DNA of 63,008 nucleotides, the filler included, from Stramenopiles sp. TOSAG23-6 (lineage: Eukaryota), in NCBI GenBank assembly GCA_900128565.1. It is 50 parts of 50 records of this genome, joined end to end, with 100 filler letters (N's around TTAATTAATTAA, not from the genome) between each part and the next. Parts side by side here need not be neighbours in the genome. Positions count along the whole stretch, not along the records: positions 29,152 to 30,314 come from LT639563.1; positions 30,415 to 31,577 come from LT639564.1; 48 more parts are not named here. One strand, given 5' to 3'. The notes below the pieces were generated by a model, which worked only from the letters and a program-made list of their open reading frames with translations, made no database searches and was not told the origin of the DNA. Position 1 is the first letter of the stretch. Every line of letters starts with the position of its first letter. The translations under genes were made by a program, and so were the position numbers. This document shows positions 1 to 63,008 of the stretch, one piece after another.

Positions 1-6
1 TCACTT

Positions 7-554
<548 letters not shown>

Positions 555-715
555 TAAATTTTTTTACCAAAAAAAAAAAAAAAAAAAAAAATATTAGGTA
601 CGAAATTTCGTACTAAAAAAAAAATTATAAAAAAATTATATATTCAATTTCAAATCTTTCAAATCTCAAAATCAAAAATGTAGAATTCATAATAATCATT
701 TTTATTTAACCCTAA

Positions 716-995
716 CCCTAATTCATCCAATCTAGAAATAATAATGACAAACCTGCACTAACAAAAATCCCAAAAAGAATTTTTCGTGCTTCATTTCCTT
801 GAGAGGCTGCGGATTGCAAGTAGTGTGAAGAAATATTCCAATTTTTTTTTGTTTTTTGGTTAGGTACGAAATTTCGTACGAAAAAAAAAAACACGAAATA
901 TTCACATGAGTAAAAACATACAAAAGTTCTTTTGCCTTTTCAGCATCATTTGTTGCCCCTAACGCATTATCATATACATTATCTACCATGTCATG
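716..995 (-). CDS. C-terminal fragment of a Sel1-like repeat protein with a hydrophobic tail, split by intron 818-921
   Basis: Spliced product DMVDNVYDNALGATNDAEKAKELL|QSAASQGNEARKILFGIFVSAGLSLLFLDWMN* fits the Sel1 repeat consensus. Confidence 0.65.
818..921 (-). mobile_element. Introner-family intron, GT...TT boundaries, TT duplication
   Basis: CTT TT|GTATGTTTTT...CGTACGAAATTTCGTACCTAAC...CACACTAC-TT|G CAA; removal restores the Sel1 repeat. Confidence 0.75.
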
Positions 996-1217
996 TTTTT
1001 TTGTACAATATTTCAATTCTTTTTTGTTAGGTACAAAATGTCACAAAAAAAAACCCTAACCCTAACTAAAAAAAACCCTAACCCTAACAAAAAAATTGAT
1101 TGATGAAAACAAAAAAATTGATTGATGAAAACAAAAAAATTGATTGATGAAAACAAAAAAATTGATTGATGAANNNNNNNNNNNNNNNNNNNNNNNNNNN
1201 NNNNNNNNNNNNNNNNN

Positions 1218-1229
1218 TTAATTAATTAA
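1218..1229. other. Artificial contig spacer TTAATTAATTAA flanked by Ns (first of 49, recurring every ~1.25-1.27 kb to 61801-61812)
   Basis: Identical six-frame-stop linker between N runs; spacing decreases monotonically, so contigs are sorted by length. Confidence 0.99.
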
Positions 1230-1357
1230 NNNNNNNNNNNNNNNNNNNNNNNNNNNNNNNNNNNNNNNNNNNNTTGGAAAAATATTTCAAAAAAAATCGT
1301 TAGGTACAAAATTTCGTACGAAAAAAAAACTCGATTTTGAAAAAAAATAAAACACAC

Positions 1358-1474
1358 ATTTTCTGCTAGAGCATCTAATTTAGAAAGTCTTCGTTGCGCT
1401 TCTCTCGCTCTTGTAGAGAATTCATCAATTTTAGTTGTTTGGAATCCATCTGATTTTACACCACTTTTAATTTT

Positions 1475-1530
<56 letters not shown>

Positions 1531-2359
1531 AATTATCCTGTTTTTTCTGCAGATATAATGGAATGGTTTCGTTTATTCCTTTTTTTCTGTGTTCACGAAG
1601 CCATTGAGATACAAATGGTTCTTTCTCTTCTTCTTCTTCTTTTTCTTCTTTTTCTTCTTTTGATTCATTCATGTTTGTATAATCGTAATTCATGTTTGTA
1701 TAATCATAATTATCATTTGAATAGGAAGGAGAATTGTAATTCCCATAGCCTGAAGTATGATCATCAAAATTTCGAAAATTATACTGAGGCTTTTGAATAT
1801 TTTCACGTCTCTCATGATTGAATTTATTCCGAAATCGTTGATTGTCTCCATTAATGCCATAATAGTATTGATTAACATCTTCGCGTTGGATGTCAAAACC
1901 ATTACAACTATCTCTATATATTTGTTCGACGTTTTCTTCTTCATCTTCTTTGTTTTTAATCCAATCACCTAAAGTATGTATTTTGTAAAAATATTTCAAA
2001 TTGTTTTTTGTTAGGTACAAAATTTTTATAAAAAAAAAAATCGAAATTGAAAAAAAAATAAAACATACATCATTATTTTTATCAGAAAGAAGATGATCTT
2101 TGCGATCTTTCATTGAATTACTACATTTTTTGATTCTCTGTAAATTATGGTCTTGACGATTCCATCCCCGTCGTGTAGCTATTGCAGCTTCTCTTTCTGG
2201 ATCTTTATCATATTCTTCAATTTTGTGAATCATTTCATTTTCAAGTATATCGTGCTCCTCGATTTGGTGCTCACGAAGGTCAGATTCAAACCAATCAGAT
2301 AAATGTTTCCCATCTACTTTGAGTTTTTTTTCACATTGCCTTAGACGCTTAATAAGTCC
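1358..2359 (-). CDS. Fragment of an unknown acidic low-complexity protein interrupted by introner copies
   Basis: ORF 1226-2233 with a poly-Asp tract; introner at 1976-2068 and partial copies at both contig ends. Confidence 0.55.
1976..2068 (-). mobile_element. Introner-family intron, GT...AT, 93 nt, no in-frame stop
   Basis: AAT GAT|GTATGTTTT...TTTTGTACCTAAC...AAAATACAT|ACT TTA. Confidence 0.8.
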
Positions 2360-2708
2360 ATGTATTTTGGAAAAATATTCAAAAAAAACAAACTTAAATT
2401 TGTTAGGTACAAAATTTCGTACGAAAAAAAATCGATTTTTTTGTNNNNNNNNNNNNNNNNNNNNNNNNNNNNNNNNNNNNNNNNNNNNTTAATTAATTAA
2501 NNNNNNNNNNNNNNNNNNNNNNNNNNNNNNNNNNNNNNNNNNNNTTCACTTCGACGAAATCAGCGCACCATAGCCGTAGATAAGACACAAAATACGCGCC
2601 CAAACACCCGCACCTCCTGCAACCAAACAACGTCGCAGGATGCTGACATTTCGGCGAGCGAAAATGACGCAACTTGGATAAAGGTTACACGTAAGCGCAA
2701 ATCACAGC

Positions 2709-3715
2709 GTGCACACAAAAACCTCACCAACAATGCATCATCTTCCAAAACACACAAAAAACACAAATCGCGCACAAAATCACGCACTCCACCGCAAGAA
2801 AGCTACAAAACGTTCACGAACAAGCTCCAGATCCTCTTTAGAGGCATCTACAGTCACTCGCAAACGCCCTAAGAACAGCTCTCTAAATGCTACTGGTGAC
2901 ACCTCTCTACGGCTCACAGTTCCGCGGCAACCTATCGCAGATAATGCTGATGATACTCCAGAGCTTACGGATTCCCAACGTACTATCACTGAAGCAGATA
3001 GTACTTCTCAAGATGACACTGATTCCATAGAAACATCTAATTCTTCAAATCCAGTGAACCCTGAACAGGTAGTAGAGAATAACTCTACAAACCTTACAAC
3101 TGCTTCGCCTATTTCTGCGTCTACTGATCAACAACAAAATCCCCTTGTTATTGGTCCAGTAATCACTAATGCAACTGAATCTACTCCGCCTAGCCCCACA
3201 GGCACTCCGAGTAGTATGGATGAACAGGCATTAGACGACATGGCACACACTGTAGAAGCTCAAATAGCACATACTGCTGCAACACAACAACAACATATTG
3301 CAGCAGAACAACAATTTCTTGCCAGCACAGATGCTCATCTGGAACAACTTTCTCGCTTGGCTAATGCTCCTCAGGCGTCCCAATCACCTGAAGAACAGAC
3401 CACAATTTCCCCGTGGACGGCTGAATCCGAGAAAGCAATGCAAGATATTGTATCTAAACCAGGTTATACTGATAATTGGTCGGAGCTTGCATCACTCCTA
3501 AATCGACAGTTTCCAACTCACAACTTTCTACCCCAAAATGTAGCAAGAAAAGTTCGAAACTTTCGCCGTACACAGAACCAACAACAGCAAACCACGGGCT
3601 GGAAAAACAGTCCCATCCCGGATTCGACGATTCCTTATTCATATTTTGCAAATGTTCCATACACGGCTTATATGGTCACGAATTGTCAAACCCTTAAATT
3701 CATTCCTCGTCCTCT
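2709..3715 (+). CDS. Ser/Thr/Gln-rich protein fragment with a Myb/SANT-like motif
   Basis: WTAESEKAMQDIVSKPGYTDNWSELASLLNRQF...QNVARKVRNF resembles Myb Trp spacing; the true start is uncertain. Confidence 0.4.
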
Positions 3716-4201
3716 NNNNNNNNNNNNNNNNNNNNNNNNNNNNNNNNNNNNNNNNNNNNTTAATTAATTAANNNNNNNNNNNNNNNNNNNNNNNNNNNNN
3801 NNNNNNNNNNNNNNNGTTGGTTCATTACAACAATATTAACAATATTTAGTGTGTGAAGCGTATTTCTCGTCTATATAAATTTAAAAAGACTCTCTTGATA
3901 AGTATGCAACAACAGCCTAGCGATGAGGAAATAATGCGACATCAGATACATCAACAACGAATGTATTTCTTACAGCAACAGCAGGAACAACAAATACTCA
4001 TCCAACAACATCATCTACAACAGCAACAACAAACATTATTTCAAAGGTCAAACACACACACAAAGTGTATTCAGTATAACAAAAACTAGTTGCTAAACTA
4101 TTGATTACTTATATATATCTGTTAGTGATTACGCTGATTTACACAGAATACTTTGATTGCATAGAACTTTAAGTAGTGAAAAGATTCTTTCNNNNNNNNN
4201 N

Positions 4202-4451
4202 ATTAGAAATCTTTGAACATTTAAGACATATCAACGACCCAGAGCATCCCCTAACCCTAGAACAGCTAAAAGTCGTTCAATTAGACCTCATCAATGTTAG
4301 TGATGAAGATAATAAAGTATCTGTATCCTTCACACCCACCATACCTCATTGTAGTATGGCTACTCTAATAGGTCTTTGTATACGAGTGAAGTTGATAAGA
4401 AGTCTCCCACCTAGATTTAAAGTGGATGTGTTCATCACCCCTGGTACGCAT
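4202..4451 (+). CDS. CIAO2B: Cytosolic Fe-S assembly component CIAO2B/MIP18 (FAM96B), internal exon
   Basis: [23 protein letters not shown]...[41 protein letters not shown], followed by an introner donor at 4452. Confidence 0.9.
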
Positions 4452-5085
4452 GTATGTTTTGTTTTTTTCAATTTTTTGTCAATTTCGAATTTATTTTTTT
4501 TTTTATAGTAAATTCCGTACCTAACGTTTTTTTTTTTTACAATTTTTTTTAATACAATACAGGCATAGTGTATTGCTATATAAATTATCAAATTTGATTT
4601 TTCTTTTATACTGTTTTACACCCTAACCCTAACTTTATAAAAAATAAAGAATCGAACCGGGATAATATGTCCGTTATTTCTTTTGTACATGTGGGTAGGT
4701 ACTATGTATTTTTTTTTAATCGTATCTACCAGTTGGCACAGTAATATTATCTAGTATATCTATAGTATTATCCCCCAATAAATACACCAAGATCATAAGT
4801 AAGCTCCCATGCAATAGAAGAGCATTTATGAAGATTGTGTAATACTTAGTTGACTTTAAAAATATCATATTCAAAACTCAATTATAGTACAAGTAGGACT
4901 CTGATTACGGCAGAGCTTGTTCACAAGTTACACGATGATAAAAATGTACCTGTGTATCCTATTTTTTATATTGAGTACTGAGTACNNNNNNNNNNNNNNN
5001 NNNNNNNNNNNNNNNNNNNNNNNNNNNNNTTAATTAATTAANNNNNNNNNNNNNNNNNNNNNNNNNNNNNNNNNNNNNNNNNNNN

Positions 5086-5204
5086 TGACTTTGCAATTGT
5101 ATGACAACAAACTATCTGGTTCAATTTCTGCTGTAATTCCTGACCTGGATCAACTACCAAACCTATTGAAGCATGAATTGGTTGTGGACGAGCATAACAA
5201 ATGA
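5086..5204 (+). CDS. C-terminal fragment of a leucine-rich-repeat protein
   Basis: TLQLYDNKLSGSI matches the LxLxxNxLSGxI LRR motif. Confidence 0.5.
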
Positions 5205-5703
5205 AAGTCAGACATATTCCAGAAGTAGATCGAAGTAGATTCGAGTAGATGACAGGCTAAATGGAAGGTCAGTTGGAGTATTGAACCGGTATTGAAATTG
5301 CAAAAGTCACTAGTGCTTGATATATATATATAGTAAGGTTTCCTGAATCTTGGTTGTGATGATTCTGTTAATTATTTTTTTATTATTGTGTAATAAATAA
5401 TTCCTTATTATGAATATTATTTATTGAACAATTTTTTGAAATTTGTTTACAATGAAAAAAAGCGCCAAAACCTCCAACTTTATATACAAATTAAGTACAA
5501 ATATAATTTTAGATCTATATGAATATAGTCATTATGATGCTTTGTAAACATTCGTAAATTCGTGTCTTAGTGAGTACTCGCCGCCGATCTCGGAGGAGTC
5601 CAAGCTGATGAGATTGGTATTGTGTGTGTGTAGTAGTAGTAGTAGTAAAATACCTTAGCAGCATAATAAAAATAGTAAAATATGTATTTTTATGGATTTA
5701 AAT

Positions 5704-6247
5704 TTAAAAATTTGTCTTGTCGTTGTACCCATTCCAATTTATGATTGATTGAATACCATCAGAACAACATATTTCAAAACGTCGTTGATGTCCAAGTAAT
5801 TTTTCTGGGTCATAAATTCCAGATCCTGGAGGAAGTTCTGAAGTTGGAAAACCATAGTTTAAATATGCTGCTGTGCTTAACTGTCTTAGCTGGCCATCCT
5901 GTATTTCTTGTATTTCTTCTGCTTGGTTGTGTTGAACAGANNNNNNNNNNNNNNNNNNNNNNNNNCTCACCTTGTGACTGCCAGTATTCACATATGCCTT
6001 CCACTGCATTCATCAAAGGATGATAGCTGTACATCACCCACGCCATTCGCTCACATAAACACATCATGGTCGCTTTTGTTGGTTTTGCTGGTTTGAGTTT
6101 TGTTCCACGTATCAAGTCATCACACTTCATAGCAACACTCTTTTTCATTATGTTTTCTTGTGTACATGGTCCCGTTCCAATGGTTCCATGTTGTACTATT
6201 GATAGAATAATAAATATGTATAATCGTATGCCGAACTTACGACACAA
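5704..6247 (-). CDS. Probable secreted Cys-containing protein (gap inside)
   Basis: Hydrophobic N-terminus in ORF 5810-6247; probable continuation in ORF 5704-6009 across the N gap. Confidence 0.4.
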
Positions 6248-6355
6248 ATAAACCANNNNNNNNNNNNNNNNNNNNNNNNNNNNNNNNNNNNNNNNNNNNT
6301 TAATTAATTAANNNNNNNNNNNNNNNNNNNNNNNNNNNNNNNNNNNNNNNNNNNN

Positions 6356-7410
6356 AGTAATTCATATATTGTGAAACATATTTTTTTTTTTGTGTTTTTT
6401 TTTTTTTTTTTAAAAAATTCAAAAAAAAAAACATTAGGGAAAAAATTTCCTAAAAAAAAAAACAAAAAAAAAAAAAAAAATGAAAAAAAAACATACTTTT
6501 TTTGGACATAACGCAACACGAATAGCAAGATCAATTTCAGATGCAAATGCAGCTTGAAATCTTTGAGGAAATGAAAATTGTAATGGTTGTTGATGAAACC
6601 CAGACACATCAGCTGCTGTGATATTGCATTTATTGTGAAATAATAATTTTTTTTCTTTGATTTTGTTAAATTTTCATTTCAAAAAAAAAAATATTTTTTT
6701 TGTTCGATTTTGTTACTATTTTGTACAAAATTTTCATTTCGAAAAAAAACTATATATATTATTTAGGTACAAAATTTGGTATGAAACCATTTCAAAAACA
6801 CAAGTATGAAATAAACGTACATTCACGAGGAGTCTCCACCACCATTTTACCCTTTGTACCAATACATTCAATTCGATTATCATGTATTTTGAAACAATAT
6901 TTCAAAAAAAAAAAAAAAATTTNGTNAGGTACAAAATTTCGTACGAAAAAAAAAATAAATTCGAAATTGAAAACAAATAAAACAAACATATCCATAACAA
7001 GAATTTCTACACATTGAAATTGTACATAAAACTCCACTTTCAAATCGTAAATGCATCGATGCAGTATCAAGAATATTAGAATTTTTTAATTCTTTGATTG
7101 AAGATGATCCAGTCGCATATCTATACTACAGGAAAATATTTTTCAATTTTTTTTTTTTTTTTTTTTTTTGTTAGGTACAAAATTTCGTACGAATTTTTTT
7201 TTTTTTTTAATTTTTAAATTGAAAAAAAAAAAAAAAAAAATGAATAATTAAAATGTACACATCAATAGGTTCTTCATCTAACAACCATCGTGTGAAATCG
7301 ATATCATGTGGTGATAGATCCATAAATGGACATCCTCCTTTTAAAAGAAATTCAACAGGTGGACAAGGATTATCTCCAAAGAATATTCGTATAAATTGTA
7401 TATCACCAAA
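6356..7410 (-). CDS. Gfo/Idh/MocA oxidoreductase (myo-inositol 2-dehydrogenase-like), multi-exon fragment
   Basis: Spliced GGCPFMDLSPHDIDFTRWLL...IDV|YATGSS...YGY|DNRIECIGTKG...PRE|CNIT...FSFPQRFQAAFASEI; introns at 6364-6496, 6628-6820, 6882-6987, 7121-7258. Confidence 0.85.
6882..6987 (-). mobile_element. Introner-family intron, GT...AT
   Basis: GGA TAT|GTTTGTTTT...AAAATACAT|GAT AAT CGA restores the conserved YGYDxRxE motif. Confidence 0.85.
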
Positions 7411-8092
7411 TATTGTGAAGAAATATTTTTTTTTTGAAATTTAATTTTTTTTATGTTAGGTACGAAATTTACTACGAAAAAAAAAAAAAAAAAAAAAATA
7501 GACAACAGAATAATATTGAATATTNNNNNNNNNNNNNNNNNNNNNNNNNNNNNNNNNNNNNNNNNNNNTTAATTAATTAANNNNNNNNNNNNNNNNNNNN
7601 NNNNNNNNNNNNNNNNNNNNNNNNTATCTACAAGTCCGTTGGGGTCAGATGGACAATCCAAAAAGATACGACGCATGCGATTTATACCACCTTCGAAATG
7701 ATTGGTTATTTCTTCCCTTAGTCCTTCAAGAGGAAGCATAGAGTTCTGATCTATTTGTGACAACACTTCTGAAGGCTTTTGTGTAGAATATTGACCTAAT
7801 TTTCTACTTTGACAAAGTATTTCCGGGTCTGCTGTTGTGTTGACTCCAGGTTTTGTGCCAAGTGGAGGTGGGTGACTACGTAACTGCGGTTTTCCAAACG
7901 CTGTTCCTGAACTCTCGATGAATATTCTCGGCAGAACTTAAATATAGCCTAGGGTTAGGGTTAATTGTAATCAAAAATAATCACTTGAGACTAAAAAAAA
8001 CAAAAAAAACTGTGACATGTTCAACACCATTACCTTTTTCACTCTTATTCCATATAACCGGTAGCACTGACCTCTATTCATTTTATTTTATA

Positions 8093-8793
8093 ATGAGAGC
8101 GTTGAGGACGCTAACTACAGTGACGACAGCTTCTACAATTGGATATGTATTCTATGATTATATGACAATGTCAGGGATGCGCAAATTGCGAGGTTGGAAT
8201 ATCAAGGAATCAAAATGTCGTTTCCGAAACTTGTTATTTTCTACTTTTAATTGTGGTTCCATTTTATCCCTCCCTGAACTTGCTAATTTTGATGGAAAGA
8301 AAACTCCTCAAATCTATTTTAGTGCAAATGGCGTGATCTACGACGTTACTGATAGTGATGCATTTCAGTCAAACGGTGTATATGGTAAAATATTTGCTGG
8401 TAGGGATGGTACGAAAGCTCTATCTTTAATGTCTCTTGATAAAAAATATGTAAATAACCAGAACTGGAATTCTCTTTCACATGCAGACAAAAAAGCTTTA
8501 AATAATTGGACACTGTATTTTGATGAAAAGTATAAGCGTGTTGGCTGTTTAAAAGAATTTATAAACAATGAAAATTATATAAGTTCGAATAGAAGGTTTC
8601 TATTAGAAAATGCAAAGAATAAAAATGTAGAGACGCTAAACACTGGTATACAGTATACAGTTATCAAAAAAAATAATAATACTAAAATGAATATGCCTAA
8701 TGGTCAAGAATTGCTAAAAGAAAATAAAAAAAGACAGATACTAATAGAATATCAAGGACGTTTAGCTTGTGGAGATGGCTCATATTTTTGCTC
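8093..8793 (+). CDS. Cytochrome b5-like heme/steroid-binding domain followed by an FKBP N-terminal region (3' truncated)
   Basis: ELANFDG...IYFSANGVIYDVT...YGKIFAGRDGTKALSLMSL...LNNWTLYFDEKYKRVG, then FLLENAKNKNVETLNTGIQYTVIK...EYQGRL. Confidence 0.75.
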
Positions 8794-8893
8794 NNNNNNN
8801 NNNNNNNNNNNNNNNNNNNNNNNNNNNNNNNNNNNNNTTAATTAATTAANNNNNNNNNNNNNNNNNNNNNNNNNNNNNNNNNNNNNNNNNNNN

Positions 8894-9578
8894 GTGGAAA
8901 AATTGCAGCATTTTACTTGGATCCTTTTTCACGCCCTGTGGAGAAAATAGGTGGCGCATGGATGGATGTTGTTCGGGATAAATCTTCTATTGATATTCAG
9001 AATGGAATAGATCAATTACCTGTTGCTCATCTAGTACTTAACTTAACACCACCTACCAAAACATCTACTGTCCAAAATTCGCATCAAACAAGACCTACTG
9101 CACTGATGACATTTTCTGACATTCAGACTTTGTTTCACGAGTTTGGTCATGGTCTGCAACATATGTTGACTTGTGTACCTTATGCGAGTGTTCACATTTT
9201 GTGAAAAAAACTGTGGAACACTTAACAAGTCGTTTTTCAATTATTGACCCGATTTCGGAAGATAAATTCCTGAATTCGTTCAGTCATATATTTGCGGGGG
9301 GATATTCAGCTGGTTACTATAGCTACATATGGGCAGAGGTGCTTTCTTGTGATGCTTTCACAGCTTTTTGTAGCCCTAACCCTAATGAATCCGGAGAAAA
9401 TAATGATACTGATGGTGTTGTGCTCGTTCATGATGATGAATTAATTAAAACTGGTCGTAGATTTAGAAATACTTTTCTTTCAAAAGGTGGGGGTAGACAT
9501 CCTATGAACGTATTTCAGGATTTTATGGGAAGGTCTCCGAATATTAATTCTCTACTGAAAGATAGAGGATTATTATGA
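8894..9578 (+). pseudogene. Oligopeptidase A (M3 family) C-terminal fragment with an internal deletion/frameshift (pseudogene or artefact)
   Basis: [19 protein letters not shown]...[15 protein letters not shown] in one frame and FSHIFAGGYSAGYYSYIWAEVLS in another; the intervening ELPSQ region is missing. Confidence 0.7.
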
Positions 9579-10253
9579 TTTTATTATATATAAATTCGAA
9601 ATTCGTTAGGTACAAAATTTGGTACGAAAAAATATTATCATGATTTTATTATATATAAAGCGTTCACTNNNNNNNNNNNNNNNNNNNNNNNNNNNNNNNN
9701 ACATGTACGAACTGTATTTAAATCTATGAGATATTTTACACGTGCACTTATTGCTTCTTTTGCATATTTTAATTGAAGTAAAAGTTCTTCTCGACTCTGT
9801 TCAACTAATGGAGTTTTCGTTGGATTTATTAGACTTACTGGACTCTTTAATGGATTTCTTGGTTTATCTTTAATCTTTTGCTGTGGTAAATCATGTATAC
9901 TCTTCCTCACAGATGTTTTACTACTGTACATTTCATTAATTGCAGTATTTATAGATATCTGCTTTTCAGGCTCTAAAGTAGGTTTGCAGAGGTATTTGTA
10001 CGGCCAGTAACACTCATTCTTATCTAAATTTCCATCTATCTCGCGCAAAGCTTTTTCAAACGNNNNNNNNNNNNNNNNNNNNNNNNNNNNNNNNNNNNNN
10101 NNNNNNTTAATTAATTAANNNNNNNNNNNNNNNNNNNNNNNNNNNNNNNNNNNNNNNNNNNNGTTTTATTTTTTTGAATTTCGAATTTTTTTTTTCGTAC
10201 CAAATTTTGTACCTAACAAATTTTACAAACAAAAATATTTTTTCACAATACAT

Positions 10254-11281
10254 GACTTTTGGTGGCCTTGGAGCTGTCCTGAATGGCTTTCACTTCATGA
10301 TGTAGATCATGTGGTAGGTAGCACAAATATGAAATATCGAAAGTTACCCGGTTCCGTCACTTCCAATATAACAATAGCTGATTCTAATGTAGACATTAAT
10401 AAAAATGTTATTCTTAATGGTGATAAGCCCATAGTAGCTGCTTTTGTATCTGATTGTTTTGCTCGAAAAAGATTTCATTATTTACATGAACTTTCAAAGT
10501 TAGTTCATGTACGTTTTCATCATGAATTTAAATTTTATTTTTTTGGTACAAACAATTTTTTTTTTTTCATACAAAATTTTTTTCATACAAAATTTTTTAC
10601 CTAACATTTTTTTTTTAATATTTTTTTCAATTTTTTTTTCACAATGAATGTACACTCCTTTGGTGCATGTTTACAAAATCAAGATCTTGAATTCAGAAAA
10701 GGTACCAATGTCTTAAAAGAATCCCAAATTGATTTTGAGATACGAAAATCATTTCATCAAAAGAGTTTTCGTGTCAGGAAAATTGAAACTNNNNNNNNNN
10801 NNNNNNNNNNNNNNNNNNNNNNNNNNNNNNNNNNNNNNNNNNNNNNNNNNNNNNNNNNCTAACAAATTTAAAAATTTTTTTTTTGAAATATTTTTCCAAA
10901 ATACATTTTATCTTGCCTATGAAAACTCAGAAATTGAAAATTATGTGACTGAAAAAATTGTTGATGGTTACCTTTCAGGGTCAATGCCAATGTACGTTTT
11001 TATCATAAATTTAAAATTTATTTCTTTTGTTTGGTACGAAATTTTGTACCTAATATTTTGTTTTTTTTTGATGATTTCATCATGAATATTTTGTACCTAA
11101 CAAATATCAAAATGTAAAACATTAAAACATATTTTTTCATGAACATTTATTACGGTGCAACAAACCCTAAACAATATTTAGGAGACTTACCCATGTTAGA
11201 TCTAAGAAATCTTCGAAATACGTCTAAAGCAAAGAATGATATCAGAGAAGCAATTCAAAGAGTAAAACATTCCTTGGGTAT
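10254..11281 (+). CDS. GT10 alpha-1,3-fucosyltransferase-like fragment, multi-exon
   Basis: AAFVSDC...ELSKLVH|VHSFGAC...FYLAYENS...YVTEKIVDGY...SMPI|YYGA; GT...AT introns at 10509-10649 and 10992-11146. Confidence 0.85.
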
Positions 11282-11823
11282 GTATGTTTTATTTTTTTTT
11301 CAATTTCGAATTTATTTTTCATACGAAATTTNNNNNNNNNNNNNNNNNNNNNNNNNNNNNNNNNNNNNNNNNNNNTTAATTAATTAANNNNNNNNNNNNN
11401 NNNNNNNNNNNNNNNNNNNNNNNNNNNNNNNTGGGAAGAATTTAAATTGAGAAATTCACCACGTCCACTATTACCTACGTAGTAATAGTACAAAACGAAT
11501 ACAATATTTAATTGAAAAATAAAAGATTCATTACTACTCAAGTGTTCAAATTGTTTTATGGTATTTTATGGTATTTACTAATTACTATTCTATTCTCGTT
11601 TTCTTGGGCTAAAAGCAAATGGTTCGATTTTTTCCGAATTGTTTTTGTAACAACCTGATGTTCACGTCAAAATCTATCCGTTTAAATCCGTTAACTTGGT
11701 ACTAGTCAGGGTAGCAAATTTACTCAGCTCTCTGCTTACTGTAGCAGACTCGAGTTCTGCTACCACAAAGGAACGCTATTATTCATAAAAAATCTTTGGA
11801 CGTTTTCTGGTTATCATTGCGCC

Positions 11824-12499
11824 ATGAGGATTATGCGATCTCTGCTATTGTTTAATATGCTATGTTATACAATTATTCATCAAGTGAGTTCAATGCTACC
11901 CAGTTGTGAAAAATTGTTCGACATTGTTTTTGTAAAAGAAAACGAATCCTGTCCTACATTAAAAAAACTGATTCCCACACTTCAACTACAGTGGGTCCTG
12001 AAGGATTCTTATAATGGTACATTTCCTAAGAAACGTTTTAAAGGTTATGATTATTCTCATAAAAAATTTAATTGGGATCAATCGTTGGCCCGTGCACGGT
12101 GCTGCGCAAAATTGGAACAAGTCAAAAACGTTTGCAAAGCCGAATTGAAAGATCTTGAAACTTCTTCTGAGAAAGCTTCTTCCGCAACGCAAAAAACTAC
12201 GCTTGCTCCAGTGTTTTTGGAACGTAAGGATCTCGATGATTCGCTAAAGCAACAGTGGGGGGTGTCCGAGCTGGCAATAGAAGATCCAGAACAAGTTCGA
12301 CAAGTTAAAATAAACAAAGTGAAACATTATTGGTATATACTAAATACGATGGACGCTTTTTGTGATAACGAAAGTACACTTGATTTCAACAATAATCAAG
12401 GATTATGTAGAGTGATTATCGATGAAGCATATAATCGTGATTCTGGAATTTGCTTTCCTATTAAAAACGATTTGGGTCCTATACCATCAGATGTAGTAC
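11824..12499 (+). CDS. Unknown secreted protein, first exon; introner at 12500-12590
   Basis: Signal-peptide-like N-terminus; the ORF runs into GTACGTTTT...AAAATACAT. Confidence 0.55.
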
Positions 12500-25417: not shown

Positions 25418-26439
25418 GTATGCTCGGTCAGTCATATAGTTCAAAATTTTCACCTTGGTTGGCTACTGGTTGTTTATCTCCGCGATTTGTGTATCATGTA
25501 TGTTTTTTATTTTTTATTTCGATTCTTTTTTCATAGTAAAATATGTACCTAACAAAATTTTAAAATTTTGATGTACTGTTCTTTCATTTTTTTTTTATCT
25601 CCGTGATTTGTTCTTCAAGTATGTTTCTTTGAATTATTTTTTGGTATAAAGCATTTTGTATCTAACAAAAACAAAAACAAAAATATGTTTTCACAATATA
25701 TGAGTGTAAGCGATATGAAGCTCATCGTGTGAAAAATAAGTCTACATACTGGCTCGGAGGTTTTGAAATGCTTGTTCGTGATTATTTTCAGTTTCAAGCT
25801 GTCCGACTGGGTGACTCCATTTTCAAATTAGGAGGTCCTTGTGCAGCTTTGAATATTAAAAGTCAGGGAAATAATGATTGGTCAGGATCAACAGAAGATT
25901 TCGTTCGGTGGAAAGAAGGCCGAACAGGATGGCCACTCGTAGATGCGAATATGTACGTTTTCCTTTTCATTTGAACGTCTTATTTTTTTTTTCTATGTTT
26001 TTCTATGAAAAAATTAAAAAAAAAAAAATGTTTTTAACCCATTTCGAATGTCTATTTTTTTTTCACAAGATATGCGAGAATTATTAGCTACAGGGTTTAT
26101 GTCAAATAGAGGACGACAAAATGTTGCTAGTTTTTTAATATTAGATTTAAAAGTAGACTGGCGTTTAGGCGCTGAGTGGTTTGAGGAACAACTTCTGGAT
26201 CATGTATTTTTTCATCATGCAGGTTCAACTTTTTTTTTTTTTTTCCGTATGAATTTAAAATTTTTTTTTTTGTATATGTATGAAATTTCATACTAAATAA
26301 TTTAATCAATTACAATTTTTTGAAATATTTTTTCACAATATATGATCCTGCATCAAATTGGGGTAATTGGGTCGCCGCAGCAGGTTTATTGGGAGGTCGA
26401 CTCAATAAATTTAATATTTTGAAACAGTCCAAACAATAT
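25418..26439 (+). CDS. Cryptochrome DASH FAD-binding domain, four visible exons
   Basis: [33 protein letters not shown]...STYWL...RDYF...[36 protein letters not shown]...[13 protein letters not shown]. Confidence 0.93.
25498..25701 (+). mobile_element. Compound introner-family intron, GT...AT
   Basis: TAT CAT|GTATGT...two GTA(C/T)CTAAC modules...CACAATATAT|GAG TGT. Confidence 0.85.
25953..26073 (+). mobile_element. Diverged introner-family intron, GT...AT
   Basis: GCG AAT AT|GTACGT...CACAAGATAT|G CGA GAA restores DANMREL. Confidence 0.85.
26204..26343 (+). mobile_element. Introner-family intron, GT...AT
   Basis: GAT CAT|GTATTT...CACAATATAT|GAT CCT restores [13 protein letters not shown]. 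Confidence 0.85.
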
Positions 26440-26678
26440 GTATGTGTTATTTTTTTTTCAATTTTGAATTTATTTTTCGTACGAAATTTTGTACCTAACG
26501 AATTTTTTTTTGAAATATTTTTCNNNNNNNNNNNNNNNNNNNNNNNNNNNNNNNNNNNNNNNNNNNNTTAATTAATTAANNNNNNNNNNNNNNNNNNNNN
26601 NNNNNNNNNNNNNNNNNNNNNNNCGTACGAAATTTTGTACCTAACGTTTTTTTTTTCAAATATTTTTCCAAAATACAT

Positions 26679-27330
26679 GGTCGCATTTCTCATCAGTTTT
26701 TCTACTTCTCAATTAGAAAGGTTTACTTTTCAAGAAAACTGCCCACCTGATAAGAATCAGCGTCTCATGGGTTATGCATGGGAATGTAGATATCTTACAG
26801 AAAATACACGGGTTATGTGGGCATTGATACTTACAAATGTTATGTGGGCAATTGTTCTAACTATATATTATTTAATACCTGAAGTCTCTGAACAGGTATT
26901 AACCTGGAGAAAAGTGGAAGATTTTAAAGCTAAGGCACATTTACAAAATTGTATGATGCCAAAATTACCGAGAAAAGTTTTGTTAACTCTCAAACGTATT
27001 TTTGATACTTTCGATATTGATCATACTGGGTTTTTGAATTATGAAGAACTTGTCGCTTTAATAACAGACGTACAAAATATGCACAAGAAACCCCCTCTAA
27101 GTGAAGCACAGATGGAAGTTTTATTTTCAATGATGAATGTCAAAGACGAGACTGGGATTACATTTTCAGAGTTTGCTTCGGGACTGGCTGAAGCACAGGA
27201 CGACTTTCTTTTGAAAAACTTCATTTCTATTGATGATATAGTAGAAGAAACGATAAAGGTAACAAATATTAGTCAAAGTAGTATCACTCAACCATTGAAT
27301 GAAGTTAAAGAAGAAAAAATAAATTTGTAA
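26679..27330 (+). CDS. Membrane protein C-terminus with an EF-hand pair
   Basis: Hydrophobic helices, then FDTFDIDHTGFLNYEEL and MNVKDETGITFSEF. Confidence 0.75.
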
Positions 27331-27950
27331 ATTTTACTCAAATATGTATCAAAATTGTAGCATTGTTTTATAAGACGTTCAACAATACTACAAAAAATAC
27401 AAAAGTGTTGTTGGATACACATCATAAAAGTCGATTATGAACATATGACTGACACAAATTACCTTTCGAAAATGTAGCAGTAGAGATCTCAGTTTTCATC
27501 ATTTTTTTTCGTACGTAATTTTGTACCTAACGATTTTTTTTACAAAGTCGTCAGTTGCGTCTGCAACATAATGTAGGTAGCACCAAATCTTTGTCAAGGC
27601 ATCCCCAACTATCAACATGAGCTTCATCCCAATTATGAAAGAACCCGACTCGAGAGTGTTCATTACACGTATCTAATCCAACTACGGGATTATGCCCAAT
27701 ACCTTGTTTCATTGCAGCATTTGTGACCTGATCATGTATTTTGGAAAAATATTTCAAAAAAATATTCGTTAGGTACAAAATTTCGTANNNNNNNNNNNNN
27801 NNNNNNNNNNNNNNNNNNNNNNNNNNNNNNNTTAATTAATTAANNNNNNNNNNNNNNNNNNNNNNNNNNNNNNNNNNNNNNNNNNNNTTCTTGAAAATAA
27901 TAAATTCCCTCTACTAGTATAAAAAACTTCTCATTGAAAAATCACCATCA

Positions 27951-28334
27951 ATGGCATCGTTATCAATGACAACTTTTTACTTACGTGCTATTCTAAGTAC
28001 AGTTTTGATAAACCAATCGTGTTTTGTAGTTCCACTAAGCGTTGTTAATAACACGGATAAACAAAATGTAATTTCTTTCAGAATTGCGAAGAGACGAAAA
28101 GAAGGCGAACCACCTACGACATACAAAGTTGTACTTCGTTATAAAGGTGACAAAGAGAGAGGCGAAATGCTTGCCAGATCAATTGCAAAGGATCCATTCC
28201 ATATATCTCAAGAAGTTGTTGAACGTTCATCGAAGATAATTCCGGTAACCTGGGCGCAAAAATGGTTCACATATTTTGTGTATGAGTTCAATTATTATAT
28301 TTTAAGTTGGTTCAGACGTATTATGGGCTATTAA
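27951..28334 (+). CDS. Small hypothetical protein with a hydrophobic N-terminus
   Basis: Complete 127-aa ORF; no recognised motif. Confidence 0.45.
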   Translation: MASLSMTTFYLRAILSTVLINQSCFVVPLSVVNNTDKQNVISFRIAKRRKEGEPPTTYKVVLRYKGDKERGEMLARSIAKDPFHISQEVVERSSKIIPVTWAQKWFTYFVYEFNYYILSWFRRIMGY

Positions 28335-28506
28335 GCGTAATATACTCAAGAAACCCAACAACAATAAACCGAAAAAAAACCCTTTTCTTAGAAATAGTAT
28401 AGTATTGCTGTGCATAACGTTGGTATTGTTCTTTCACATATTTTTTTGTAAGGCTTATTTTGATTATTCTCAAATAAAATATAAAAAATGATACTTTTGT
28501 ATTTAT

Positions 28507-28962
28507 TTAACAACAACACTGATAAATTCTATTATTTAATTGTTTTGTGTCATCTCGCATCGCTTTTAACATAGAACGGAAAGAAGACGTTCCTGTCCCT
28601 AAATTAGCTTCAGATAAATAATAATCAGCAATTGACAAATGAAATGTCCGAAATGTTATGTGAAAAAATATTTTTTTTTGGTTTTGGTGTAAAAACAATC
28701 AATAGTATACATTTTTCATAGTAAAAAAAATTAAATTCATAATGAATACGTACAAGCACTTACTTGACGCAAACATTGTTTAAAAGCCTCAACTAGTTTA
28801 TCATTGTTGTGGTTAGGGTTATCCATCATAGTTTTGTTAGGGTTAGGGTTTAGTATTTTTGAGCGCGTTGAATGTATGTATTGTAAGATTGAACCACTAT
28901 TAGCAATATTTTTTTTCATATCCAAAACCATTAACCTATGCTTCGAAGGCATATACTTTAAC
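28507..28962 (-). CDS. Indoleamine 2,3-dioxygenase-like C-terminus; intron at 28653-28753 (GT...AT)
   Basis: YMPSKHR...VEAFKQCLRQVSA|FRTFHLSIADYYL...GTGTSSFRSMLKAMRDDT matches IDO motifs YMP..HR, FR..H, GTG. Confidence 0.75.
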
Positions 28963-29151
28963 ATATTGGAGAAAAAATATTTTTAAAAAAAAATCTTAGG
29001 TACAAAATTTCGATGAAAAAAAAATTAAAATTAAATTAGAAGTCCAATTTTNNNNNNNNNNNNNNNNNNNNNNNNNNNNNNNNNNNNNNNNNNNNTTAAT
29101 TAATTAANNNNNNNNNNNNNNNNNNNNNNNNNNNNNNNNNNNNNNNNNNNN

Positions 29152-30313
29152 GACATCGATTCTGAGCGATTAAAGAAAGAAGTTGAAAAGAAAGACGCTC
29201 AGCTCCTTCGACTGAAAGGTGAAACCGATTCTTTACGTTTACAAATGTTGACAATGGTTGAAGAGCTGAACAATTGGAAGAACGAAAAAGAATCTTCAAC
29301 GCAACAGAGTACATTTTCTACCTCAGAAAAGGATTCTCTCAACGAAGAAATTGCAGCTCTGAAATTCCAGTTAACGGAACGCCAGCGTAAGATTCATGAA
29401 TTAGAGTATAGAAGTAAAGAAAATCAAGATATTCACTTGAGTCCCCAAAAACAAGATAAAGCAACGAAGTTACAAATAGATGAAATGAAGAAGGAAATTA
29501 CGCGGAAGTTGACAAGTGACTTCCGAAGAAAACATGGAGAAGAATTGCTTTCTCTGCAGCGTCATGTGGCTGATCTTGAAGGGAAAATTAGTGTTGTTGA
29601 AGCAGCGCGTAGTGATGCCGAGGAGCGAGTACAACAAACACGACGACAGCTTGCTGAAAGAGACTCAATTTTTATGCAAGCCAGATCAGAAGCTTTAACG
29701 TTGCGAGATGAATCTCATGATTTCAAAACAGAAACTACAAAACTTCGAGCAGAGGTTGAAATGGAAAAGGGTAAAGTACAAAGGGCTAGACAAAATCTTT
29801 CAGATGAAATACAACGCGCTAATGAAAAATCAAATATGCACATGAAAGAAATGGCTGGAATTCGTGCACATGCTGAACGAACTGAGACTCTTTTGAGAAA
29901 TGAGCATGTATCTTTTTATTACTAATTTAATTTCGTTTTTTTTTTCATAGACAATTTTGTATTTAACGATTTTTTTTAACCAAAACAAAATTATTTTTTC
30001 ACAATACATAAAACGGTAGAAACTTTAAAAAAAGAAATAGATCGAATTCATAATCGAGCTCAAGAATTGGAGACTGAGTTGGATTTCCAACACAAGCGAT
30101 ACAAAAAAGAATCGAATTTCCAACGTGAAGCTTTGAAGAGAGCTGAGCAACAAGTCCAGAACTCTAGGCGATACGAATTAGAAAACAAAGAAGTCTCTCA
30201 GTTTCATCAACAATTATTGGTTGCATTTGGTGAAAGTAGTAGTGATGATTTATCAATGAACAACAATCGTCATAATTTCAGTTCTGCACTTATCCAGAAA
30301 GTTCACCAAATGA
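29152..30313 (+). CDS. Coiled-coil protein fragment; intron at 29908-30009 (GT...AT)
   Basis: GAG CAT|GTATCT...ACAATACAT|AAA ACG joins ORFs 29245 and 30067 in frame. Confidence 0.7.
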
Positions 30314-30466
30314 ANNNNNNNNNNNNNNNNNNNNNNNNNNNNNNNNNNNNNNNNNNNNTTAATTAATTAANNNNNNNNNNNNNNNNNNNNNNNNNNNNNN
30401 NNNNNNNNNNNNNNCAAAATTTCGTACGAAAAATAAATTCGAAATTGAAAAAAAAATAAAACATAC

Positions 30467-31525
30467 ATACAGTACGAAAGGAGAGATAGAATTTACTCAT
30501 GATTTCGCCAGAATATAAACTTTCAATACCATCATCGCCAACATTTGCTACCATTCCAGCTTGTATTAATTGTTTTAAAGATTCTAATGCGATATTATTG
30601 GTAAGAGCAGAAGCTTCACTTGGCTTCTTTTTACACAATCGAATGTAGTAAAATGTACTTTTCAACCAGTCGATGTATTTTGGAAAAATATTTCAAAAAA
30701 AAATCGTTAGGTACAAAATTTCGTATGAAAAAAATTCGAATTTGAAAAAAAAATAAAACGTACATGACGTCACCCACAGATTGTAATGTCCCTAATGCAA
30801 TTTCTGCATTAATACATTCGGCTATTTTTGGATAAAGTTTACTTTCGATTGTATATTGTCCATTCGCAAGATTTTCGTATCGTTGTTTTGTACTTGAACG
30901 AGTCATAATTATAGCAGTACCACTGGTATCAAATTGAGGACGCCCAGCTCTTCCTAGCATTTGTAATACCGCTGATGGATCATACTCAACATGTATTTCG
31001 GAAATATATTTCAAAAAAAAACCCTTAAATTTGTTAGGTACAAAATTTCGTACGAAAAAAACAATTTCAAATTTGAAAAAAAGTAAAACATACATATCCT
31101 CCTTCTGATTGACCTTTCCATTGCTCTGTTCCTTTAATAATAACAGTATGAGCTGGAAGATTCACGCCCATGGCCAAAGTTGTAGTTGTTGCAAGAACTT
31201 TTATCTGTCGTGATCGAAATAAGTCTTCCACAATATTCCGATTATGTATTGTGAAAACAAAAAAAAAAAACTAAAATTTGTTAGGTACGGAATTTCGTAC
31301 CAAAAAAAATTATAATTCATGATGAAAAAACATACATGAGACGAAAGGCCTGCGTGATGAATTGCAAACCCGTGTTTAATCGCATCACTCAGTTTTGATT
31401 CATTTTGAATTCTTCCAGCAGCAATGGAAAGTGTTTTTCTATTTTCTGCAGACTTTGATGCCCCACGTGAAAATTTTTTGAGTACATTGACAGTATCTAC
31501 TGTTGATGATCTAGTACTACAGAAT
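30467..31525 (-). CDS. HFM1: MER3/HFM1 meiotic Ski2-like DNA helicase, four visible exons
   Basis: [21 protein letters not shown]...[22 protein letters not shown]...[27 protein letters not shown]...INAEIALGT...[14 protein letters not shown]...[10 protein letters not shown]. Confidence 0.88.
30673..30763 (-). mobile_element. Introner-family intron close to consensus, GT...AT, 91 nt
   Basis: GTC AT|GTACGTTTTATTTTTTTTTCAAATTCGAATTTTTTTCATACGAAATTTTGTACCTAACGATTTTTTTTTGAAATATTTTTCCAAAATACAT|C GAC TGG. Confidence 0.92.
30991..31093 (-). mobile_element. Introner-family intron, GT...AT, 103 nt
   Basis: GGA TAT|GTATGT...CGTACGAAATTTTGTACCTAAC...GAAATACAT|GTT GAG. Confidence 0.9.
31244..31335 (-). 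mobile_element. Introner-family intron, GT...AT, 92 nt
   Basis: TCT CAT|GTATGT...GTACCTAAC...CACAATACAT|AAT CGG restores HHAGLxxxxRxxVExLF. Confidence 0.9.
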
Positions 31526-31677
31526 ATGTATTTTGGAAAAATATTTCAAAAAAAAATCGTTAGGTACAAAATTTCGTNNNNNNNNNNNNNNNNNNNNNNN
31601 NNNNNNNNNNNNNNNNNNNNNTTAATTAATTAANNNNNNNNNNNNNNNNNNNNNNNNNNNNNNNNNNNNNNNNNNNN

Positions 31678-32255
31678 AACGACTTACGCAAGAAATTCGC
31701 TGTTTACGTCGTTGTCGTAATGTGGGTGTCCCAACACCTGCAATTTTATTTGTTAATTTGGAAAGTAGTCAAATTTTCATGGAGCGGATTAATGGAGAAA
31801 CAGTCAAAAGTTTTTTATATTCAAATCCGTCAAAAACTAAGCGTATTAATATATTACAAAAAATCGGCAAAATATTGGCTACTATGCATAATCATGGTGT
31901 CAGTCACGGTGATCTTACGACATCAAATATAATGCTGCGTGATAAATTTCAAATCTGCAGTAGTTCAAATTCATTGAGTTCAACTTCGCCAGTCCTTTTA
32001 GATAATGAAATAGAAAAGGAAATTGTATTAATTGATTTTGGGCTTGGAAGTAATAAAACAAATGCTGAGGATAGGGCAGTTGACTTATACGTATTAGAAC
32101 GTGCATTTGCTTCGACACATCCAAATTCCAAAGAATTGTTTGCAGAGGTGATGAAGTCTTACGAAACGGAAGCATCAGAAAAACATTGGAAATCGACAAA
32201 ATCACGTTTAGAGGCTGTAAGAGCTCGTGGAAGGAAACGATCCTGTTTTGGTTAG
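31678..32255 (+). CDS. BUD32: KEOPS kinase Bud32/TP53RK (5' truncated)
   Basis: HGDLTTSNIML, LIDFGL, AEDRAVDLYVLERAF, VRARGRKRSCFG*. Confidence 0.95.
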
Positions 32256-32940
32256 GGTTAGGGTTTTAAAGTGAATAATTTTTGCAATACAGTATTCGTT
32301 TTTTCTTATAAGCCTTTTTATTCTATATATTTTGAAAACACTTTAAACATTGTTGTTTTTATTTTCGTCCCATTTTATATCTAATTTATTCCATAATTGA
32401 GGAAAGAGAGACCGTGTAACTTTTTCTTGCCACTGACCTCCCTTGAACATCCCTATACCAATATTCGAAGCATCATTTTCCAATTCTCTCTCACGAGCTT
32501 CAATTTCAGCAATCCTCTGCTGCTCAGTCGCTGTTTTACACAAAGGTTGAATACCACTATGTGATGCCCATAAATAATGGCTTGTATCAACTCTTTTGAA
32601 AGTTTTACTTTTTTTCTTCTTATTATTCAATGTAGTAGTTTTCTCAGTAGTTGTCGATTCATTTACATCATTCCCACTTATTTTTGTTTGTTTTGTTTTT
32701 TTTGGCTTTGATGATTTTAATGGAGCTGGTGGCGCTTTGTAACTACTTTTCCTTCGAAATAGAAAATTTCTCCAGATCCAATACTCAATTGGTTTATATG
32801 AAATATAAACCGCGAGAGGTACAGCAAATAAAAGAAAAAANNNNNNNNNNNNNNNNNNNNNNNNNNNNNNNNNNNNNNNNNNNNTTAATTAATTAANNNN
32901 NNNNNNNNNNNNNNNNNNNNNNNNNNNNNNNNNNNNNNNN

Positions 32941-33466
32941 CATATTCACTAATTACAGAGTGTAAAATTTCCAACTTTAATGTTTTAAAAGCTAAAGAAT
33001 CTCGAAGAATACTCAATAATTCCACAGTTTCTGGATATATATGAAAAGAGTCACCCTCCGGTGTAAGACTAAAGCTTGCTACTGGGAGACGCTCTATGCT
33101 CTTATTTTCTATATCTTTTACATTACCTTTTTTACTCTTGTTTTCAGAGACTTTTACTTTATCTTTTTTACTCTCATTTTGTAAGACTTTTAAATTATCT
33201 ATTTGCTTTTTACCTCTGCCATCTAGAACAAGCATGTATTCAGAACCATAAAATATTCGAGGATTAGCAAGGACCATAGCAATTTCAAATATATCTGTAG
33301 AAGTGCCTACTTTTTGTAAACCAGTAACTTTCAACGACGATACCACCTGTGGAAACAAAGCTCTTACCATTTCCTGAAAAACATCAAGACTACAACCTTG
33401 AGAAAAAATTACAGGTTTCTTGAAATCCCCTACACTACACACCAATACTGTTTGATCAGAAGTCAT
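32941..33466 (-). CDS. Hypothetical protein N-terminal fragment
   Basis: Open ORF from ATG at 33466 to the contig end; no motif recognised. Confidence 0.45.
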
Positions 33467-34412
33467 CGTATATCACCCAATGTGGAAACAATAGTTATAA
33501 AGGAAAGGAAGTATCAGAAAGGTGAACCTTTTTCTTTAGTCATGAAATGGAACCTTTTTTTTTTTCACGAATTTTTTTTTTTTTTCATTGCGCGCGACGT
33601 CGACTTTTGATTTCAAAGCCGGAAAAAAAACCTAAATTTCGTGGGCTGATTCTCAAGAGTAGCTCGACAAAATCGTTTATTACTAGCTAGAAGAGAAAAG
33701 AAGAGCAGAAAAAACGTGCAAATAGATGAAAATTAAAACAGGAAAAGGATATGAAGGAGGCAAAACATAAAAGAAGACAAAAGAAACGTCTTTAAAAATG
33801 TGCAAAATTATATATACAGCAAACCCAATGAATTATCGTCAAGCAGTTTTGTTCGACATTGCAACAGCTGTGACTGGGACATTATTTTATAATACGTACA
33901 TTACGACATTGTAGTAAGTATACAAGATTGCGTATTGGTACAGCACATGATGTTGTATTTTGTACCCGTTTATTAAGCCTCGATCAAGTGGCACCTGTGA
34001 TGTATGTTTTATTTTTTTCAATTTCGAATTTCTTTTTGTTTGTTTGTTTAGTAGAAAATTTCATACCTAGTAATCATGGAGGATGTACGTTTCTATTTAA
34101 AANNNNNNNNNNNNNNNNNNNNNNNNNNNNNNNNNNNNNNNNNNNNTTAATTAATTAANNNNNNNNNNNNNNNNNNNNNNNNNNNNNNNNNNNNNNNNNN
34201 NNTGTACCTAACAAATTTTTTTAGATTTTTTTTGAAATATTTTTCCAAAATACATGTACTTCAAAGACTGAAGCGTGTATGTTGTCACTATGATTTTTAA
34301 ATATATGTTTTTTTTTTCGTACGAAATTTAAAATTTTGTACATAAACCCTAAAAAAAAATAGATTTTTTTTTTTTTATTTTTGTAAAAAAATTTCATACC
34401 TAACAAATTTCA

Positions 34413-35311
34413 ATGTTTGGAAATATTATTGAAGATACATTCCCTCTGCGGATTTCTGCGTGTAAAATTATCTCAAGACTTTTACAGGCAGAAAAAAAAA
34501 CACTCCTTAAAGTTGAAATCTCCGAATCGAAAATCTCCGAATCGAAAGCTGGAGTGATTTCCGAGATTTCCACTTCTGGTGATATGGGATCTGTGACGTC
34601 ATTATTTGTGAATGCGTCTATCTTTGTAATTAATGGCAATGGCAAGCAGTGGATGGAAAATGCGATGTCTAATTGTATTGATTTATTGCATGTACATTTT
34701 CATTGTGAATTTCAATTTTTTATTTTTTTTTTTTAGTATGAAATTTTCATAGAAAACAATTTTTTTTGAACAATTTTAAATTTTAAATATTTTTTACAAG
34801 ATATGAAAGTGAAGTAGATGTGATGTATATTGTTATAGGCTTGATTCGTCGATTGCTTTGTCGTAAGATGGGTGGTTCAGAAATGGCTATTGCGGTGGCT
34901 CCTCTTCTTGTACCAATTCTCAAGCAGTTTTGTATGGTTTAATAATAGATTTCATAATTTCAATTTTTTTTTTCGTACGAAATTTTGTACCTAACAATTT
35001 TTTTAGAATTTTTTTCAAATATTTTTCCAAAAAGCATGGATACAAAATATAAACGATCCTTGGATGGTTGAAGATATTAGGGAGTTGTTTACGACGATGT
35101 GTAATGCACACCAAACCGTGTGTTCCATTATTCAAACTCATATGTACGTTTTCATGATTCATTTCAAATTTATTTTTTTTTCGTTTTTCATACGAAATTT
35201 TGTACCTAACATTTGTTTTTTTTTTTTCGAAAAAAAAAAAAAAAAATAATATTTTTTCATTATACATGGTTCCTGTGATTAATCAAGTTCTCACCGATCC
35301 AAATACAGTAT
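34413..35311 (+). CDS. HEAT-repeat protein fragment (importin-9-like); introns at 34692-34804, 34932-35037, 35144-35267 (all GT...AT)
   Basis: FPLRISACKIISRL...DLLH|ESEVDV...VPILKQF|WIQNINDPWMVEDIRELF...QTHM|VPVINQVL; one open frame after splicing. Confidence 0.6.
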
Positions 35312-35464
35312 GTATGTTTTATTTTTTTTTGTATGATTTTTTTTTCGTACGAAATTTTGTACCTNNNNNNNNNNNNNNNNNNNNNNNNNNNNNNNNNNNN
35401 NNNNNNNNTTAATTAATTAANNNNNNNNNNNNNNNNNNNNNNNNNNNNNNNNNNNNNNNNNNNN

Positions 35465-36279
35465 ATCCGAGAGAGTAATCCTTGCGCCTCTTGACTAAGA
35501 CAGTTTTGTTCATCAGAACTGAAAAATAAATACATCAATTTCACTTCCTCCACTGTAAAAATGTGTCTAAAGGCACTTGGCAAATTCGATGTACAAAAAT
35601 CCGTACTTAATTTTGAATTTCGAATTTGTGTACTACAAATGTTTGGAAATAATACAGCTTTTAGTGCAACAATTACATGTAAATGATAAGCAGACACTGA
35701 CTGTGACGCTTGCCAACGAATTTCTTGCATATGACTAGAGCCAATCAACAGCAGATTGTTTCTACTTGTTTGATTTTGAAGTGTTTCATTTGGAAGTGTT
35801 TCATTTACTCCAGGAGTGTTTTCTAAATTAAATGGAAATGGTTTCACTGCATCTTTTTTGGCAGCTTCATTATTCAATGAATCACTCATACATTGTTTAC
35901 ACCGAAACCAACTACTTTCGGATACTGTCATTTGAAACTCATTCGATATATTATTAGCAGAAGTTCCAGACGAAATTTCTTTCTTTCCAGATGTAGTTTC
36001 TTTCACCACTGGTTTTGTGTACTCTCCACCTTTTCTAGTTCCACACATTGAACATGAAAGATTGACAATTTTGTTCTCTGAAAATGTACACACGCTACAA
36101 GTCCAGCGAGATTTCTGATGAATCATTTTATTCACGACATTAGGGTTGTTATTAGATGCAATTTCAGAATCAGTCGCTACTGGTACATTCGATATGGAAG
36201 TCTGTTTAAGTCGCCGCCTTTTAGAAAGGCTTAATCGACTGGACGTTGATGACTTTGAATATTGTTTCTTGTTCTTCAT
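35465..36279 (-). CDS. RanBP2-type zinc-finger protein N-terminus, possibly a FAN1-like nuclease
   Basis: WTCSVCTFSEN...SCSMCG; IFTVEEVKLMYLF...LSQEAQGLLSR resembles the FAN1 region before the winged helix. Confidence 0.55.
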
Positions 36280-36814
36280 TCTAGAAAGGACATGAAAATG
36301 TGCATTGAAATGTTGCTGAATTAGATACCTCGTATATGCTCATATGAATAAAGGTGACATGAAGCAGCGGTCAGGTCGCGAAAACCAAAAAAATATTTGA
36401 TGTCCTGACAGAAATTCGACCGCACGACATTTGTTTTTTCCGAGAAGAGAACACAAAACAGAGACACCTTTTGTAAATCTCCTTTTGAAAGCGAATTACT
36501 GTGTCATTTATGGGATTTATTAGACGAGTTGAACCATACGATATTTTTTTAACACACAGCATATACGTGACTTGGAACATTTCTTCTTTAAAGTCAAAAA
36601 AATAGTATCTCTCTACAACAATGTTNNNNNNNNNNNNNNNNNNNNNNNNNNNNNNNNNNNNNNNNNNNNTTAATTAATTAANNNNNNNNNNNNNNNNNNN
36701 NNNNNNNNNNNNNNNNNNNNNNNNNATTTTGGAAAAATATTTCAAAAAAAAATCGTTAGGTACAACATTTCGTACGAAAAATATATTCGAAATTGATAAA
36801 AAAATAAAACATAC

Positions 36815-49431: not shown

Positions 49432-49959
49432 GAAAGAGAAAGATCAAATTTAGCTTGGGATAAAAAACAACAACAACAACAACAACAACAAAATATTCAG
49501 CACTATAAAACTAAAACATCCAAACATTTTAACCCTAACCCTAACCCTACAACATTTAATAATACTAGTCAAATATCAAAAGGTTCATTTGAACAATCAT
49601 TTAAAGTACAAAAATCTTCTTCTTTTGTACATAGTACTACAGAAACTCATTGGAGAAACCCACAAAATATTAAAAATATTAAAAATATGAAAAATATGAA
49701 AAATAGTAAAAATATTAAAAATACACGAAATATTTATCATGGGTCAGGAAGAATTCCGCCACGTGGCACACCACCAATACGAAGTTTTAATACAAAAAAT
49801 ACATACAGACACAGAAATGATTCTCTTTCGTCTACTACACGAAATCTTAATATCCTGGAAAATAGAACTTCACATCGTAACCCTAACCCTAATGAAAGAA
49901 GGACAACAAGAACATTACGTAGGACAAAATCATATACAAATGTAAGGTATAAACCCTAA
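49432..49959 (+). CDS. Low-complexity terminal exon with Gln and Asn-Pro tracts
   Basis: Follows an introner-type 3' end; a tandem duplication spans the stop codon. Confidence 0.45.
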   Translation, partial: ERERSNLAWDKKQQQQQQQQNIQHYKTKTSKHFNPNPNPTTFNNTSQISKGSFEQSFKVQKSSSFVHSTTETHWRNPQNIKNIKNMKNMKNSKNIKNTRNIYHGSGRIPPRGTPPIRSFNTKNTYRHRNDSLSSTTRNLNILENRTSHRNPNPNERRTTRTLRRTKSYTNVRYKP

Positions 49960-50631
49960 CCCTAATGAAAGAAGGACAACAAGAACATTACGTAGGACGA
50001 AATCATATACAAATGTGTAAGGTATAAACCATCATAAGTCTTTTTAAAAATTATGTAGGATTACATTGTATACAAATGTGTAAGGTATAAACCATCATAA
50101 GTCTTTAAAAATAAAATAAAAAATAAATCATTATACAATCATTTTACGTAGTATGAAACATTTTACTATTAAGAATAACATTACTTATATTCAACGTTTC
50201 ATACTTTACAACTAGGTAGGTAATAACTAGTGCTCTACGTATCTTTAGATTCTGTACCATTTTTTTGTACTTTGTTTTTTAGGTATGAAAAAATGGTACG
50301 GAATCCCCTACTTGATTATATTGAGGAATTAATTAAGTCTACTTTTACAATTTACTTGATGTGAAGATGATTATATTTTATTTGTTATATTTTTATTTTT
50401 TTTTTATGTATGGACACAACCACCATACATTCATTTATTTTGTCCCTAGGAAGACATCCTCTTCCTNNNNNNNNNNNNNNNNNNNNNNNNNNNNNNNNNN
50501 NNNNNNNNNNTTAATTAATTAANNNNNNNNNNNNNNNNNNNNNNNNNNNNNNNNNNNNNNNNNNNNTACCTAACAATTTTTTTTTTTTTTTACGGAAAAA
50601 AAAAATTTTGAAATATTTTTCCAAAATATAG

Positions 50632-51561
50632 GTGTTGGTACTGGTACAATGATGGGTGAAATTGATGTTGAAAAAAATGGCGAATCTCCACAGATTTTTT
50701 ATAATGATGATGAGGAAGATATTGAAAGCAGACCAAATAGTTCATGGTCAACACAGTCAAGTTTTCAACAACACCAAAAAGAAAAAAAAGCAAATAAAAT
50801 ACGTCAAATGATTGATCAAAATACAAAACAAAATAATTATGAAAAAAAACAAAACCCTAACCCTAATAATGAAAACACTAACCCTAATCCTAATGAAAAT
50901 CCTAATGATAATCCTAGTCCTACTAATGATGATGATGATGATTCTGATGATGACATCATTGCGATACGTAATATGAATGAATCTGGAAATGGTAGTACAT
51001 TTACAACGACATCATTGGACAGTTTTGTGCGTGTCTGGGACATTGGACCTGGAACATGTACGTTTTCATCATGAATTTATTAATTTAATTTTTTTTTTTT
51101 GGTTTTTTTTTTTTGGTTTTTTTTCGTAAAAAAATTTCGTACCTAACGATATTTTTTTTTTTGGTANAATTCGTGTTTTTTCACAATACATGTGTAGCAA
51201 AACTCGATGAAGTTCATACAGCCCATGTAACACAATCGTTACTCAATATCGATGGTACAAAATTATTTACATCTTCTGAAGATAAAACAATAAAAATTTG
51301 GAAAAGAGAATCAAATCAAATGTATGAAACTATACAAACTTTAGTAGGACATAATAAATCGATTTCGTGTTTATGCACATGTATGTCAACAACCTTTGAT
51401 GTTGATGAATTATTTATGGAAGATAAAAATACTAAAAATACTGAAAATAGTAAAAATAGTTTAAGTGAACACTATTTATTTAGTGGTTCTATTGATACTA
51501 CAATAAAAATGTGGAGCGTGGGTGGTACCGAAACATCTGGGAAACTCATTCGGACATTAAT
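50632..51561 (+). CDS. WD40-repeat protein fragment; intron at 51058-51191 (GT...AT)
   Basis: TTSLDSFVRVWDIGPGT|CVAKL..HT...FTSSEDKTIKIW...LVGH...FSGSIDTTIKMW. Confidence 0.85.
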
Positions 51562-51823
51562 GTATGTTTTATTTTTTTTTTTTTTTAAACCAAAAAAAAA
51601 AAAATCGAATTTTTTTTTTTTTTTGGAAAAAAAATTTTTTACCAAAAAATTTTTTTTTTTTTTTTTTTTCAAAAAAAAAAAAAAAAAATTTGTACCTAAC
51701 AAAAAAAATTTTGAAATATTTTTNNNNNNNNNNNNNNNNNNNNNNNNNNNNNNNNNNNNNNNNNNNNTTAATTAATTAANNNNNNNNNNNNNNNNNNNNN
51801 NNNNNNNNNNNNNNNNNNNNNNN

Positions 51824-52980
51824 TAAATCATCATCATTGTCATTCACAACAAGAGACTGTAAAAGCGTTTTCACTAAAAATTTTCCAGGTTTCCTATAGG
51901 GTTGTACTATAGGCAAGCCTAAAGGAGATATCCAAGTTAAGGGTTGTTCTTGTTTGCCAATGACATCAGCAATATCCGTCAACCATGTTTTTACACCATT
52001 TGCACCTTCAAATAATTCGCCTAAGGAATTTAAAGTTAATTTACATACAAATGCTGATGCTGAGAATATCTCTTCTTCAGTGACATGTTCAAGTGGACCA
52101 CCGGGATCATTCAAAGATCGTAGTTGTGAATAAATTTGCGCTTTACCGCCTAGAAATGTAACACCATATACTGATGTCATTACAGTTTGCTTTACGGTTT
52201 TTCTAGTTAAATGACCATTTACTAAGTTAGCCATGTTAAAATCGTGAGCTTTCAAAGCCGTTTGAGTATCAGTTAGTGTTTCAGCGTCTGTAGGCTCTGG
52301 ACCTTCGAGGATAATATCATCAATTTTTTGTTTCACAATATCTAATACACCTGAATACACATCACCAGGCTTTGGACCTTGAATAAGATTCACACTTGCT
52401 CCACCTTTAGTATCTCTTCCCAAAGCTGCATAATGTTGAAGACCATTGCAACTTCCATCCATATGAACAGGCACAGACGATTCATATTGAGTTGGGTCGT
52501 CGGATTCCCATGCAGCAGCAAGGTCAATTGCAGTTGCAAGAGCTTGAAGAGGTGAGTCGGCTTCAAGCCACCATCTAGAGTCACCCTCGCCTAACGGATC
52601 TTTTGCAATGGCCATGATTTTATGTCGATTCAATTCAGTAAATTCTGCACGCTCATTTAAACTACACTTGTCATTACCAAATAAATTTGACAATTGAACC
52701 TTCATNNNNNNNNNNNNNNNNNNNNNNNNNNNNNNNNNNNNNNNNNNNNNNNNNNNNNNNNNNNNNNNNNGTGGTATCGGATACACTCTACCACGAAAAT
52801 CAAGGTTAAAAGGAAAATAAAAATGACGTTCATCACGAAATTTTTCAGCAATATTCAATTTTAGTAGGAAATCACAACGTTGCGCATGTAAATCCATATT
52901 ACGTCTTTGCCATCGTCTGGTCTCTTTAACTTGTTTCTCATAAACATCTTTTTCTTCAAAATATTTCTTTGCATCTTTTT
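51824..52980 (-). CDS. POLRMT: Phage-type (mitochondrial) DNA-directed RNA polymerase fragment
   Basis: NLDFRGRVYP, PVHMDGSCNGLQHYAALGRD, TRKTVKQTVMTSVYGVT, WISPLGLPIVQPY. Confidence 0.95.
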
Positions 52981-53145
52981 NNNNNNNNNNNNNNNNNNNN
53001 NNNNNNNNNNNNNNNNNNNNNNNNTTAATTAATTAANNNNNNNNNNNNNNNNNNNNNNNNNNNNNNNNNNNNNNNNNNNNTTAGGTACAACATTTCGTAC
53101 GAAAAAAAAATTCGATTTTTTTGTTAAAAAAAAAATAAAACATAC

Positions 53146-54171
53146 ATGGTCCAGCTAAAACACAACGATATTTATTCCATAAAAATAGTGGTGTTCCAGG
53201 TCGAATGCTAGAAACGCCACATGTATCATGAAAAAATATTCAAAACGAAAATTGTTAGGTACAAAATTTGTTATAAAAATTAATTTATACTAAAAACTCA
53301 AAAAAAAACTAAAAAAAAAAAAAACTCAAAAAAAAACTCAAAAAAAAACTCAAAAAAAAACTCAAAAAAAAATTGAAAAAAAACTCAAAAAAATAAAATT
53401 GAAATTCATAATAAAAAGAAAACACACGATATCGTAAATGATGTCTACCTCCAAATAACTTTAAATCGAGACACTGATTGACAGTTTTGTTATCGCAAAT
53501 AAACATGTATTAAGAAAAAATATTTTTTTTAGTAAAAACAATAGTTAGCTACAAAATTTTCTATGAAAAAAAAAAAAAGGTTTTGATGATGAAAAAAGTA
53601 CATAAATGCAACATTTTCTCTACTTGCTACATCATAATCTAAATGTCTATTCTGTTCATTATAACTTTGACTGTCTGGTTCATTATCACTTTGTAATTTC
53701 TTTTCCACAGGCTTATACTTAAGAGTGTTTTTCAAACTTTCAAAAGCTGTGAAAAATATTTTTTAACATAAAATGTTTAGGTACAGAATTTTCATACTAA
53801 AATAAAAAAATTGAAATTGATGACACAAACGTACGTGTTCGTTATCTGTAAGAATCCCAACTGAATATTTTTTTTTAACAATATCTATCCGACACAATGA
53901 CGCAAATTTCACGTATAGTGGATAATATTTCAAAAAATAAATCGTTAGGTACAAAATTTTCTAGGAAAAAATTTCAAATTAAAATGAAAACGTCTAAAAA
54001 AAATCGTAAAGGTACAAAATTTCGTATGAAAAAAAATAAATTCAAAATTGAAATGAAAACAAACACCTGTACGGGAAACTTTTTCATCCATATTCCCTTT
54101 ACAATATTTTCTTCTGCTTTCCCTTGAGCATTGTATGGTCCTTGTATAGTCTGATTAGTCTGATTATAGAG
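53146..54171 (-). CDS. Protein with two DCD-like domains, multi-exon
   Basis: LYN...IQGPY.A....EENI...W..KFPVQ|VKF and AFM|FICDNKT..QCL..KLFG...SIRPGTPLFLWN. Confidence 0.7.
53911..54064 (-). mobile_element. Introner-family intron with a GT duplication (GT...GT, or GT...AC in the shifted register)
   Basis: CAG GT|GTTTGTTTT...CACTATAC-GT|G AAA TTT restores FPVQVKF. Confidence 0.75.
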
Positions 54172-54336
54172 ATGTATTGTAGAAAAATATTTCAAAAAAA
54201 AAAAACTTAAATTTGTTAGGTACAAAATTTCGTACGNNNNNNNNNNNNNNNNNNNNNNNNNNNNNNNNNNNNNNNNNNNNTTAATTAATTAANNNNNNNN
54301 NNNNNNNNNNNNNNNNNNNNNNNNNNNNNNNNNNNN

Positions 54337-55491
54337 GTTATTATTGTTATTACTATTGTTATTATTACTATTGTTATTATTGTTATTACTAGTATTATTA
54401 TTATTATTATTATTACTATTGTTATTACTATTATTAGTCCAATCGACCAGAAAAGCAATGACATGCTCCCGTATTAAATTGACTACTTTATATACAACAC
54501 ATTCCTTTTCCCATACAGAACACTTTTTCATAATAAAATCTTCAATATTAGAAAGAACCTCTGTTCCAAGCCAATTACCAACAGAACTAACATTTATTTT
54601 TGGTCCTGATTTTTCTGGATAATATTCGCTAAATTGAACACTGAGTACTAAAGGAGGGACATGTACAACACGTATTGAAGACGCTTTCCAAGAAGAAAAT
54701 GTTGCATTTCCTAAATATTGATTATTTATAATTTTTGCAATCTCAATATTTTCCTTTTTCTTTTTCTTTTCAAGCAAGACTTCAGTCTTTGCTTCTTTTG
54801 CTAATTGTATTTGTTCCTCTGCATGTTGTTGGGCAAAATAAATAGTTTCTTGTTTATGATTGACTTTTGCCAAAGCTATTCTTGCATCTATATCTAGTGG
54901 TGACGTATAATCGAAATTAACCACTTGTTCTTCTACCTGTTTGTGCTCAATCAATGTGAAAAAATATTTCAAATAAAAAAAATCATTAGGTACAAAATTT
55001 CGTATGAAAAAAAAATCGAAATTGAAATGAAAACGTTCTTGGTTAGTTTTCAATCGCTCAATTTCACGAATTGTTTCTAATGCTTCCAAGTCAGCTACAA
55101 TTGCCCGATGTTCTGCGATCTCTATACATTTTGTGAAAATATTTTAAATTTGAGATTCTTTAGATATGAAATATAAGAAAAAAAATCATTAGGTACAAAA
55201 TTTCGTACCAAAAAAAAAAAATTGAAATTCATGATAAAAACGTACATGGATAAGTTATCTAAATCATAAATAGACATTCCTTCGCTCTGAAGTAATTGAA
55301 ACGTTTCTTCAAGCGAAAATAACTTTTCTTGAGCTTCTAAAAGAGGAACATTTGTTTGTTTATTTTGTTTCATATTCTTTTGTGCATTATTATTTTGTGT
55401 CATGGCTTGCTTTGACTCCACTGGAACTGCCACACTTTGCTTTGACTCCACTGGAACTGCCACACTTTGCTTTGACTCCACTGGAACTGCC
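54337..55491 (-). CDS. RWD-domain protein fragment (RNF14-like); intron at 55124-55245 (GT...AT)
   Basis: DLEALETI...VVHVPPLVLSVQFSEYYP...P.I.V....WL...ECVVYKVVNLIREH. Confidence 0.7.
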
Positions 55492-55591
55492 NNNNNNNNN
55501 NNNNNNNNNNNNNNNNNNNNNNNNNNNNNNNNNNNTTAATTAATTAANNNNNNNNNNNNNNNNNNNNNNNNNNNNNNNNNNNNNNNNNNNN

Positions 55592-56746
55592 GTTATTATT
55601 GTTATTACTATTGTTATTATTACTATTGTTATTATTGTTATTACTAGTATTATTATTATTATTATTATTACTATTGTTATTACTATTATTAGTCCAATCG
55701 ACCAGAAAAGCAATGACATGCTCCCGTATTAAATTGACTACTTTATATACAACACATTCCTTTTCCCATACAGAACACTTTTTCATAATAAAATCTTCAA
55801 TATTAGAAAGAACCTCTGTTCCAAGCCAATTACCAACAGAACTAACATTTATTTTTGGTCCTGATTTTTCTGGATAATATTCGCTAAATTGAACACTGAG
55901 TACTAAAGGAGGGACATGTACAACACGTATTGAAGACGCTTTCCAAGAAGAAAATGTTGCATTTCCTAAATATTGATTATTTATAATTTTTGCAATCTCA
56001 ATATTTTCCTTTTTCTTTTTCTTTTCAAGCAAGACTTCAGTCTTTGCTTCTTTTGCTAATTGTATTTGTTCCTCTGCATGTTGTTGGGCAAAATAAATAG
56101 TTTCTTGTTTATGATTGACTTTTGCCAAAGCTATTCTTGCATCTATATCTAGTGGTGACGTATAATCGAAATTAACCACTTGTTCTTCTACCTGTTTGTG
56201 CTCAATCAATGTGAAAAAATATTTCAAATAAAAAAAATCATTAGGTACAAAATTTCGTATGAAAAAAAAATCGAAATTGAAATGAAAACGTTCTTGGTTA
56301 GTTTTCAATCGCTCAATTTCACGAATTGTTTCTAATGCTTCCAAGTCAGCTACAATTGCCCGATGTTCTGCGATCTCTATACATTTTGTGAAAATATTTT
56401 AAATTTGAGATTCTTTAGATATGAAATATAAGAAAAAAAATCATTAGGTACAAAATTTCGTACCAAAAAAAAAAAATTGAAATTCATGATAAAAACGTAC
56501 ATGGATAAGTTATCTAAATCATAAATAGACATTCCTTCGCTCTGAAGTAATTGAAACGTTTCTTCAAGCGAAAATAACTTTTCTTGAGCTTCTAAAAGAG
56601 GAACATTTGTTTGTTTATTTTGTTTCATATTCTTTTGTGCATTATTATTTTGTGTCATGGCTTGCTTTGACTCCACTGGAACTGCCACACTTTGCTTTGA
56701 CTCCACTGGAACTGCCACACTTTGCTTTGACTCCACTGGAACTGCC
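55592..56746. repeat. Exact duplicate of contig 54337-55491
   Basis: Same 1155-nt length and ends; identical ORF translations. Confidence 0.95.
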
Positions 56747-56867
56747 NNNNNNNNNNNNNNNNNNNNNNNNNNNNNNNNNNNNNNNNNNNNTTAATTAATT
56801 AANNNNNNNNNNNNNNNNNNNNNNNNNNNNNNNNNNNNNNNNNNNNAAATTTTTTTTTTTTTTTTTT

Positions 56868-56909
<42 letters not shown>

Positions 56910-57957
56910 CTTTTTGTTGTGTTTCAAAACTATTTTCACAATATATGCTATGAAAATTCATACTTTTTAGGTTCAAGTGGCGGACATCATGATGCCTTGA
57001 AACATGGAGGATATAGTTGCTCCAAGGGAAAATCATCATTTTATGAAGAATTTTATCTTAAAACTTGTGGACCAAATGGGAAAATTATATGTGGTCAATA
57101 TGGTGCTTGTACATGATGAAGCCTAACCCTATTTGTTTTTTTTGGTTTTTTTCGATTTGAACAAAAAAAACAAAAAAAAATCTTTTATTACTTTAATAAA
57201 ATCTTGTATACACAAACAAAAAAAGTTGACATTTTTTTTTCCTATTCTATTCTAAAAGATTTTTTTTTAAAACTTTTGAAATCAATACAATTCTGTGTAA
57301 AGTCATTTATACACATTAAAATTTTTGAATTTTTAAACATTCGAAATCAATAATTTGTTGTAAAGTCATTCAAACACATTAAAATTTTTGAATTTGTTTT
57401 TAAAAATTCACTTTCCTACCCAATAATTCTTTGTAAAGTCATTTTCATGAAATTTTTTTAATTTTCCCATAACCTCCTCAGGTTGTACAATAGTAGTATT
57501 GATATCAGGTGGTAAAAAAACTTTATCATATTTTAGAAAATTATAATGAATCTCATTACAAATACCACGAAAATGATGAGATTGTAAATAATGCATTGCT
57601 TTGTTACATGTTTTTAGAACTTTTTTTAGAACTTTTCTATTGCATATATTCGAATTCGCATTCTTGTTGCATGAGGAGGGATCTTGTGAATTCTCAGCAC
57701 GACAACTGTTTTGTTTTTTTTCACTTGCTTCTTCTACAACATTTTTGCAAAATTTTTTCAGTTCAACATTACCTTTTTCTTGAGCTTCTTCACATCCATT
57801 ACTCATTTCAGTCATTTTTTTGGATATTGGAGAAAAAAAAGTAACATTTTTCAATTTTTTCATATTTAGTAAAACTTCTTTTTTCTTCTCCTATATTTTG
57901 GAAAAATATTTCAAAATTTTCTTAAAAAAAAAATTGTTAGGTATAAAATTTACTATG

Positions 57958-57999
<42 letters not shown>

Positions 58000-58195
58000 N
58001 NNNNNNNNNNNNNNNNNNNNNNNNNNNNNNNNNNNNNNNNNNNTTAATTAATTAANNNNNNNNNNNNNNNNNNNNNNNNNNNNNNNNNNNNNNNNNNNNA
58101 AAATATTTCAAAAAAAAAAACTAAAATTTGTTAGGTACAAAATTTCGTACGAAAACCAAAACAAAAAATTAAAAATTAAAAAAAAATAAAACGTA

Positions 58196-59124
58196 CATAC
58201 TATTTTCTGGAATATCAAATAAATTAGCTAATTTCTTCACTTCTTCAGAATCTATTCCAGGGAACATCAGCAGTAAGATCGATAAAAGCCGTTCCTTTAC
58301 AATATCAGGAACATTATGTGTTTTACAAAAATATGTCAAATTAAATTTTTATTGTAGGAAAATCGTATGAAAAATAAATTTTCTAGGAAAAAAATAAAAT
58401 TGAAATGAGTGATGAAAATAAGCATTAAAAAAAAAAATCTTTTTTGTTTTTTTGTTTTTTTGTTTTTTTGTTTTTTTGTTTTTTTGTTTAGGTATGAAAT
58501 TTCGTATGAAAACCAAAAAAAAAAAAAAATGAAATTCATGATGAAAACAAACATTTGCATCATCATCTTTTGTATTCATATTATAGTAACTATACGCGCC
58601 TCTACTAAACTCATCTTCACCCCATCGAGTCACATGAGAAAACACCAAAACACTTCCACATATAGATTTCGTGTTTTCATTACTTTTGTGAATTGGATGA
58701 TTTAGATTCATTTTGATCAATTTTTTTTTTTTCGTGGATTTCGTGGGATTAGGGTTAGGGTTTTCAAACATTTCTTTCAAACTACATAATGCTGCAATAA
58801 CAATTTCATTGTCAGTCAAATCTCTAATTTTAAGTGCTTCATTGCCAACAATTGATGCAGATAAGACAGGTATTCCTTTCAATTTATAATGATTTTCAAA
58901 TACACTCACTTTCAAATGTTTAGGGTTAGGGTTAGGGTTAGGGTTAGGGTGTATAGTAGACAGATTCTTCTCGAGTGTGTGAAGTTGGTTAGGGTTAATA
59001 TTGGCTAAAAAAGGAGCATTTTTTGGCCAAAAACAAGATTCAAATTGAAGAATAATTTTTGTGTATTCACACACACCAATACGTTGAATAGCATTTTGTT
59101 TTTTTATTGGAAGAGGTGGATGAA
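58196..59124 (-). CDS. Flavin amine oxidase family fragment (polyamine oxidase/LSD1-like); intron at 58316-58552
   Basis: FHPPLPIKKQNAIQRIG...TKIILQF...FW; VTRWGEDEFSRGAYSY. Confidence 0.85.
58921..58950 (-). repeat. Longest in-exon telomere-like tract, (CCCTAA) x5, encoding PNPNPNPNP
   Basis: TAGGGTTAGGGTTAGGGTTAGGGTTAGGGT inside the amine oxidase ORF. Confidence 0.9.
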
Positions 59125-59188
59125 ATGTAATTTTGAGAAAATATTTAAAAAAAAATGAAAAATTTTGTTAGGTACAAAATTATCTACG

Positions 59189-59228
<40 letters not shown>

Positions 59229-59352
59229 GAATTTTTTTTTTTTTGGAAAAAANNNNNNNNNNNNNNNNNNNNNNNNNNNNNNNNNNNNNNNNNNNNTTAA
59301 TTAATTAANNNNNNNNNNNNNNNNNNNNNNNNNNNNNNNNNNNNNNNNNNNN

Positions 59353-60330
59353 AACAATTTTATTTTGATTATCTTCGCCACCTTCTGATATGTGTGTCAG
59401 TACACAAAGCGCACCCCGGACAACAATTACGTCATTGCTTCTCAATAATTCTACAATCACTTCAAGTCCAGCGCTTAGCTCAATAATTCGGTACCAGTTT
59501 TCTGAAATCAAAGGGGTAATATTTCTCAGTACACCAATGGCTGCTCTGACAACATCAATTCTATCATGAGACAAAAAGGCTACGATCTTTTCGCTTTTAC
59601 TCCCAACCAACAAATTTTGTTCTTTGTTCAATGGAATAATTGATGAAATATTTTCCAACAACTCCAGTGTCTTTAGCTTCAAGATGATATTAGCATCACC
59701 ATCATCAAGTATTGGTAAAATATTCGAGATGACATCTGTCTCTTGAATTCGCTGTTTAATTAAAGAATTTCCGATCGAGAGATGGAGCAGCAAAGAAAGT
59801 ACAAGGTCGGTAATTTGAGCGTTATTTCTATCCAGTACTGATACAATCTTTGAAATCGCACTAACCTCCCCAAGTTTTTTCTTATCTGCCCAATTGCTTC
59901 TTGAGAGAGTGTTCATTAAAGTAAGTGCAAGTTCAGTAATTTGAACATCGGCTCTATCCAATACGGATAAGATTAATTTAATTGCACCAAACTTCCCAAT
60001 CTGCTTTTGGTGTTGAAAATTGTTCTTTGAGATATATTTCAGTGCAGCAAGTGCAGTTTTCACAATATTATCATCAGTACTAGCCAAGCATTTCGTAATA
60101 TTCAACAAAAGTTCATGAGAAGTTCTTGGTACACTATGAAGAAGGAAATTGCAATGTTCAATACCCCTTTCAACGTTAGCTATAAACAATAACAAAGAGT
60201 TTTCTTCAGATAAATGGTTTATTTTTGTCCGTTTTCGTGGGCGAAGACTGGGGGGTGACATAATAGCTGCATTGACCAGTGTAAGGTAACAAGAGGTCAA
60301 AGTTATGAAAAGGCAAAGTGTATTATGCAT
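59353..60330 (-). CDS. Armadillo-repeat protein with a signal-peptide-like N-terminus (3' truncated)
   Basis: ~41-aa repeats such as GAIKLILSVLD...ELALTLMNTLS and VVRGALCVLTHIS. Confidence 0.8.
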
Positions 60331-60902
60331 AGTATCAATACAGTAAATTTAAAACTTATACGTACTAGTCGTAGTTACTACTGGTACAACGTGTAGGTAT
60401 ACCGGTATTACCACTTCTATATCCTTTGGTACGGACTGTGCACTGGCTCTCTAACGAAAAAAAGGCGAATTAATTTTTTAATTTATTGTGAAAAATATTT
60501 TTTTNNNNNNNNNNNNNNNNNNNNNNNNNNNNNNNNNNNNNNNNNNNNTTAATTAATTAANNNNNNNNNNNNNNNNNNNNNNNNNNNNNNNNNNNNNNNN
60601 NNNNGGACTGAAATGAGAGGTGAAATCATCTTCAACACTCTTCTGTCTGGGTTTCCAATCCAATATCACACAGAGATCATTCTGGGATACTTCCCGGCTA
60701 TCCGATGATGCTGACGTCGAGTCTGACTCTGACTGGACTGGAGTTCGAACTTCAAACGTAACACGAAATATTCAGCAGATTTCGATTTGCATATTAGCTA
60801 TTATTATCAGCTGACCTAGGAACTTCTTGACCGCTTGAGTTTTCTTCTCATAAAATTTCTATACACAAACAAAATAAGATAAAAGAGAAAAAGTCTTTAA
60901 CA

Positions 60903-61756
60903 ATGAAAGCAACACGTGTATTCTTTCAGTTGGTTTTACTTTATACCACAATGTTTATTGCACATGCCATGGAAACTCCTGAAGCAGCAGCAACGAAAAT
61001 TCAAGCTCACTTTCGTGGGAAAACAGGAAGAAGACAAGCAGCGAAAGCAAAAGAAGTAGCAGTAAGAGATGACGCACGTAAAGCAGCGACAACAACTGCT
61101 ATTTTAAACAATGTATCAACTCTAACAGAACTTCTCACTATAAATGACAATGTATCTCTTTCCACTACAAGTAAGACAATAAACAGCGAAGTAAATGACT
61201 TTGCTCGGCAAAGAGCGGATCGCATAATGTGGGAAGCTGTCAATGAAATTGGACAATACATCACTGAAGCCGGCACTGAAGAATTAAAAGAATCTACCGA
61301 AAAAAACAAAGGTGAACCTTTAAAGTGGCTGAATCGTCTACAAAGAATTCAGAGAATGTTTTTTCAAGTTTCCAATCCCTTCAACAAAACAAAAATCGCC
61401 CTTACACTGAAAGACAACGAAAGCCTTGATGAATGGCTAAACCGTGTAGAGCGTATGTTATCTATGTTATTGGAAAGAGAAGCTTTAACTGTATTGTACA
61501 AAAAAACAAATGGAGATGATTGGAGACATAATGAAAATTGGAACACAGATACCAATATTTGTATGTGGTATGGAGTCACGTGTACCGAAGGAAGTGTTAC
61601 TGAATTGAACTTGTACAACAACAACCTATCTGGTCCAATACCAAGGGAAATTGGTCGACTAACAAATCTCAAATATTTGTTCTTGTGCAACAACGATCTA
61701 TCTGGTCCAATTCCAACGGAAATTGGTCAACTAACAAAGCTTGAAGATATGAACTT
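60903..61756 (+). CDS. Signal peptide + IQ motif + plant-type LRR protein (3' truncated)
   Basis: AATKIQAHFRGKTGRR; ERE.L..LY..TNG..W....NW....ICMWYGVTC; LNLYNNNLSGPIPREIG. Confidence 0.85.
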
Positions 61757-62037
61757 NNNNNNNNNNNNNNNNNNNNNNNNNNNNNNNNNNNNNNNNNNNN
61801 TTAATTAATTAANNNNNNNNNNNNNNNNNNNNNNNNNNNNNNNNNNNNNNNNNNNNTTTTTTTTTTTTTTTTTTTTTTTTAATTTTTTTTTTTTTTTTTT
61901 TTTTGAATATTTCATAACAAAACTTCGTTTTAATTTATACAAATCAAAATATTAGTCTATTCATTTATTATACATATCTAAGAAGTATTACAATAAGCAG
62001 CACTGGAGGAAAGAGATCTACAACACTATCAATAAAT

Positions 62038-62949
62038 TTAAAATTGTTGTTCTGGAAGACCACTGTGAAAATTAAACATAATTACTTTCCCATTATCAAC
62101 AACTGCCCAAAGCAAAGAAACAGAATCAACAGTTTCTGATGCTGCTAGTGCTGCATTTATACAATCAGGTGTTGGTGGTGAGGAGGTAAAATCACAGATA
62201 AATACACGAAAATTCGGAGGGTAATTCTTATCAATAATGACAGACTCATTAGCATTAGAGTTAGGAACAGACTCATGGCTTACACTTTCTTTTACTTTTG
62301 TTTCCATGACGTCATTGTTTATTAAATTTTGAGTTTCTCCAGCCATAGGTTTTGACACAATATTTTTCTTCGTACACAAATATTCAGAATTACCATCAAC
62401 TTCAGTTTGTGAATTCGTACAATGTTGTTGTCTTACTTCGAGACCATACCGTTTATTAAATCTAGTATTAGGCATCCACACATCAAATGCACACCACTTT
62501 TCTAACCATGAAACCGGTGAATTAGCCTTGATAGATACAATTCTAGGCGAAGTTGAGGTTAACTCAAATGCTTTCTTACACTGTAACACAACGGGAGGAC
62601 TATTTCGATACCGCCTAACCGTGTATCCAGCATTACGTAGATGAGAGTAGACTAATTGACACTGCATAGACACTGCATATGGAGTCAAAAGGGGACCATA
62701 TATAAAATGTTCGTATCCCCAACGAACGTCTAACTCTTCTCTTTCTTCATCCATGTTTCCTTCCGCTATGTTAGGTTTAATATATAGTCGGAGTTTTCCA
62801 AGATTCATCAGAAAAAGGGCTTCCTCTGGGTATAGGAAATGCAAAGCACTATGATGGAATCCAAGAGACCGAAGATATCGACCGCGTTGAGTCGTGACCT
62901 GTATGGTGTTATTGATTGTATCCCAAGAAGCTTCACATACTTTTACCAT
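62038..62949 (-). CDS. TSEN54: tRNA-splicing endonuclease subunit Sen54, intronless
   Basis: RGRYLRSLG...LYPEEALFL...VYSHLRNAGYTVRR...FDVW.P...F.K...PPNFRV...AVVDNG. Confidence 0.85.
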   Translation of the reverse strand: MVKVCEASWDTINNTIQVTTQRGRYLRSLGFHHSALHFLYPEEALFLMNLGKLRLYIKPNIAEGNMDEEREELDVRWGYEHFIYGPLLTPYAVSMQCQLVYSHLRNAGYTVRRYRNSPPVVLQCKKAFELTSTSPRIVSIKANSPVSWLEKWCAFDVWMPNTRFNKRYGLEVRQQHCTNSQTEVDGNSEYLCTKKNIVSKPMAGETQNLINNDVMETKVKESVSHESVPNSNANESVIIDKNYPPNFRVFICDFTSSPPTPDCINAALAASETVDSVSLLWAVVDNGKVIMFNFHSGLPEQQF

Positions 62950-63008
62950 ATTGATATAAAGCAGTGAAACTAAAACTATATAAAGCAGTGAAACTAAAAC
63001 TATATAAA

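Follow-up and report, generated by a model that had tools for sequence, protein, structure and literature searches.

Short intron-like inserts recur in unrelated genes of Stramenopiles sp. TOSAG23-6 (GCA_900128565.1), an AT-rich marine protist. They open with a donor-like GT and mostly close with AT, which raises the question of whether they are introns, where their borders lie and how they reached so many genes. The analysed window (63,008 nucleotides) consists of ~58 unlinked contigs of ~1.16 kb, ordered by length and connected through N..TTAATTAATTAA..N linkers, so adjoining "genes" in it are unlinked.

A repeat family inserted in sense in unrelated genes

The 25-nt core TTTCGTAYGAAATTTTGTACCTAAC was matched 46 times at no more than three mismatches and not once in any of 100 shuffles. 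An nhmmer profile built from 16 complete copies gave 78 matches (E<=1e-3), merged into 75 units that cover 5661 of 58314 non-N bases (9.7%); at least one match was present in 30 of the 58 pieces. The density is about one intron per kb of genes (more than one insert per kb of genome), and complete copies measure 91-168 nt (Table 1). The intron-like family is real, in the window and in nature: four environmental runs, drawn from three studies, also contain it, with word depths between about 2e3 and 1.5e5. The high copy number given in the preliminary description was thus confirmed; calling the copies near-identical was too strong, since 19 complete monomers compared in pairs have a median identity of 0.71 (0.56-0.94).

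Placement in sense within unrelated genes, also claimed there, held for all 24 complete copies put through a spliced-ORF test. The host identities required revision. The helicase named as MER3 has ASCC3, SLH1 and Brr2 as best PDB matches, and among the other named hosts Pfam supported only the FAD domain of photolyase/cryptochrome, GT10 (Glyco_transf_10, E 2.2e-6, exon upstream of 10992..11146) and, weakly, DCD, where the exon upstream of 53911..54064 reaches position 79 of the Dev_Cell_Death profile (E 0.012). An RWD domain was likewise confirmed by Pfam. PhoD, Nup62, IDO, WD40 and inositol dehydrogenase remain putative host names. The junction of 818..921 has a Sel1-like spacing, as judged by eye against a Sel1 protein. 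The copy at 55124..55245 was found again at 56379-56500, on a duplicate contig.

Table 1. Insert copies delimited in the window. Lower case, exon; upper case, insert; paired dinucleotides, end of upstream exon/end of insert; paired codon numbers, the two sides of the junction.
Position	Strand	Feature	Length (nt)	Borders	Host gene and remarks
818..921	-	copy	104	TT/TT, ttt GTATGT..CTACTT gca	in frame; junction peptide ..EKAKELL-QSAASQGNEA..
1976..2068	-	complete copy	93	AT/AT	spanning ORF 125/234 codons, antisense 9
6882..6987	-	complete copy, 2 N	106	AT/AT	frame test ambiguous
7117..7260	-	complete copy	144	gat GTGTAC..AGATAT gcg	in frame, 60/63 codons; shifts fall to 9-13
10509..10649	+	complete copy	141	cat GTACGT..ATGAAT gta	in frame, 115/47 codons
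10992..11146	+	complete copy	155	aat GTACGT..GAACAT tta	GT10 fucosyltransferase fragment; in frame
12500..12590	+	complete copy	91	AC/AT, repeat unmatched	9 nt of downstream exon before gap
20474..20641	-	copy with duplicated core	168	cat GTACAT..ATCCAT tgt	in frame
20699..20810	-	complete copy	112	cat GTTTGT..CTAAAT gtt	in frame, 199/28 codons; two shifts tie
23664..23777	-	complete copy, 1 N	114	AT/AT	in frame, 66/118 codons
24771..24862	+	complete copy	92	tat GTATGT..ATATAT tgt	spanning ORF 183/97 codons, antisense 5
25360-25417	+	second AG-type 3' end			from 3'-end tally
25953..26073	+	diverged copy without core motif	121		cryptochrome/photolyase; flanked by 5-nt repeat ATATG
26204..26343	+	complete copy	140	cat GTATTT..ATATAT gat	cryptochrome/photolyase; spliced ORF continuous, broken by 1-2 nt shifts
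29908..30009	+	complete copy	102	cat GTATCT..ATACAT aaa	spanning ORF 252/101 codons
30673..30763	-	complete copy	91	cat GTACGT..ATACAT cga	ASCC3/SLH1/Brr2-type helicase; in frame
30991..31093	-	complete copy	103	tat GTATGT..ATACAT gtt	ASCC3/SLH1/Brr2-type helicase
31244..31335	-	complete copy	92	cat GTATGT..ATACAT aat	ASCC3/SLH1/Brr2-type helicase
34692..34804	+	diverged copy	113	cat GTACAT..AGATAT gaa	in frame, 96/45 codons; antisense close, 44
34932..35037	+	complete copy	106	TT/AT, 1-nt repeat only	in-frame AG 3 nt upstream of AT border
35144..35267	+	complete copy	124	AT/AT	in frame
48260..48418	+	two-core copy	159	AT/AT	in frame, 54/120 codons
48476..48580	+	complete copy	105	cat GTATGT..ATATAT aat	in frame, 39/66 codons; shifts fall to 6-7
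48644..48801	+	complete copy	158	cat GTTTGT..TTACAT gct	in frame, 95/65 codons
53505..53601	-	complete copy	97	AT/AT	in frame, 53/65 codons
53911..54064	-	dimeric copy	154	GT/GT, ggt GTTTGT..ATACGT gaa	DCD-like; in frame, 49 codons on shorter side, best among shifts tried
55124..55245	-	complete copy	122	cat GTACGT..ATGTAT aga	RWD-domain gene (E 5.7e-7); in frame, 81/263 codons
57891..57967	-	3' half of copy		..CCAAAATATAG, AG in place of AT	5' end lost in gap

Excision as GT...AT restores the reading frame

Predicted excision as GT...AT restores the frame. By longest flanking ORFs, 19 of 23 hand-delimited copies were in frame; of the four misses, one copy was ambiguous, one had only 9 nt left before a gap, and the ends of the other two were uncertain. 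The ORF across the junction was longer in sense than in antisense in 19/19 tested copies, and the exact border outperformed all shifts of 1-2 nt in 17 of these 19. Six additional copies passed the frame test, and five of these gave sense longer than antisense (5/5). By our own count, the lengths of 18/26 complete copies are not multiples of 3.

Three junctions were confirmed to the residue through PDB and Pfam. On Brr2 (6qv3_A), the last exon residue at 31244..31335 is 374 and the first of the next exon 375; the Y-V junction of 30991..31093 equals ASCC3 Y1279-V1280; and on FAD_binding_7 of Pfam, exon 1 at 25953..26073 extends to position 60, exon 2 starts from 62 and M, the split codon, occupies 61. 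The restoration of frame and motifs claimed earlier is reproduced by these data.

An environmental molecule without the inserts

The environmental contig X1 record 1 (5243 nt) is 99.6% identical to the helicase contig (3 mismatches in 775 nt) and joins 31527-31336, 31243-31092, 30988-30764 and 30672-30467. The helicase contig (1.16 kb) has five inserts, and X1 record 1 lacks every one of them at exactly the GT...AT borders: 30673..30763 is precisely absent between flanking pieces 30467-30672 and 30764-30988, 31244..31335 is absent, and 30991..31093 is absent with a border 2 nt off because of the flanking repeats. X1 record 1 is mRNA or intron-less DNA, possibly of a close strain; the library type of run X1 is unrecorded and guessed as "DNA?", and ~4.5 kb of the record lie outside the 775-nt alignment.

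If the inserts were removed from DNA, in the manner of ciliate internal eliminated sequences, or were absent from most cells, this contig would be genomic. The joined form does come from a run guessed as DNA, is the sole X1 contig over the helicase exons (depth 7.73 in most exon bins) and retains one copy of a 2-nt repeat, as do TA-bounded eliminated sequences. DNA excision is indifferent to strand, however, yet every complete copy tested lies in sense, and donor and branch motifs are conserved. Moreover, 5/5 positions are empty in 1.16 kb at 99.6% identity in a run that holds the insert family at about 20,000 times the helicase-exon depth, and, given more than one insert per kb of genome, a molecule with none over 775 nt resembles mRNA. 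We consider removal at the DNA level, or absence from most cells, highly improbable. In three RNA-labelled environmental runs the insert repeat was covered and the helicase exons were not found; some contigs of these runs continue beyond the repeat into different sequence, as unspliced RNA or carried-over DNA would.

Insert ends and internal signals

The quoted GT...AT consensus and the U2-type donor and branch signals were both recovered. Among non-duplicate ends, GT begins 27/28 5' ends, mostly as GTAYGT, and AT closes 34/36 3' ends, the other 2/36 being AG. CTAAC belongs to the conserved core. A script located the branch motif in 23 copies; in 22 of them it lies 30-58 nt before the 3' end, and the remaining match, 2 nt from that end, is late and spurious. 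In 7/25 copies the stretch from the branch motif to +24 nt in the exon contains no AG. These observations support inserts that carry putative U2-type donor and branch motifs without a usable AG. The in-frame AGs at -33, -27, +6 and +15 in the helicase do not coincide with the borders of the joined contig. A candidate at 53834/53747, ending CACAG, matches neither GT-AG nor a repeat.

The proposed mobile unit (~90-150 bp) starts with GTAYGTTTT, finishes with AAAATAC and contains two short palindromes, AAATTCGAATTT and TTTCGTACGAAA, a branch-like ACCTAAC and a T-rich tract. Its terminal inverted repeats, ATGTA/TACAT and TTTCAAA/TTTGAAA, are short and imperfect. Paired ends and direct repeats could set the cut and release a circle independently of the spliceosome, as proposed for nonconventional introns in euglenids and in some diplonemids. 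In line with this, a direct repeat overlaps both borders in 24/26 copies, and in four of five copies folded at minimum energy the termini pair, the fifth pairing neither inverted repeat; AUGUA/UACAU pairs in three folds, where the insert ends in ACAU, the fourth, ending in AUAU, pairs accordingly, and UUUCAAA/UUUGAAA is also paired in two of the four. Environmental contigs, RNA-labelled runs included, fuse the family's 3' end to its 5' end with 0-2 extra AT, as a circle would. These head-to-tail joints, however, have short sides (18-31 nt) and 92% likeness and were flagged unreliable by the tool, and tandem genomic copies look alike. Folded singly, the five copies do not exceed shuffled sequence in stability (z -0.35 to +0.64), and RNAalifold on the insert copies returned zero conserved pairs. 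Nonconventional introns are described, in PMC6221363 and PMC12621601, as having no conserved borders or U1 match, whereas GTAYGT and CTAAC are kept here. Stramenopiles, not euglenozoans, account for nearly all named best matches of the mitochondrial RNA polymerase. In our assessment, non-spliceosomal removal is improbable.

A two-nucleotide repeat at the borders

The dinucleotide ending the upstream exon equals that ending the insert in 24/26 complete copies (22 AT, one GT and one TT); the preliminary description made no mention of this repeat. None of the 22 copies with AT upstream has a non-AT 3' end. The letters retained at the GT/GT and TT/TT sites belong to native codons; the GT kept at 53911..54064 is part of a Val codon. 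The repeat is broken in two complete copies, AC/AT and TT/AT; in the latter, 34932..35037, the 3' border could be AT, or the in-frame AG with one extra codon. The target flank carries C at -3 in 15/37 and G at +1 in 22/42, against a background of about 16-17%.

The repeat looks like a 2-bp target-site duplication, although the covariation that supports duplication is carried by two copies only (Fisher p about 0.02, by our own arithmetic). A mobile-element origin, as put forward earlier, would fit both the covariation at the two non-AT sites and the C-AT-G-like flank.

Because exon end and insert end share two letters, placements as GT..AT, TG..CA and AT..AC give identical mRNA. AT-AC is the one non-GT-AG pair known to be efficiently processed by both spliceosomes. 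The same mobile intron family could have AT..AC as its chemical borders, with the upstream duplicate intronic, the end at the ..ATAC of the element and an A(+1)/C(-1) terminal pair, which spliceosomes are known to tolerate. The element proper ends in AC in 25/36 copies, and what stays constant in the GT/GT and TT/TT copies is ..TAC, not the last two letters. The placement is nevertheless less regular: AT at the 5' border occurs in 21/28 as against GT in 27/28, and AC at the 3' border in 25/36 (the remainder AT, GA, CC, AA, GC and GT) as against AT in 34/36. It also shifts the conserved GTAYGT by two positions relative to U1/U6 pairing, the canonical register being obtained only with its G as intron position +1. 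Compared with AT-AC introns (U12-type and rare U2-type), the inserts lack the U12-type donor ATATCCTT, and their branch motif is 30-58 nt from the end rather than close to it, at 10-20 nt (in part after the introduction of PMC11282704). We regard AT..AC borders as unlikely.

Proposed transposon-derived introns with a non-AG acceptor

Our preferred explanation, which we hold to be likely, is that the inserts are transposon-derived spliceosomal introns (introners) of MITE-like nature, each spliced out along with one duplicate at a non-AG acceptor. That the element integrates as DNA, that the major spliceosome removes it and which dinucleotide acts as acceptor are inferred. A non-autonomous element of ~90-150 bp would insert into DNA and duplicate 2 bp of the target site, with a preference for AT in a C-AT-G-like context. 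Only sense insertions would survive in coding sequence, because only sense copies are removable from the transcript. The cell would then take out the element together with one duplicate copy, which would return the mRNA exactly to its pre-insertion sequence. On the most regular reading of the borders, the 5' cut would fall directly before GUAYGU and the exons would be ligated after the downstream duplicate, usually AU, with GU and UU once each; the 3' splice site of the lineage would thereby be non-AG and lie 30-58 nt beyond the branch motif (22/23). If so, its introns begin like ordinary ones and almost always finish in AT, against the near-universal AG. An unsystematic look at the window ORFs identified no autonomous copy or transposase.

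Introners themselves are already known. According to the review PMC11282704 and to PMC7789003, those of Micromonas pusilla and Aureococcus anophagefferens are MITE-like intron-generating DNA transposons. Like the present family, they are short, non-autonomous and spread over many unrelated genes, with one splice site from the element, the other from the target-site duplication, and the element plus one duplicate removed; Aureococcus is a stramenopile, as is probably the present organism, by its mitochondrial RNA polymerase matches. Their borders, by contrast, are described as canonical GT-AG and their direct and inverted repeats as constant, whereas the duplication here is 2 nt and usually AT, hence a 3' border that is not AG.

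The introners of Amoebophrya A25/A120, as described in PMC7789003, are also repeated non-canonical introns with direct repeats over ambiguous borders, inverted repeats that join the ends and a proposed MITE-like origin. Their direct repeats are 3-5 nt and inverted repeats 8-20 nt, in contrast to 2 nt and weak inverted repeats here; that paper gives no dominant dinucleotide pair and U1 components not found, unlike the strict GTAYGT and CTAAC of the present family. The nonconventional and "intermediate" introns of euglenids and hemistasiid/eupelagonemid diplonemids share short junction direct repeats, paired ends, a suspected transposon origin and frequent new insertions; according to PMC6221363, PMC12621601 and PMC11282704, their borders are unconserved, they do not match U1 and they leave as circles, in contrast to the U2-type signals and stramenopile best protein matches found here. 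Fritillaria borealis likewise has many lineage-specific introns, thought to be MITE-derived, with AC and AT as common 3' ends, and removes its non-canonical introns by an adapted U2 spliceosome; AG-AC and AG-AT are commonest there, so that the donor is non-canonical too, whereas the donor here is the textbook GTAYGT (Fritillaria as summarised in PMC11282704).

Structure and density of the insert family

The core of the family, TTTCGTAYGAAATTTTGTACCTAAC, has 46 matches in the window at up to three mismatches and 0 in each of 100 shuffles. A search profile built from 16 complete copies gave 78 matches at a cut-off of E ≤ 1e-3, which merged into 75 units covering 5,661 of the 58,314 non-N bases (9.7%). 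At least one match is found in 30 of the 58 unlinked pieces, and 20 of the 116 piece ends fall inside a copy, in keeping with a repeat that shatters short-read assemblies. The host genes are unrelated to one another; those named by the tools include a Ski2-like helicase, a photolyase/cryptochrome, GT10 and an RWD protein.

From 5' to 3', the element is laid out as GTAYGTTTT, a T-run, AAATTCGAATTT, a T-run, TTTCGTACGAAA, TTTTGTACCTAAC, a T-rich stretch and GAAATATTTTTCCAAAATACAT; a subfamily starts with GTACGTTTTCATCATGAA and ends with ..TTTTTTCACAATACAT. Both AAATTCGAATTT and TTTCGTACGAAA are perfect 12-nt palindromes, the second directly upstream of a branch-like CCTAAC, and might serve as binding sites for a transposase or fold into small hairpins. 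Monomers are 91-155 nt long and duplicated-core copies reach 168 nt. Pairwise identity among 19 of the 26 complete copies, a set that left out duplicated-core copies, N-containing copies and the last-found copy, has a median of 0.71 (range 0.56-0.94), and the family would by this measure be old enough for divergence, yet with young members. Two micro-exons, of 21 and 7 nt, apparently lie between two family copies each (see the table); such exons are a sign of the element's dense landing. At over one insert per kb, and with exons as short as 7-21 nt, the window presents a very dense case of what is probably transposon-driven intron gain.

Outside the window, metagenome contigs searched with the 25-nt core and viral contigs searched for the family gave 0 matches. 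The 64 metagenome loci retrieved with a 17-nt part of the core were rejected as chance matches, a fuzzy core match being present in only 2.

Coordinates of individual features in the window
Feature	Position	Strand	Remark
Complete helicase insert	30673..30763	-	91 nt
Complete helicase insert	30991..31093	-	103 nt
Complete helicase insert	31244..31335	-	92 nt
12-nt palindrome	30733-30744	-	example
12-nt palindrome	30719-30730	-	example
AG 3' end	25416		..AAAATATAG
AG 3' end	57892		..AAAATATAG
Further AG-like 3' end	22914		judged by eye
Further AG-like 3' end	~4563		judged by eye
Micro-exon	34256-34276	+	21 nt
Micro-exon	~34064-34070	+	7 nt
Short 'antisense' fragment	27494-27542
Short 'antisense' fragment	41963-42002	-	40-nt core fragment
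'Antisense' unit	23235-23302		just beyond a stop codon
M3-peptidase-like contig	8894-9668	+
Head-to-tail joint	30466/30468 -> 30673/30675		runs X1, X7, X9, X10
Repeated contig	54337-55491 = 55592-56746
Higher-GC piece	37987-39146		no family copies
Higher-GC piece	45537-47587		no family copies
Linker	1174-1273		example
Linker	20201-20300		example
Telomere-like dimer	58920-58949	-	example
Telomere-like dimer	42302-42313	+	example
Telomere-like dimer	49533-49544	+	example
Telomere-like dimer	22442-22453	-	example

Canonical donor and branch motifs with a non-AG 3' end

GT starts 27 of the 28 non-duplicate 5' ends, mostly as GTAYGT, the exception being the internal junction of a dimer. CTAAC lies within the conserved core, and the branch-like ACCTAAC is found 30-58 nt from the 3' end. 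The non-duplicate 3' ends are AT in 34 and AG in 2 of 36 cases, and AC precedes the final AT in 25/36 copies. Set against a canonical U2-type GT-AG intron, the family thus has the GT donor matching U1/U6 and the branch motif, and lacks the 3' AG. In the span between the branch motif and position +24 of the exon, AG is absent altogether in 7/25 copies; some in-frame AG occurs in 7/25, and those in the helicase are not the borders used in the joined environmental contig described below.

The borders could also be drawn as AT..AC. We favour the GT..AT placement on sequence grounds, because its ends are the most regular (GT 27/28 and AT 34/36, versus AT 21/28 and AC 25/36) and because GTAYGT then stays in the register in which U1/U6 read the donor. 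The acceptor is not AG under either placement. In a U12-type AT-AC intron the donor resembles ATATCCTT and the branch site, TCCTTAAC, lies near the 3' end; the donor region here reads (AT)GTAYGTTTT and the branch-like motif is ACCTAAC at the distance stated, and the family does not correspond to that class.

A two-nucleotide direct repeat probably marks the target site

We delimited 26 complete copies by coordinates. Candidates that could not be delimited (53834/53747, 22070/21953, 22070/21973, 34277/34414, 34277/34416, 55034/54950 and 58552/58351) stand outside this count. The upstream exon ends in AT in 21/28 copies versus an AT background of 9.8%, and the exon-end dinucleotide equals the insert-end dinucleotide in 24/26 complete copies, comprising 22 AT/AT pairs, one GT/GT (54064/53911) and one TT/TT (921/818), where the exon letters are given first. 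The letters retained in the non-AT copies are native codon bases, namely those of Val in ..FPVQ/VKF.. and of Leu in ..KELL/QSAASQG.. (slash at the junction). No non-AT 3' end occurs among the 22 AT-upstream copies (p ~0.02 before counting the letter match). The repeat is broken in two copies, AC/AT at 12500 and TT/AT at 34932, and in the latter an AG stands in frame three bases before the border. A homologue search with the DCD exon gave no match, which leaves the ORF test, a weak Pfam match and the motif FPxQVxF as the support for the GT/GT junction.

In the flanks, C stands at -3 in 15/37 and G at +1 in 22/42 copies, compared with a 16-17% background; the target is therefore roughly C-AT-G. 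Judged from these letters, the repeat is probably the mark of a target-site duplication of 2 bp that favours AT. Because of it, GT..AT, TG..CA and AT..AC all yield one and the same mRNA, and spliced reads cannot choose between them. The preliminary description had claimed a GT...AT intron family whose splicing routinely dispenses with an AG acceptor. The observation is confirmed and sharpened, and the interpretation is supported in part; the 2-nt repeat had been overlooked.

Removal of the inserts restores reading frames and conserved residues

Removal as GT..AT was in frame for 19 of the first 23 candidates, scored on the longest flanking ORFs. Of the four misses, one copy was ambiguous, another had 9 nt of exon left before a gap, and the ends of the remaining two could not be fixed. 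For the well-delimited copies, the junction-spanning ORF was longer in sense than in antisense in 19/19, and the exact border performed better than every 1-2 nt shift in 17/19. Ten further rows contributed five that passed, all with sense exceeding antisense, and five that were not settled (53834/53747 and two alternatives each for 22070 and 34277); one additional complete copy passed as well. Altogether 24/24 complete copies tested are in sense orientation. Insert length is not a multiple of three in 18/26 complete copies, so most copies, if kept, would shift the frame.

Two simpler orientation tests were less informative. With 120-nt flanks, 49/113 flanks were open on both strands and the test told us nothing, and a cruder outward-ORF test of 73 units returned 37 sense, 6 antisense and 30 unclear. 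Two of the six 'antisense' units are actually sense by the spanning-ORF test and one, according to the translations, apparently reflects a spurious antisense ORF; the others are two short fragments and a unit beyond a stop codon. One of these fragments, 40 nt of core, lies antisense in a 324-codon ORF (41763-42734, +) translated as ..RNSLGTKFGTKK.., and could be either a remnant that became exonic or a match by chance. The orientation counts bear on excision from DNA, as of the internal eliminated sequences of ciliates, which is blind to gene strand. Such excision would share the repeated dinucleotide at the borders, but the complete copies are in sense in every test and the antisense matches are short fragments or lie outside ORFs, which makes a ciliate-type process unlikely.

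Alignment to outside protein references places three junctions to the residue. The last residue of helicase exon A aligns to residue 374 of Brr2 (6qv3_A) and the first residue of exon B to 375, and Y50 of exon B together with V1 of exon C aligns to Y1279-V1280 of ASCC3 (8alz_B). In the cryptochrome/photolyase, exon 1 ends at position 60 of FAD_binding_7, the split Met codon is position 61, and exon 2 starts at 62. No AG stands at any of the junctions that PDB, Pfam or the joined contig pin down. The name MER3, given earlier to the helicase, is not established, because the PDB places it closest to ASCC3, SLH1 and Brr2. The PDB search returned no match for two GT10 exons and for the fourth helicase exon; Pfam searches with single short exons mostly gave none, and the third cryptochrome exon had none.

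A separate irregularity was seen in the M3-peptidase-like contig, where the sequence jumps near-directly to ..FSHIFAGGYSAGYYSY.. with a change of frame. About 100 residues usual for the family are presumably missing in between, perhaps through a deletion, an intron that went unrecognised or a chimera formed during amplification.

An environmental contig lacks the inserts at the predicted borders

Contigs of four environmental sequencing runs (X1, X7, X9 and X10) were aligned to the helicase contig (30415-31577). Run X1 yielded one 5,243-nt contig at a depth of 7.73, positions 228-1002 of which correspond to 31527-31336, 31243-31092, 30988-30764 and 30672-30467 joined in succession, with 3 differing letters in 775 nt (99.6% identity). 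Neither the three complete inserts (92, 103 and 91 nt) nor the two partial ones at the ends of the helicase contig are present in it. The joins fall exactly at the predicted borders, one of them 2 nt off as the flanking repeats permit.

The library type of X1 is a guess only ('DNA?', unrecorded). We read the joined contig as mRNA, the alternative being intron-less DNA of a close strain, because 5/5 insert sites are empty at 99.6% identity; because the 775 nt aligned out of the 5.2 kb are insert-free in a genome with more than one insert per kb; and because family depth in X1 is some 20,000 times exon depth. That ratio (~1.5e5 to 7.7) is not taken as a copy number, the run type and organism mix being undefined. 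Three RNA-labelled runs, one of them poly(A), contain the family at word depths of ~1e3 to 4e4; they say nothing on splicing, because the helicase exons had no cover there.

Contigs of all four runs also contain joints that run from a family 3' end straight into a family 5' end, separated by one or two AT. The joint with the most support occurs in 33 X1 contigs, and RNA-labelled runs have such joints too. They could be circles or tandem copies; tandem copies of this type were absent from the window. Circles in RNA would speak for a non-spliceosomal route like that of the euglenid nonconventional introns, but the joints have short sides (18-31 nt) at 92% likeness, and tandem copies would give the same picture. 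Folding bears on the same question. In minimum-energy folds of single copies, AUGUA and UACAU are often paired across the donor, and UUUCAAA is often paired with UUUGAAA; a small hairpin GUACG..UGUAC also forms directly before CUAAC. However, fold energies equal those of shuffles (z -0.35 to +0.64), and RNAalifold found no conserved pair across 16 copies. Euglenozoan nonconventional introns are described as having neither conserved borders nor a U1 match (PMC6221363, PMC12621601), and the class is marked by stably paired ends and short direct repeats. The borders of the present family are conserved, as are its donor and branch motifs, and the direct repeat is the only common feature. We therefore disfavour the euglenid-like route. 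The inverted ends, short and imperfect, are treated as weak transposon-like termini rather than RNA structure; no transposase was identified among the window's ORFs, which were looked at unsystematically.

A possible acceptor defined by insertion

Few rules of gene expression are as constant as AG at the acceptor. In this family the duplicated target apparently takes the acceptor role, which bears on how a mobile element colonises coding sequence without host death. We tentatively put forward, as a possibility we rate a little short of even, that the major spliceosome of a marine lineage, probably a heterotrophic stramenopile, no longer requires AG, cutting at a yeast-like GUAYGU donor and ligating after the transposon-duplicated letters, in what may be introns of the order of ten thousand. 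Those letters would be AU in ~94% of copies, with GU and UU used too, and the acceptor would be set by its place two nucleotides past UAC and by branch distance, not by identity. If this is true, the family would be the first otherwise canonical U2-type intron population with a systematic non-AG, insertion-defined acceptor.

Known systems differ in their borders. Introners of Micromonas and Aureococcus, in which duplication supplies a splice site, have GT-AG borders (PMC11282704, PMC7789003), whereas those here are mostly best read as GT..AT. Amoebophrya has repeated non-canonical introns with border-overlapping direct repeats of 3-5 nt and no dominant dinucleotide pair, and its U1 components were not found (PMC7789003); Fritillaria introns are AG-AC and AG-AT (PMC11282704). 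Among the cases compared here, donor signals of the large-scale AG breakers Amoebophrya and the euglenozoans are also described as lost, with an obscure mechanism, and the Fritillaria donor dinucleotide is non-canonical as well. The present family retains a textbook donor and branch site and is altered in the acceptor alone, so the second catalytic step could be studied in isolation. Within the literature searched (supplements, Gawryluk et al. 2016 and Henriet et al. 2019 lying outside its scope), we met neither a GT..AT or AT-repeat introner nor a family with canonical donor and branch in which the acceptor alone is changed to a duplicated target. This raises the questions of what stands in for the G(+1)/G(-1) contact and of possible changes in Slu7, Prp18, Prp22, Prp8 or U2AF35. 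Gene finders assuming GT-AG would mis-annotate nearly every gene in such genomes.

Composition of the window and likely source

Per 2 kb, the window has 22-43% GC, in most stretches under 32%. The 63,008 bases include 4,694 N and about 58 N-free pieces of ~1.16 kb each (1,173 down to 1,152 bases), separated by linkers of N-runs around the 12-mer TTAATTAATTAA (49 occurrences). Because the pieces are independent contigs and no chromosome segment, genes side by side are not linked. One contig is apparently present twice, with identical ORFs and intron ends. Two higher-GC stretches (~0.38-0.43 per 2 kb) could belong to a different organism within this assembly.

31-mers of 28500-36400 are found in public seawater/marine metagenome runs and in one named organism's 2015 data set. 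A mitochondrial RNA polymerase fragment (294 aa) has named best matches almost all from stramenopiles at 40-52% identity (oomycetes, Cafeteria, brown algae, diatoms and chrysophytes, with one chlorarachniophyte), and a DNA ligase fragment belongs to the SNM1-fused type. As a lead only, these similarities point to a marine stramenopile-like protist, probably a single-cell assembly. A diplonemid origin, considered because marine diplonemid single-cell genomes are reported to be rich in nonconventional introns (PMC6221363, PMC12621601), was dropped as unsupported on account of the polymerase matches and the SNM1-fused ligase. An atlas search provided no lead on taxonomy. Rfam and tRNA scans of the window gave no match.

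The window also contains telomere-like (CCCTAA)2 dimers, 39 at up to one mismatch versus 0.11 expected. Among the perfect arrays, 15/23 lie in an open frame of at least 60 codons with the C-rich strand as sense, compared with 0 for the G-rich strand, and the arrays encode NPNPN or TLTL in many unrelated ORFs.

What the first reader, a model, noticed from the sequence alone, without database searches (positions are those of the whole stretch)
818..921. GT...TT intron with a matching TT duplication
CTT TT|GTATGT...CACACTAC-TT|G CAA gives EKAKELLQSAASQGNEA, a good Sel1 repeat. The nearest AG (11 nt further) leads to a stop within five codons. The flanking dinucleotide is TT on both sides, so the acceptor appears to follow the duplicated target rather than a fixed AT. 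Inference: the 3' site is set by position or structure (two bases after ...TAC), not by dinucleotide identity.
Basis: partly seen in the sequence, partly recalled or inferred. Interest (0 to 1): 0.75.

Follow-up and report, generated by a model that had tools for sequence, protein, structure and literature searches.

The report
Intron ending in TT, rewired U1
A syntaxin-18 gene of a marine protist carries an intron that ends in TT instead of the near-universal AG; it belongs to a repeated intron family that mostly ends in AT, and the organism's U1 splicing RNA has three changed bases that match this family's start.

Summary
The 104-nt minus-strand intron (921-818, GT...TT) is real. Only a 104-nt removal aligns without gaps to a homologue (score 337; the three AG acceptors give 205-211). 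The gene is syntaxin-18, not Sel1. The intron belongs to a ~100-nt introner-like family. In 970 kb of the genome, 208 frame-open copies end in AT 164, TT 17, AG 11, GT 8, other 8. Non-AT ends copy the exon's last two bases in 22 of 44 cases (3.0 expected), as a 2-bp target-site duplication would. The copy is not needed for splicing: another TT intron in this gene follows AT. Contigs of one RNA run bridge three AT-ending copies exactly; no TT junction was bridged. Stop codons, wobble variation and two homologue residues favour the GT...NN register. The U1 snRNA 5' arm has three substitutions, each complementary to the family donor; U2, U5, U6 and the Prp8 alpha-finger are canonical. Position-defined acceptors are supported; duplication-guided choice is not. 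The scan noted the AT-ending family before on other DNA of this genome; two look-ups found no note on U1.

The parts
818..921 (-). 104-nt GT...TT intron, a copy of the introner-like family
   Evidence: Only a 104-nt removal gives a gapless top-scoring alignment to P0013 and P0016; matches the family consensus at donor, branch region and 3' box
914..924 (-). donor site (-3..+8), exon TTT then GTATGTTT
   Evidence: 9 of 11 pairs with this genome's U1 5' arm, 6.5 with the Rfam-consensus arm
864..879 (.). 16-nt perfect palindrome just upstream of the branch motif; family hallmark
   Evidence: forms a hairpin in the predicted fold
859..864 (-). branch motif CCTAAC, inferred branch A at 860, 41 nt from the intron end
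   Evidence: family branch-to-end distance has median 36-39 nt for TT and AT ends; the branch role is inferred from the U2 GUAGUA match
818..841 (-). conserved 3' box ending ...TAC, plus terminal TT
   Evidence: family consensus
922..923 (-). exon-end TT, the upstream copy of the 2-bp duplication
   Evidence: family statistics
922..992 (-). penultimate exon of syntaxin-18 (SNARE helix)
   Evidence: gapless to P0013 and P0016
718..817 (-). last coding exon of syntaxin-18 (end of SNARE helix, C-terminal membrane anchor, stop)
993..1173 (-). 3' part of the preceding family intron, ending AC-AT (complete in L002 1157-993, 165 nt); holds TTAGGG and 22-nt tandem repeats
170..441 (+). canonical GT-AG, non-family intron of the convergent UFM1 gene (exons 7-169, 442-554); shows that AG acceptors still work
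   Evidence: Pfam Ufm1 on both exons; spliced frame open to the stop

Best explanation
The element is an intron removed by a U2-type spliceosome that no longer needs AG. Origin (inferred): a short non-autonomous DNA element with ends GTA...TAC inserted into genes and duplicated 2 bp of target, mostly AT. It brought its own donor, branch point and 3' box; the downstream copy of the target became the acceptor. At this locus the target was TT, hence GT...TT. Splicing (partly shown): U1, with a 5' arm altered at positions 2, 5 and 9, pairs with the donor (exon ..AU, intron GUAYGUUU). U2 pairs with CCUAAC. The 3' splice site is placed two nucleotides after the conserved box ending in AC. AT is preferred there, but TT, AG, GT, CT and others are tolerated. 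The duplication is a footprint of insertion and is not read by the spliceosome. Shown: intron length and frame, family membership, 2-bp signature, exact removal of three AT-ending copies in RNA contigs, U1 complementarity. Inferred: transposon origin, use of this U1, the box as the positioning signal, splicing of this TT junction in vivo.
For: Gapless homology only for 104 nt. A second TT|GT...TT intron, in adenylosuccinate lyase, is exact to the residue: the upstream exon ends at PDB 7t24 residue 345, the downstream exon starts at 347, the split codon fills 346, and the next AG (+4) shifts the frame. 208 of 226 elements are frame-open; the best coding frame is on the sense strand in 212 of 226. 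RNA contigs of run X3 skip exactly 119, 104 and 91 nt at three family copies; none can be read as GT...AG. Register: junction stops in 0 of 61 mismatched cases for GT...NN versus 3 of 61 for NN...AC. Exon-end position -2 varies most when it is a wobble base (23 of 53 versus 33 of 139, p=0.012); the intron end does not (5 of 53 versus 21 of 139, p=0.35). Ile from the upstream copy matches MCCB structures; Met from the upstream copy matches P0016. The genome's U1 pairs better than the consensus arm at 207 of 208 donors (9.4 versus 7.1 of 11 pairs). Matched non-AT copies are closer to consensus than mismatched ones (median 33.8 versus 27.5, p=0.024).
Against: No RNA covers the 818-921 junction or any TT junction: the one read-laying run was on L046, and its TT intron was not bridged in the listed rows. 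RNA joints come from one run, with no DNA run as control, so a strain lacking the insertions is not excluded for those three. 44 X/AT pairs against 9 AT/Y pairs show an AT preference beyond simple duplication. The inverted repeat is short (GTA/TAC, about 7 of 8 nt in the consensus), and no transposase was looked for. The 3' end was called with a matrix trained on AT-ending copies that includes -4 and -3, so 'after TAC' is partly circular; the frame test is the independent part. 7 of 17 TT calls have an in-frame AG further on. An in-frame AT acceptor exists 15 nt upstream at this locus (score 322). U1 scores below the Rfam cut-off (54.1 versus 69.5 bits), only 41 of 253 candidates were scored, and expression is untested.
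Confidence: 0.8

Rival explanations
1. One reading: the spliceosome chooses the acceptor by matching it to the last two bases of the upstream exon, so the duplication is mechanistically required.
For: 22 of 44 non-AT ends match the exon end (3.0 expected); 142 of 208 match overall.
Against: 66 of 208 frame-open copies are mismatched. Two mismatched junctions are supported by homologues: AT|GT...TT in this gene and TT|GT...AT in MCCB (upstream side only). Mismatch rises with divergence from consensus (miscalls could contribute).
Confidence: 0.05
2. Shifted register: the introns are NN-GT...AC, a kind of AT-AC intron, and this one is TT...AC.
For: With a duplication both registers give the same mRNA. 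The read tool lists two RNA joints as AT..AC in their leftmost reading. AT-AC is a known terminal pair.
Against: Stops in 3 of 61 versus 0 of 61; wobble dependence on the exon side only; Ile and Met at two junctions. The canonical U6 ACAGAGA box fits +4..+6 in the GT register (inference). No U12 match (incomplete assembly).
Confidence: 0.06
3. The family is spliced as described, but this copy uses another in-frame site (the AT at 833-834 inside the 3' box), or the terminal AT belongs to the element (reverse-splicing spread, no true duplication) and TT is a later mutation.
For: The in-box AT keeps the frame (score 322 versus 337). X/AT pairs outnumber AT/Y pairs 44 to 9. Sense bias is 212 of 226.
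Against: It adds five residues inside the SNARE helix. A YAT upstream of the called end is skipped in 195 of 208 copies. The three RNA joints use the box end. Locus-specific non-AT matches (TT, AG, GT, CT, AC, AA) are not expected without duplication.
Confidence: 0.07
4. The elements are unspliced insertions, assembly errors, or are removed from DNA rather than RNA.
For: The RNA joints have no DNA control. Family sequence is deep in the RNA run.
Against: They interrupt core enzymes, and retention keeps a frame in only 17 of 162 cases. Both assembly copies carry this one. They have a donor complementary to U1 and a branch motif, and lie in the sense direction.
Confidence: 0.02

Closest known systems
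Introners that carry the donor and take the acceptor from the target-site duplication (Micromonas pusilla IE1, PMC11282704 passages; Chrysochromulina family, 10.1101/2022.06.06.494994 passages)
   Same: Repeated short introns, donor inside the element, acceptor from the duplicated target, locus-specific match between exon end and intron end.
   Different: There the co-opted acceptor is AG (stated for IE1; the passage on Chrysochromulina does not give the dinucleotide) and duplications are 3-4 bp. Here the duplication is 2 bp and 197 of 208 acceptors are not AG.
Non-GT/AG introns of the tunicate Fritillaria borealis (PMC13326754 abstract, introduction and one discussion section; PMC11282704 passages)
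   Same: MITE-derived, mostly non-canonical introns removed by a U2-type spliceosome; AT among the common 3' ends.
   Different: Fritillaria ends are diverse (AG-AC and AG-AT commonest), its U1 5' end is strictly preserved, and U2AF is duplicated. Here the donor stays GT (191 of 208), one family dominates, and U1 is changed at three positions.
Co-evolved U1 snRNAs of Entamoeba and Mastigamoeba (10.1101/2022.06.08.495308 passages)
   Same: Compensatory U1 changes. The ACGUAC core reported for Mastigamoeba and the extended +7 pairing of Entamoeba both recur here.
   Different: Here U1 position 9 also changes, to pair with exonic U at -1. The passages seen report no loss of the AG acceptor.
Amoebophrya introners and euglenid non-conventional introns (PMC11282704 passages; PMC7789003 listing only)
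   Same: Transposon-derived introns with non-canonical ends and boundary repeats.
   Different: Those have long inverted repeats or end-pairing structure, and U1 was apparently absent in Amoebophrya. Here U1 is present, a branch motif is conserved, and the ends do not pair.
Syntaxin-18 / Ufe1 (ER Qa-SNARE)
   Same: SNARE helix followed by a C-terminal membrane anchor; relative P0013 falls next to a Syntaxin-18 cluster.
   Different: The N-terminal part is not on the contig; the assignment rests on a relative and an automatic cluster name.

Membership tests
Introner (DNA-transposon type) | many similar introns at unrelated sites | tested here: met
   226 elements in 970 kb; consensus columns mostly 70-100%; unrelated host genes
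Introner (DNA-transposon type) | target-site duplication with locus-specific match | tested here: met
   22 of 44 versus 3.0; excess only at -2 and -1
Introner (DNA-transposon type) | terminal inverted repeat of 6 nt or more | tested here: inconclusive
   GTA/TAC perfect, about 7 of 8 nt in the consensus; only 4 of the first 5 nt in this copy
Introner (DNA-transposon type) | autonomous partner or transposase; empty-site alleles | not tested
   no transposase search was run; no DNA run was laid
U2-type spliceosomal intron | GT donor complementary to U1 | tested here: met
   9 of 11 pairs for this intron; mean 9.4 for the family
U2-type spliceosomal intron | branch motif complementary to U2 | tested here: met
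   CCTAAC 41 nt from the end; U2 GUAGUA intact; the branch itself is not mapped
U2-type spliceosomal intron | AG acceptor | tested here: not met
   TT here; AG in 11 of 208. It works like a U2 intron but is not a canonical GT-AG member.
U2-type spliceosomal intron | lariat formation and dependence on U1/U2 snRNPs | not testable with these tools
   needs experiments
U12-type (minor) intron | U11-type donor, U12-type branch close to the 3' end, U12 snRNA | tested here: not met
   donor GTAYGT and branch 33-48 nt from the end (the U12 consensus is recalled); no U12 match (weak, incomplete assembly)
Euglenid-type non-conventional intron | base pairing between intron ends, no U1 complementarity | tested here: not met
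   the predicted fold leaves the ends unpaired to each other; U1 pairing is strong
Sel1 repeat protein | Pfam Sel1 match or Sel1 homologues | tested here: not met
   no hit on the separate exon pieces or on homologues P0013, P0014, P0016, P0017
Syntaxin-18 | SNARE motif plus C-terminal anchor homologous to syntaxin-18 | tested here: met
   Pfam SNARE on P0013 is below the cut-off

The most novel reading that the evidence does not exclude
This lineage has rewired its major spliceosome around one invading element. U1 reads an AU exon end with GUAYGUUU, and the 3' splice site is placed by a conserved intronic box with a preference for AU, no requirement for AG, and tolerance of UU. It may have lost or altered U2AF35 and Prp18 (neither was found, in an incomplete assembly). 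This would be a natural GT-AT spliceosome that also accepts A at +1.
Probability: 0.5. Interest if true: 0.9.

Novelty: new variant of a known kind. Interest (0 to 1): 0.76.

Why it matters
The terminal AG is held in the spliceosome's active site by contacts with the branch A and the first intron G (established structure, recalled; the terminal pair is discussed in PMC13326754). A TT acceptor can make neither contact in the usual way, yet such introns interrupt core genes (syntaxin-18, adenylosuccinate lyase). With a three-base change in U1 that matches the donor, this is a natural test of what fixes the GT-AG rule and of how a spliceosome adapts to an introner invasion. Standard gene prediction will mis-splice these genes.

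Tried and rejected
Sel1: rejected. AG acceptors and retention: rejected. Word-index homologue search and PDB search with the 44-aa exon found nothing; the full HMMER search found the relatives (6 hits, 2 of them unrelated long repeat proteins). A search with the last exon timed out. A metagenome scan with the exon found no relative. No protein of this species was among 12 cold-shock-domain hits. The cold-shock gene's CG|GT...TT intron (L046 7285-7189), first taken as a TT case, is dropped as evidence: an AG 3 nt further keeps the frame. In X3, 12 of the 15 listed joints are not intron removals (most link different repeat copies); 4 more were not shown. U2AF35 was not among 23 CCCH hits; Prp18 and U12 were not found: none of this shows absence. 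A less motif-bound survey gave AT only 170, AG only 7, both 30, no; it is noisy, because an AT inside the 3' box can be picked, so no genome-wide fraction is claimed. Six literature searches listed no paper on a GT-AT intron family with an altered U1 in a marine protist; subscription papers and supplements were not seen, and Huff 2016 and Henriet 2019 were not read.

Full report
Setting. The window is 50 contigs of about 1.17 kb joined by N linkers, from a 21.1-Mb eukaryotic assembly. The finding lies on the minus strand of the first contig. A longer copy (L002) is identical over positions 1-1041. The 18S gene has signatures that I recall as stramenopile; I did not test this with a tree. The RNA runs that share words with the contig are seawater metatranscriptomes.

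The observation. Positions 921-818 read GTATGT...CCTAAC...CACACTAC-TT, 104 nt, with TT at the exon end. A search of 1.84 billion representatives with the exon two places upstream gave 6 hits, 4 of them SNARE-like. Scanning all 90 acceptor positions from 860 to 771 against P0013, the TT junction scored best (337, no gaps). Neighbours at multiples of 3 nt scored 321-326, the three AG acceptors 205-211 and retention 209. The spliced product also aligns without gaps to P0016 across all three introns of L002. P0013's best named Atlas cluster is Syntaxin-18 (0.96), and no Sel1 match was found. So the intron is real and the protein label was wrong. Because the boundary repeat is TTG, four registers give the same mRNA here.

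The family. A 20-nt motif of this intron has 79 matches in the window (both strands, palindromic copies counted twice) against 0.02 by chance. I surveyed 124 sources, 970 kb: the window and all loci then held, minus 9 duplicate, rRNA or snRNA loci, about 5% of the assembly. Matrices did not score the last two intron bases; GT at the start got only a bonus. 858 branch anchors gave 226 complete elements; the rest failed the donor or 3' box thresholds, ran off a contig or were duplicates. 208 of 226 keep a frame open for 75 nt on each side, versus 73-87 for shifts of 1-2 nt and 119 for the nearest AG. An earlier, smaller run gave 145 of 162, with 17 open on retention. The 208 end in AT 164, TT 17, AG 11, GT 8, CT 3, AC 3, AA 2, and start with GT 191, AT 10, other 7. 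The best coding frame is on the sense strand in 212 of 226. The branch-to-end distance varies (33-48 nt, 10th-90th percentile), so the end follows the 3' box, not a fixed ruler from the branch. Positions -4 and -3 are in the matrix, so their conservation is partly circular.

The duplication. 22 of 44 non-AT ends equal the exon end (permutation mean 3.0, maximum 12 of 10,000). The excess is confined to positions -2 and -1. This is the locus-specific test for a target-site duplication described in 10.1101/2022.06.06.494994 (passages seen). It is not required: 66 of 208 are mismatched, and 9 of 17 TT ends follow another dinucleotide (about three are doubtful calls). The intron two places upstream in this gene is AT|GT...TT; its nearest AG is out of frame and its Met aligns with Met in P0016. 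Matched copies are closer to consensus than mismatched ones (p=0.024 for non-AT ends, p=0.0001 for AT ends), as expected of a decaying footprint, though miscalls could contribute. 44 X/AT against 9 AT/Y pairs point to a preference for AT at the acceptor.

Other TT cases. In adenylosuccinate lyase a TT|GT...TT intron is exact to the residue against 7t24 (345, split codon, 347), and the next AG is out of frame. Of 17 frame-open TT calls, 10 have no in-frame nearest AG and 7 do.

RNA. Run X3 holds this organism or a very close one (listed exon pieces of 166-510 nt with 0-3 differences). Three of its 15 listed joints remove family copies exactly: 119 nt and 91 nt (AT|GT...AC-AT), and 104 nt best read as AT|AT...AC-AT. 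None can be read as GT...AG; the 104-nt joint slides through a TA...AG reading that has no donor. No TT junction was bridged. Contigs cannot exclude a strain lacking the insertions, and no DNA run was laid.

Register. GT...NN is favoured over NN...AC by four results. Junction stops: 0 versus 3 of 61. Wobble-dependent variation at the exon end (23 of 53 versus 33 of 139, p=0.012) but not at the intron end (p=0.35). Ile from the upstream copy aligns with Ile in MCCB structures. The Met above. Each is modest alone; they agree.

The spliceosome. U5, U2, U1 and U4 lie in one cluster (L078) and U6 elsewhere. U5 loop 1, the U2 branch-pairing box and the U6 ACAGAGA box are canonical. The U1 5' arm differs from the Rfam consensus at positions 2 (U to A), 5 (U to G) and 9 (C to A). 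These face intron +7 U, intron +4 C/U and exon -1 U, each the family consensus. This arm pairs better than the consensus arm at 207 of 208 donors (9.4 versus 7.1 of 11 pairs; median duplex -9.5 versus -1.9 kcal/mol), and equally (6 versus 6) at the canonical UFM1 donor. U1 scores 54.1 bits (cut-off 69.5, E 1e-12), and another U1 is not excluded. Prp8 1401-1700 aligns without gaps to human, with the alpha-finger unchanged but for W to F (the region's role is recalled). A divergent U2AF65-like ORF is present, below the family cut-off. U2AF35, Prp18 and U12 were not found, in an incomplete assembly. The search listing of PMC10711555 says that loss of Prp18 activates non-YAG sites in yeast, which makes this a lead only.

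Mechanism. An element with ends GTA...TAC carried donor, branch and 3' box, duplicated 2 bp on insertion, and used the copy as acceptor (inferred). The spliceosome pairs the altered U1 with the donor and cuts two bases after the box, preferring AT and tolerating TT (length and frame shown; recognition inferred).

Known and new. Each ingredient has a precedent: acceptors taken from duplications, non-AG introns in Fritillaria with unchanged U1, and co-evolved U1 in Entamoeba and Mastigamoeba (see Closest known systems for what was read). Six searches listed no report of the combination. This scan noted the AT-ending family on other pieces of this genome; two look-ups for U1 found no note. Verdict: real, a new variant of a known kind, interest 0.76. 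Support is strong for the family and for this intron's length, indirect for TT use in vivo.

Noticed in passing
L078:9-645 (G000:C1146; copy on C6122): U5, U2, U1 and U4 snRNA genes lie head to tail within 640 bp; U1 has three substitutions in its 5' arm.
   Followed up: yes
L046:4640-4743: Family intron starting with AT instead of GT and ending AT, bridged by an RNA contig; 10 of 208 copies start with AT.
   Followed up: partly
window 593-613: Palindrome and branch motif of the family with no evident donor, between the convergent UFM1 and syntaxin-18 stops; 858 anchors versus 226 complete elements suggests many partial copies.
   Followed up: no
window 708-720, 1046-1095; L002: Telomere-like TTAGGG repeats in introns, after the stop and in coding sequence (Asn-Pro runs); the branch motif CCTAAC is a permutation of the C-rich telomere unit.
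   Followed up: no
L046, run X3: Family intron sequence is laid at summed depths in the thousands, against about 5-20 for exons, in a poly(A) library: summed copies, internal priming or stable intron RNA.
   Followed up: no
L136:556-661 on the minus strand (metagenome contig): The one exact motif match outside the assembly has the same AT|GTATGT...TAC-AT build.
   Followed up: partly
L133 (Prp8), human residues about 1440-1452: Short divergent patch in an otherwise near-identical stretch.
   Followed up: no
L075 (G000:C137): AT-rich bacterial-type LSU and SSU rRNA genes, probably the mitochondrial genome.
   Followed up: no
window 15236-16165: A real Sel1-repeat ORF (Pfam E 1e-27), unrelated to the finding.
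   Followed up: no
window 54337-55491 and 55592-56746: Two neighbouring contigs look like duplicates; the assembly has many such pairs.
   Followed up: no

What the first reader, a model, noticed from the sequence alone, without database searches (positions are those of the whole stretch)
25953..26073. An available AG four bases upstream of the junction is apparently skipped
This CRY-DASH intron ends ...TTCACAAG-ATAT|. Using the AAG would frameshift the conserved DANMREL motif. The same ending occurs at 34692-34804 (TTTACAAG-ATAT|), where using the AG gives an immediate TGA. Standard scanning would favour the first AG after the branch point, so acceptor choice here seems to follow another rule.
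Basis: partly seen in the sequence, partly recalled or inferred. Interest (0 to 1): 0.7.

Follow-up and report, generated by a model that had tools for sequence, protein, structure and literature searches.

The report
Introns that ignore a nearby AG
In a marine protist whose genes are full of copies of one small mobile intron, the cut must fall after AT even when the usual AG end signal sits four bases earlier, and the cell's U1 splicing RNA has changed to match these introns; no RNA reads confirm the cuts yet.

Summary
The AG at 26068-69 is the only AG in the 121-nt CRY-DASH intron. With the GT donor it breaks DANMRE, which 6 of 6 independent homologues keep. At 34800 it gives Ile, then stop.

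Other data favour GT..AT. This genome's U1 snRNA starts AAACGUACAUG, three changes that pair 10-11 of 11 with these donors. Two same-ending introns give Chd1's ILADEM and Myb's HRW-K only unslid. Both introns are worn copies of an abundant introner (GTA..TAC plus a 2-base target duplication, usually AT). The AG is a T>G variant of its 3' box: 37 genome matches against 45 for a control change. In 14 of 18 testable cases only the AT end keeps the frame; none clearly needs the AG.

Likely mechanism: a U2 spliceosome docks YAU after poly-U plus the box and tolerates AG without needing it. No RNA evidence was obtained. The scan noted this family and AG skipping before on other pieces of this genome; the U1 change was not in the notes I saw.

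The parts
25418..25497 (+). CRY-DASH exon (first on this contig); the intron before it ends in AG at the family's usual end position (25416-17)
   Evidence: joined product aligns to homologues over 185 aa
25498..25701 (+). Family intron GT..TAT (204 nt, two element-like halves)
25702..25952 (+). CRY-DASH exon ending ...LVDAN + AT
   Evidence: TIGR02765 266-340
25949..25952 (+). ATAT at the exon end; same as the last four intron bases, so the junction can slide 4 nt left without changing the mRNA
25950..25960 (+). Donor TAT|GTACGTTT; 10 Watson-Crick pairs plus 1 G-U with this genome's U1 5' end
25953..26073 (+). Focal intron 1, GT..AT, 121 nt, a worn introner copy
26034..26038 (+). Only YTRAY branch candidate (TTAAC); inferred, not mapped
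26064..26071 (+). 3' box CACAAGAT; the family has T at position -5 in 94 of 105 copies, G here
26068..26069 (+). Skipped AG (in AAG), the only AG in the intron
26072..26073 (+). Inferred acceptor AT (in TAT), copy of exon bases 25951-52
26074..26203 (+). CRY-DASH exon (G)RELLATGF...LLDH
   Evidence: TIGR02765 340-383
26204..26343 (+). Family intron GT..TAT (140 nt)
26344..26440 (+). CRY-DASH exon DPASNWGNW...
   Evidence: TIGR02765 384-417
34443..34691 (+). Open exon before focal intron 2; protein unidentified
   Evidence: no Pfam match over cut-off
34692..34804 (+). Focal intron 2, GT..AT, 113 nt; branch box decayed (no YTRAY)
34799..34800 (+). Skipped AG; with the GT donor it gives Ile then TGA; with a GC donor at 34688 it would stay in frame
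34932..35037 (+). Next family intron, exon end TT, intron end AAGCAT: an AG three bases before the end, in frame either way
35144..35267 (+). Family intron GT..CAT; with it removed the chain 34443-35311 reads open over four exons
170..441 (+). Ordinary-looking GT..CAG intron in UFM1 with donor G|GTACGT: AG acceptors are still used in this genome

Best explanation
Both introns are decayed copies of one very abundant MITE-like introner. The element runs GTA..TAC, brings its own donor, branch box and poly-U, and duplicates two target bases (mostly AT) that become the intron's last two bases (pattern shown; transposition inferred). A U2-type spliceosome removes them as GT..AT introns (inferred). 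U1 has changed at three positions so that it pairs with CAT|GTACGTTT, including the exon's last base (sequence shown; use inferred). At the 3' end the spliceosome docks the triplet that follows poly-U and the conserved YMCAATAY box, usually CAT or TAT. Y(-3) and A(-2) are as in YAG; only G(-1) is replaced by U (inferred, by analogy with yeast HAU sites). AG is tolerated but not looked for. The AG four bases upstream is a T>G point change inside the box, preceded by a purine, and is passed over. Why AG checking is relaxed is the weakest step: loss or divergence of U2AF1 and/or Prp18 is my leading guess (about 0.35).
For: Frame and homology at site 1. U1 5' end AAACGUACAUGG against the Rfam consensus AUACUUACCUGG, in a U5-U2-U1-U4 cluster; U2 GUAGUA, U5 loop 1 and U6 ACAGAGA are standard. 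In-register U1 pairs: 10+1 at the GT donor against 5+2 at the slid AT donor (site 1); 10 against 5+1 (site 2); mean 10.4 of 11 over 87 introns against 7.5 for the consensus U1. Catalogue of 105 copies in 656 kb: called end keeps the ORF in 87 of 95 with a clear frame, the -4 end in 11 of 95; ends AT 82, TT 10, AG 5, other 8; -3 is a pyrimidine in 104 of 105; 30 of 105 have an AG between branch and end. Exact non-AT exon/intron end matches: 9, against 1.1 by permutation, 0 of 100000 reaching it. Same-ending introns: 14 of 18 testable keep the frame only at AT. L090 gives ILADEM (slid -4: ILADDM; Chd1 has ILADEM). L104 gives HRWNK (slid -2 or -4: HRWNI; c-Myb has HRWQK). The AG-making variant is about as common as a T>G control (37 against 45). 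Prp8 keeps the residue that aligns with yeast Gln1594, which reads the -3 pyrimidine (10.1101/212811, passages). Yeast without Prp18 uses CAU/UAU acceptors after poly-U, with a proposed G(+1)-U(-1) pair (PMC10711555, passages and Discussion). No Prp18 or U2AF1 match was found here.
Against: No RNA junction was seen. The frame test fixes ends only modulo 3. Catalogue donors and 3' boxes were picked by motif, so the U1-pair mean and the box conservation (including the -3 pyrimidine) are partly circular and favour young copies. Of the 18 testable twins, 4 do not support the rule: L094 fits either reading, L114 runs into a second element, L105 fits neither, and in L108 the AG gives the longer open run (37 against 6 codons), although that frame does not join the next exon (by eye). 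AG is rarer than base composition predicts between branch and end (30 against 72), though copies share ancestry. Intron 2 has no branch consensus. The assembly joins unrelated genes through introner copies (L111, probably L113), so single loci can mislead. The missing U2AF1, Prp18 and U6atac matches come from an incomplete assembly whose search controls did not ring; PF00642 is only borderline sensitive for single U2AF1 fingers. In yeast AAG remains the most used alternative site without Prp18, so Prp18 loss alone would not explain the skip. A second, canonical U1 gene could be missing from the assembly.
Confidence: 0.72

Rival explanations
1. The AG is used, and the donor slides four bases left too: AT..AG at site 1 (25949-26069), GC..AG at site 2 (34688-34800).
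For: Site 1 gives an identical mRNA and site 2 stays in frame. An earlier scan note reports in-frame GT-AG alternatives at other loci (e1-7133500, not rechecked locus by locus).
Against: U1 pairing falls from 10-11 to 6-7 positions. In L090 and L104 the slide changes conserved E to D and K to I. Most family copies have no AG at -4 (G at -5 in 1 of 105), so the rule would apply only to these variants.
Confidence: 0.07
2. The whole family is cut two bases to the left, as NN..AC introns (mostly AT..AC, minor-spliceosome-like); the AG then lies two bases before the cut and is still skipped.
For: The 2-base duplication makes this slide silent in 83 of 105 copies. The element ends in AC in most copies.
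Against: U1 pairs in the GT register. L104 would read HRWNI. AG-ending copies would become NN..AT or NN..AC with a variable first base. No U6atac match (weak). The donor lacks the U12 5' consensus (recalled).
Confidence: 0.06
3. The AG is not ignored: it takes a real share of splicing events, and the frameshifted transcripts are destroyed. AT wins only partly or after decay.
For: AG is under-represented between branch and end (30 against 72). AG acceptors are still used (UFM1 intron, 5 of 105 family ends). In yeast AAG is the commonest alternative acceptor (PMC10711555, passages).
Against: The AG-making change is about as frequent as a non-AG T>G change (37 against 45 raw matches), and it sits in conserved genes (Chd1-like, Myb, CRY-DASH) with intact frames. 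This comparison is crude: duplicates and non-intron hits are included.
Confidence: 0.12
4. The elements are not removed by the spliceosome. They are cut by end-to-end pairing (euglenid- or Amoebophrya-like) or excised from DNA, so AG is irrelevant.
For: Short inverted ends pair in the predicted folds of 3 of 3 young copies.
Against: None of 5 folds beats shuffles (z -0.88 to 0.02) and the ends do not pair in either focal copy. The elements carry a U1-matching donor and a CTAAC branch box, and all five major snRNAs and Prp8 are present.
Confidence: 0.03

Closest known systems
Non-canonical U2-type introns of Fritillaria borealis and F. pellucida (PMC13326754: abstract, Introduction, sections 21 and 30 read; PMC11282704 review, main text parts 1-3 read)
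   Same: Transposon-derived introns with TIR and TSD; 3' AT is the commonest end (34% and 44%); a YAY triplet before the donor and at the acceptor; major spliceosome inferred.
   Different: There the main donors are AG, U1's 5' end is strictly conserved and U2AF is duplicated. Here donors are mostly GT, U1 is changed at three positions, and no U2AF1 was found. Animal versus stramenopile, so independent. RNA-proven there, not here.
Introners that carry their donor and take the acceptor from the target duplication (Chrysochromulina, Micromonas IE1; 10.1101/2022.06.06.494994 passages; PMC11282704)
   Same: Repeat family, own donor, acceptor supplied by the duplicated target, no change in mRNA length.
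   Different: In the review's Micromonas IE1 example the duplication is 3 bp and supplies AG; in Chrysochromulina it is 4 bp (its acceptor letters were not in the passage). Here it is 2 bp and supplies AT, TT, CT, GT or AA as well as AG.
Co-evolved U1 of Entamoeba (ACAAAC) and Mastigamoeba balamuthi (ACGUAC) (10.1101/2022.06.08.495308, passages)
   Same: U1 pairing region changed to match the donor; the ACGUAC core is the same as in Mastigamoeba; extended pairing to +7 as in Entamoeba.
   Different: Here the base facing exon position -1 has also changed (C to A), matching the AT target of a mobile intron, and it goes with non-AG acceptors. The passages I saw report no such change.
HAU (CAU/UAU) acceptors in Saccharomyces prp18-deletion cells (PMC10711555, passages and Discussion)
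   Same: Same triplets, upstream poly-U, proposed G(+1)-U(-1) pair.
   Different: A minor error class in a mutant, versus the majority end here; AAG stays well used in that mutant.
Non-canonical introns of Amoebophrya A25/A120 (PMC7789003, passages)
   Same: Marine protist, over 60% non-GT-AG introns, introner origin, direct repeats at borders.
   Different: Variable ends, 8-20 nt hairpin repeats and no U1 found there; here one stereotyped donor, branch box and a matching U1.

Membership tests
Introner / MITE-derived intron | Many near-identical copies as introns in unrelated genes | tested here: met
   105 copies in 656 kb across many genes; 66 scored matches to the CRY contig's repeat part
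Introner / MITE-derived intron | Target-site duplication | tested here: met
   9 exact non-AT matches against 1.1 expected; no match beyond chance at -3, so 2 bp. 13 of 22 non-AT exon ends do not match, and selection for matching is not excluded
Introner / MITE-derived intron | Terminal inverted repeats | tested here: inconclusive
   Only GTAT..ATAC (4 bp, plus T runs); folds no better than shuffles
Introner / MITE-derived intron | Empty-site alleles or an autonomous transposase with the same ends | not tested
   No related genome is held; no transposase search was run
U2-type spliceosomal intron | GT donor pairing with U1 | tested here: met
   10-11 of 11 positions with the genome's own U1
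U2-type spliceosomal intron | Branch site matching U2 GUAGUA | tested here: inconclusive
   Family box TACCTAAC; site 1 has TTAAC, site 2 has no YTRAY
U2-type spliceosomal intron | YAG acceptor | tested here: not met
   AG in 5 of 105 ends; AT in 82
U2-type spliceosomal intron | Removed from RNA through a lariat | not testable with these tools
   No reads were laid; no lariat data
U12-type AT-AC intron | AT..AC register and U12 donor consensus | tested here: not met
   U1 register and L104 favour GT; U12 donor consensus is recalled, and not seen
U12-type AT-AC intron | Minor-spliceosome snRNAs in the genome | tested here: inconclusive
   U6atac: no match, control did not ring; U11, U12 and U4atac not searched
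Fritillaria-type non-canonical intron system | YAY at the 3' end and before the donor | tested here: met
   CAT 70, TAT 11 of 105 ends; exon ends AT in 83, with C or T before it in most
Fritillaria-type non-canonical intron system | Unchanged U1 5' end; duplicated U2AF | tested here: not met
   U1 changed; no U2AF1 found (weak); U2AF2 not searched
CRY-DASH (TIGR02765) | Best match to the DASH model | tested here: met
   All three exons scanned match it best; 3 of 3 full-length homologues scanned pass the cut-off. The gene here is partial

The most novel reading that the evidence does not exclude
A transposon invasion has rewired a free-living protist's major spliceosome at both ends. U1 evolved to read the element's AT target site and donor, while the AG-reading step (U2AF1, Prp18) was lost or changed. 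The acceptor is then set by a poly-U + CAATAY box, and AG has become nearly neutral sequence, so thousands of introns end in whatever two bases the insertion duplicated.
Probability: 0.3. Interest if true: 0.88.

Novelty: new variant of a known kind. Interest (0 to 1): 0.7.

Why it matters
The AG acceptor is among the most conserved signals in eukaryotic genes. Only a few lineages escape it at scale (Fritillaria and Amoebophrya in the papers I read). This would be an independent case in a probable stramenopile, with one stereotyped intron family and natural AG-bearing variants that act as built-in mutants for testing how the 3' site is chosen. The U1 change ties spliceosome evolution to a mobile element's target site. 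In practice, GT-AG gene finders mis-model these genes: P0129 uses this very AG and breaks the conserved motif. I found no paper on it: searches gave none, but the library lacks most subscription journals and supplements were not searched.

Tried and rejected
RNA: five seawater metatranscriptomes share 5-9% of sampled words with 25360-35300; repeat words account for about 2% in my sample. No reads were laid, so these runs are no evidence.

Fixed ruler from the branch point: rejected; the distance is 27-49 nt in 87 frame-confirmed copies.

Hairpin-guided excision: not supported.

Upstream GT at 25939 with the AG at 26069, as in public model P0129: rejected; it needs a further false intron and loses [11 protein letters not shown]. 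The row for this donor used a wrong coordinate and is not used.

U2AF1: 15 CCCH matches gave 11 distinct ORFs, none U2AF1-like. A motif scan gave one hit, not in a coding frame. U2AF1 sequences were collected from metagenomes (the scans gave none) but the profile was not run on this genome. Prp18: 0 candidates. Both results are weak.

Prp8: 12 of 624 near-invariant columns differ among 55 homologue alignments, mostly conservative, three clustered in the MASGSTTFTK stretch; no function assigned.

Rows dropped before the 14-of-18 count: 7 of 37 hits were not returned as loci; of 30, 6 were duplicates, 4 were not element ends (L092, L093, L106, L112; by eye), 2 lacked an upstream exon (L098, L107). 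L096, L111 and L113 were resolved by eye.

Site-2 protein: no Pfam match over cut-off.

Full report
Setting. The window is about 50 short contigs of roughly 1.16 kb joined by N spacers, from a 21.1-Mb assembly in 6236 contigs. The organism is a eukaryote. An 18S fragment at L009:1-520 looks stramenopile to me (recalled features). The nearest CRY hit, P0129, has a source label that I read as the marine MAST-3 group. I did not build a tree.

Observation. Both endings are as described. In 25953-26073 the AG at 26068-69 is the only AG. Three of the four exons were scanned and tile the CRY-DASH model without gap or overlap beyond the shared Met. Six of six independent homologues read LVDANMRE. With the GT donor, the AT end gives a 185-aa product at 53-69% identity to them; the AG end loses similarity after residue 110. 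At 34692-34804 the AG end gives Ile then TGA, while AT ends give an open chain over four exons; that protein is unidentified.

Exon 2 ends in ATAT, like the intron. An AT..AG intron four bases to the left gives the same mRNA. At site 2 the same slide is an in-frame GC..AG intron that changes His to Tyr. So 'AG skipped' depends on the register, and read counts cannot decide site 1.

Register. Four results favour GT..AT. (1) The only U1 found (two contigs, same coordinates) begins AAACGUACAUGG where Rfam has AUACUUACCUGG. It lies in a U5-U2-U1-U4 cluster and scores 54 bits, under the 69.5 cut-off; U2, U5 loop 1 and U6 are standard. All three changes fit the intron family: A2 faces T+7, G5 faces C+4, A9 faces the exon's last T. 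In-register pairs are 10+1 and 10 at the two GT donors, against 5+2 and 5+1 at the slid donors. (2) In L090, same ending, GT..AT gives ILADEM as in Chd1 structures and the -4 slide gives ILADDM. (3) In L104, GT..AT gives HRWNK as in c-Myb HRWQK; both the -2 and -4 slides give HRWNI. (4) Copies that do end in AG have it at the place where others have AT (also 25416-17).

The family. In 656 kb I catalogued 105 complete copies, anchoring the 3' end on the box and not on the last two bases. The shape is exon-AT|GTA(T/C)GTTTT, T-rich, TACCTAAC, T-rich, YMCAATAY, then two bases. The called end keeps the ORF in 87 of 95 copies with a clear upstream frame; four bases earlier, in 11 of 95. Ends are AT 82, TT 10, AG 5, other 8. 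The last two intron bases copy the last two exon bases more than chance allows (9 non-AT matches against 1.1), with no match at -3. This points to a 2-bp target duplication, although 13 of 22 non-AT exon ends do not match and two earlier scan notes doubted it. The branch box occurs 218 times in 599 kb of long contigs and 54 times in the window, which extrapolates to thousands of copies. The catalogue is motif-picked and leans to young copies.

The skipped AG. Position -5 is T in 94 of 105 copies; the focal introns have G, which makes AAG. Genome-wide this ending occurs 37 times, and a T>G change five bases further upstream that makes no AG occurs 45 times. These are raw counts with duplicates, but they show no strong purge of the AG. 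Of 30 hits returned as loci, 18 were testable. In 14 only the AT end keeps the frame (three by eye). L094 fits either reading, L114 runs into a second element, L105 fits neither, and in L108 the AG gives the longer run but in a frame that does not join the next exon. Skipping is not limited to AAG: 30 of 105 copies have an AG after the branch box, many as TAG 10-14 nt from it, and CAG five bases before the end is passed over in L011 and L078. Against this, AG is under-represented in that zone (30 against 72 by composition).

Mechanism. In the yeast P complex the acceptor is read as G(-1) with G(+1), A(-2) with the branch A, and the -3 pyrimidine with Prp8 Gln1594 (10.1101/212811, passages). 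Here -3 is a pyrimidine in 104 of 105 copies, -2 is A in 91, and the Gln and the neighbouring essential Arg are kept by alignment. So mainly the -1 check has relaxed. Yeast lacking Prp18 uses CAU and UAU acceptors after poly-U, with a proposed G(+1)-U(-1) pair (PMC10711555, passages and Discussion). I therefore infer that a U2 spliceosome docks the YAU after poly-U and the box; AAG four bases earlier has a purine at -3 and loses. I found no Prp18 and no U2AF1, while all five major snRNAs and Prp8 were found. The assembly is incomplete and the controls did not ring, so this is a lead only. A ruler from the branch is excluded by the 27-49 nt spread, and hairpin excision is unsupported. Whether the box is actively read or just inherited from the element is not resolved.

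Limits. No RNA was laid; five metatranscriptomes share 5-9% of words with the region and remain untested. Intron 2 lacks a branch consensus. The assembly has false joins through introner copies: L111 joins a V-ATPase A exon to an AFG1 exon, and L113 probably joins a dehydrogenase to a transporter (second match weak). The loci I lean on (CRY, L090, L104) match one family on both sides.

Known relatives and novelty. Fritillaria is closest: transposon-born introns, AT as the commonest end, YAY at both borders, but AG donors, an unchanged U1 and duplicated U2AF (PMC13326754, sections read: abstract, 4, 21, 30). A U1 with ACGUAC is reported in Mastigamoeba (10.1101/2022.06.08.495308, passages); the change facing exon -1 was not in the passages I saw. 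Acceptors taken from a target duplication are known in introners (10.1101/2022.06.06.494994, passages; PMC11282704, parts 1-3), and the review's example supplies AG. The PNAS 2025 survey lists AG and AC as the usual 3' sites, checked families with non-canonical sites against RNA alignments and dropped those that failed (PMC12130899, passages). Searches gave no paper on this system; supplements were not read.

Verdict. The feature is real at DNA level and part of a genome-wide GT..AT introner system with a matching U1: a new variant of a known kind. Interest 0.7; confidence in the best explanation 0.72, pending RNA.

Noticed in passing
L052:9-645 (G000:C1146; duplicate on C6122): U5, U2, U1 and U4 snRNA genes lie head to tail within 640 bases, U5 and U2 only 2 bases apart: possibly one co-transcribed cluster.
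   Followed up: partly
L054 (Prp8), residues 305-313 of P0004: Three changes (Q>N, S>A, T>A; human 1246, 1251, 1254) in a stretch otherwise near-invariant among 55 homologue alignments; also N>D at human 1451 and K>R at 1514.
   Followed up: partly
L111:916-1391 and L113:2-543: Exons of unrelated genes are joined through an introner copy: assembly chimeras (or real recombination) at the repeat.
   Followed up: partly
L117 (minus strand), L113:545-653: Family copies whose donors start ATACGT or GTTTGT yet keep the frame: donors are also somewhat relaxed.
   Followed up: partly
L114, L092:488-674 (minus strand): Two introner copies directly in tandem with no exon between them.
   Followed up: no
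window 34932-35037: Exon end TT, intron end AAGCAT: an AG three bases before the end, in frame either way; a good RNA test site for both register and AG use.
   Followed up: partly
window 54337-55491 and 55592-56746: Two contigs identical over 1155 bases: duplicate contigs inflate counts in this assembly.
   Followed up: yes
window 37987-39146: A 54% GC contig in a 30% GC genome with a 33-base inverted repeat (37987 and about 38540): possible amplification chimera or contaminant.
   Followed up: partly
whole window, e.g. 40820-40845, 42070-42085: The telomere-like hexamer CCCTAA/TTAGGG recurs inside coding exons, often read as NPNPN.
   Followed up: no
P0129: A public model of this gene uses the AG at 26069 and reads through introns, giving WPNRMATHMREL and poly-Phe runs: GT-AG-only annotation fails here.
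   Followed up: yes
L009:1-520 (minus strand): 5' part of an 18S rRNA gene, usable to place the organism.
   Followed up: no

Follow-up and report, generated by a model that had tools for sequence, protein, structure and literature searches.

For the origin of new introns the best support exists for introners, introns made by transposons, which in Micromonas, Aureococcus, Symbiodinium, Chrysochromulina and other organisms are seen as many similar short introns in unrelated genes. According to the accessible parts of two studies, many introner families, which are common in aquatic protists, possess terminal inverted repeats (TIRs), target-site duplications (TSDs) or both, and in some of them the element brings the 5' splice site while the TSD provides the 3' one, the mRNA being unchanged after insertion and splicing (10.1101/2022.06.06.494994; PMC12130899). 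In described introners the element and the duplicated target rebuild GT..AG or a similar pair. The element reported here has a textbook donor, a branch box and a T run, but its acceptor would be the duplicated AT in place of the nearly universal AG: in the parts of the literature available to us the described families end in AG (or AC), whereas this element ends in AT at 25 of 29 ends and its duplication is only 2 nt long. The introner survey, in its accessible part, accepted GT, GC, GA or AT donors and AG or AC acceptors, and dropped families with unfamiliar sites unless these were supported by RNA (PMC12130899). Our literature search returned no paper that combines GT-AT introns with introners, and such a family may sit in the supplementary tables of the introner surveys.

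The element was found in a window of 63,008 nucleotides from Stramenopiles sp. TOSAG23-6 (GCA_900128565.1), which consists of 50 short contigs joined by N44-TTAATTAATTAA-N44 linkers. The inserts are copies of one short element, which we propose is probably non-autonomous and MITE-like and acts as an intron; this family of introners would take its 3' boundary from the target-site duplication.

A helicase gene with five inserts

Positions 30415-31577 of the window are a single contig of 1163 nt. Its minus strand carries four helicase exons of the HFM1/MER3 type, three complete element copies between them and a truncated copy at each flank. The features are given below in the order of transcription; a slash marks a cut or a join, and X1 and X4 are public sequencing runs, whose assembled contigs are described further on.

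31526..31577, minus strand: element truncated by the contig end, with only its 3' part present and ...CCAAAATACAT as its last letters; over 52 nt it equals the 3' half of copy 3
31336..31525, minus strand: exon A (..FCSTRSS...HHAGLSSH), open frame; matched by Hydra HFM1 residues 171-233 (tblastn); covered by the X1 contig
31244..31335, minus strand: element copy 1, 92 nt, CAT/GTATGT...GTACCTAAC...TTTTAG..T12..CACAATACAT/; skipped exactly in the X1 contig (record positions 419/420)
31094..31243, minus strand: exon B (NRNIVEDLF...KGQSEGGY), with the C-terminal domain of the helicase; present in the X1 and X4 contigs
30991..31093, minus strand: element copy 2, 103 nt, TAT/GTATGT...GTACCTAAC...TTTAAGGG..T9..CCGAAATACAT/; skipped in X4 and X1
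30764..30990, minus strand: exon C ([21 protein letters not shown]...LQSVGDV plus 2 nt); covered by the X1 and X4 contigs
30673..30763, minus strand: element copy 3, 91 nt, CAT/GTACGT...GTACCTAAC GA T9 GAAATATTTTTCCAAAATACAT/; AG absent after CTAAC; skipped exactly in X1 (record positions 796/797)
30467..30672, minus strand: exon D ((I)[11 protein letters not shown]...SFRTV), winged-helix part with the W[LI][KR]STF motif; X1 cover ends at 30467
30415..30466, minus strand: element truncated by the contig end, with only its 5' part present and TAT/GTATGTTTTATTT at its start; X1 departs at 30467 and continues with 4241 nt of other sequence

An earlier note on this DNA had counted five copies in 1.16 kb, three of them complete, and both the coordinates and the profile matches on the contig bear this out. 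None of the three lengths (92, 103 and 91 nt) is divisible by 3. Removal of the three copies yields exactly the junction peptides quoted in that note and leaves a stop-free frame of 257 codons in the standard code, with in-frame TAA and TAG absent; the exons are, as the note said, without stops. The density of five insertions per 775 coding nt of this gene (on about 1.2 kb of contig), taken together with the identity of a truncated copy to another one over 52 nt, suggests recent activity of the element.

The name MER3, also given to the gene in the earlier note and belonging to a helicase of meiotic crossing-over, finds backing in the tree, in cluster names and in a motif. A tree of 50 rows places the query within a single-cassette clade (100/99; 23 other rows, 24 with the query), apart from the cassettes of ASCC3, Slh1 and Brr2; HFM1 or MER3 names are carried by 7 of the 10 clusters looked up, and the spliced fragment is 37-41% identical to named HFM1/MER3 members. 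In the alignment it has the W[LI][KR]STF motif of the MER3-type clade and not WLxYTYL or YxTWTYF. Residues 171-233, 234-285, 283-354 and 359-370 of Hydra HFM1 lie collinearly on the four exons by tblastn, and match none of the other contigs of the window. Exon C is 51-64% identical to single-cassette HFM1/MER3-type proteins; an ASCC3/Slh1/Brr2 identity, the sole result for this exon among longer proteins, was overturned by an exhaustive search that split one-stretch from two-stretch proteins. Exon B matches Pfam Helicase_C with E=1e-4, slightly short of the curated cut-off, and its top PDB match is ASCC3 (E=8e-23); among the PDB matches listed there is no HFM1 or Mer3 chain. As a search query exon D gave no homologue, and exons A and D retrieved from PDB only designed repeat proteins or a weak Brr2 match. 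Sequence comparison over the 257 residues visible on this one contig supports an HFM1/MER3-type protein, which groups with the single-cassette members among the named proteins. Separately, a ligase fragment in the window has its best match in the SNM1-ligase fusion type.

The complete inserts are exactly absent from RNA-derived contigs. Record 17 (223 nt, depth 2.5) of X4, a polyA RNA-seq metatranscriptome, joins 31092 directly to 30988 with sides of 78 and 145 nt and 0 mismatches; copy 2 is the only one bridged by a run recorded as RNA, in this single contig. In X1, a run whose library type is not recorded, record 1 (5243 nt) has the four exons in direct succession, with record positions 419/420, 571/572 and 796/797 consecutive, and in this run the joined form alone covers the exons, at a flat depth of 7.73. 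Its match to the locus spans 31527 to 30467 and the contig runs on past both truncated copies; since the matching piece begins at 31527, the copy at 31526..31577 is absent from the joined form as well. As the library type of X1 is unrecorded, the RNA evidence for every copy other than copy 2 comes from a contig that looks like cDNA. The junctions proposed earlier are those seen in the contigs (copy 2 in X4, all three in X1, library type unrecorded). Of the two refuting tests named in the earlier note, other boundaries in cDNA and an alignment that prefers AG-based junctions, both turned out in support of its proposal. In two further runs recorded as RNA, X13 and X7, the element is abundant; they contain only element-derived contigs, leave the exons uncovered and are uninformative on expression.

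The element family in the window

The element is dispersed and about 90-155 nt long. An nhmmer profile gives 63 matches at E<1e-3, spread over 26 of the 50 contigs, and a 20-nt core matches 47 times with up to 2 mismatches, versus 0 matches in 100 shuffles. Sixteen complete copies, which lie in different reading frames, have a mean pairwise identity of 67-80%, the closest pair reaching 91%. The fragmentation of the assembly can be ascribed to this repeat, because 20 of the 100 contig ends fall within an element match.

The copies are built alike: GTAYGT is followed by a branch-like CTAAC, a run of T and a terminal ...ATAC (...A(A/C)AATAC), with a direct repeat of 2 nt, usually AT, on both sides. 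GTAYGT or a one-letter variant stands at 20 of 21 distinct 5' ends and at the start of every complete copy used, and in full form it matches at 6/6 letters what we take to be the usual yeast-type donor. AT precedes the element at 19 of these 21 ends (18 as printed and one misregistered by the profile), and the 3' ends in the GT register (n=29) read AT in 25 cases, AG in 2 and GT in 1. In the three complete copies at the helicase locus the CTAAC motif, conserved there as the box GTACCTAAC, precedes the junction by 34-43 nt. The termini, GTAT(G)TTTT and AAAATAC (GTAT...ATAC plus T4/A4), are short inverted sequences, and a nested palindrome is present. Of six minimum-energy folds, 4 pair the first 3-9 nt with the region directly before the 3' end (5 if the centroid of copy 2 is counted); the z-scores of the folds are weak (+0.5 to -2.5, below -2 in 1 of 6), and the substitutions at pairing positions are transitions, which provides no evidence of selection for the pairing.

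The evidence for duplication consists of the constancy of AT across copies and of just two covarying copies, the only ones with both ends visible in which the repeat differs from AT. Copy 54064..53911 reads GT/GTTTGT...ATACGT/ and joins in frame, its upstream GT being equal to the terminal GT; copy 921..818 reads TT/GTATGT...CTACTT/, with upstream and terminal TT and with two downstream frames almost equally open. The matching letters at both sides of these copies are what a target-site duplication predicts. To our knowledge, no named transposon superfamily has a 2-nt duplication of AT as its signature.

An initial frame scan was uninformative, since several frames stay open within the T-rich elements. 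Excision of the element with one copy of the repeat, by comparison, joins the longest upstream frame to the longest downstream frame in 17 of 19 complete copies, against about 1/3 expected by chance. In one of the two exceptions (copy 6987..6882) the joined frame is open and not the longest, and in the other (53834) the copy is in frame only as GT..CA, which is equal to TA..AG. Outside the 19 are copies 12500 (the contig ends 9 nt beyond it), 58552 and 4452 (3' end not identifiable), 56500 (on a duplicate contig) and 55038 (starting GAACGT). With respect to the coding strand, 22 of the 63 matches are in sense, 1 is antisense and 40 are undecidable, and this bias points to a constraint acting at the RNA level.

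No Rfam family matched the window, and neither JGI metagenome contigs nor IMG/VR contained a match to a 20-mer and a 22-mer taken from the element. A single exact 20-mer match in a Bacteroidales MAG, among 596 Gb, is about what chance would give (~1 expected).

Position of the cut and rival explanations

The earlier note had rested its non-AG junctions partly on the statement that none of the three copies has an AG from branch point to junction. This is true of copy 3, for which the next AG does lie 15 nt into the exon as was said, and wrong for the other two: TTTTAG ends 27 nt upstream of the junction in 31335..31244, and TTTAAG ends 33 nt upstream in 31093..30991. The pieces that would be retained are in frame and stop-free, so frame alone does not reject these internal acceptors. 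They lie 10-13 nt past the branch-like A of CTAAC, yet are passed over, and skipping them requires an extra assumption, namely that they are too close to the branch point. The argument from absent AGs has thus to be given up for two of the three copies, and the non-AG reading stands on the RNA-derived contigs and on the alignment of the spliced translation, whose other rows are 23 single-cassette HFM1/MER3-type proteins and 26 ASCC3/Slh1/Brr2 cassettes. This alignment speaks for the AT junctions. With acceptors based on AG, the protein would be longer by 9 or 11 residues, or shorter by 2 or 5, where the homologues show no indel; in agreement with the claim that no residues are gained or lost, junctions 1 and 3 are gap-free against 49 of 49 other rows, and junction 2 lies 4-6 residues beyond a variable-length loop, for which one homologue (P0341) has the same length.

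The excision product is in this way supported, and the register of the cut is not unique. An identical product results when the cut is shifted 0-3 nt to the left (copies 1 and 3) or from 2 nt left to 2 nt right (copy 2), so that AT/GT...AT/, the form given in the earlier note, has several equivalents, /AT...AC/ among them. Both yield the same mRNA, and RNA products cannot separate them. In the GT..AT register all 16 of the 16 AT-flanked complete copies start with GT and end with AT.

From these data it would be logical to suggest the following sequence of events. Each copy brings its own donor (GTAYGT), a branch-like CTAAC and a T run, and ends in ...A(A/C)AATAC; insertion would create a 2-nt direct repeat of the target around it, nearly always AT, and the pre-mRNA would then lose the element with one copy of the repeat, restoring the pre-insertion frame exactly. 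The most likely cuts would be before the GT of the element and after the downstream AT. We infer that the element spreads by DNA transposition and that the cutting would be performed by a U2-type spliceosome, whose second step in this organism may proceed without need for a terminal G; the 3' splice boundary would come from the target-site duplication, with AT as the duplicated letters instead of AG. We may even suggest, as a tentative and rather doubtful extension, that the second step ignores AG altogether, the cut being fixed 2 nt past the terminal ...AY through pairing of the inverted end with the donor, so that any 2-nt duplication (AT, GT, TT or AG) would be removed, and that essentially all introns of this organism are of this one family.

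The same elements and the same mRNA would be obtained if the true intron were /ATGTAYGT...ATAC/, with the upstream repeat intronic and the downstream one exonic, removed by a major-type spliceosome tolerant of A1 and C-1 or by a transformed minor (U12-type) one. Both spliceosomal systems are known to use AT-AC as a terminal pair, in which A at +1 and C at -1 compensate each other, and U12-type splicing permits varied 3' terminal letters; the products of both registers are identical, and 22 of 29 3' ends would finish in AC. The donor would, however, read ATGTAY, with the perfect GTAYGT displaced by 2 nt, and 5 of 15 AT-flanked in-frame copies would end in AT (three), GT or AA rather than AC. 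U12-type introns are defined by RTATCCTT as the donor and by the branch box TCCTTAAC, placed 10-15 nt before the 3' end, whereas the donor here is GTAYGTTTT and not RTATCC, no TCCTTAAC-like box is found 10-15 nt from the 3' end, and the sole conserved box, GTACCTAAC, is at 34-43 nt. We hold such an AT-AC intron to be unlikely; the accessible part of one paper names AT-AC as a U12-type pair (PMC12621601). With excision as first proposed above, spread through RNA is another route, by which an excised intron ending in AT would reverse-splice behind an exonic AT and be copied to DNA, the upstream AT being a preferred site. The near-exclusive sense orientation would be a direct consequence of it, and with AT nearly invariant a site preference and a duplication are indistinguishable, a caveat that also appears in the methods of the introner study, where fungal introners with neither TSD nor TIR are interpreted as RNA-spread, in the part of it available to us (10.1101/2022.06.06.494994). 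Against it, copies ending in GT, TT or AG place the last two letters outside the mobile unit, the terminal letters equal the upstream exon in both copies with two visible ends, and the inverted termini with the nested palindrome suit a DNA element; we regard this route as quite improbable.

Removal of the element might also be independent of the spliceosome, as for the non-conventional introns of euglenids and diplonemids, with recognition of the paired element ends and a direct repeat marking the cut. The non-AG 3' end, the short direct repeat at both junctions, the MITE-like anatomy and the end pairing in 4 of 6 minimum-energy folds all agree with it; non-AG ends, junction repeats, a MITE-like anatomy and end pairing are listed for euglenid and hemistasiid introns in the accessible parts of two papers (PMC11282704, PMC12621601), the second of which states that non-canonical introns were predicted for single-cell genomes of marine diplonemids from DNA alone (PMC12621601). 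These introns are described, in the part of the source available, as having no conserved donor or polypyrimidine tract (PMC11282704), whereas the borders here are not variable (GTAYGT or a one-letter variant) and the CTAAC box and T run are conserved; the folds, moreover, are weak, with 1 of 6 z-scores below -2, and the changes at pairing positions are transitions. This makes a non-conventional removal very improbable in our estimation. Programmed elimination at the DNA level, between short direct repeats of which one is kept, as with the internal eliminated sequences of ciliates, would mean that the joined contigs derive from a somatic genome. The elements are short and AT-rich with inverted ends and one retained repeat copy, and the only run that bridges all 5 copies is X1, which is of unrecorded type, guessed to be DNA, and shows the exons only in the joined form at depth 7.73. 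DNA excision, however, needs no bias such as 22 sense to 1 antisense. The motifs of the donor, the putative branch point and the T run are conserved, the RNA-recorded runs X13 and X7 contain the element in abundance, the exons use the standard code with in-frame TAA and TAG absent, and the repeat is AT and not TA. We consider elimination from DNA extremely improbable, and an introner family with a TSD-derived 3' boundary is the reading with which we compare other systems.

Place among described intron systems

Like introners, the element has many similar copies at unlinked loci (26 of 50 contigs), which lie in genes and are absent from joined RNA-derived contigs. In the GT register its ends are not GY..AG (or AT..AC), a point of difference which lowers membership in that class and not the mechanistic likeness. 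If the spliceosome acts here, the family would be a natural experiment on the choice of a 3' splice site that lacks a terminal G, and if the second step is independent of AG and essentially all introns belong to this family, one MITE would have rewritten both the intron complement and the 3' splice-site rule of a eukaryote. Gene finders that require AG will fail on nearly all genes of this genome.

As the accessible parts of two papers describe them, introns of Fritillaria borealis are MITE-derived, with TIR and TSD, an exonic repeat makes their 3' splice site, and an adapted major spliceosome excises them at AG-AC and AG-AT ends (PMC11282704, PMC13326754). Their donor is non-canonical (AG) and highly diverse there, whereas the element here conserves GTAYGT as its donor and deviates at the 3' end only; Fritillaria is also a chordate (tunicate), unlike the AT-rich, protist-like genome studied here. 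The introners of Amoebophrya (Syndiniales), again a marine protist, are repeated non-canonical introns with junction-overlapping direct repeats and terminal inverted repeats; the available part of the source gives direct repeats of 3-5 nt, inverted repeats of 8-20 nt, very diverse ends and a GC content of ~54-58% (PMC7789003). Our window differs in having one dominant family with a 2-nt repeat, uniform GT..AT ends and ~25-37% GC. With euglenid and hemistasiid diplonemid introns the element shares, as far as the accessible accounts go, non-AG ends, TSD-like junction repeats, a suspected MITE origin and perhaps end pairing. Those introns are described there with no conserved donor or pyrimidine tract, with G+C-rich ends in hemistasiids and with circular products in Euglena, whereas the element here keeps its donor, CTAAC and T run and folds weakly. 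If it is spliceosomal, this family would take a place between canonical introners on one side and, on the other, the introns of Fritillaria, Amoebophrya and hemistasiid diplonemids, which are non-canonical throughout.

The helicase contig and its host gene

The window is not a single locus and consists of 50 contigs of 1152-1173 nt, arranged by length, with 49 linkers between them (each N44-TTAATTAATTAA-N44); its GC content per 2 kb is 22-43%, mostly 25-37%. The helicase locus is exactly one contig, 30415-31577, to which the adjoining ones are unlinked, and no further contigs of this gene were found among the rest of the window, where the genes include a coiled-coil protein, a Bud32-type kinase, a LIG6-type DNA ligase and a phage-type RNA polymerase. 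The ligase fragment (16505-17668, plus strand) extends over 388 codons without interruption, and is matched best by SNM1-ligase fusions of the plant LIG6-like type; the highest-ranking match, a EukProt record, is 58% identical. Contigs 54337-55491 and 55592-56746, 100% identical over 1155 nt, are a duplicate assembly entry, so the element copies at 55245/56500 and 55038/56293 each enter the counts a single time. The repeat TTAGGGTTAGGG has 26 contig-internal sites (e.g. 58920-58949, 41164-41280, 49533-49965, 32252-32263), and 100 shuffles gave none; it is often in frame in long ORFs, where it is translated NPNPNP, and one site comes immediately 3' of the Bud32-like kinase ORF's stop codon. Interstitial telomere-type repeats within or beside coding sequence are one possible explanation, chimeric joins from single-cell amplification another.

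On the helicase contig four coding pieces, exons A-D, are separated by copies of a repeated insert, the element.

Element copies on the helicase contig
Start of locus, upstream of exon A, minus strand: 3' part of an element, cut by the contig end
31335..31244, minus strand: element copy 1, 92 nt, between exons A and B
31093..30991, minus strand: element copy 2, 103 nt, between exons B and C
30763..30673, minus strand: element copy 3, 91 nt, between exons C and D
After exon D, minus strand: 5' part of a further element copy, cut by the contig end

Copies 1-3, none of a length divisible by three, can be aligned end to end, and the truncated 3' copy is 100% identical to copy 3 over 52 nt. When the three are deleted, 257 codons without a stop remain, and the junction peptides of the earlier note are reproduced exactly.

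A search with exon C at first returned solely dual-cassette families (ASCC3/Slh1/Brr2, at most 51% identity, longer proteins), as did a PDB search, and an exhaustive search then separated the classes: among its best 150 matches two-stretch proteins were 36-48% identical, and one-stretch proteins (roughly 900-1700 residues, plus fragments) 51-64%. Seven of ten one-stretch clusters looked up bear the names HFM1 or MER3 (Hydra, Mactra, Chamberlinius, a JGI record, Saccostrea, Saitoella, Lepisosteus), the other three being one Sec63, one unnamed Salpingoeca ORF and one without a name. Against the one-stretch clusters the spliced fragment reaches 180-202 bits, and against the dual-cassette proteins among the matches listed 161-172 bits. 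A maximum-likelihood tree of 50 rows places it inside a clade of 23 single-cassette rows (support 100/99), the N- and C-cassettes of dual helicases forming separate clades, and its motif W-L-K-S-T-F corresponds to W[LI][KR]STF of that clade, other rows having WLxYTYL or YxTWTYF. Since names, scores, tree and motif agree, the MER3 label proposed earlier is supported for the 257-codon fragment, which we regard, from sequence comparison, as HFM1/MER3-type.

Junctions in alignments and public runs

Junctions 1 and 3 (GDV-I-DWLKS) are without gaps against all 49 other alignment rows, and junction 2 (GGY/VEYDPS; slashes mark cuts) is preceded by a loop that exceeds its length in most single-cassette rows by three residues; the gap lies 4-6 residues upstream of the junction, and one homologue has a loop of equal length. 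By tblastn, residues 171-233, 234-285, 283-354 and 359-370 of Hydra HFM1 match exons A-D in order. Run X4 is on record as a polyA RNA-seq library from a seawater metatranscriptome, and in one of its contigs 31169..31092 and 30988..30844 occupy consecutive positions 1-78 and 79-223 with 0 mismatches; the 2-nt offset from the coordinates proposed earlier arises because the cut register is ambiguous. A 5243-nt contig from run X1 carries 31527..31336, 31243..31092, 30988..30764 and 30672..30467 at positions 228-419, 420-571, 572-796 and 797-1002, mismatching at three bases overall, and extends 227 and 4241 nt past the stretch, so all five element copies are missing from it. The X1 library type is not on record and an automated guess is DNA, and an element-free DNA form is compatible with X1 taken alone; an unbroken 5.2-kb contig, with exons genomically flanked by a very abundant repeat, would look like cDNA. 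RNA runs X13 and X7 hold many element-derived contigs and are uninformative on the helicase gene because its exons are uncovered.

The alignment, tblastn and public-run contigs agree on the proposed junctions, and the feature is supported by RNA-derived contigs; the idea that the inserts are excised there was essentially right. Wrong for two of the three copies was the statement that no AG follows the branch motif: TTTTAG ends 27 nt upstream of the junction in copy 1, and TTTAAG 33 nt upstream in copy 2. These internal AGs could not be rejected by frame alone, because the retained pieces are in frame and stop-free; as acceptors they fail since there is no space for 9 or 11 added residues at gap-free or nearly gap-free columns, and the contigs disagree with them. 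The downstream AGs, at +19, +6 and +15 in copies 1, 2 and 3, would shift the frame in copy 1 and remove VE or IDWLK in copies 2 and 3, and none was seen in the contigs.

The element family, its flanks and the cut register

A profile built from copies 1-3 gave 63 matches at E<1e-3, spread over 26 of the 50 contigs, and 20 of the 100 contig ends lie inside such a match, which accounts for the fragmentation of the assembly. The 20-nt core TACGAAATTTTGTACCTAAC has 47 matches (at most two mismatches) against 0 in 100 shuffles; the repeat family is real, well beyond chance.

Anatomy of the element (alignment of 16 complete copies, 91-155 nt each)
5' end: GTAYGTTTT, T-rich stretch, (T)CAAATTCGAA
Middle: T run, then YRTACGAAATTTTGTACCTAAC
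3' end: second T run, GAAATATTTTTYCAAAATAC, two further letters

AT stands directly 5' of the element at 19 of 21 distinct 5' ends (18 as printed and one misregistered by the profile), the exceptions being AC at 12500 and the copy at 55038. The latter (55038..54954, minus strand, duplicate at 56293) starts GAACGT instead of GTACGT, after AA instead of AT, and its reading frame continues openly into the exon on either side; the copy may be dead or exonised, or may have a GA-type donor. The last two letters at 29 3' ends are AT in 25, AG in two and GT in one, with one misregistered. Two copies repeat other letters on both sides: 54064..53911 has GT in front and at its end (GT/GTTTGT...CTATACGT/), and 921..818 has TT at both (TT/GTATGT...CACTACTT/). 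Matched flanks of this kind are what a 2-nt target-site duplication strongly favouring AT would leave; because AT is nearly invariant, the choice between duplication and site preference hinges on these two copies and the variable last letters. The copy 54064..53911 (minus strand) is apparently two element copies, head to tail or nested, in one 154-nt intron with GT...GT flanks. At 25360-25414 (plus) and 57894-57963 (minus) copies end in ...CCAAAATATAG/, a canonical AG, their 5' ends lying beyond contig ends.

The cut of the earlier note, AT/GT...AT/, is not unique: A/TG...CA/T and /AT...AC/AT yield an identical mRNA. Read in the GT register, every one of the 16 complete copies flanked by AT starts GT and ends AT. 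Their last four letters are mostly ACAT; the others are three copies with ATAT and one each with GTAT and AAAT, and these five would finish in AT, GT or AA in the AT..AC register that AT-AC or minor-type splicing would use. Given spliceosomal removal, the GT..AT register is quite probably the right one, because its ends are uniform and its cut falls directly before a perfect GTAYGT. In it, the usual AG keeps its A (-2), and the sole change is at the terminal G, where T mostly stands instead.

We also removed each element with one repeat copy and compared the longest upstream with the longest downstream frame, where chance agreement is one in three. The longest frames were joined in 17 of 19 complete copies, the copies at 12500, 58552, 4452, 56500 (duplicate contig) and 55038 being left out. 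Of the exceptions, 6987..6882 joins an open 29-codon frame, the longest being 48 codons, and 53834..53748 (minus strand), AC/GTACGT...TTTTTCACA/GCT, keeps the frame solely when cut as GT..CA, equal to the TA..AG product. This last copy is without the ...ATACAT end, breaks the AT rule and joins as AC/GT...CACA/GCT.

Mechanism and known relatives

The most economical reading of the family is an introner: a non-autonomous DNA element would supply the donor, branch box and pyrimidine tract, the 3' boundary would come from the duplicated target, and removal would give back the original message. Spread via reverse splicing instead of transposition is a rival to this origin, and the matched flanks speak against it.

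The element has inverted ends (GTAT(G)TTTT vs AAAATAC), TTTCAAA opposite TTTGAAA and a central GTAC...GTAC palindrome, because of which the predicted folds are nested; the folds are weak (z = -0.6, -0.4, -2.5, +0.5, -0.9, -1.3). Further rivals are AT-AC or minor-type splicing, spliceosome-independent excision steered by end pairing, and elimination from DNA. By a crude flanking-ORF criterion 22 profile matches are sense to the coding strand and one is antisense, 40 of the 63 being undecidable; the case for ordinary RNA splicing is built mainly on this sense bias, together with the conservation of donor, branch box and T run.

A literature search over main article texts found no paper on GT-AT introns in introners. 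Single-cell genomes of marine diplonemids reportedly yielded predictions of non-canonical introns in a 2016 study, and the present family might be among them.

In other introners, by one account, the element carries the 5' site, the 3' site is co-opted from the target-site duplication and the mRNA is unaltered (10.1101/2022.06.06.494994); unlike those described there, the co-opted letters here are AT. A large introner survey allowed AG or AC at the 3' site and dropped families with unfamiliar sites unless RNA-supported (PMC12130899). Transposon-derived introns with AG-AC and AG-AT ends, where an exonic TAC makes the 3' site, are described for Fritillaria (PMC11282704), and others with non-canonical ends for Amoebophrya (PMC7789003) and for hemistasiid diplonemids and euglenids (PMC12621601); in the passages compared, the combination of a conserved canonical donor with a uniform AT acceptor is absent. 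The element belongs with introners and MITE-derived non-canonical introns, as a variant of theirs, and not in a new category.

What the first reader, a model, noticed from the sequence alone, without database searches (positions are those of the whole stretch)
30671..30765. MITE-like architecture: imperfect terminal inverted repeats and a 2-bp target duplication that supplies the acceptor
Seen: the 5' end GTAY(G)TTTT...TTTCAAA mirrors the 3' end TTTGAAA...AAAATAC, and the unit is flanked by AT on both sides. About 25 of 30 AT-ending copies also have AT as the last two exon bases. Removing the element plus one AT restores the pre-insertion sequence exactly. Established: DNA-transposon introners in algae co-opt one splice site from their target duplication, normally AG or GT. 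AT target duplications have been described for ISL2EU-type (PIF/Harbinger-related) transposons. Inference: a non-autonomous element whose AT duplication serves as the 3' splice site. No transposase is present in this window.
Basis: partly seen in the sequence, partly recalled or inferred. Interest (0 to 1): 0.85.

Follow-up and report, generated by a model that had tools for sequence, protein, structure and literature searches.

The report
Mobile short intron ending in AT
This is one copy of a very abundant ~90-base repeated intron in an AT-rich marine eukaryote that is cut out of the RNA exactly, using a normal GT start but an unusual AT end, and the AT end looks like a copy of the two bases it landed on.

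Summary
The feature is real. It is a 91-nt intron on the minus strand, from GT at 30763 to AT at 30673, in an ASCC3/SLH1-type helicase gene. Contigs from public runs skip exactly this stretch. One polyA-RNA contig skips the neighbouring copy. The spliced protein aligns to homologues without a gap at this junction.

It belongs to a repeat family with 64 non-overlapping hits in 58 kb. Copies are up to 92% identical.

Of 27 complete copies, 24 carry the same dinucleotide before the element and after it: 21 AT/AT, 2 TT/TT and 1 GT/GT. The three non-AT matches give permutation p = 3×10^-4. That is a 2-bp target-duplication footprint whose downstream copy ends the intron.

The "terminal inverted repeat" is weak. 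Only about 6 of the 10 terminal bases are complementary, the 30-nt arms match no better than shuffles, and both halves are T-rich.

No transposase was found, and no whole genome is held.

Best reading: an introner spread by DNA-level insertion at AT and spliced GT–AT by a U2-type spliceosome that passes over nearby AGs. The closest precedent is Fritillaria, where a duplicated triplet supplies AC/AT acceptors. I rate it a new variant of a known kind.

The parts
30764..30765 (-). Last two bases (AT) of the upstream exon; the upstream copy of the 2-bp duplication. They form part of the Ile codon AT|C.
   Evidence: The contig junction and the alignment place these bases in the mRNA.
30675..30763 (-). 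Element body, 89 nt: GTACGTTTT...CCAAAATAC. It matches the family model over positions 1-90.
   Evidence: nhmmer E=3e-16. It is 92% identical to the copy at +12500 and 89% identical to the copy at +24771.
30758..30763 (-). 5' splice site GTACGT. The family consensus is GTAYGTTTT.
   Evidence: All 42 curated 5' ends were anchored on GT. Most read GTAYGT, and variants such as GTTTGT and GTACAT also occur.
30710..30727 (-). Conserved near-palindromic core CATACGAAATTTTGTACC.
   Evidence: 65 matches with at most 2 mismatches to the 15-nt core in the window. The function of the core is unknown.
30706..30710 (-). CTAAC, the inferred branch site, 34 nt upstream of the intron end.
   Evidence: A YTAAY motif is present in 26 of 27 complete copies, mostly 30-48 nt from the 3' end. 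The branch itself was not mapped.
30673..30674 (-). Last two intron bases (AT); the downstream copy of the duplication, used as the acceptor.
   Evidence: The X1 contig resumes at 30672. In 34 of 41 model-defined 3' ends the element is followed by AT.
30467..30672 (-). Downstream exon ([12 protein letters not shown]...) of the helicase gene.
30766..30990 (-). Upstream exon ([21 protein letters not shown]...GDV) of the helicase gene.
   Evidence: PDB sequence matches to ASCC3 (8alz_B, E=9e-24), SLH1 and Brr2.
30991..31093 (-). Sister copy, 103 nt, AT|GT...AT, in the same gene.
   Evidence: Skipped by the X4 polyA-RNA contig and by the X1 contig.
31244..31335 (-). Sister copy, 92 nt. It contains TTTTAG 10 nt after the branch-like A, and this AG is not used.
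   Evidence: The X1 contig junction.
30415..30466 (-). 5' part of a further copy, cut off by the contig end.
   Evidence: 20 of 100 contig ends lie at a copy.
31528..31577 (-). 3' part of a further copy, cut off by the contig end.
   Evidence: Its 45-nt 3' part is identical to that of the target copy and of the copy at 37835-37887.

Best explanation
The stretch is one copy of an introner: a short, non-coding, high-copy mobile sequence that turns into a spliceosomal intron wherever it lands in a gene in the sense orientation.

The element (GTAYGTTTT ... CGTACGAAATTTTGTACC-TAAC ... T-run ... AAAATAC) brings its own 5' splice site, a branch-like CTAAC and a T-rich tract. It enters DNA at a dinucleotide, nearly always AT, and that dinucleotide ends up on both sides as a 2-bp target duplication. 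In the pre-mRNA the spliceosome cuts before the element's GT and after the downstream AT copy. Element plus one AT is removed and the original coding sequence is restored. The intron is therefore GT-AT, and the acceptor is supplied by the duplication.

Shown:
- The family is repeated and recently copied.
- Excision is exact, in contigs from public runs and by homology.
- The flanking dinucleotides covary.
- AGs nearer the branch, or 4 nt upstream of the AT, are not used.

Inferred:
- Insertion happens at the DNA level with a 2-nt staggered cut, by a transposase supplied in trans.
- A U2-type spliceosome with relaxed or shifted acceptor preference does the splicing.
- CTAAC is the branch site.
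- The boundary is GT-AT rather than the equivalent AT-AC register.
For: Repeat family:
- 64 non-overlapping nhmmer hits (E<1e-3) in 58,314 non-N bases, on 28 of 50 contigs. 20 of 100 contig ends fall at a copy.
- Identity among 11 full copies is 0.57-0.92. 3 of 17 extracted 3' parts are identical over 45 nt.
- Thousands of contigs in four marine runs match the element: 7300, 4, 1060 and 1118 records laid.

Exact splicing:
- X1 record 1 joins 30672|30764, 30988|31092 and 31243|31336. X4 (polyA RNA) record 17 joins 30988|31092.
- The spliced protein aligns to ASCC3/SLH1 homologues with no gap at junctions 1 and 3.
- In a CRY-DASH gene, exons on either side of a family intron map to residues 306-380 and 382-424 of 2vtb_B. 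That leaves exactly the split codon AT|G between them.

Duplication:
- 24 of 27 complete copies have matching flanks, including TT/TT twice and GT/GT once (p=3.4e-4).
- 5' flanks are AT in 35 of 42 copies, against a background of 0.098.

GT-AT register:
- The final AT is kept in 34 of 41 model-defined 3' ends, whereas the preceding AC is kept in only 26 of 41 (AT 9, others 6).
- In the 3 mismatched copies it is the upstream, exonic dinucleotide that differs (AC, TT, AA), and the 3' one stays AT.

AG bypass:
- 11 of 26 copies have an AG between the YTAAY motif and the AT end.
- For 31093 and 31335 the run contigs show AT being used.
- For 25953-26073 (CACAAG-ATAT|G), homology requires the AT.
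Against: - The terminal inverted repeat expected of a cut-and-paste element is barely detectable, and no transposase or long element was seen. The insertion enzyme is unknown.
- Where the coding strand could be called, 33 copies lie in sense, 5 apparently opposite and 26 are ambiguous. An RNA-level, sense-specific mechanism would also give this pattern.
- 3 of 27 copies do not have matching flanks.
- The covariation rests on only 3 non-AT cases, whose ends I placed by alignment to the family model.
- The register (GT-AT, TG-CA or AT-AC) cannot be read from RNA for AT/AT copies.
- Run X1 is labelled 'DNA?' with no library on record. Its intron-free contig may be cDNA or, less likely, intron-free DNA. 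Only one junction is backed by a run recorded as RNA.
- There is a 1-residue indel 1-4 residues before junction 2 in the alignments to P0129 and P0123.
- The organism is unidentified, and the contigs may not all come from one genome.
Confidence: 0.6

Rival explanations
1. The same mobile family, but the true boundaries lie two bases upstream, giving AT-AC introns (or NN-AC in general). These would be removed either by a minor (U12-type) spliceosome or by the major one using the A...C terminal pair.
For: For AT/AT copies the mRNA is identical in both registers. AT-AC is an established intron class, and A-C terminal pairs are isosteric with G-G (PMC13326754, passage read). The element body ends in AC in 26 of 41 copies.
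Against: - The body's last two bases vary (AT 9, GA 2, CC, AA, GC and TA once each, of 41), while the following AT is kept in 34 of 41.
- GTAYGT, a classical 5' splice site, would sit at +3 to +8.
- There is no ATATCCTT-like 5' motif.
- The branch-like motif lies 30-48 nt from the end, not the 10-20 nt I recall for U12 introns.
- In the 3 mismatched copies the variable dinucleotide is the upstream one.
Confidence: 0.08
2. The family spreads at the RNA level: reverse splicing of excised introns into other transcripts, then reverse transcription and recombination. On this view there is no DNA transposition, and the upstream AT is a preferred reverse-splicing site rather than a duplication.
For: Copies with a callable host strand are overwhelmingly in sense (33 same, 5 opposite, 26 ambiguous). 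Both halves are T-rich on the sense strand. There is no convincing inverted repeat and no transposase.
Against: - Reverse splicing makes no duplication, so the TT/TT, TT/TT and GT/GT pairs would be coincidence (p=3.4e-4).
- Partial copies lie outside or opposite to ORFs (9593, 23239, 27501).
- Internal tandem duplications and a duplicated exon end plus element (25498-25701) point to events at the DNA level.
Confidence: 0.12
3. DNA-level insertion without a dedicated transposase. The element would be captured at double-strand breaks and joined by end-joining, with 2-bp microhomology giving the direct repeat.
For: Short direct repeats with no real inverted repeat. One core fragment is flanked by direct repeats of about 25 nt (9593-9632).
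Against: Break repair would give repeats of variable length and sequence, and ragged element ends. Here the ends are constant (GT......TAC) and the repeat is 2 bp and AT in 21 of 27 copies.
Confidence: 0.08
4. Not mobile at all: ordinary short introns that look alike because this lineage has long, strict splicing signals plus T-rich filler.
For: Diverged introns in the CRY-DASH gene keep mainly the 5' motif, YTAAY and the TTTTCACAATAY-AT end.
Against: - Up to 92% identity over the whole 89 nt, including stretches with no known signal. Three loci share identical 45-nt 3' parts.
- The assembly breaks at copies, and word depth on the element is enormous compared with the exons.
- The flanking dinucleotides covary.
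Confidence: 0.04

Closest known systems
Non-canonical, MITE-derived introns of the tunicate Fritillaria borealis / F. pellucida (Henriet et al. 2019, recalled, not read; review PMC11282704 and PMC13326754, passages read)
   Same: Massive gain of short repeated introns. A short direct repeat at the exon end is repeated at the intron end and supplies a non-AG acceptor. 3' AT is the commonest acceptor (34% in F. borealis, 44% in F. pellucida). Removal is by the major spliceosome.
   Different: In F. borealis the repeat is a 3-nt YAY triplet and the commonest classes are AG/AC and AG/AT, so the 5' end is also non-canonical. Here the repeat is 2 nt (AT) and the 5' end is a textbook GTAYGT. The host here carries a plant-type LRRNT_2/LRR protein, and its DNA ligase is closest (58%) to a protein that fuses an SNM1-type nuclease domain to the ligase. 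Both argue for a protist or alga rather than a tunicate, but the taxon is not established.
Introner elements of Micromonas pusilla, Aureococcus, dinoflagellates and others (PMC11282704, PMC12130899, passages read)
   Same: Short non-autonomous elements in thousands of copies. Each carries one splice site and takes the other from the target duplication. They are prevalent in marine organisms.
   Different: In those families the co-opted site is a canonical AG (or GT), duplications are 3 bp or longer, and inverted repeats are clear. The large surveys accepted only AG or AC acceptors and further inspected, and sometimes discarded, families with unfamiliar splice sites (PMC12130899 methods passage). 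A GT-AT family in an unannotated assembly would probably not have been reported.
ISL2EU group of the PIF/Harbinger-related (PHIS) DNA transposons
   Same: They make 2-bp target duplications, typically AT, and prefer AT-rich targets (PMC4122938, passage read).
   Different: Nothing else could be compared: no transposase, and no matching termini were examined. This is a resemblance in one feature only.
Introner elements / non-canonical introns of Amoebophrya, and nonconventional introns of euglenids and diplonemids (PMC7789003, PMC12621601, passages read)
   Same: Repeated introns with direct repeats across the boundaries and non-GT-AG ends, in marine protists.
   Different: Those have 3-5-nt repeats, 8-20-nt inverted repeats or strong end-to-end pairing, highly variable termini and often no U1-type 5' site. 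Here the 5' site is canonical, the fold is unremarkable (z=-0.58) and one acceptor dinucleotide dominates.

Membership tests
Introner (repeated, insertion-derived spliceosomal intron) | Many closely similar copies at unrelated loci | tested here: met
   64 non-overlapping hits on 28 of 50 contigs. Identity up to 0.92.
Introner (repeated, insertion-derived spliceosomal intron) | Copies are removed precisely from mRNA | tested here: met
   3 complete copies are skipped in the X1 contig, and 1 of them also in a polyA-RNA contig. Homology supports the junctions. The other copies were judged only by open frames.
Introner (repeated, insertion-derived spliceosomal intron) | Target-site duplication at the boundaries, one copy used as a splice site | tested here: met
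   24 of 27 copies match. The non-AT matches give p=3.4e-4.
Introner (repeated, insertion-derived spliceosomal intron) | Lineage-specific positions, or presence/absence between individuals | not testable with these tools
   No genome is held and no gene structures of relatives are available. The X1 intron-free contig is of uncertain library type.
MITE (non-autonomous cut-and-paste DNA transposon) | Terminal inverted repeats, usually 10 bp or more | tested here: not met
   30-nt arms give p=0.31 for the target. Only 2 of 10 copies reach p<=0.05 and one more is at 0.058. The first 10 bases match at 6 of 10.
MITE (non-autonomous cut-and-paste DNA transposon) | Small, with no coding capacity, flanked by a fixed-length duplication | tested here: met
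   Introns of 91-246 nt, flanked by 2-bp repeats.
MITE (non-autonomous cut-and-paste DNA transposon) | An autonomous relative with the same ends that encodes a transposase | not testable with these tools
   No genome. None of the 30 largest ORFs has a transposase domain. Scans of public contig collections gave only chance matches.
ISL2EU / PIF-Harbinger-related transposons | 2-bp, typically AT, target duplication | tested here: met
   21 of 27 copies are AT/AT. The feature as published is in PMC4122938.
ISL2EU / PIF-Harbinger-related transposons | DDE transposase of that clade mobilising elements with these termini | not testable with these tools
   No transposase sequence is available.
U12-type AT-AC intron | Conserved 5' ATATCCTT and a branch site close to the 3' end (motifs recalled) | tested here: not met
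   The sequence after the AT is GTAYGT. The branch-like motif lies 30-48 nt from the end in most copies.
U12-type AT-AC intron | Invariant terminal AC | tested here: not met
   AC in 26 of 41 copies. The following AT is kept in 34 of 41.
Euglenozoan nonconventional introns | No U1-type 5' site; the ends are held together by stable pairing | tested here: not met
   GTAYGT 5' site. Fold z=-0.58, and 52 of 200 shuffles fold at least as well.

The most novel reading that the evidence does not exclude
In this uncultured marine lineage the major spliceosome has shifted its preferred acceptor from AG to (Y)AT. It skips AGs that lie in normal range, and it has co-evolved with an AT-targeting mobile element. 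As a result nearly every intron in the genome is an element-derived GT-AT intron whose acceptor is a target duplication. This would be a second, independent origin of the Fritillaria-type rewiring of splice-site rules, this time in a probable protist and with the 5' site left canonical.
Probability: 0.3. Interest if true: 0.8.

Novelty: new variant of a known kind. Interest (0 to 1): 0.62.

Why it matters
Introners are the best-documented route to new introns, and a central question is how far the spliceosome bends to accommodate them. Here the element supplies a textbook donor and branch but leaves the acceptor to a 2-bp AT duplication. In a conserved gene the cell uses that AT even when an AG lies 4 nt upstream.

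If this holds genome-wide, it gives a clean natural system for studying acceptor choice. Only one splice signal is changed, there are thousands of near-identical test cases, and rare TT, GT and AG variants are available for comparison. It would also show that transposon target preference can set a lineage's splice-site code.

There is a practical warning too. Gene finders and introner surveys that accept only AG/AC acceptors will miss such genomes, and short-read assemblies of them shatter at every intron.

Tried and rejected
- Whole-genome route: no genome is held for this window.
One contig was laid instead.
- Public collections. The 19-nt core pattern found 3 loci in metagenome contigs and 1 in genome contigs. 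All lack the family's ends, so they are chance matches. Two patterns found 0 in viral contigs. No extra copies or long elements were obtained.
- Rfam and tRNA scans of the window found nothing, so no snRNA evidence is available.
- Taxon. The protein atlas, two homology searches and a cluster look-up gave no close named relative. The best DNA-ligase hit is 58% identical, to an unnamed EukProt protein. The organism stays unidentified.
- A brute-force donor/acceptor search by open frames was useless, because the T-rich element is often open in frame.
- A 180-nt ORF test of host strand saturated and was replaced.
- The exon downstream of the target alone gave no meaningful PDB match.
- A copy with an 'AA' 5' flank at 25619 was dropped from the mismatch list after reading the contig. 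It lies inside a composite intron, next to a decayed duplicate of the exon end.
- The four AG-ending copies (22907, 25416, 50630, 57892) could not be used to test the duplication, because their 5' ends lie off their contigs.
- Copies at 53834, 4452, 58552, 6820 and 55031 were left out of the 27 pairs because their 3' ends could not be placed.
- The duplicate contig 55592-56746 is identical to 54337-55491 and was counted once.
- Literature. Three full-text searches found no paper describing GT-AT introners. None of the 15 papers listed contains 'GT-AT'. Supplements were not seen, and those of the Fritillaria and introner surveys could list such classes.
Full report
**What the window is.**
The 63,008 bases are not one locus. 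They are 50 contigs of 1173 down to 1152 nt, sorted by length and joined by N44-TTAATTAATTAA-N44 linkers. No whole genome is held. GC content is about 25-37% in most 2-kb bins.

The stretch around the finding is held best by seawater metagenome and metatranscriptome runs, and by small 2015 runs of a coded 'organism A'. So the source is a marine eukaryote with a very fragmented assembly.

Its genes are ordinary eukaryotic housekeeping genes: DNA ligase, phage-type RNA polymerase, VPS13, Sen54, kinases, CRY-DASH and a plant-type LRRNT_2/LRR protein.

The taxon could not be fixed. The best DNA-ligase relative is 58% identical, an unnamed EukProt protein that fuses an SNM1-type nuclease domain to the ligase.

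**The feature.**
On the minus strand the sequence reads ...GGTGACGTC-AT|GTACGTTTTATTTTTTTTTCAAATTCGAATTTTTTTCATACGAAATTTTGTACCTAACGATTTTTTTTTGAAATATTTTTCCAAAATAC|AT|CGACTGG....
- The element body is 30763..30675.
- AT stands on both sides, at 30765-64 and 30674-73.

**It is an intron and it is removed exactly.**
Public contigs were laid on the contig 30415-31577.
- A 5,243-nt contig of run X1 matches four exon pieces contiguously, with 0-2 mismatches each. It skips 30673-30763 (91 nt), 30989-31091 (103 nt) and 31244-31335 (92 nt), and it starts and stops where two further partial copies begin.
- X1 is labelled 'DNA?' with no library on record. An mRNA-derived contig is the simplest reading. 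An intron-free DNA allele is the alternative.
- A 223-nt contig of run X4, recorded as polyA RNA-Seq, independently joins 30988|31092 with no mismatch.

The four exons joined in a script give an open 256-aa protein that aligns to ASCC3/SLH1-type helicases.
- At the target junction (…[13 protein letters not shown]…) and at junction 1 there is no gap.
- Near junction 2 the two best homologues have a 1-residue indel 1-4 residues upstream, in a variable loop.

**It is a repeat family.**
- A 15-nt core motif has 65 matches (at most 2 mismatches) in the window.
- A profile built from 8 clean copies finds 105 hits at E≤1 and 64 non-overlapping hits at E<1e-3. These lie on 28 of 50 contigs, and 20 of 100 contig ends lie at a copy. 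The assembly evidently breaks at the repeat.
- Full copies are 57-92% identical. The target is 92% identical to +12500 and 89% to +24771. Three loci share an identical 45-nt 3' part.
- In the laid runs, word depth on the element is thousands of times that on the exons, and 7300, 4, 1060 and 1118 contigs matched. The tool warns that this is not a copy number, but it fits a very abundant repeat.
- More diverged members occur too. The CRY-DASH gene on contig 25360-26523 has four introns of this kind.

I found no intron in the window that is clearly outside the family.

**The flanking dinucleotides.**
- I curated 42 5' ends, anchored on the family's GT. The two exon bases before them are AT in 35, TT in 3, AC in 2, GT in 1 and AA in 1.
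- Of 41 3' ends placed by the profile alone, the two bases after the body are AT in 34, AG in 3, TT in 2, AA in 1 (a doubtful alignment) and CA in 1 (an alignment offset by one; read by eye it is AT).
- For 27 copies both ends are readable. Of these, 21 are AT/AT, 2 TT/TT and 1 GT/GT. Three do not match (AC/AT, TT/AT, AA/AT).
- AT makes up 9.8% of dinucleotides in the window. All three non-AT 3' dinucleotides coincide with the same dinucleotide upstream, and shuffling the 3' labels reaches this in 0.03% of 200,000 trials.

This is a DNA-level statement that does not depend on where splicing occurs. It is the signature of a 2-bp target duplication.

Caveats:
- The test rests on three informative copies.
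- I placed their ends by alignment to the family.
- One mismatch (34932) has a canonical AG 3 nt upstream of the AT that would splice in frame.

**Which register?**
For AT/AT copies GT-AT, TG-CA and AT-AC give the same mRNA. Three observations favour GT-AT.
1. The final AT is better kept (34 of 41) than the AC before it (26 of 41; otherwise AT, GA, CC, AA, GC, TA).
2. In the three mismatched copies the upstream, exonic dinucleotide is the one that varies.
3. GTAYGT is a classical U1/U6-type donor and would otherwise sit at +3.

U12-type features are absent. There is no ATATCCTT-like start, and the YTAAY motif (26 of 27 copies, usually TACCTAAC) lies mostly 30-48 nt from the end.

**AT is chosen over AG.**
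- 11 of 26 copies have an AG between the branch-like motif and the AT end.
- In 31093 and 31335 that AG lies 10 nt after the branch-like A, and the laid contigs show the AT being used. That may simply be too close to the branch.
- The CRY-DASH intron 25953-26073 is more telling. It ends TTTTCACAAG-ATAT|GCGAG, with an AG 32 nt from the motif and 4 nt before the AT.
- The exons on either side align to residues 306-380 and 382-424 of CRY-DASH chain 2vtb_B, and to 269-343 and 345-387 of 1np7_A. That leaves exactly one residue, the split codon AT|G = Met. Use of the AG would add 4 nt and break the frame.

This is homology evidence, not RNA evidence.

**The 'MITE-like inverted repeat'.**
- ATGTA...TACAT is self-complementary, and TTTCAAA/TTTGAAA pair in the target copy.
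- Statistically, though, the 30-nt arms match no better than shuffles (p=0.31 for the target; above 0.05 in 8 of 10 copies).
- Only the first 10 bases show an excess (6 of 10, p=0.025).
- The fold energy is ordinary (z=-0.58).
- The subterminal pair is not kept in diverged copies.
- The sense strand is 52% T and 30% A across both halves, which rules out long complementary arms.

So the element has at most about 6-7 bp of terminal symmetry.

**Orientation.**
Where the host strand could be called, 33 copies are in sense, 5 opposite and 26 ambiguous.
- Reading the five by eye, one (25192) is in fact in sense (ORF list).
- The other four are partial copies in non-coding or uncertain context.

This pattern fits selection against unspliceable antisense insertions. 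It also fits an RNA-level mechanism, which is why that rival keeps some weight.

**Transposase.**
None of the 30 largest ORFs has a transposase domain. Scans of viral, metagenome and prokaryote contig collections gave nothing beyond chance matches. Whether an ISL2EU-type enzyme moves the family is untested. Such enzymes make 2-bp, typically AT, duplications (PMC4122938, passage read).

**Comparison with what is known.**
Introners that borrow a splice site from their target duplication are established in Micromonas, Aureococcus, dinoflagellates and many others (PMC11282704, PMC12130899, passages read). In those cases the borrowed site is canonical.

The nearest precedent is Fritillaria.
- A YAY triplet at the exon end recurs as the last three intron bases.
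- AG/AC and AG/AT are the commonest classes.
- 3' AT is the commonest acceptor in F. borealis (34%) and F. pellucida (44%) (PMC13326754 and PMC11282704, passages read).

The present family differs in three ways: a 2-bp AT repeat, a fully canonical donor, and apparently a non-tunicate host.

Amoebophrya introners and euglenozoan nonconventional introns differ more. They have long inverted repeats or end pairing, and variable termini (PMC7789003, PMC12621601, passages read).

Three full-text searches found no description of GT-AT introners. Supplements were closed and could hold intron-class tables that bear on this.

**Verdict.**
- The MITE/ISL2EU label is unproven.
- I rate it a new variant of a known kind, of solid interest, and limited mainly by the tiny and fragmented sample.

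Noticed in passing
whole window; e.g. 710-721, 41164-41175, 58920-58949: Telomere-like (CCCTAA)2+ / (TTAGGG)2+ 12-mers occur 23 times in 58 kb, against 0.005 expected from shuffles. Most are exactly two units. From reading, many seem to lie inside long ORFs, where they read as Asn-Pro repeats. One run has five units.
   Followed up: partly
1-63008: The window is a concatenation of 50 length-sorted contigs joined by N44-TTAATTAATTAA-N44 linkers. Contigs 54337-55491 and 55592-56746 are 100% identical. 22 contigs carry no family copy, and some bins are richer in GC (up to 0.43), so a mixed origin cannot be excluded.
   Followed up: partly
25498-25701: A composite intron in the CRY-DASH gene. It contains a decayed duplicate of the last ~22 nt of the upstream exon, followed by a second element 5' end (at 25619). 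This is a tandem duplication of exon end plus intron start that is now spliced out as one 204-nt intron.
   Followed up: partly
25953-26073: An intron ending CACAAG-ATAT|G. Protein homology requires the AT acceptor, not the AG 4 nt upstream.
   Followed up: yes
54955-55031 (identical copy at 56210-56286): A family copy that starts GAACG instead of GTACG and is open in frame with the flanking RWD-domain ORF. It may be a dead donor with the element now read as coding sequence.
   Followed up: no
20476-20641, 41417-41662, 53913-54064, 48260-48418: Introns with two to four tandem copies of the core-plus-branch segment. These are internal tandem duplications rather than nested insertions.
   Followed up: no
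9593-9632: A ~40-nt fragment of the element core flanked by direct repeats of about 25 nt, apparently outside an ORF.
   Followed up: no
22907, 25416, 50630, 57892: Four family copies end in a canonical AG. Three read CCAAAATAT-AG and one reads CACTTTAC-AG. All have their 5' ends off-contig, so it is unknown whether AG is a duplication there.
   Followed up: partly
41957-42002: A 45-nt match to the palindromic core lies inside a long plus-strand ORF and is read as coding sequence (…NSLGTKFGTKKM…). It could be a chance match or an exonised remnant.
   Followed up: no
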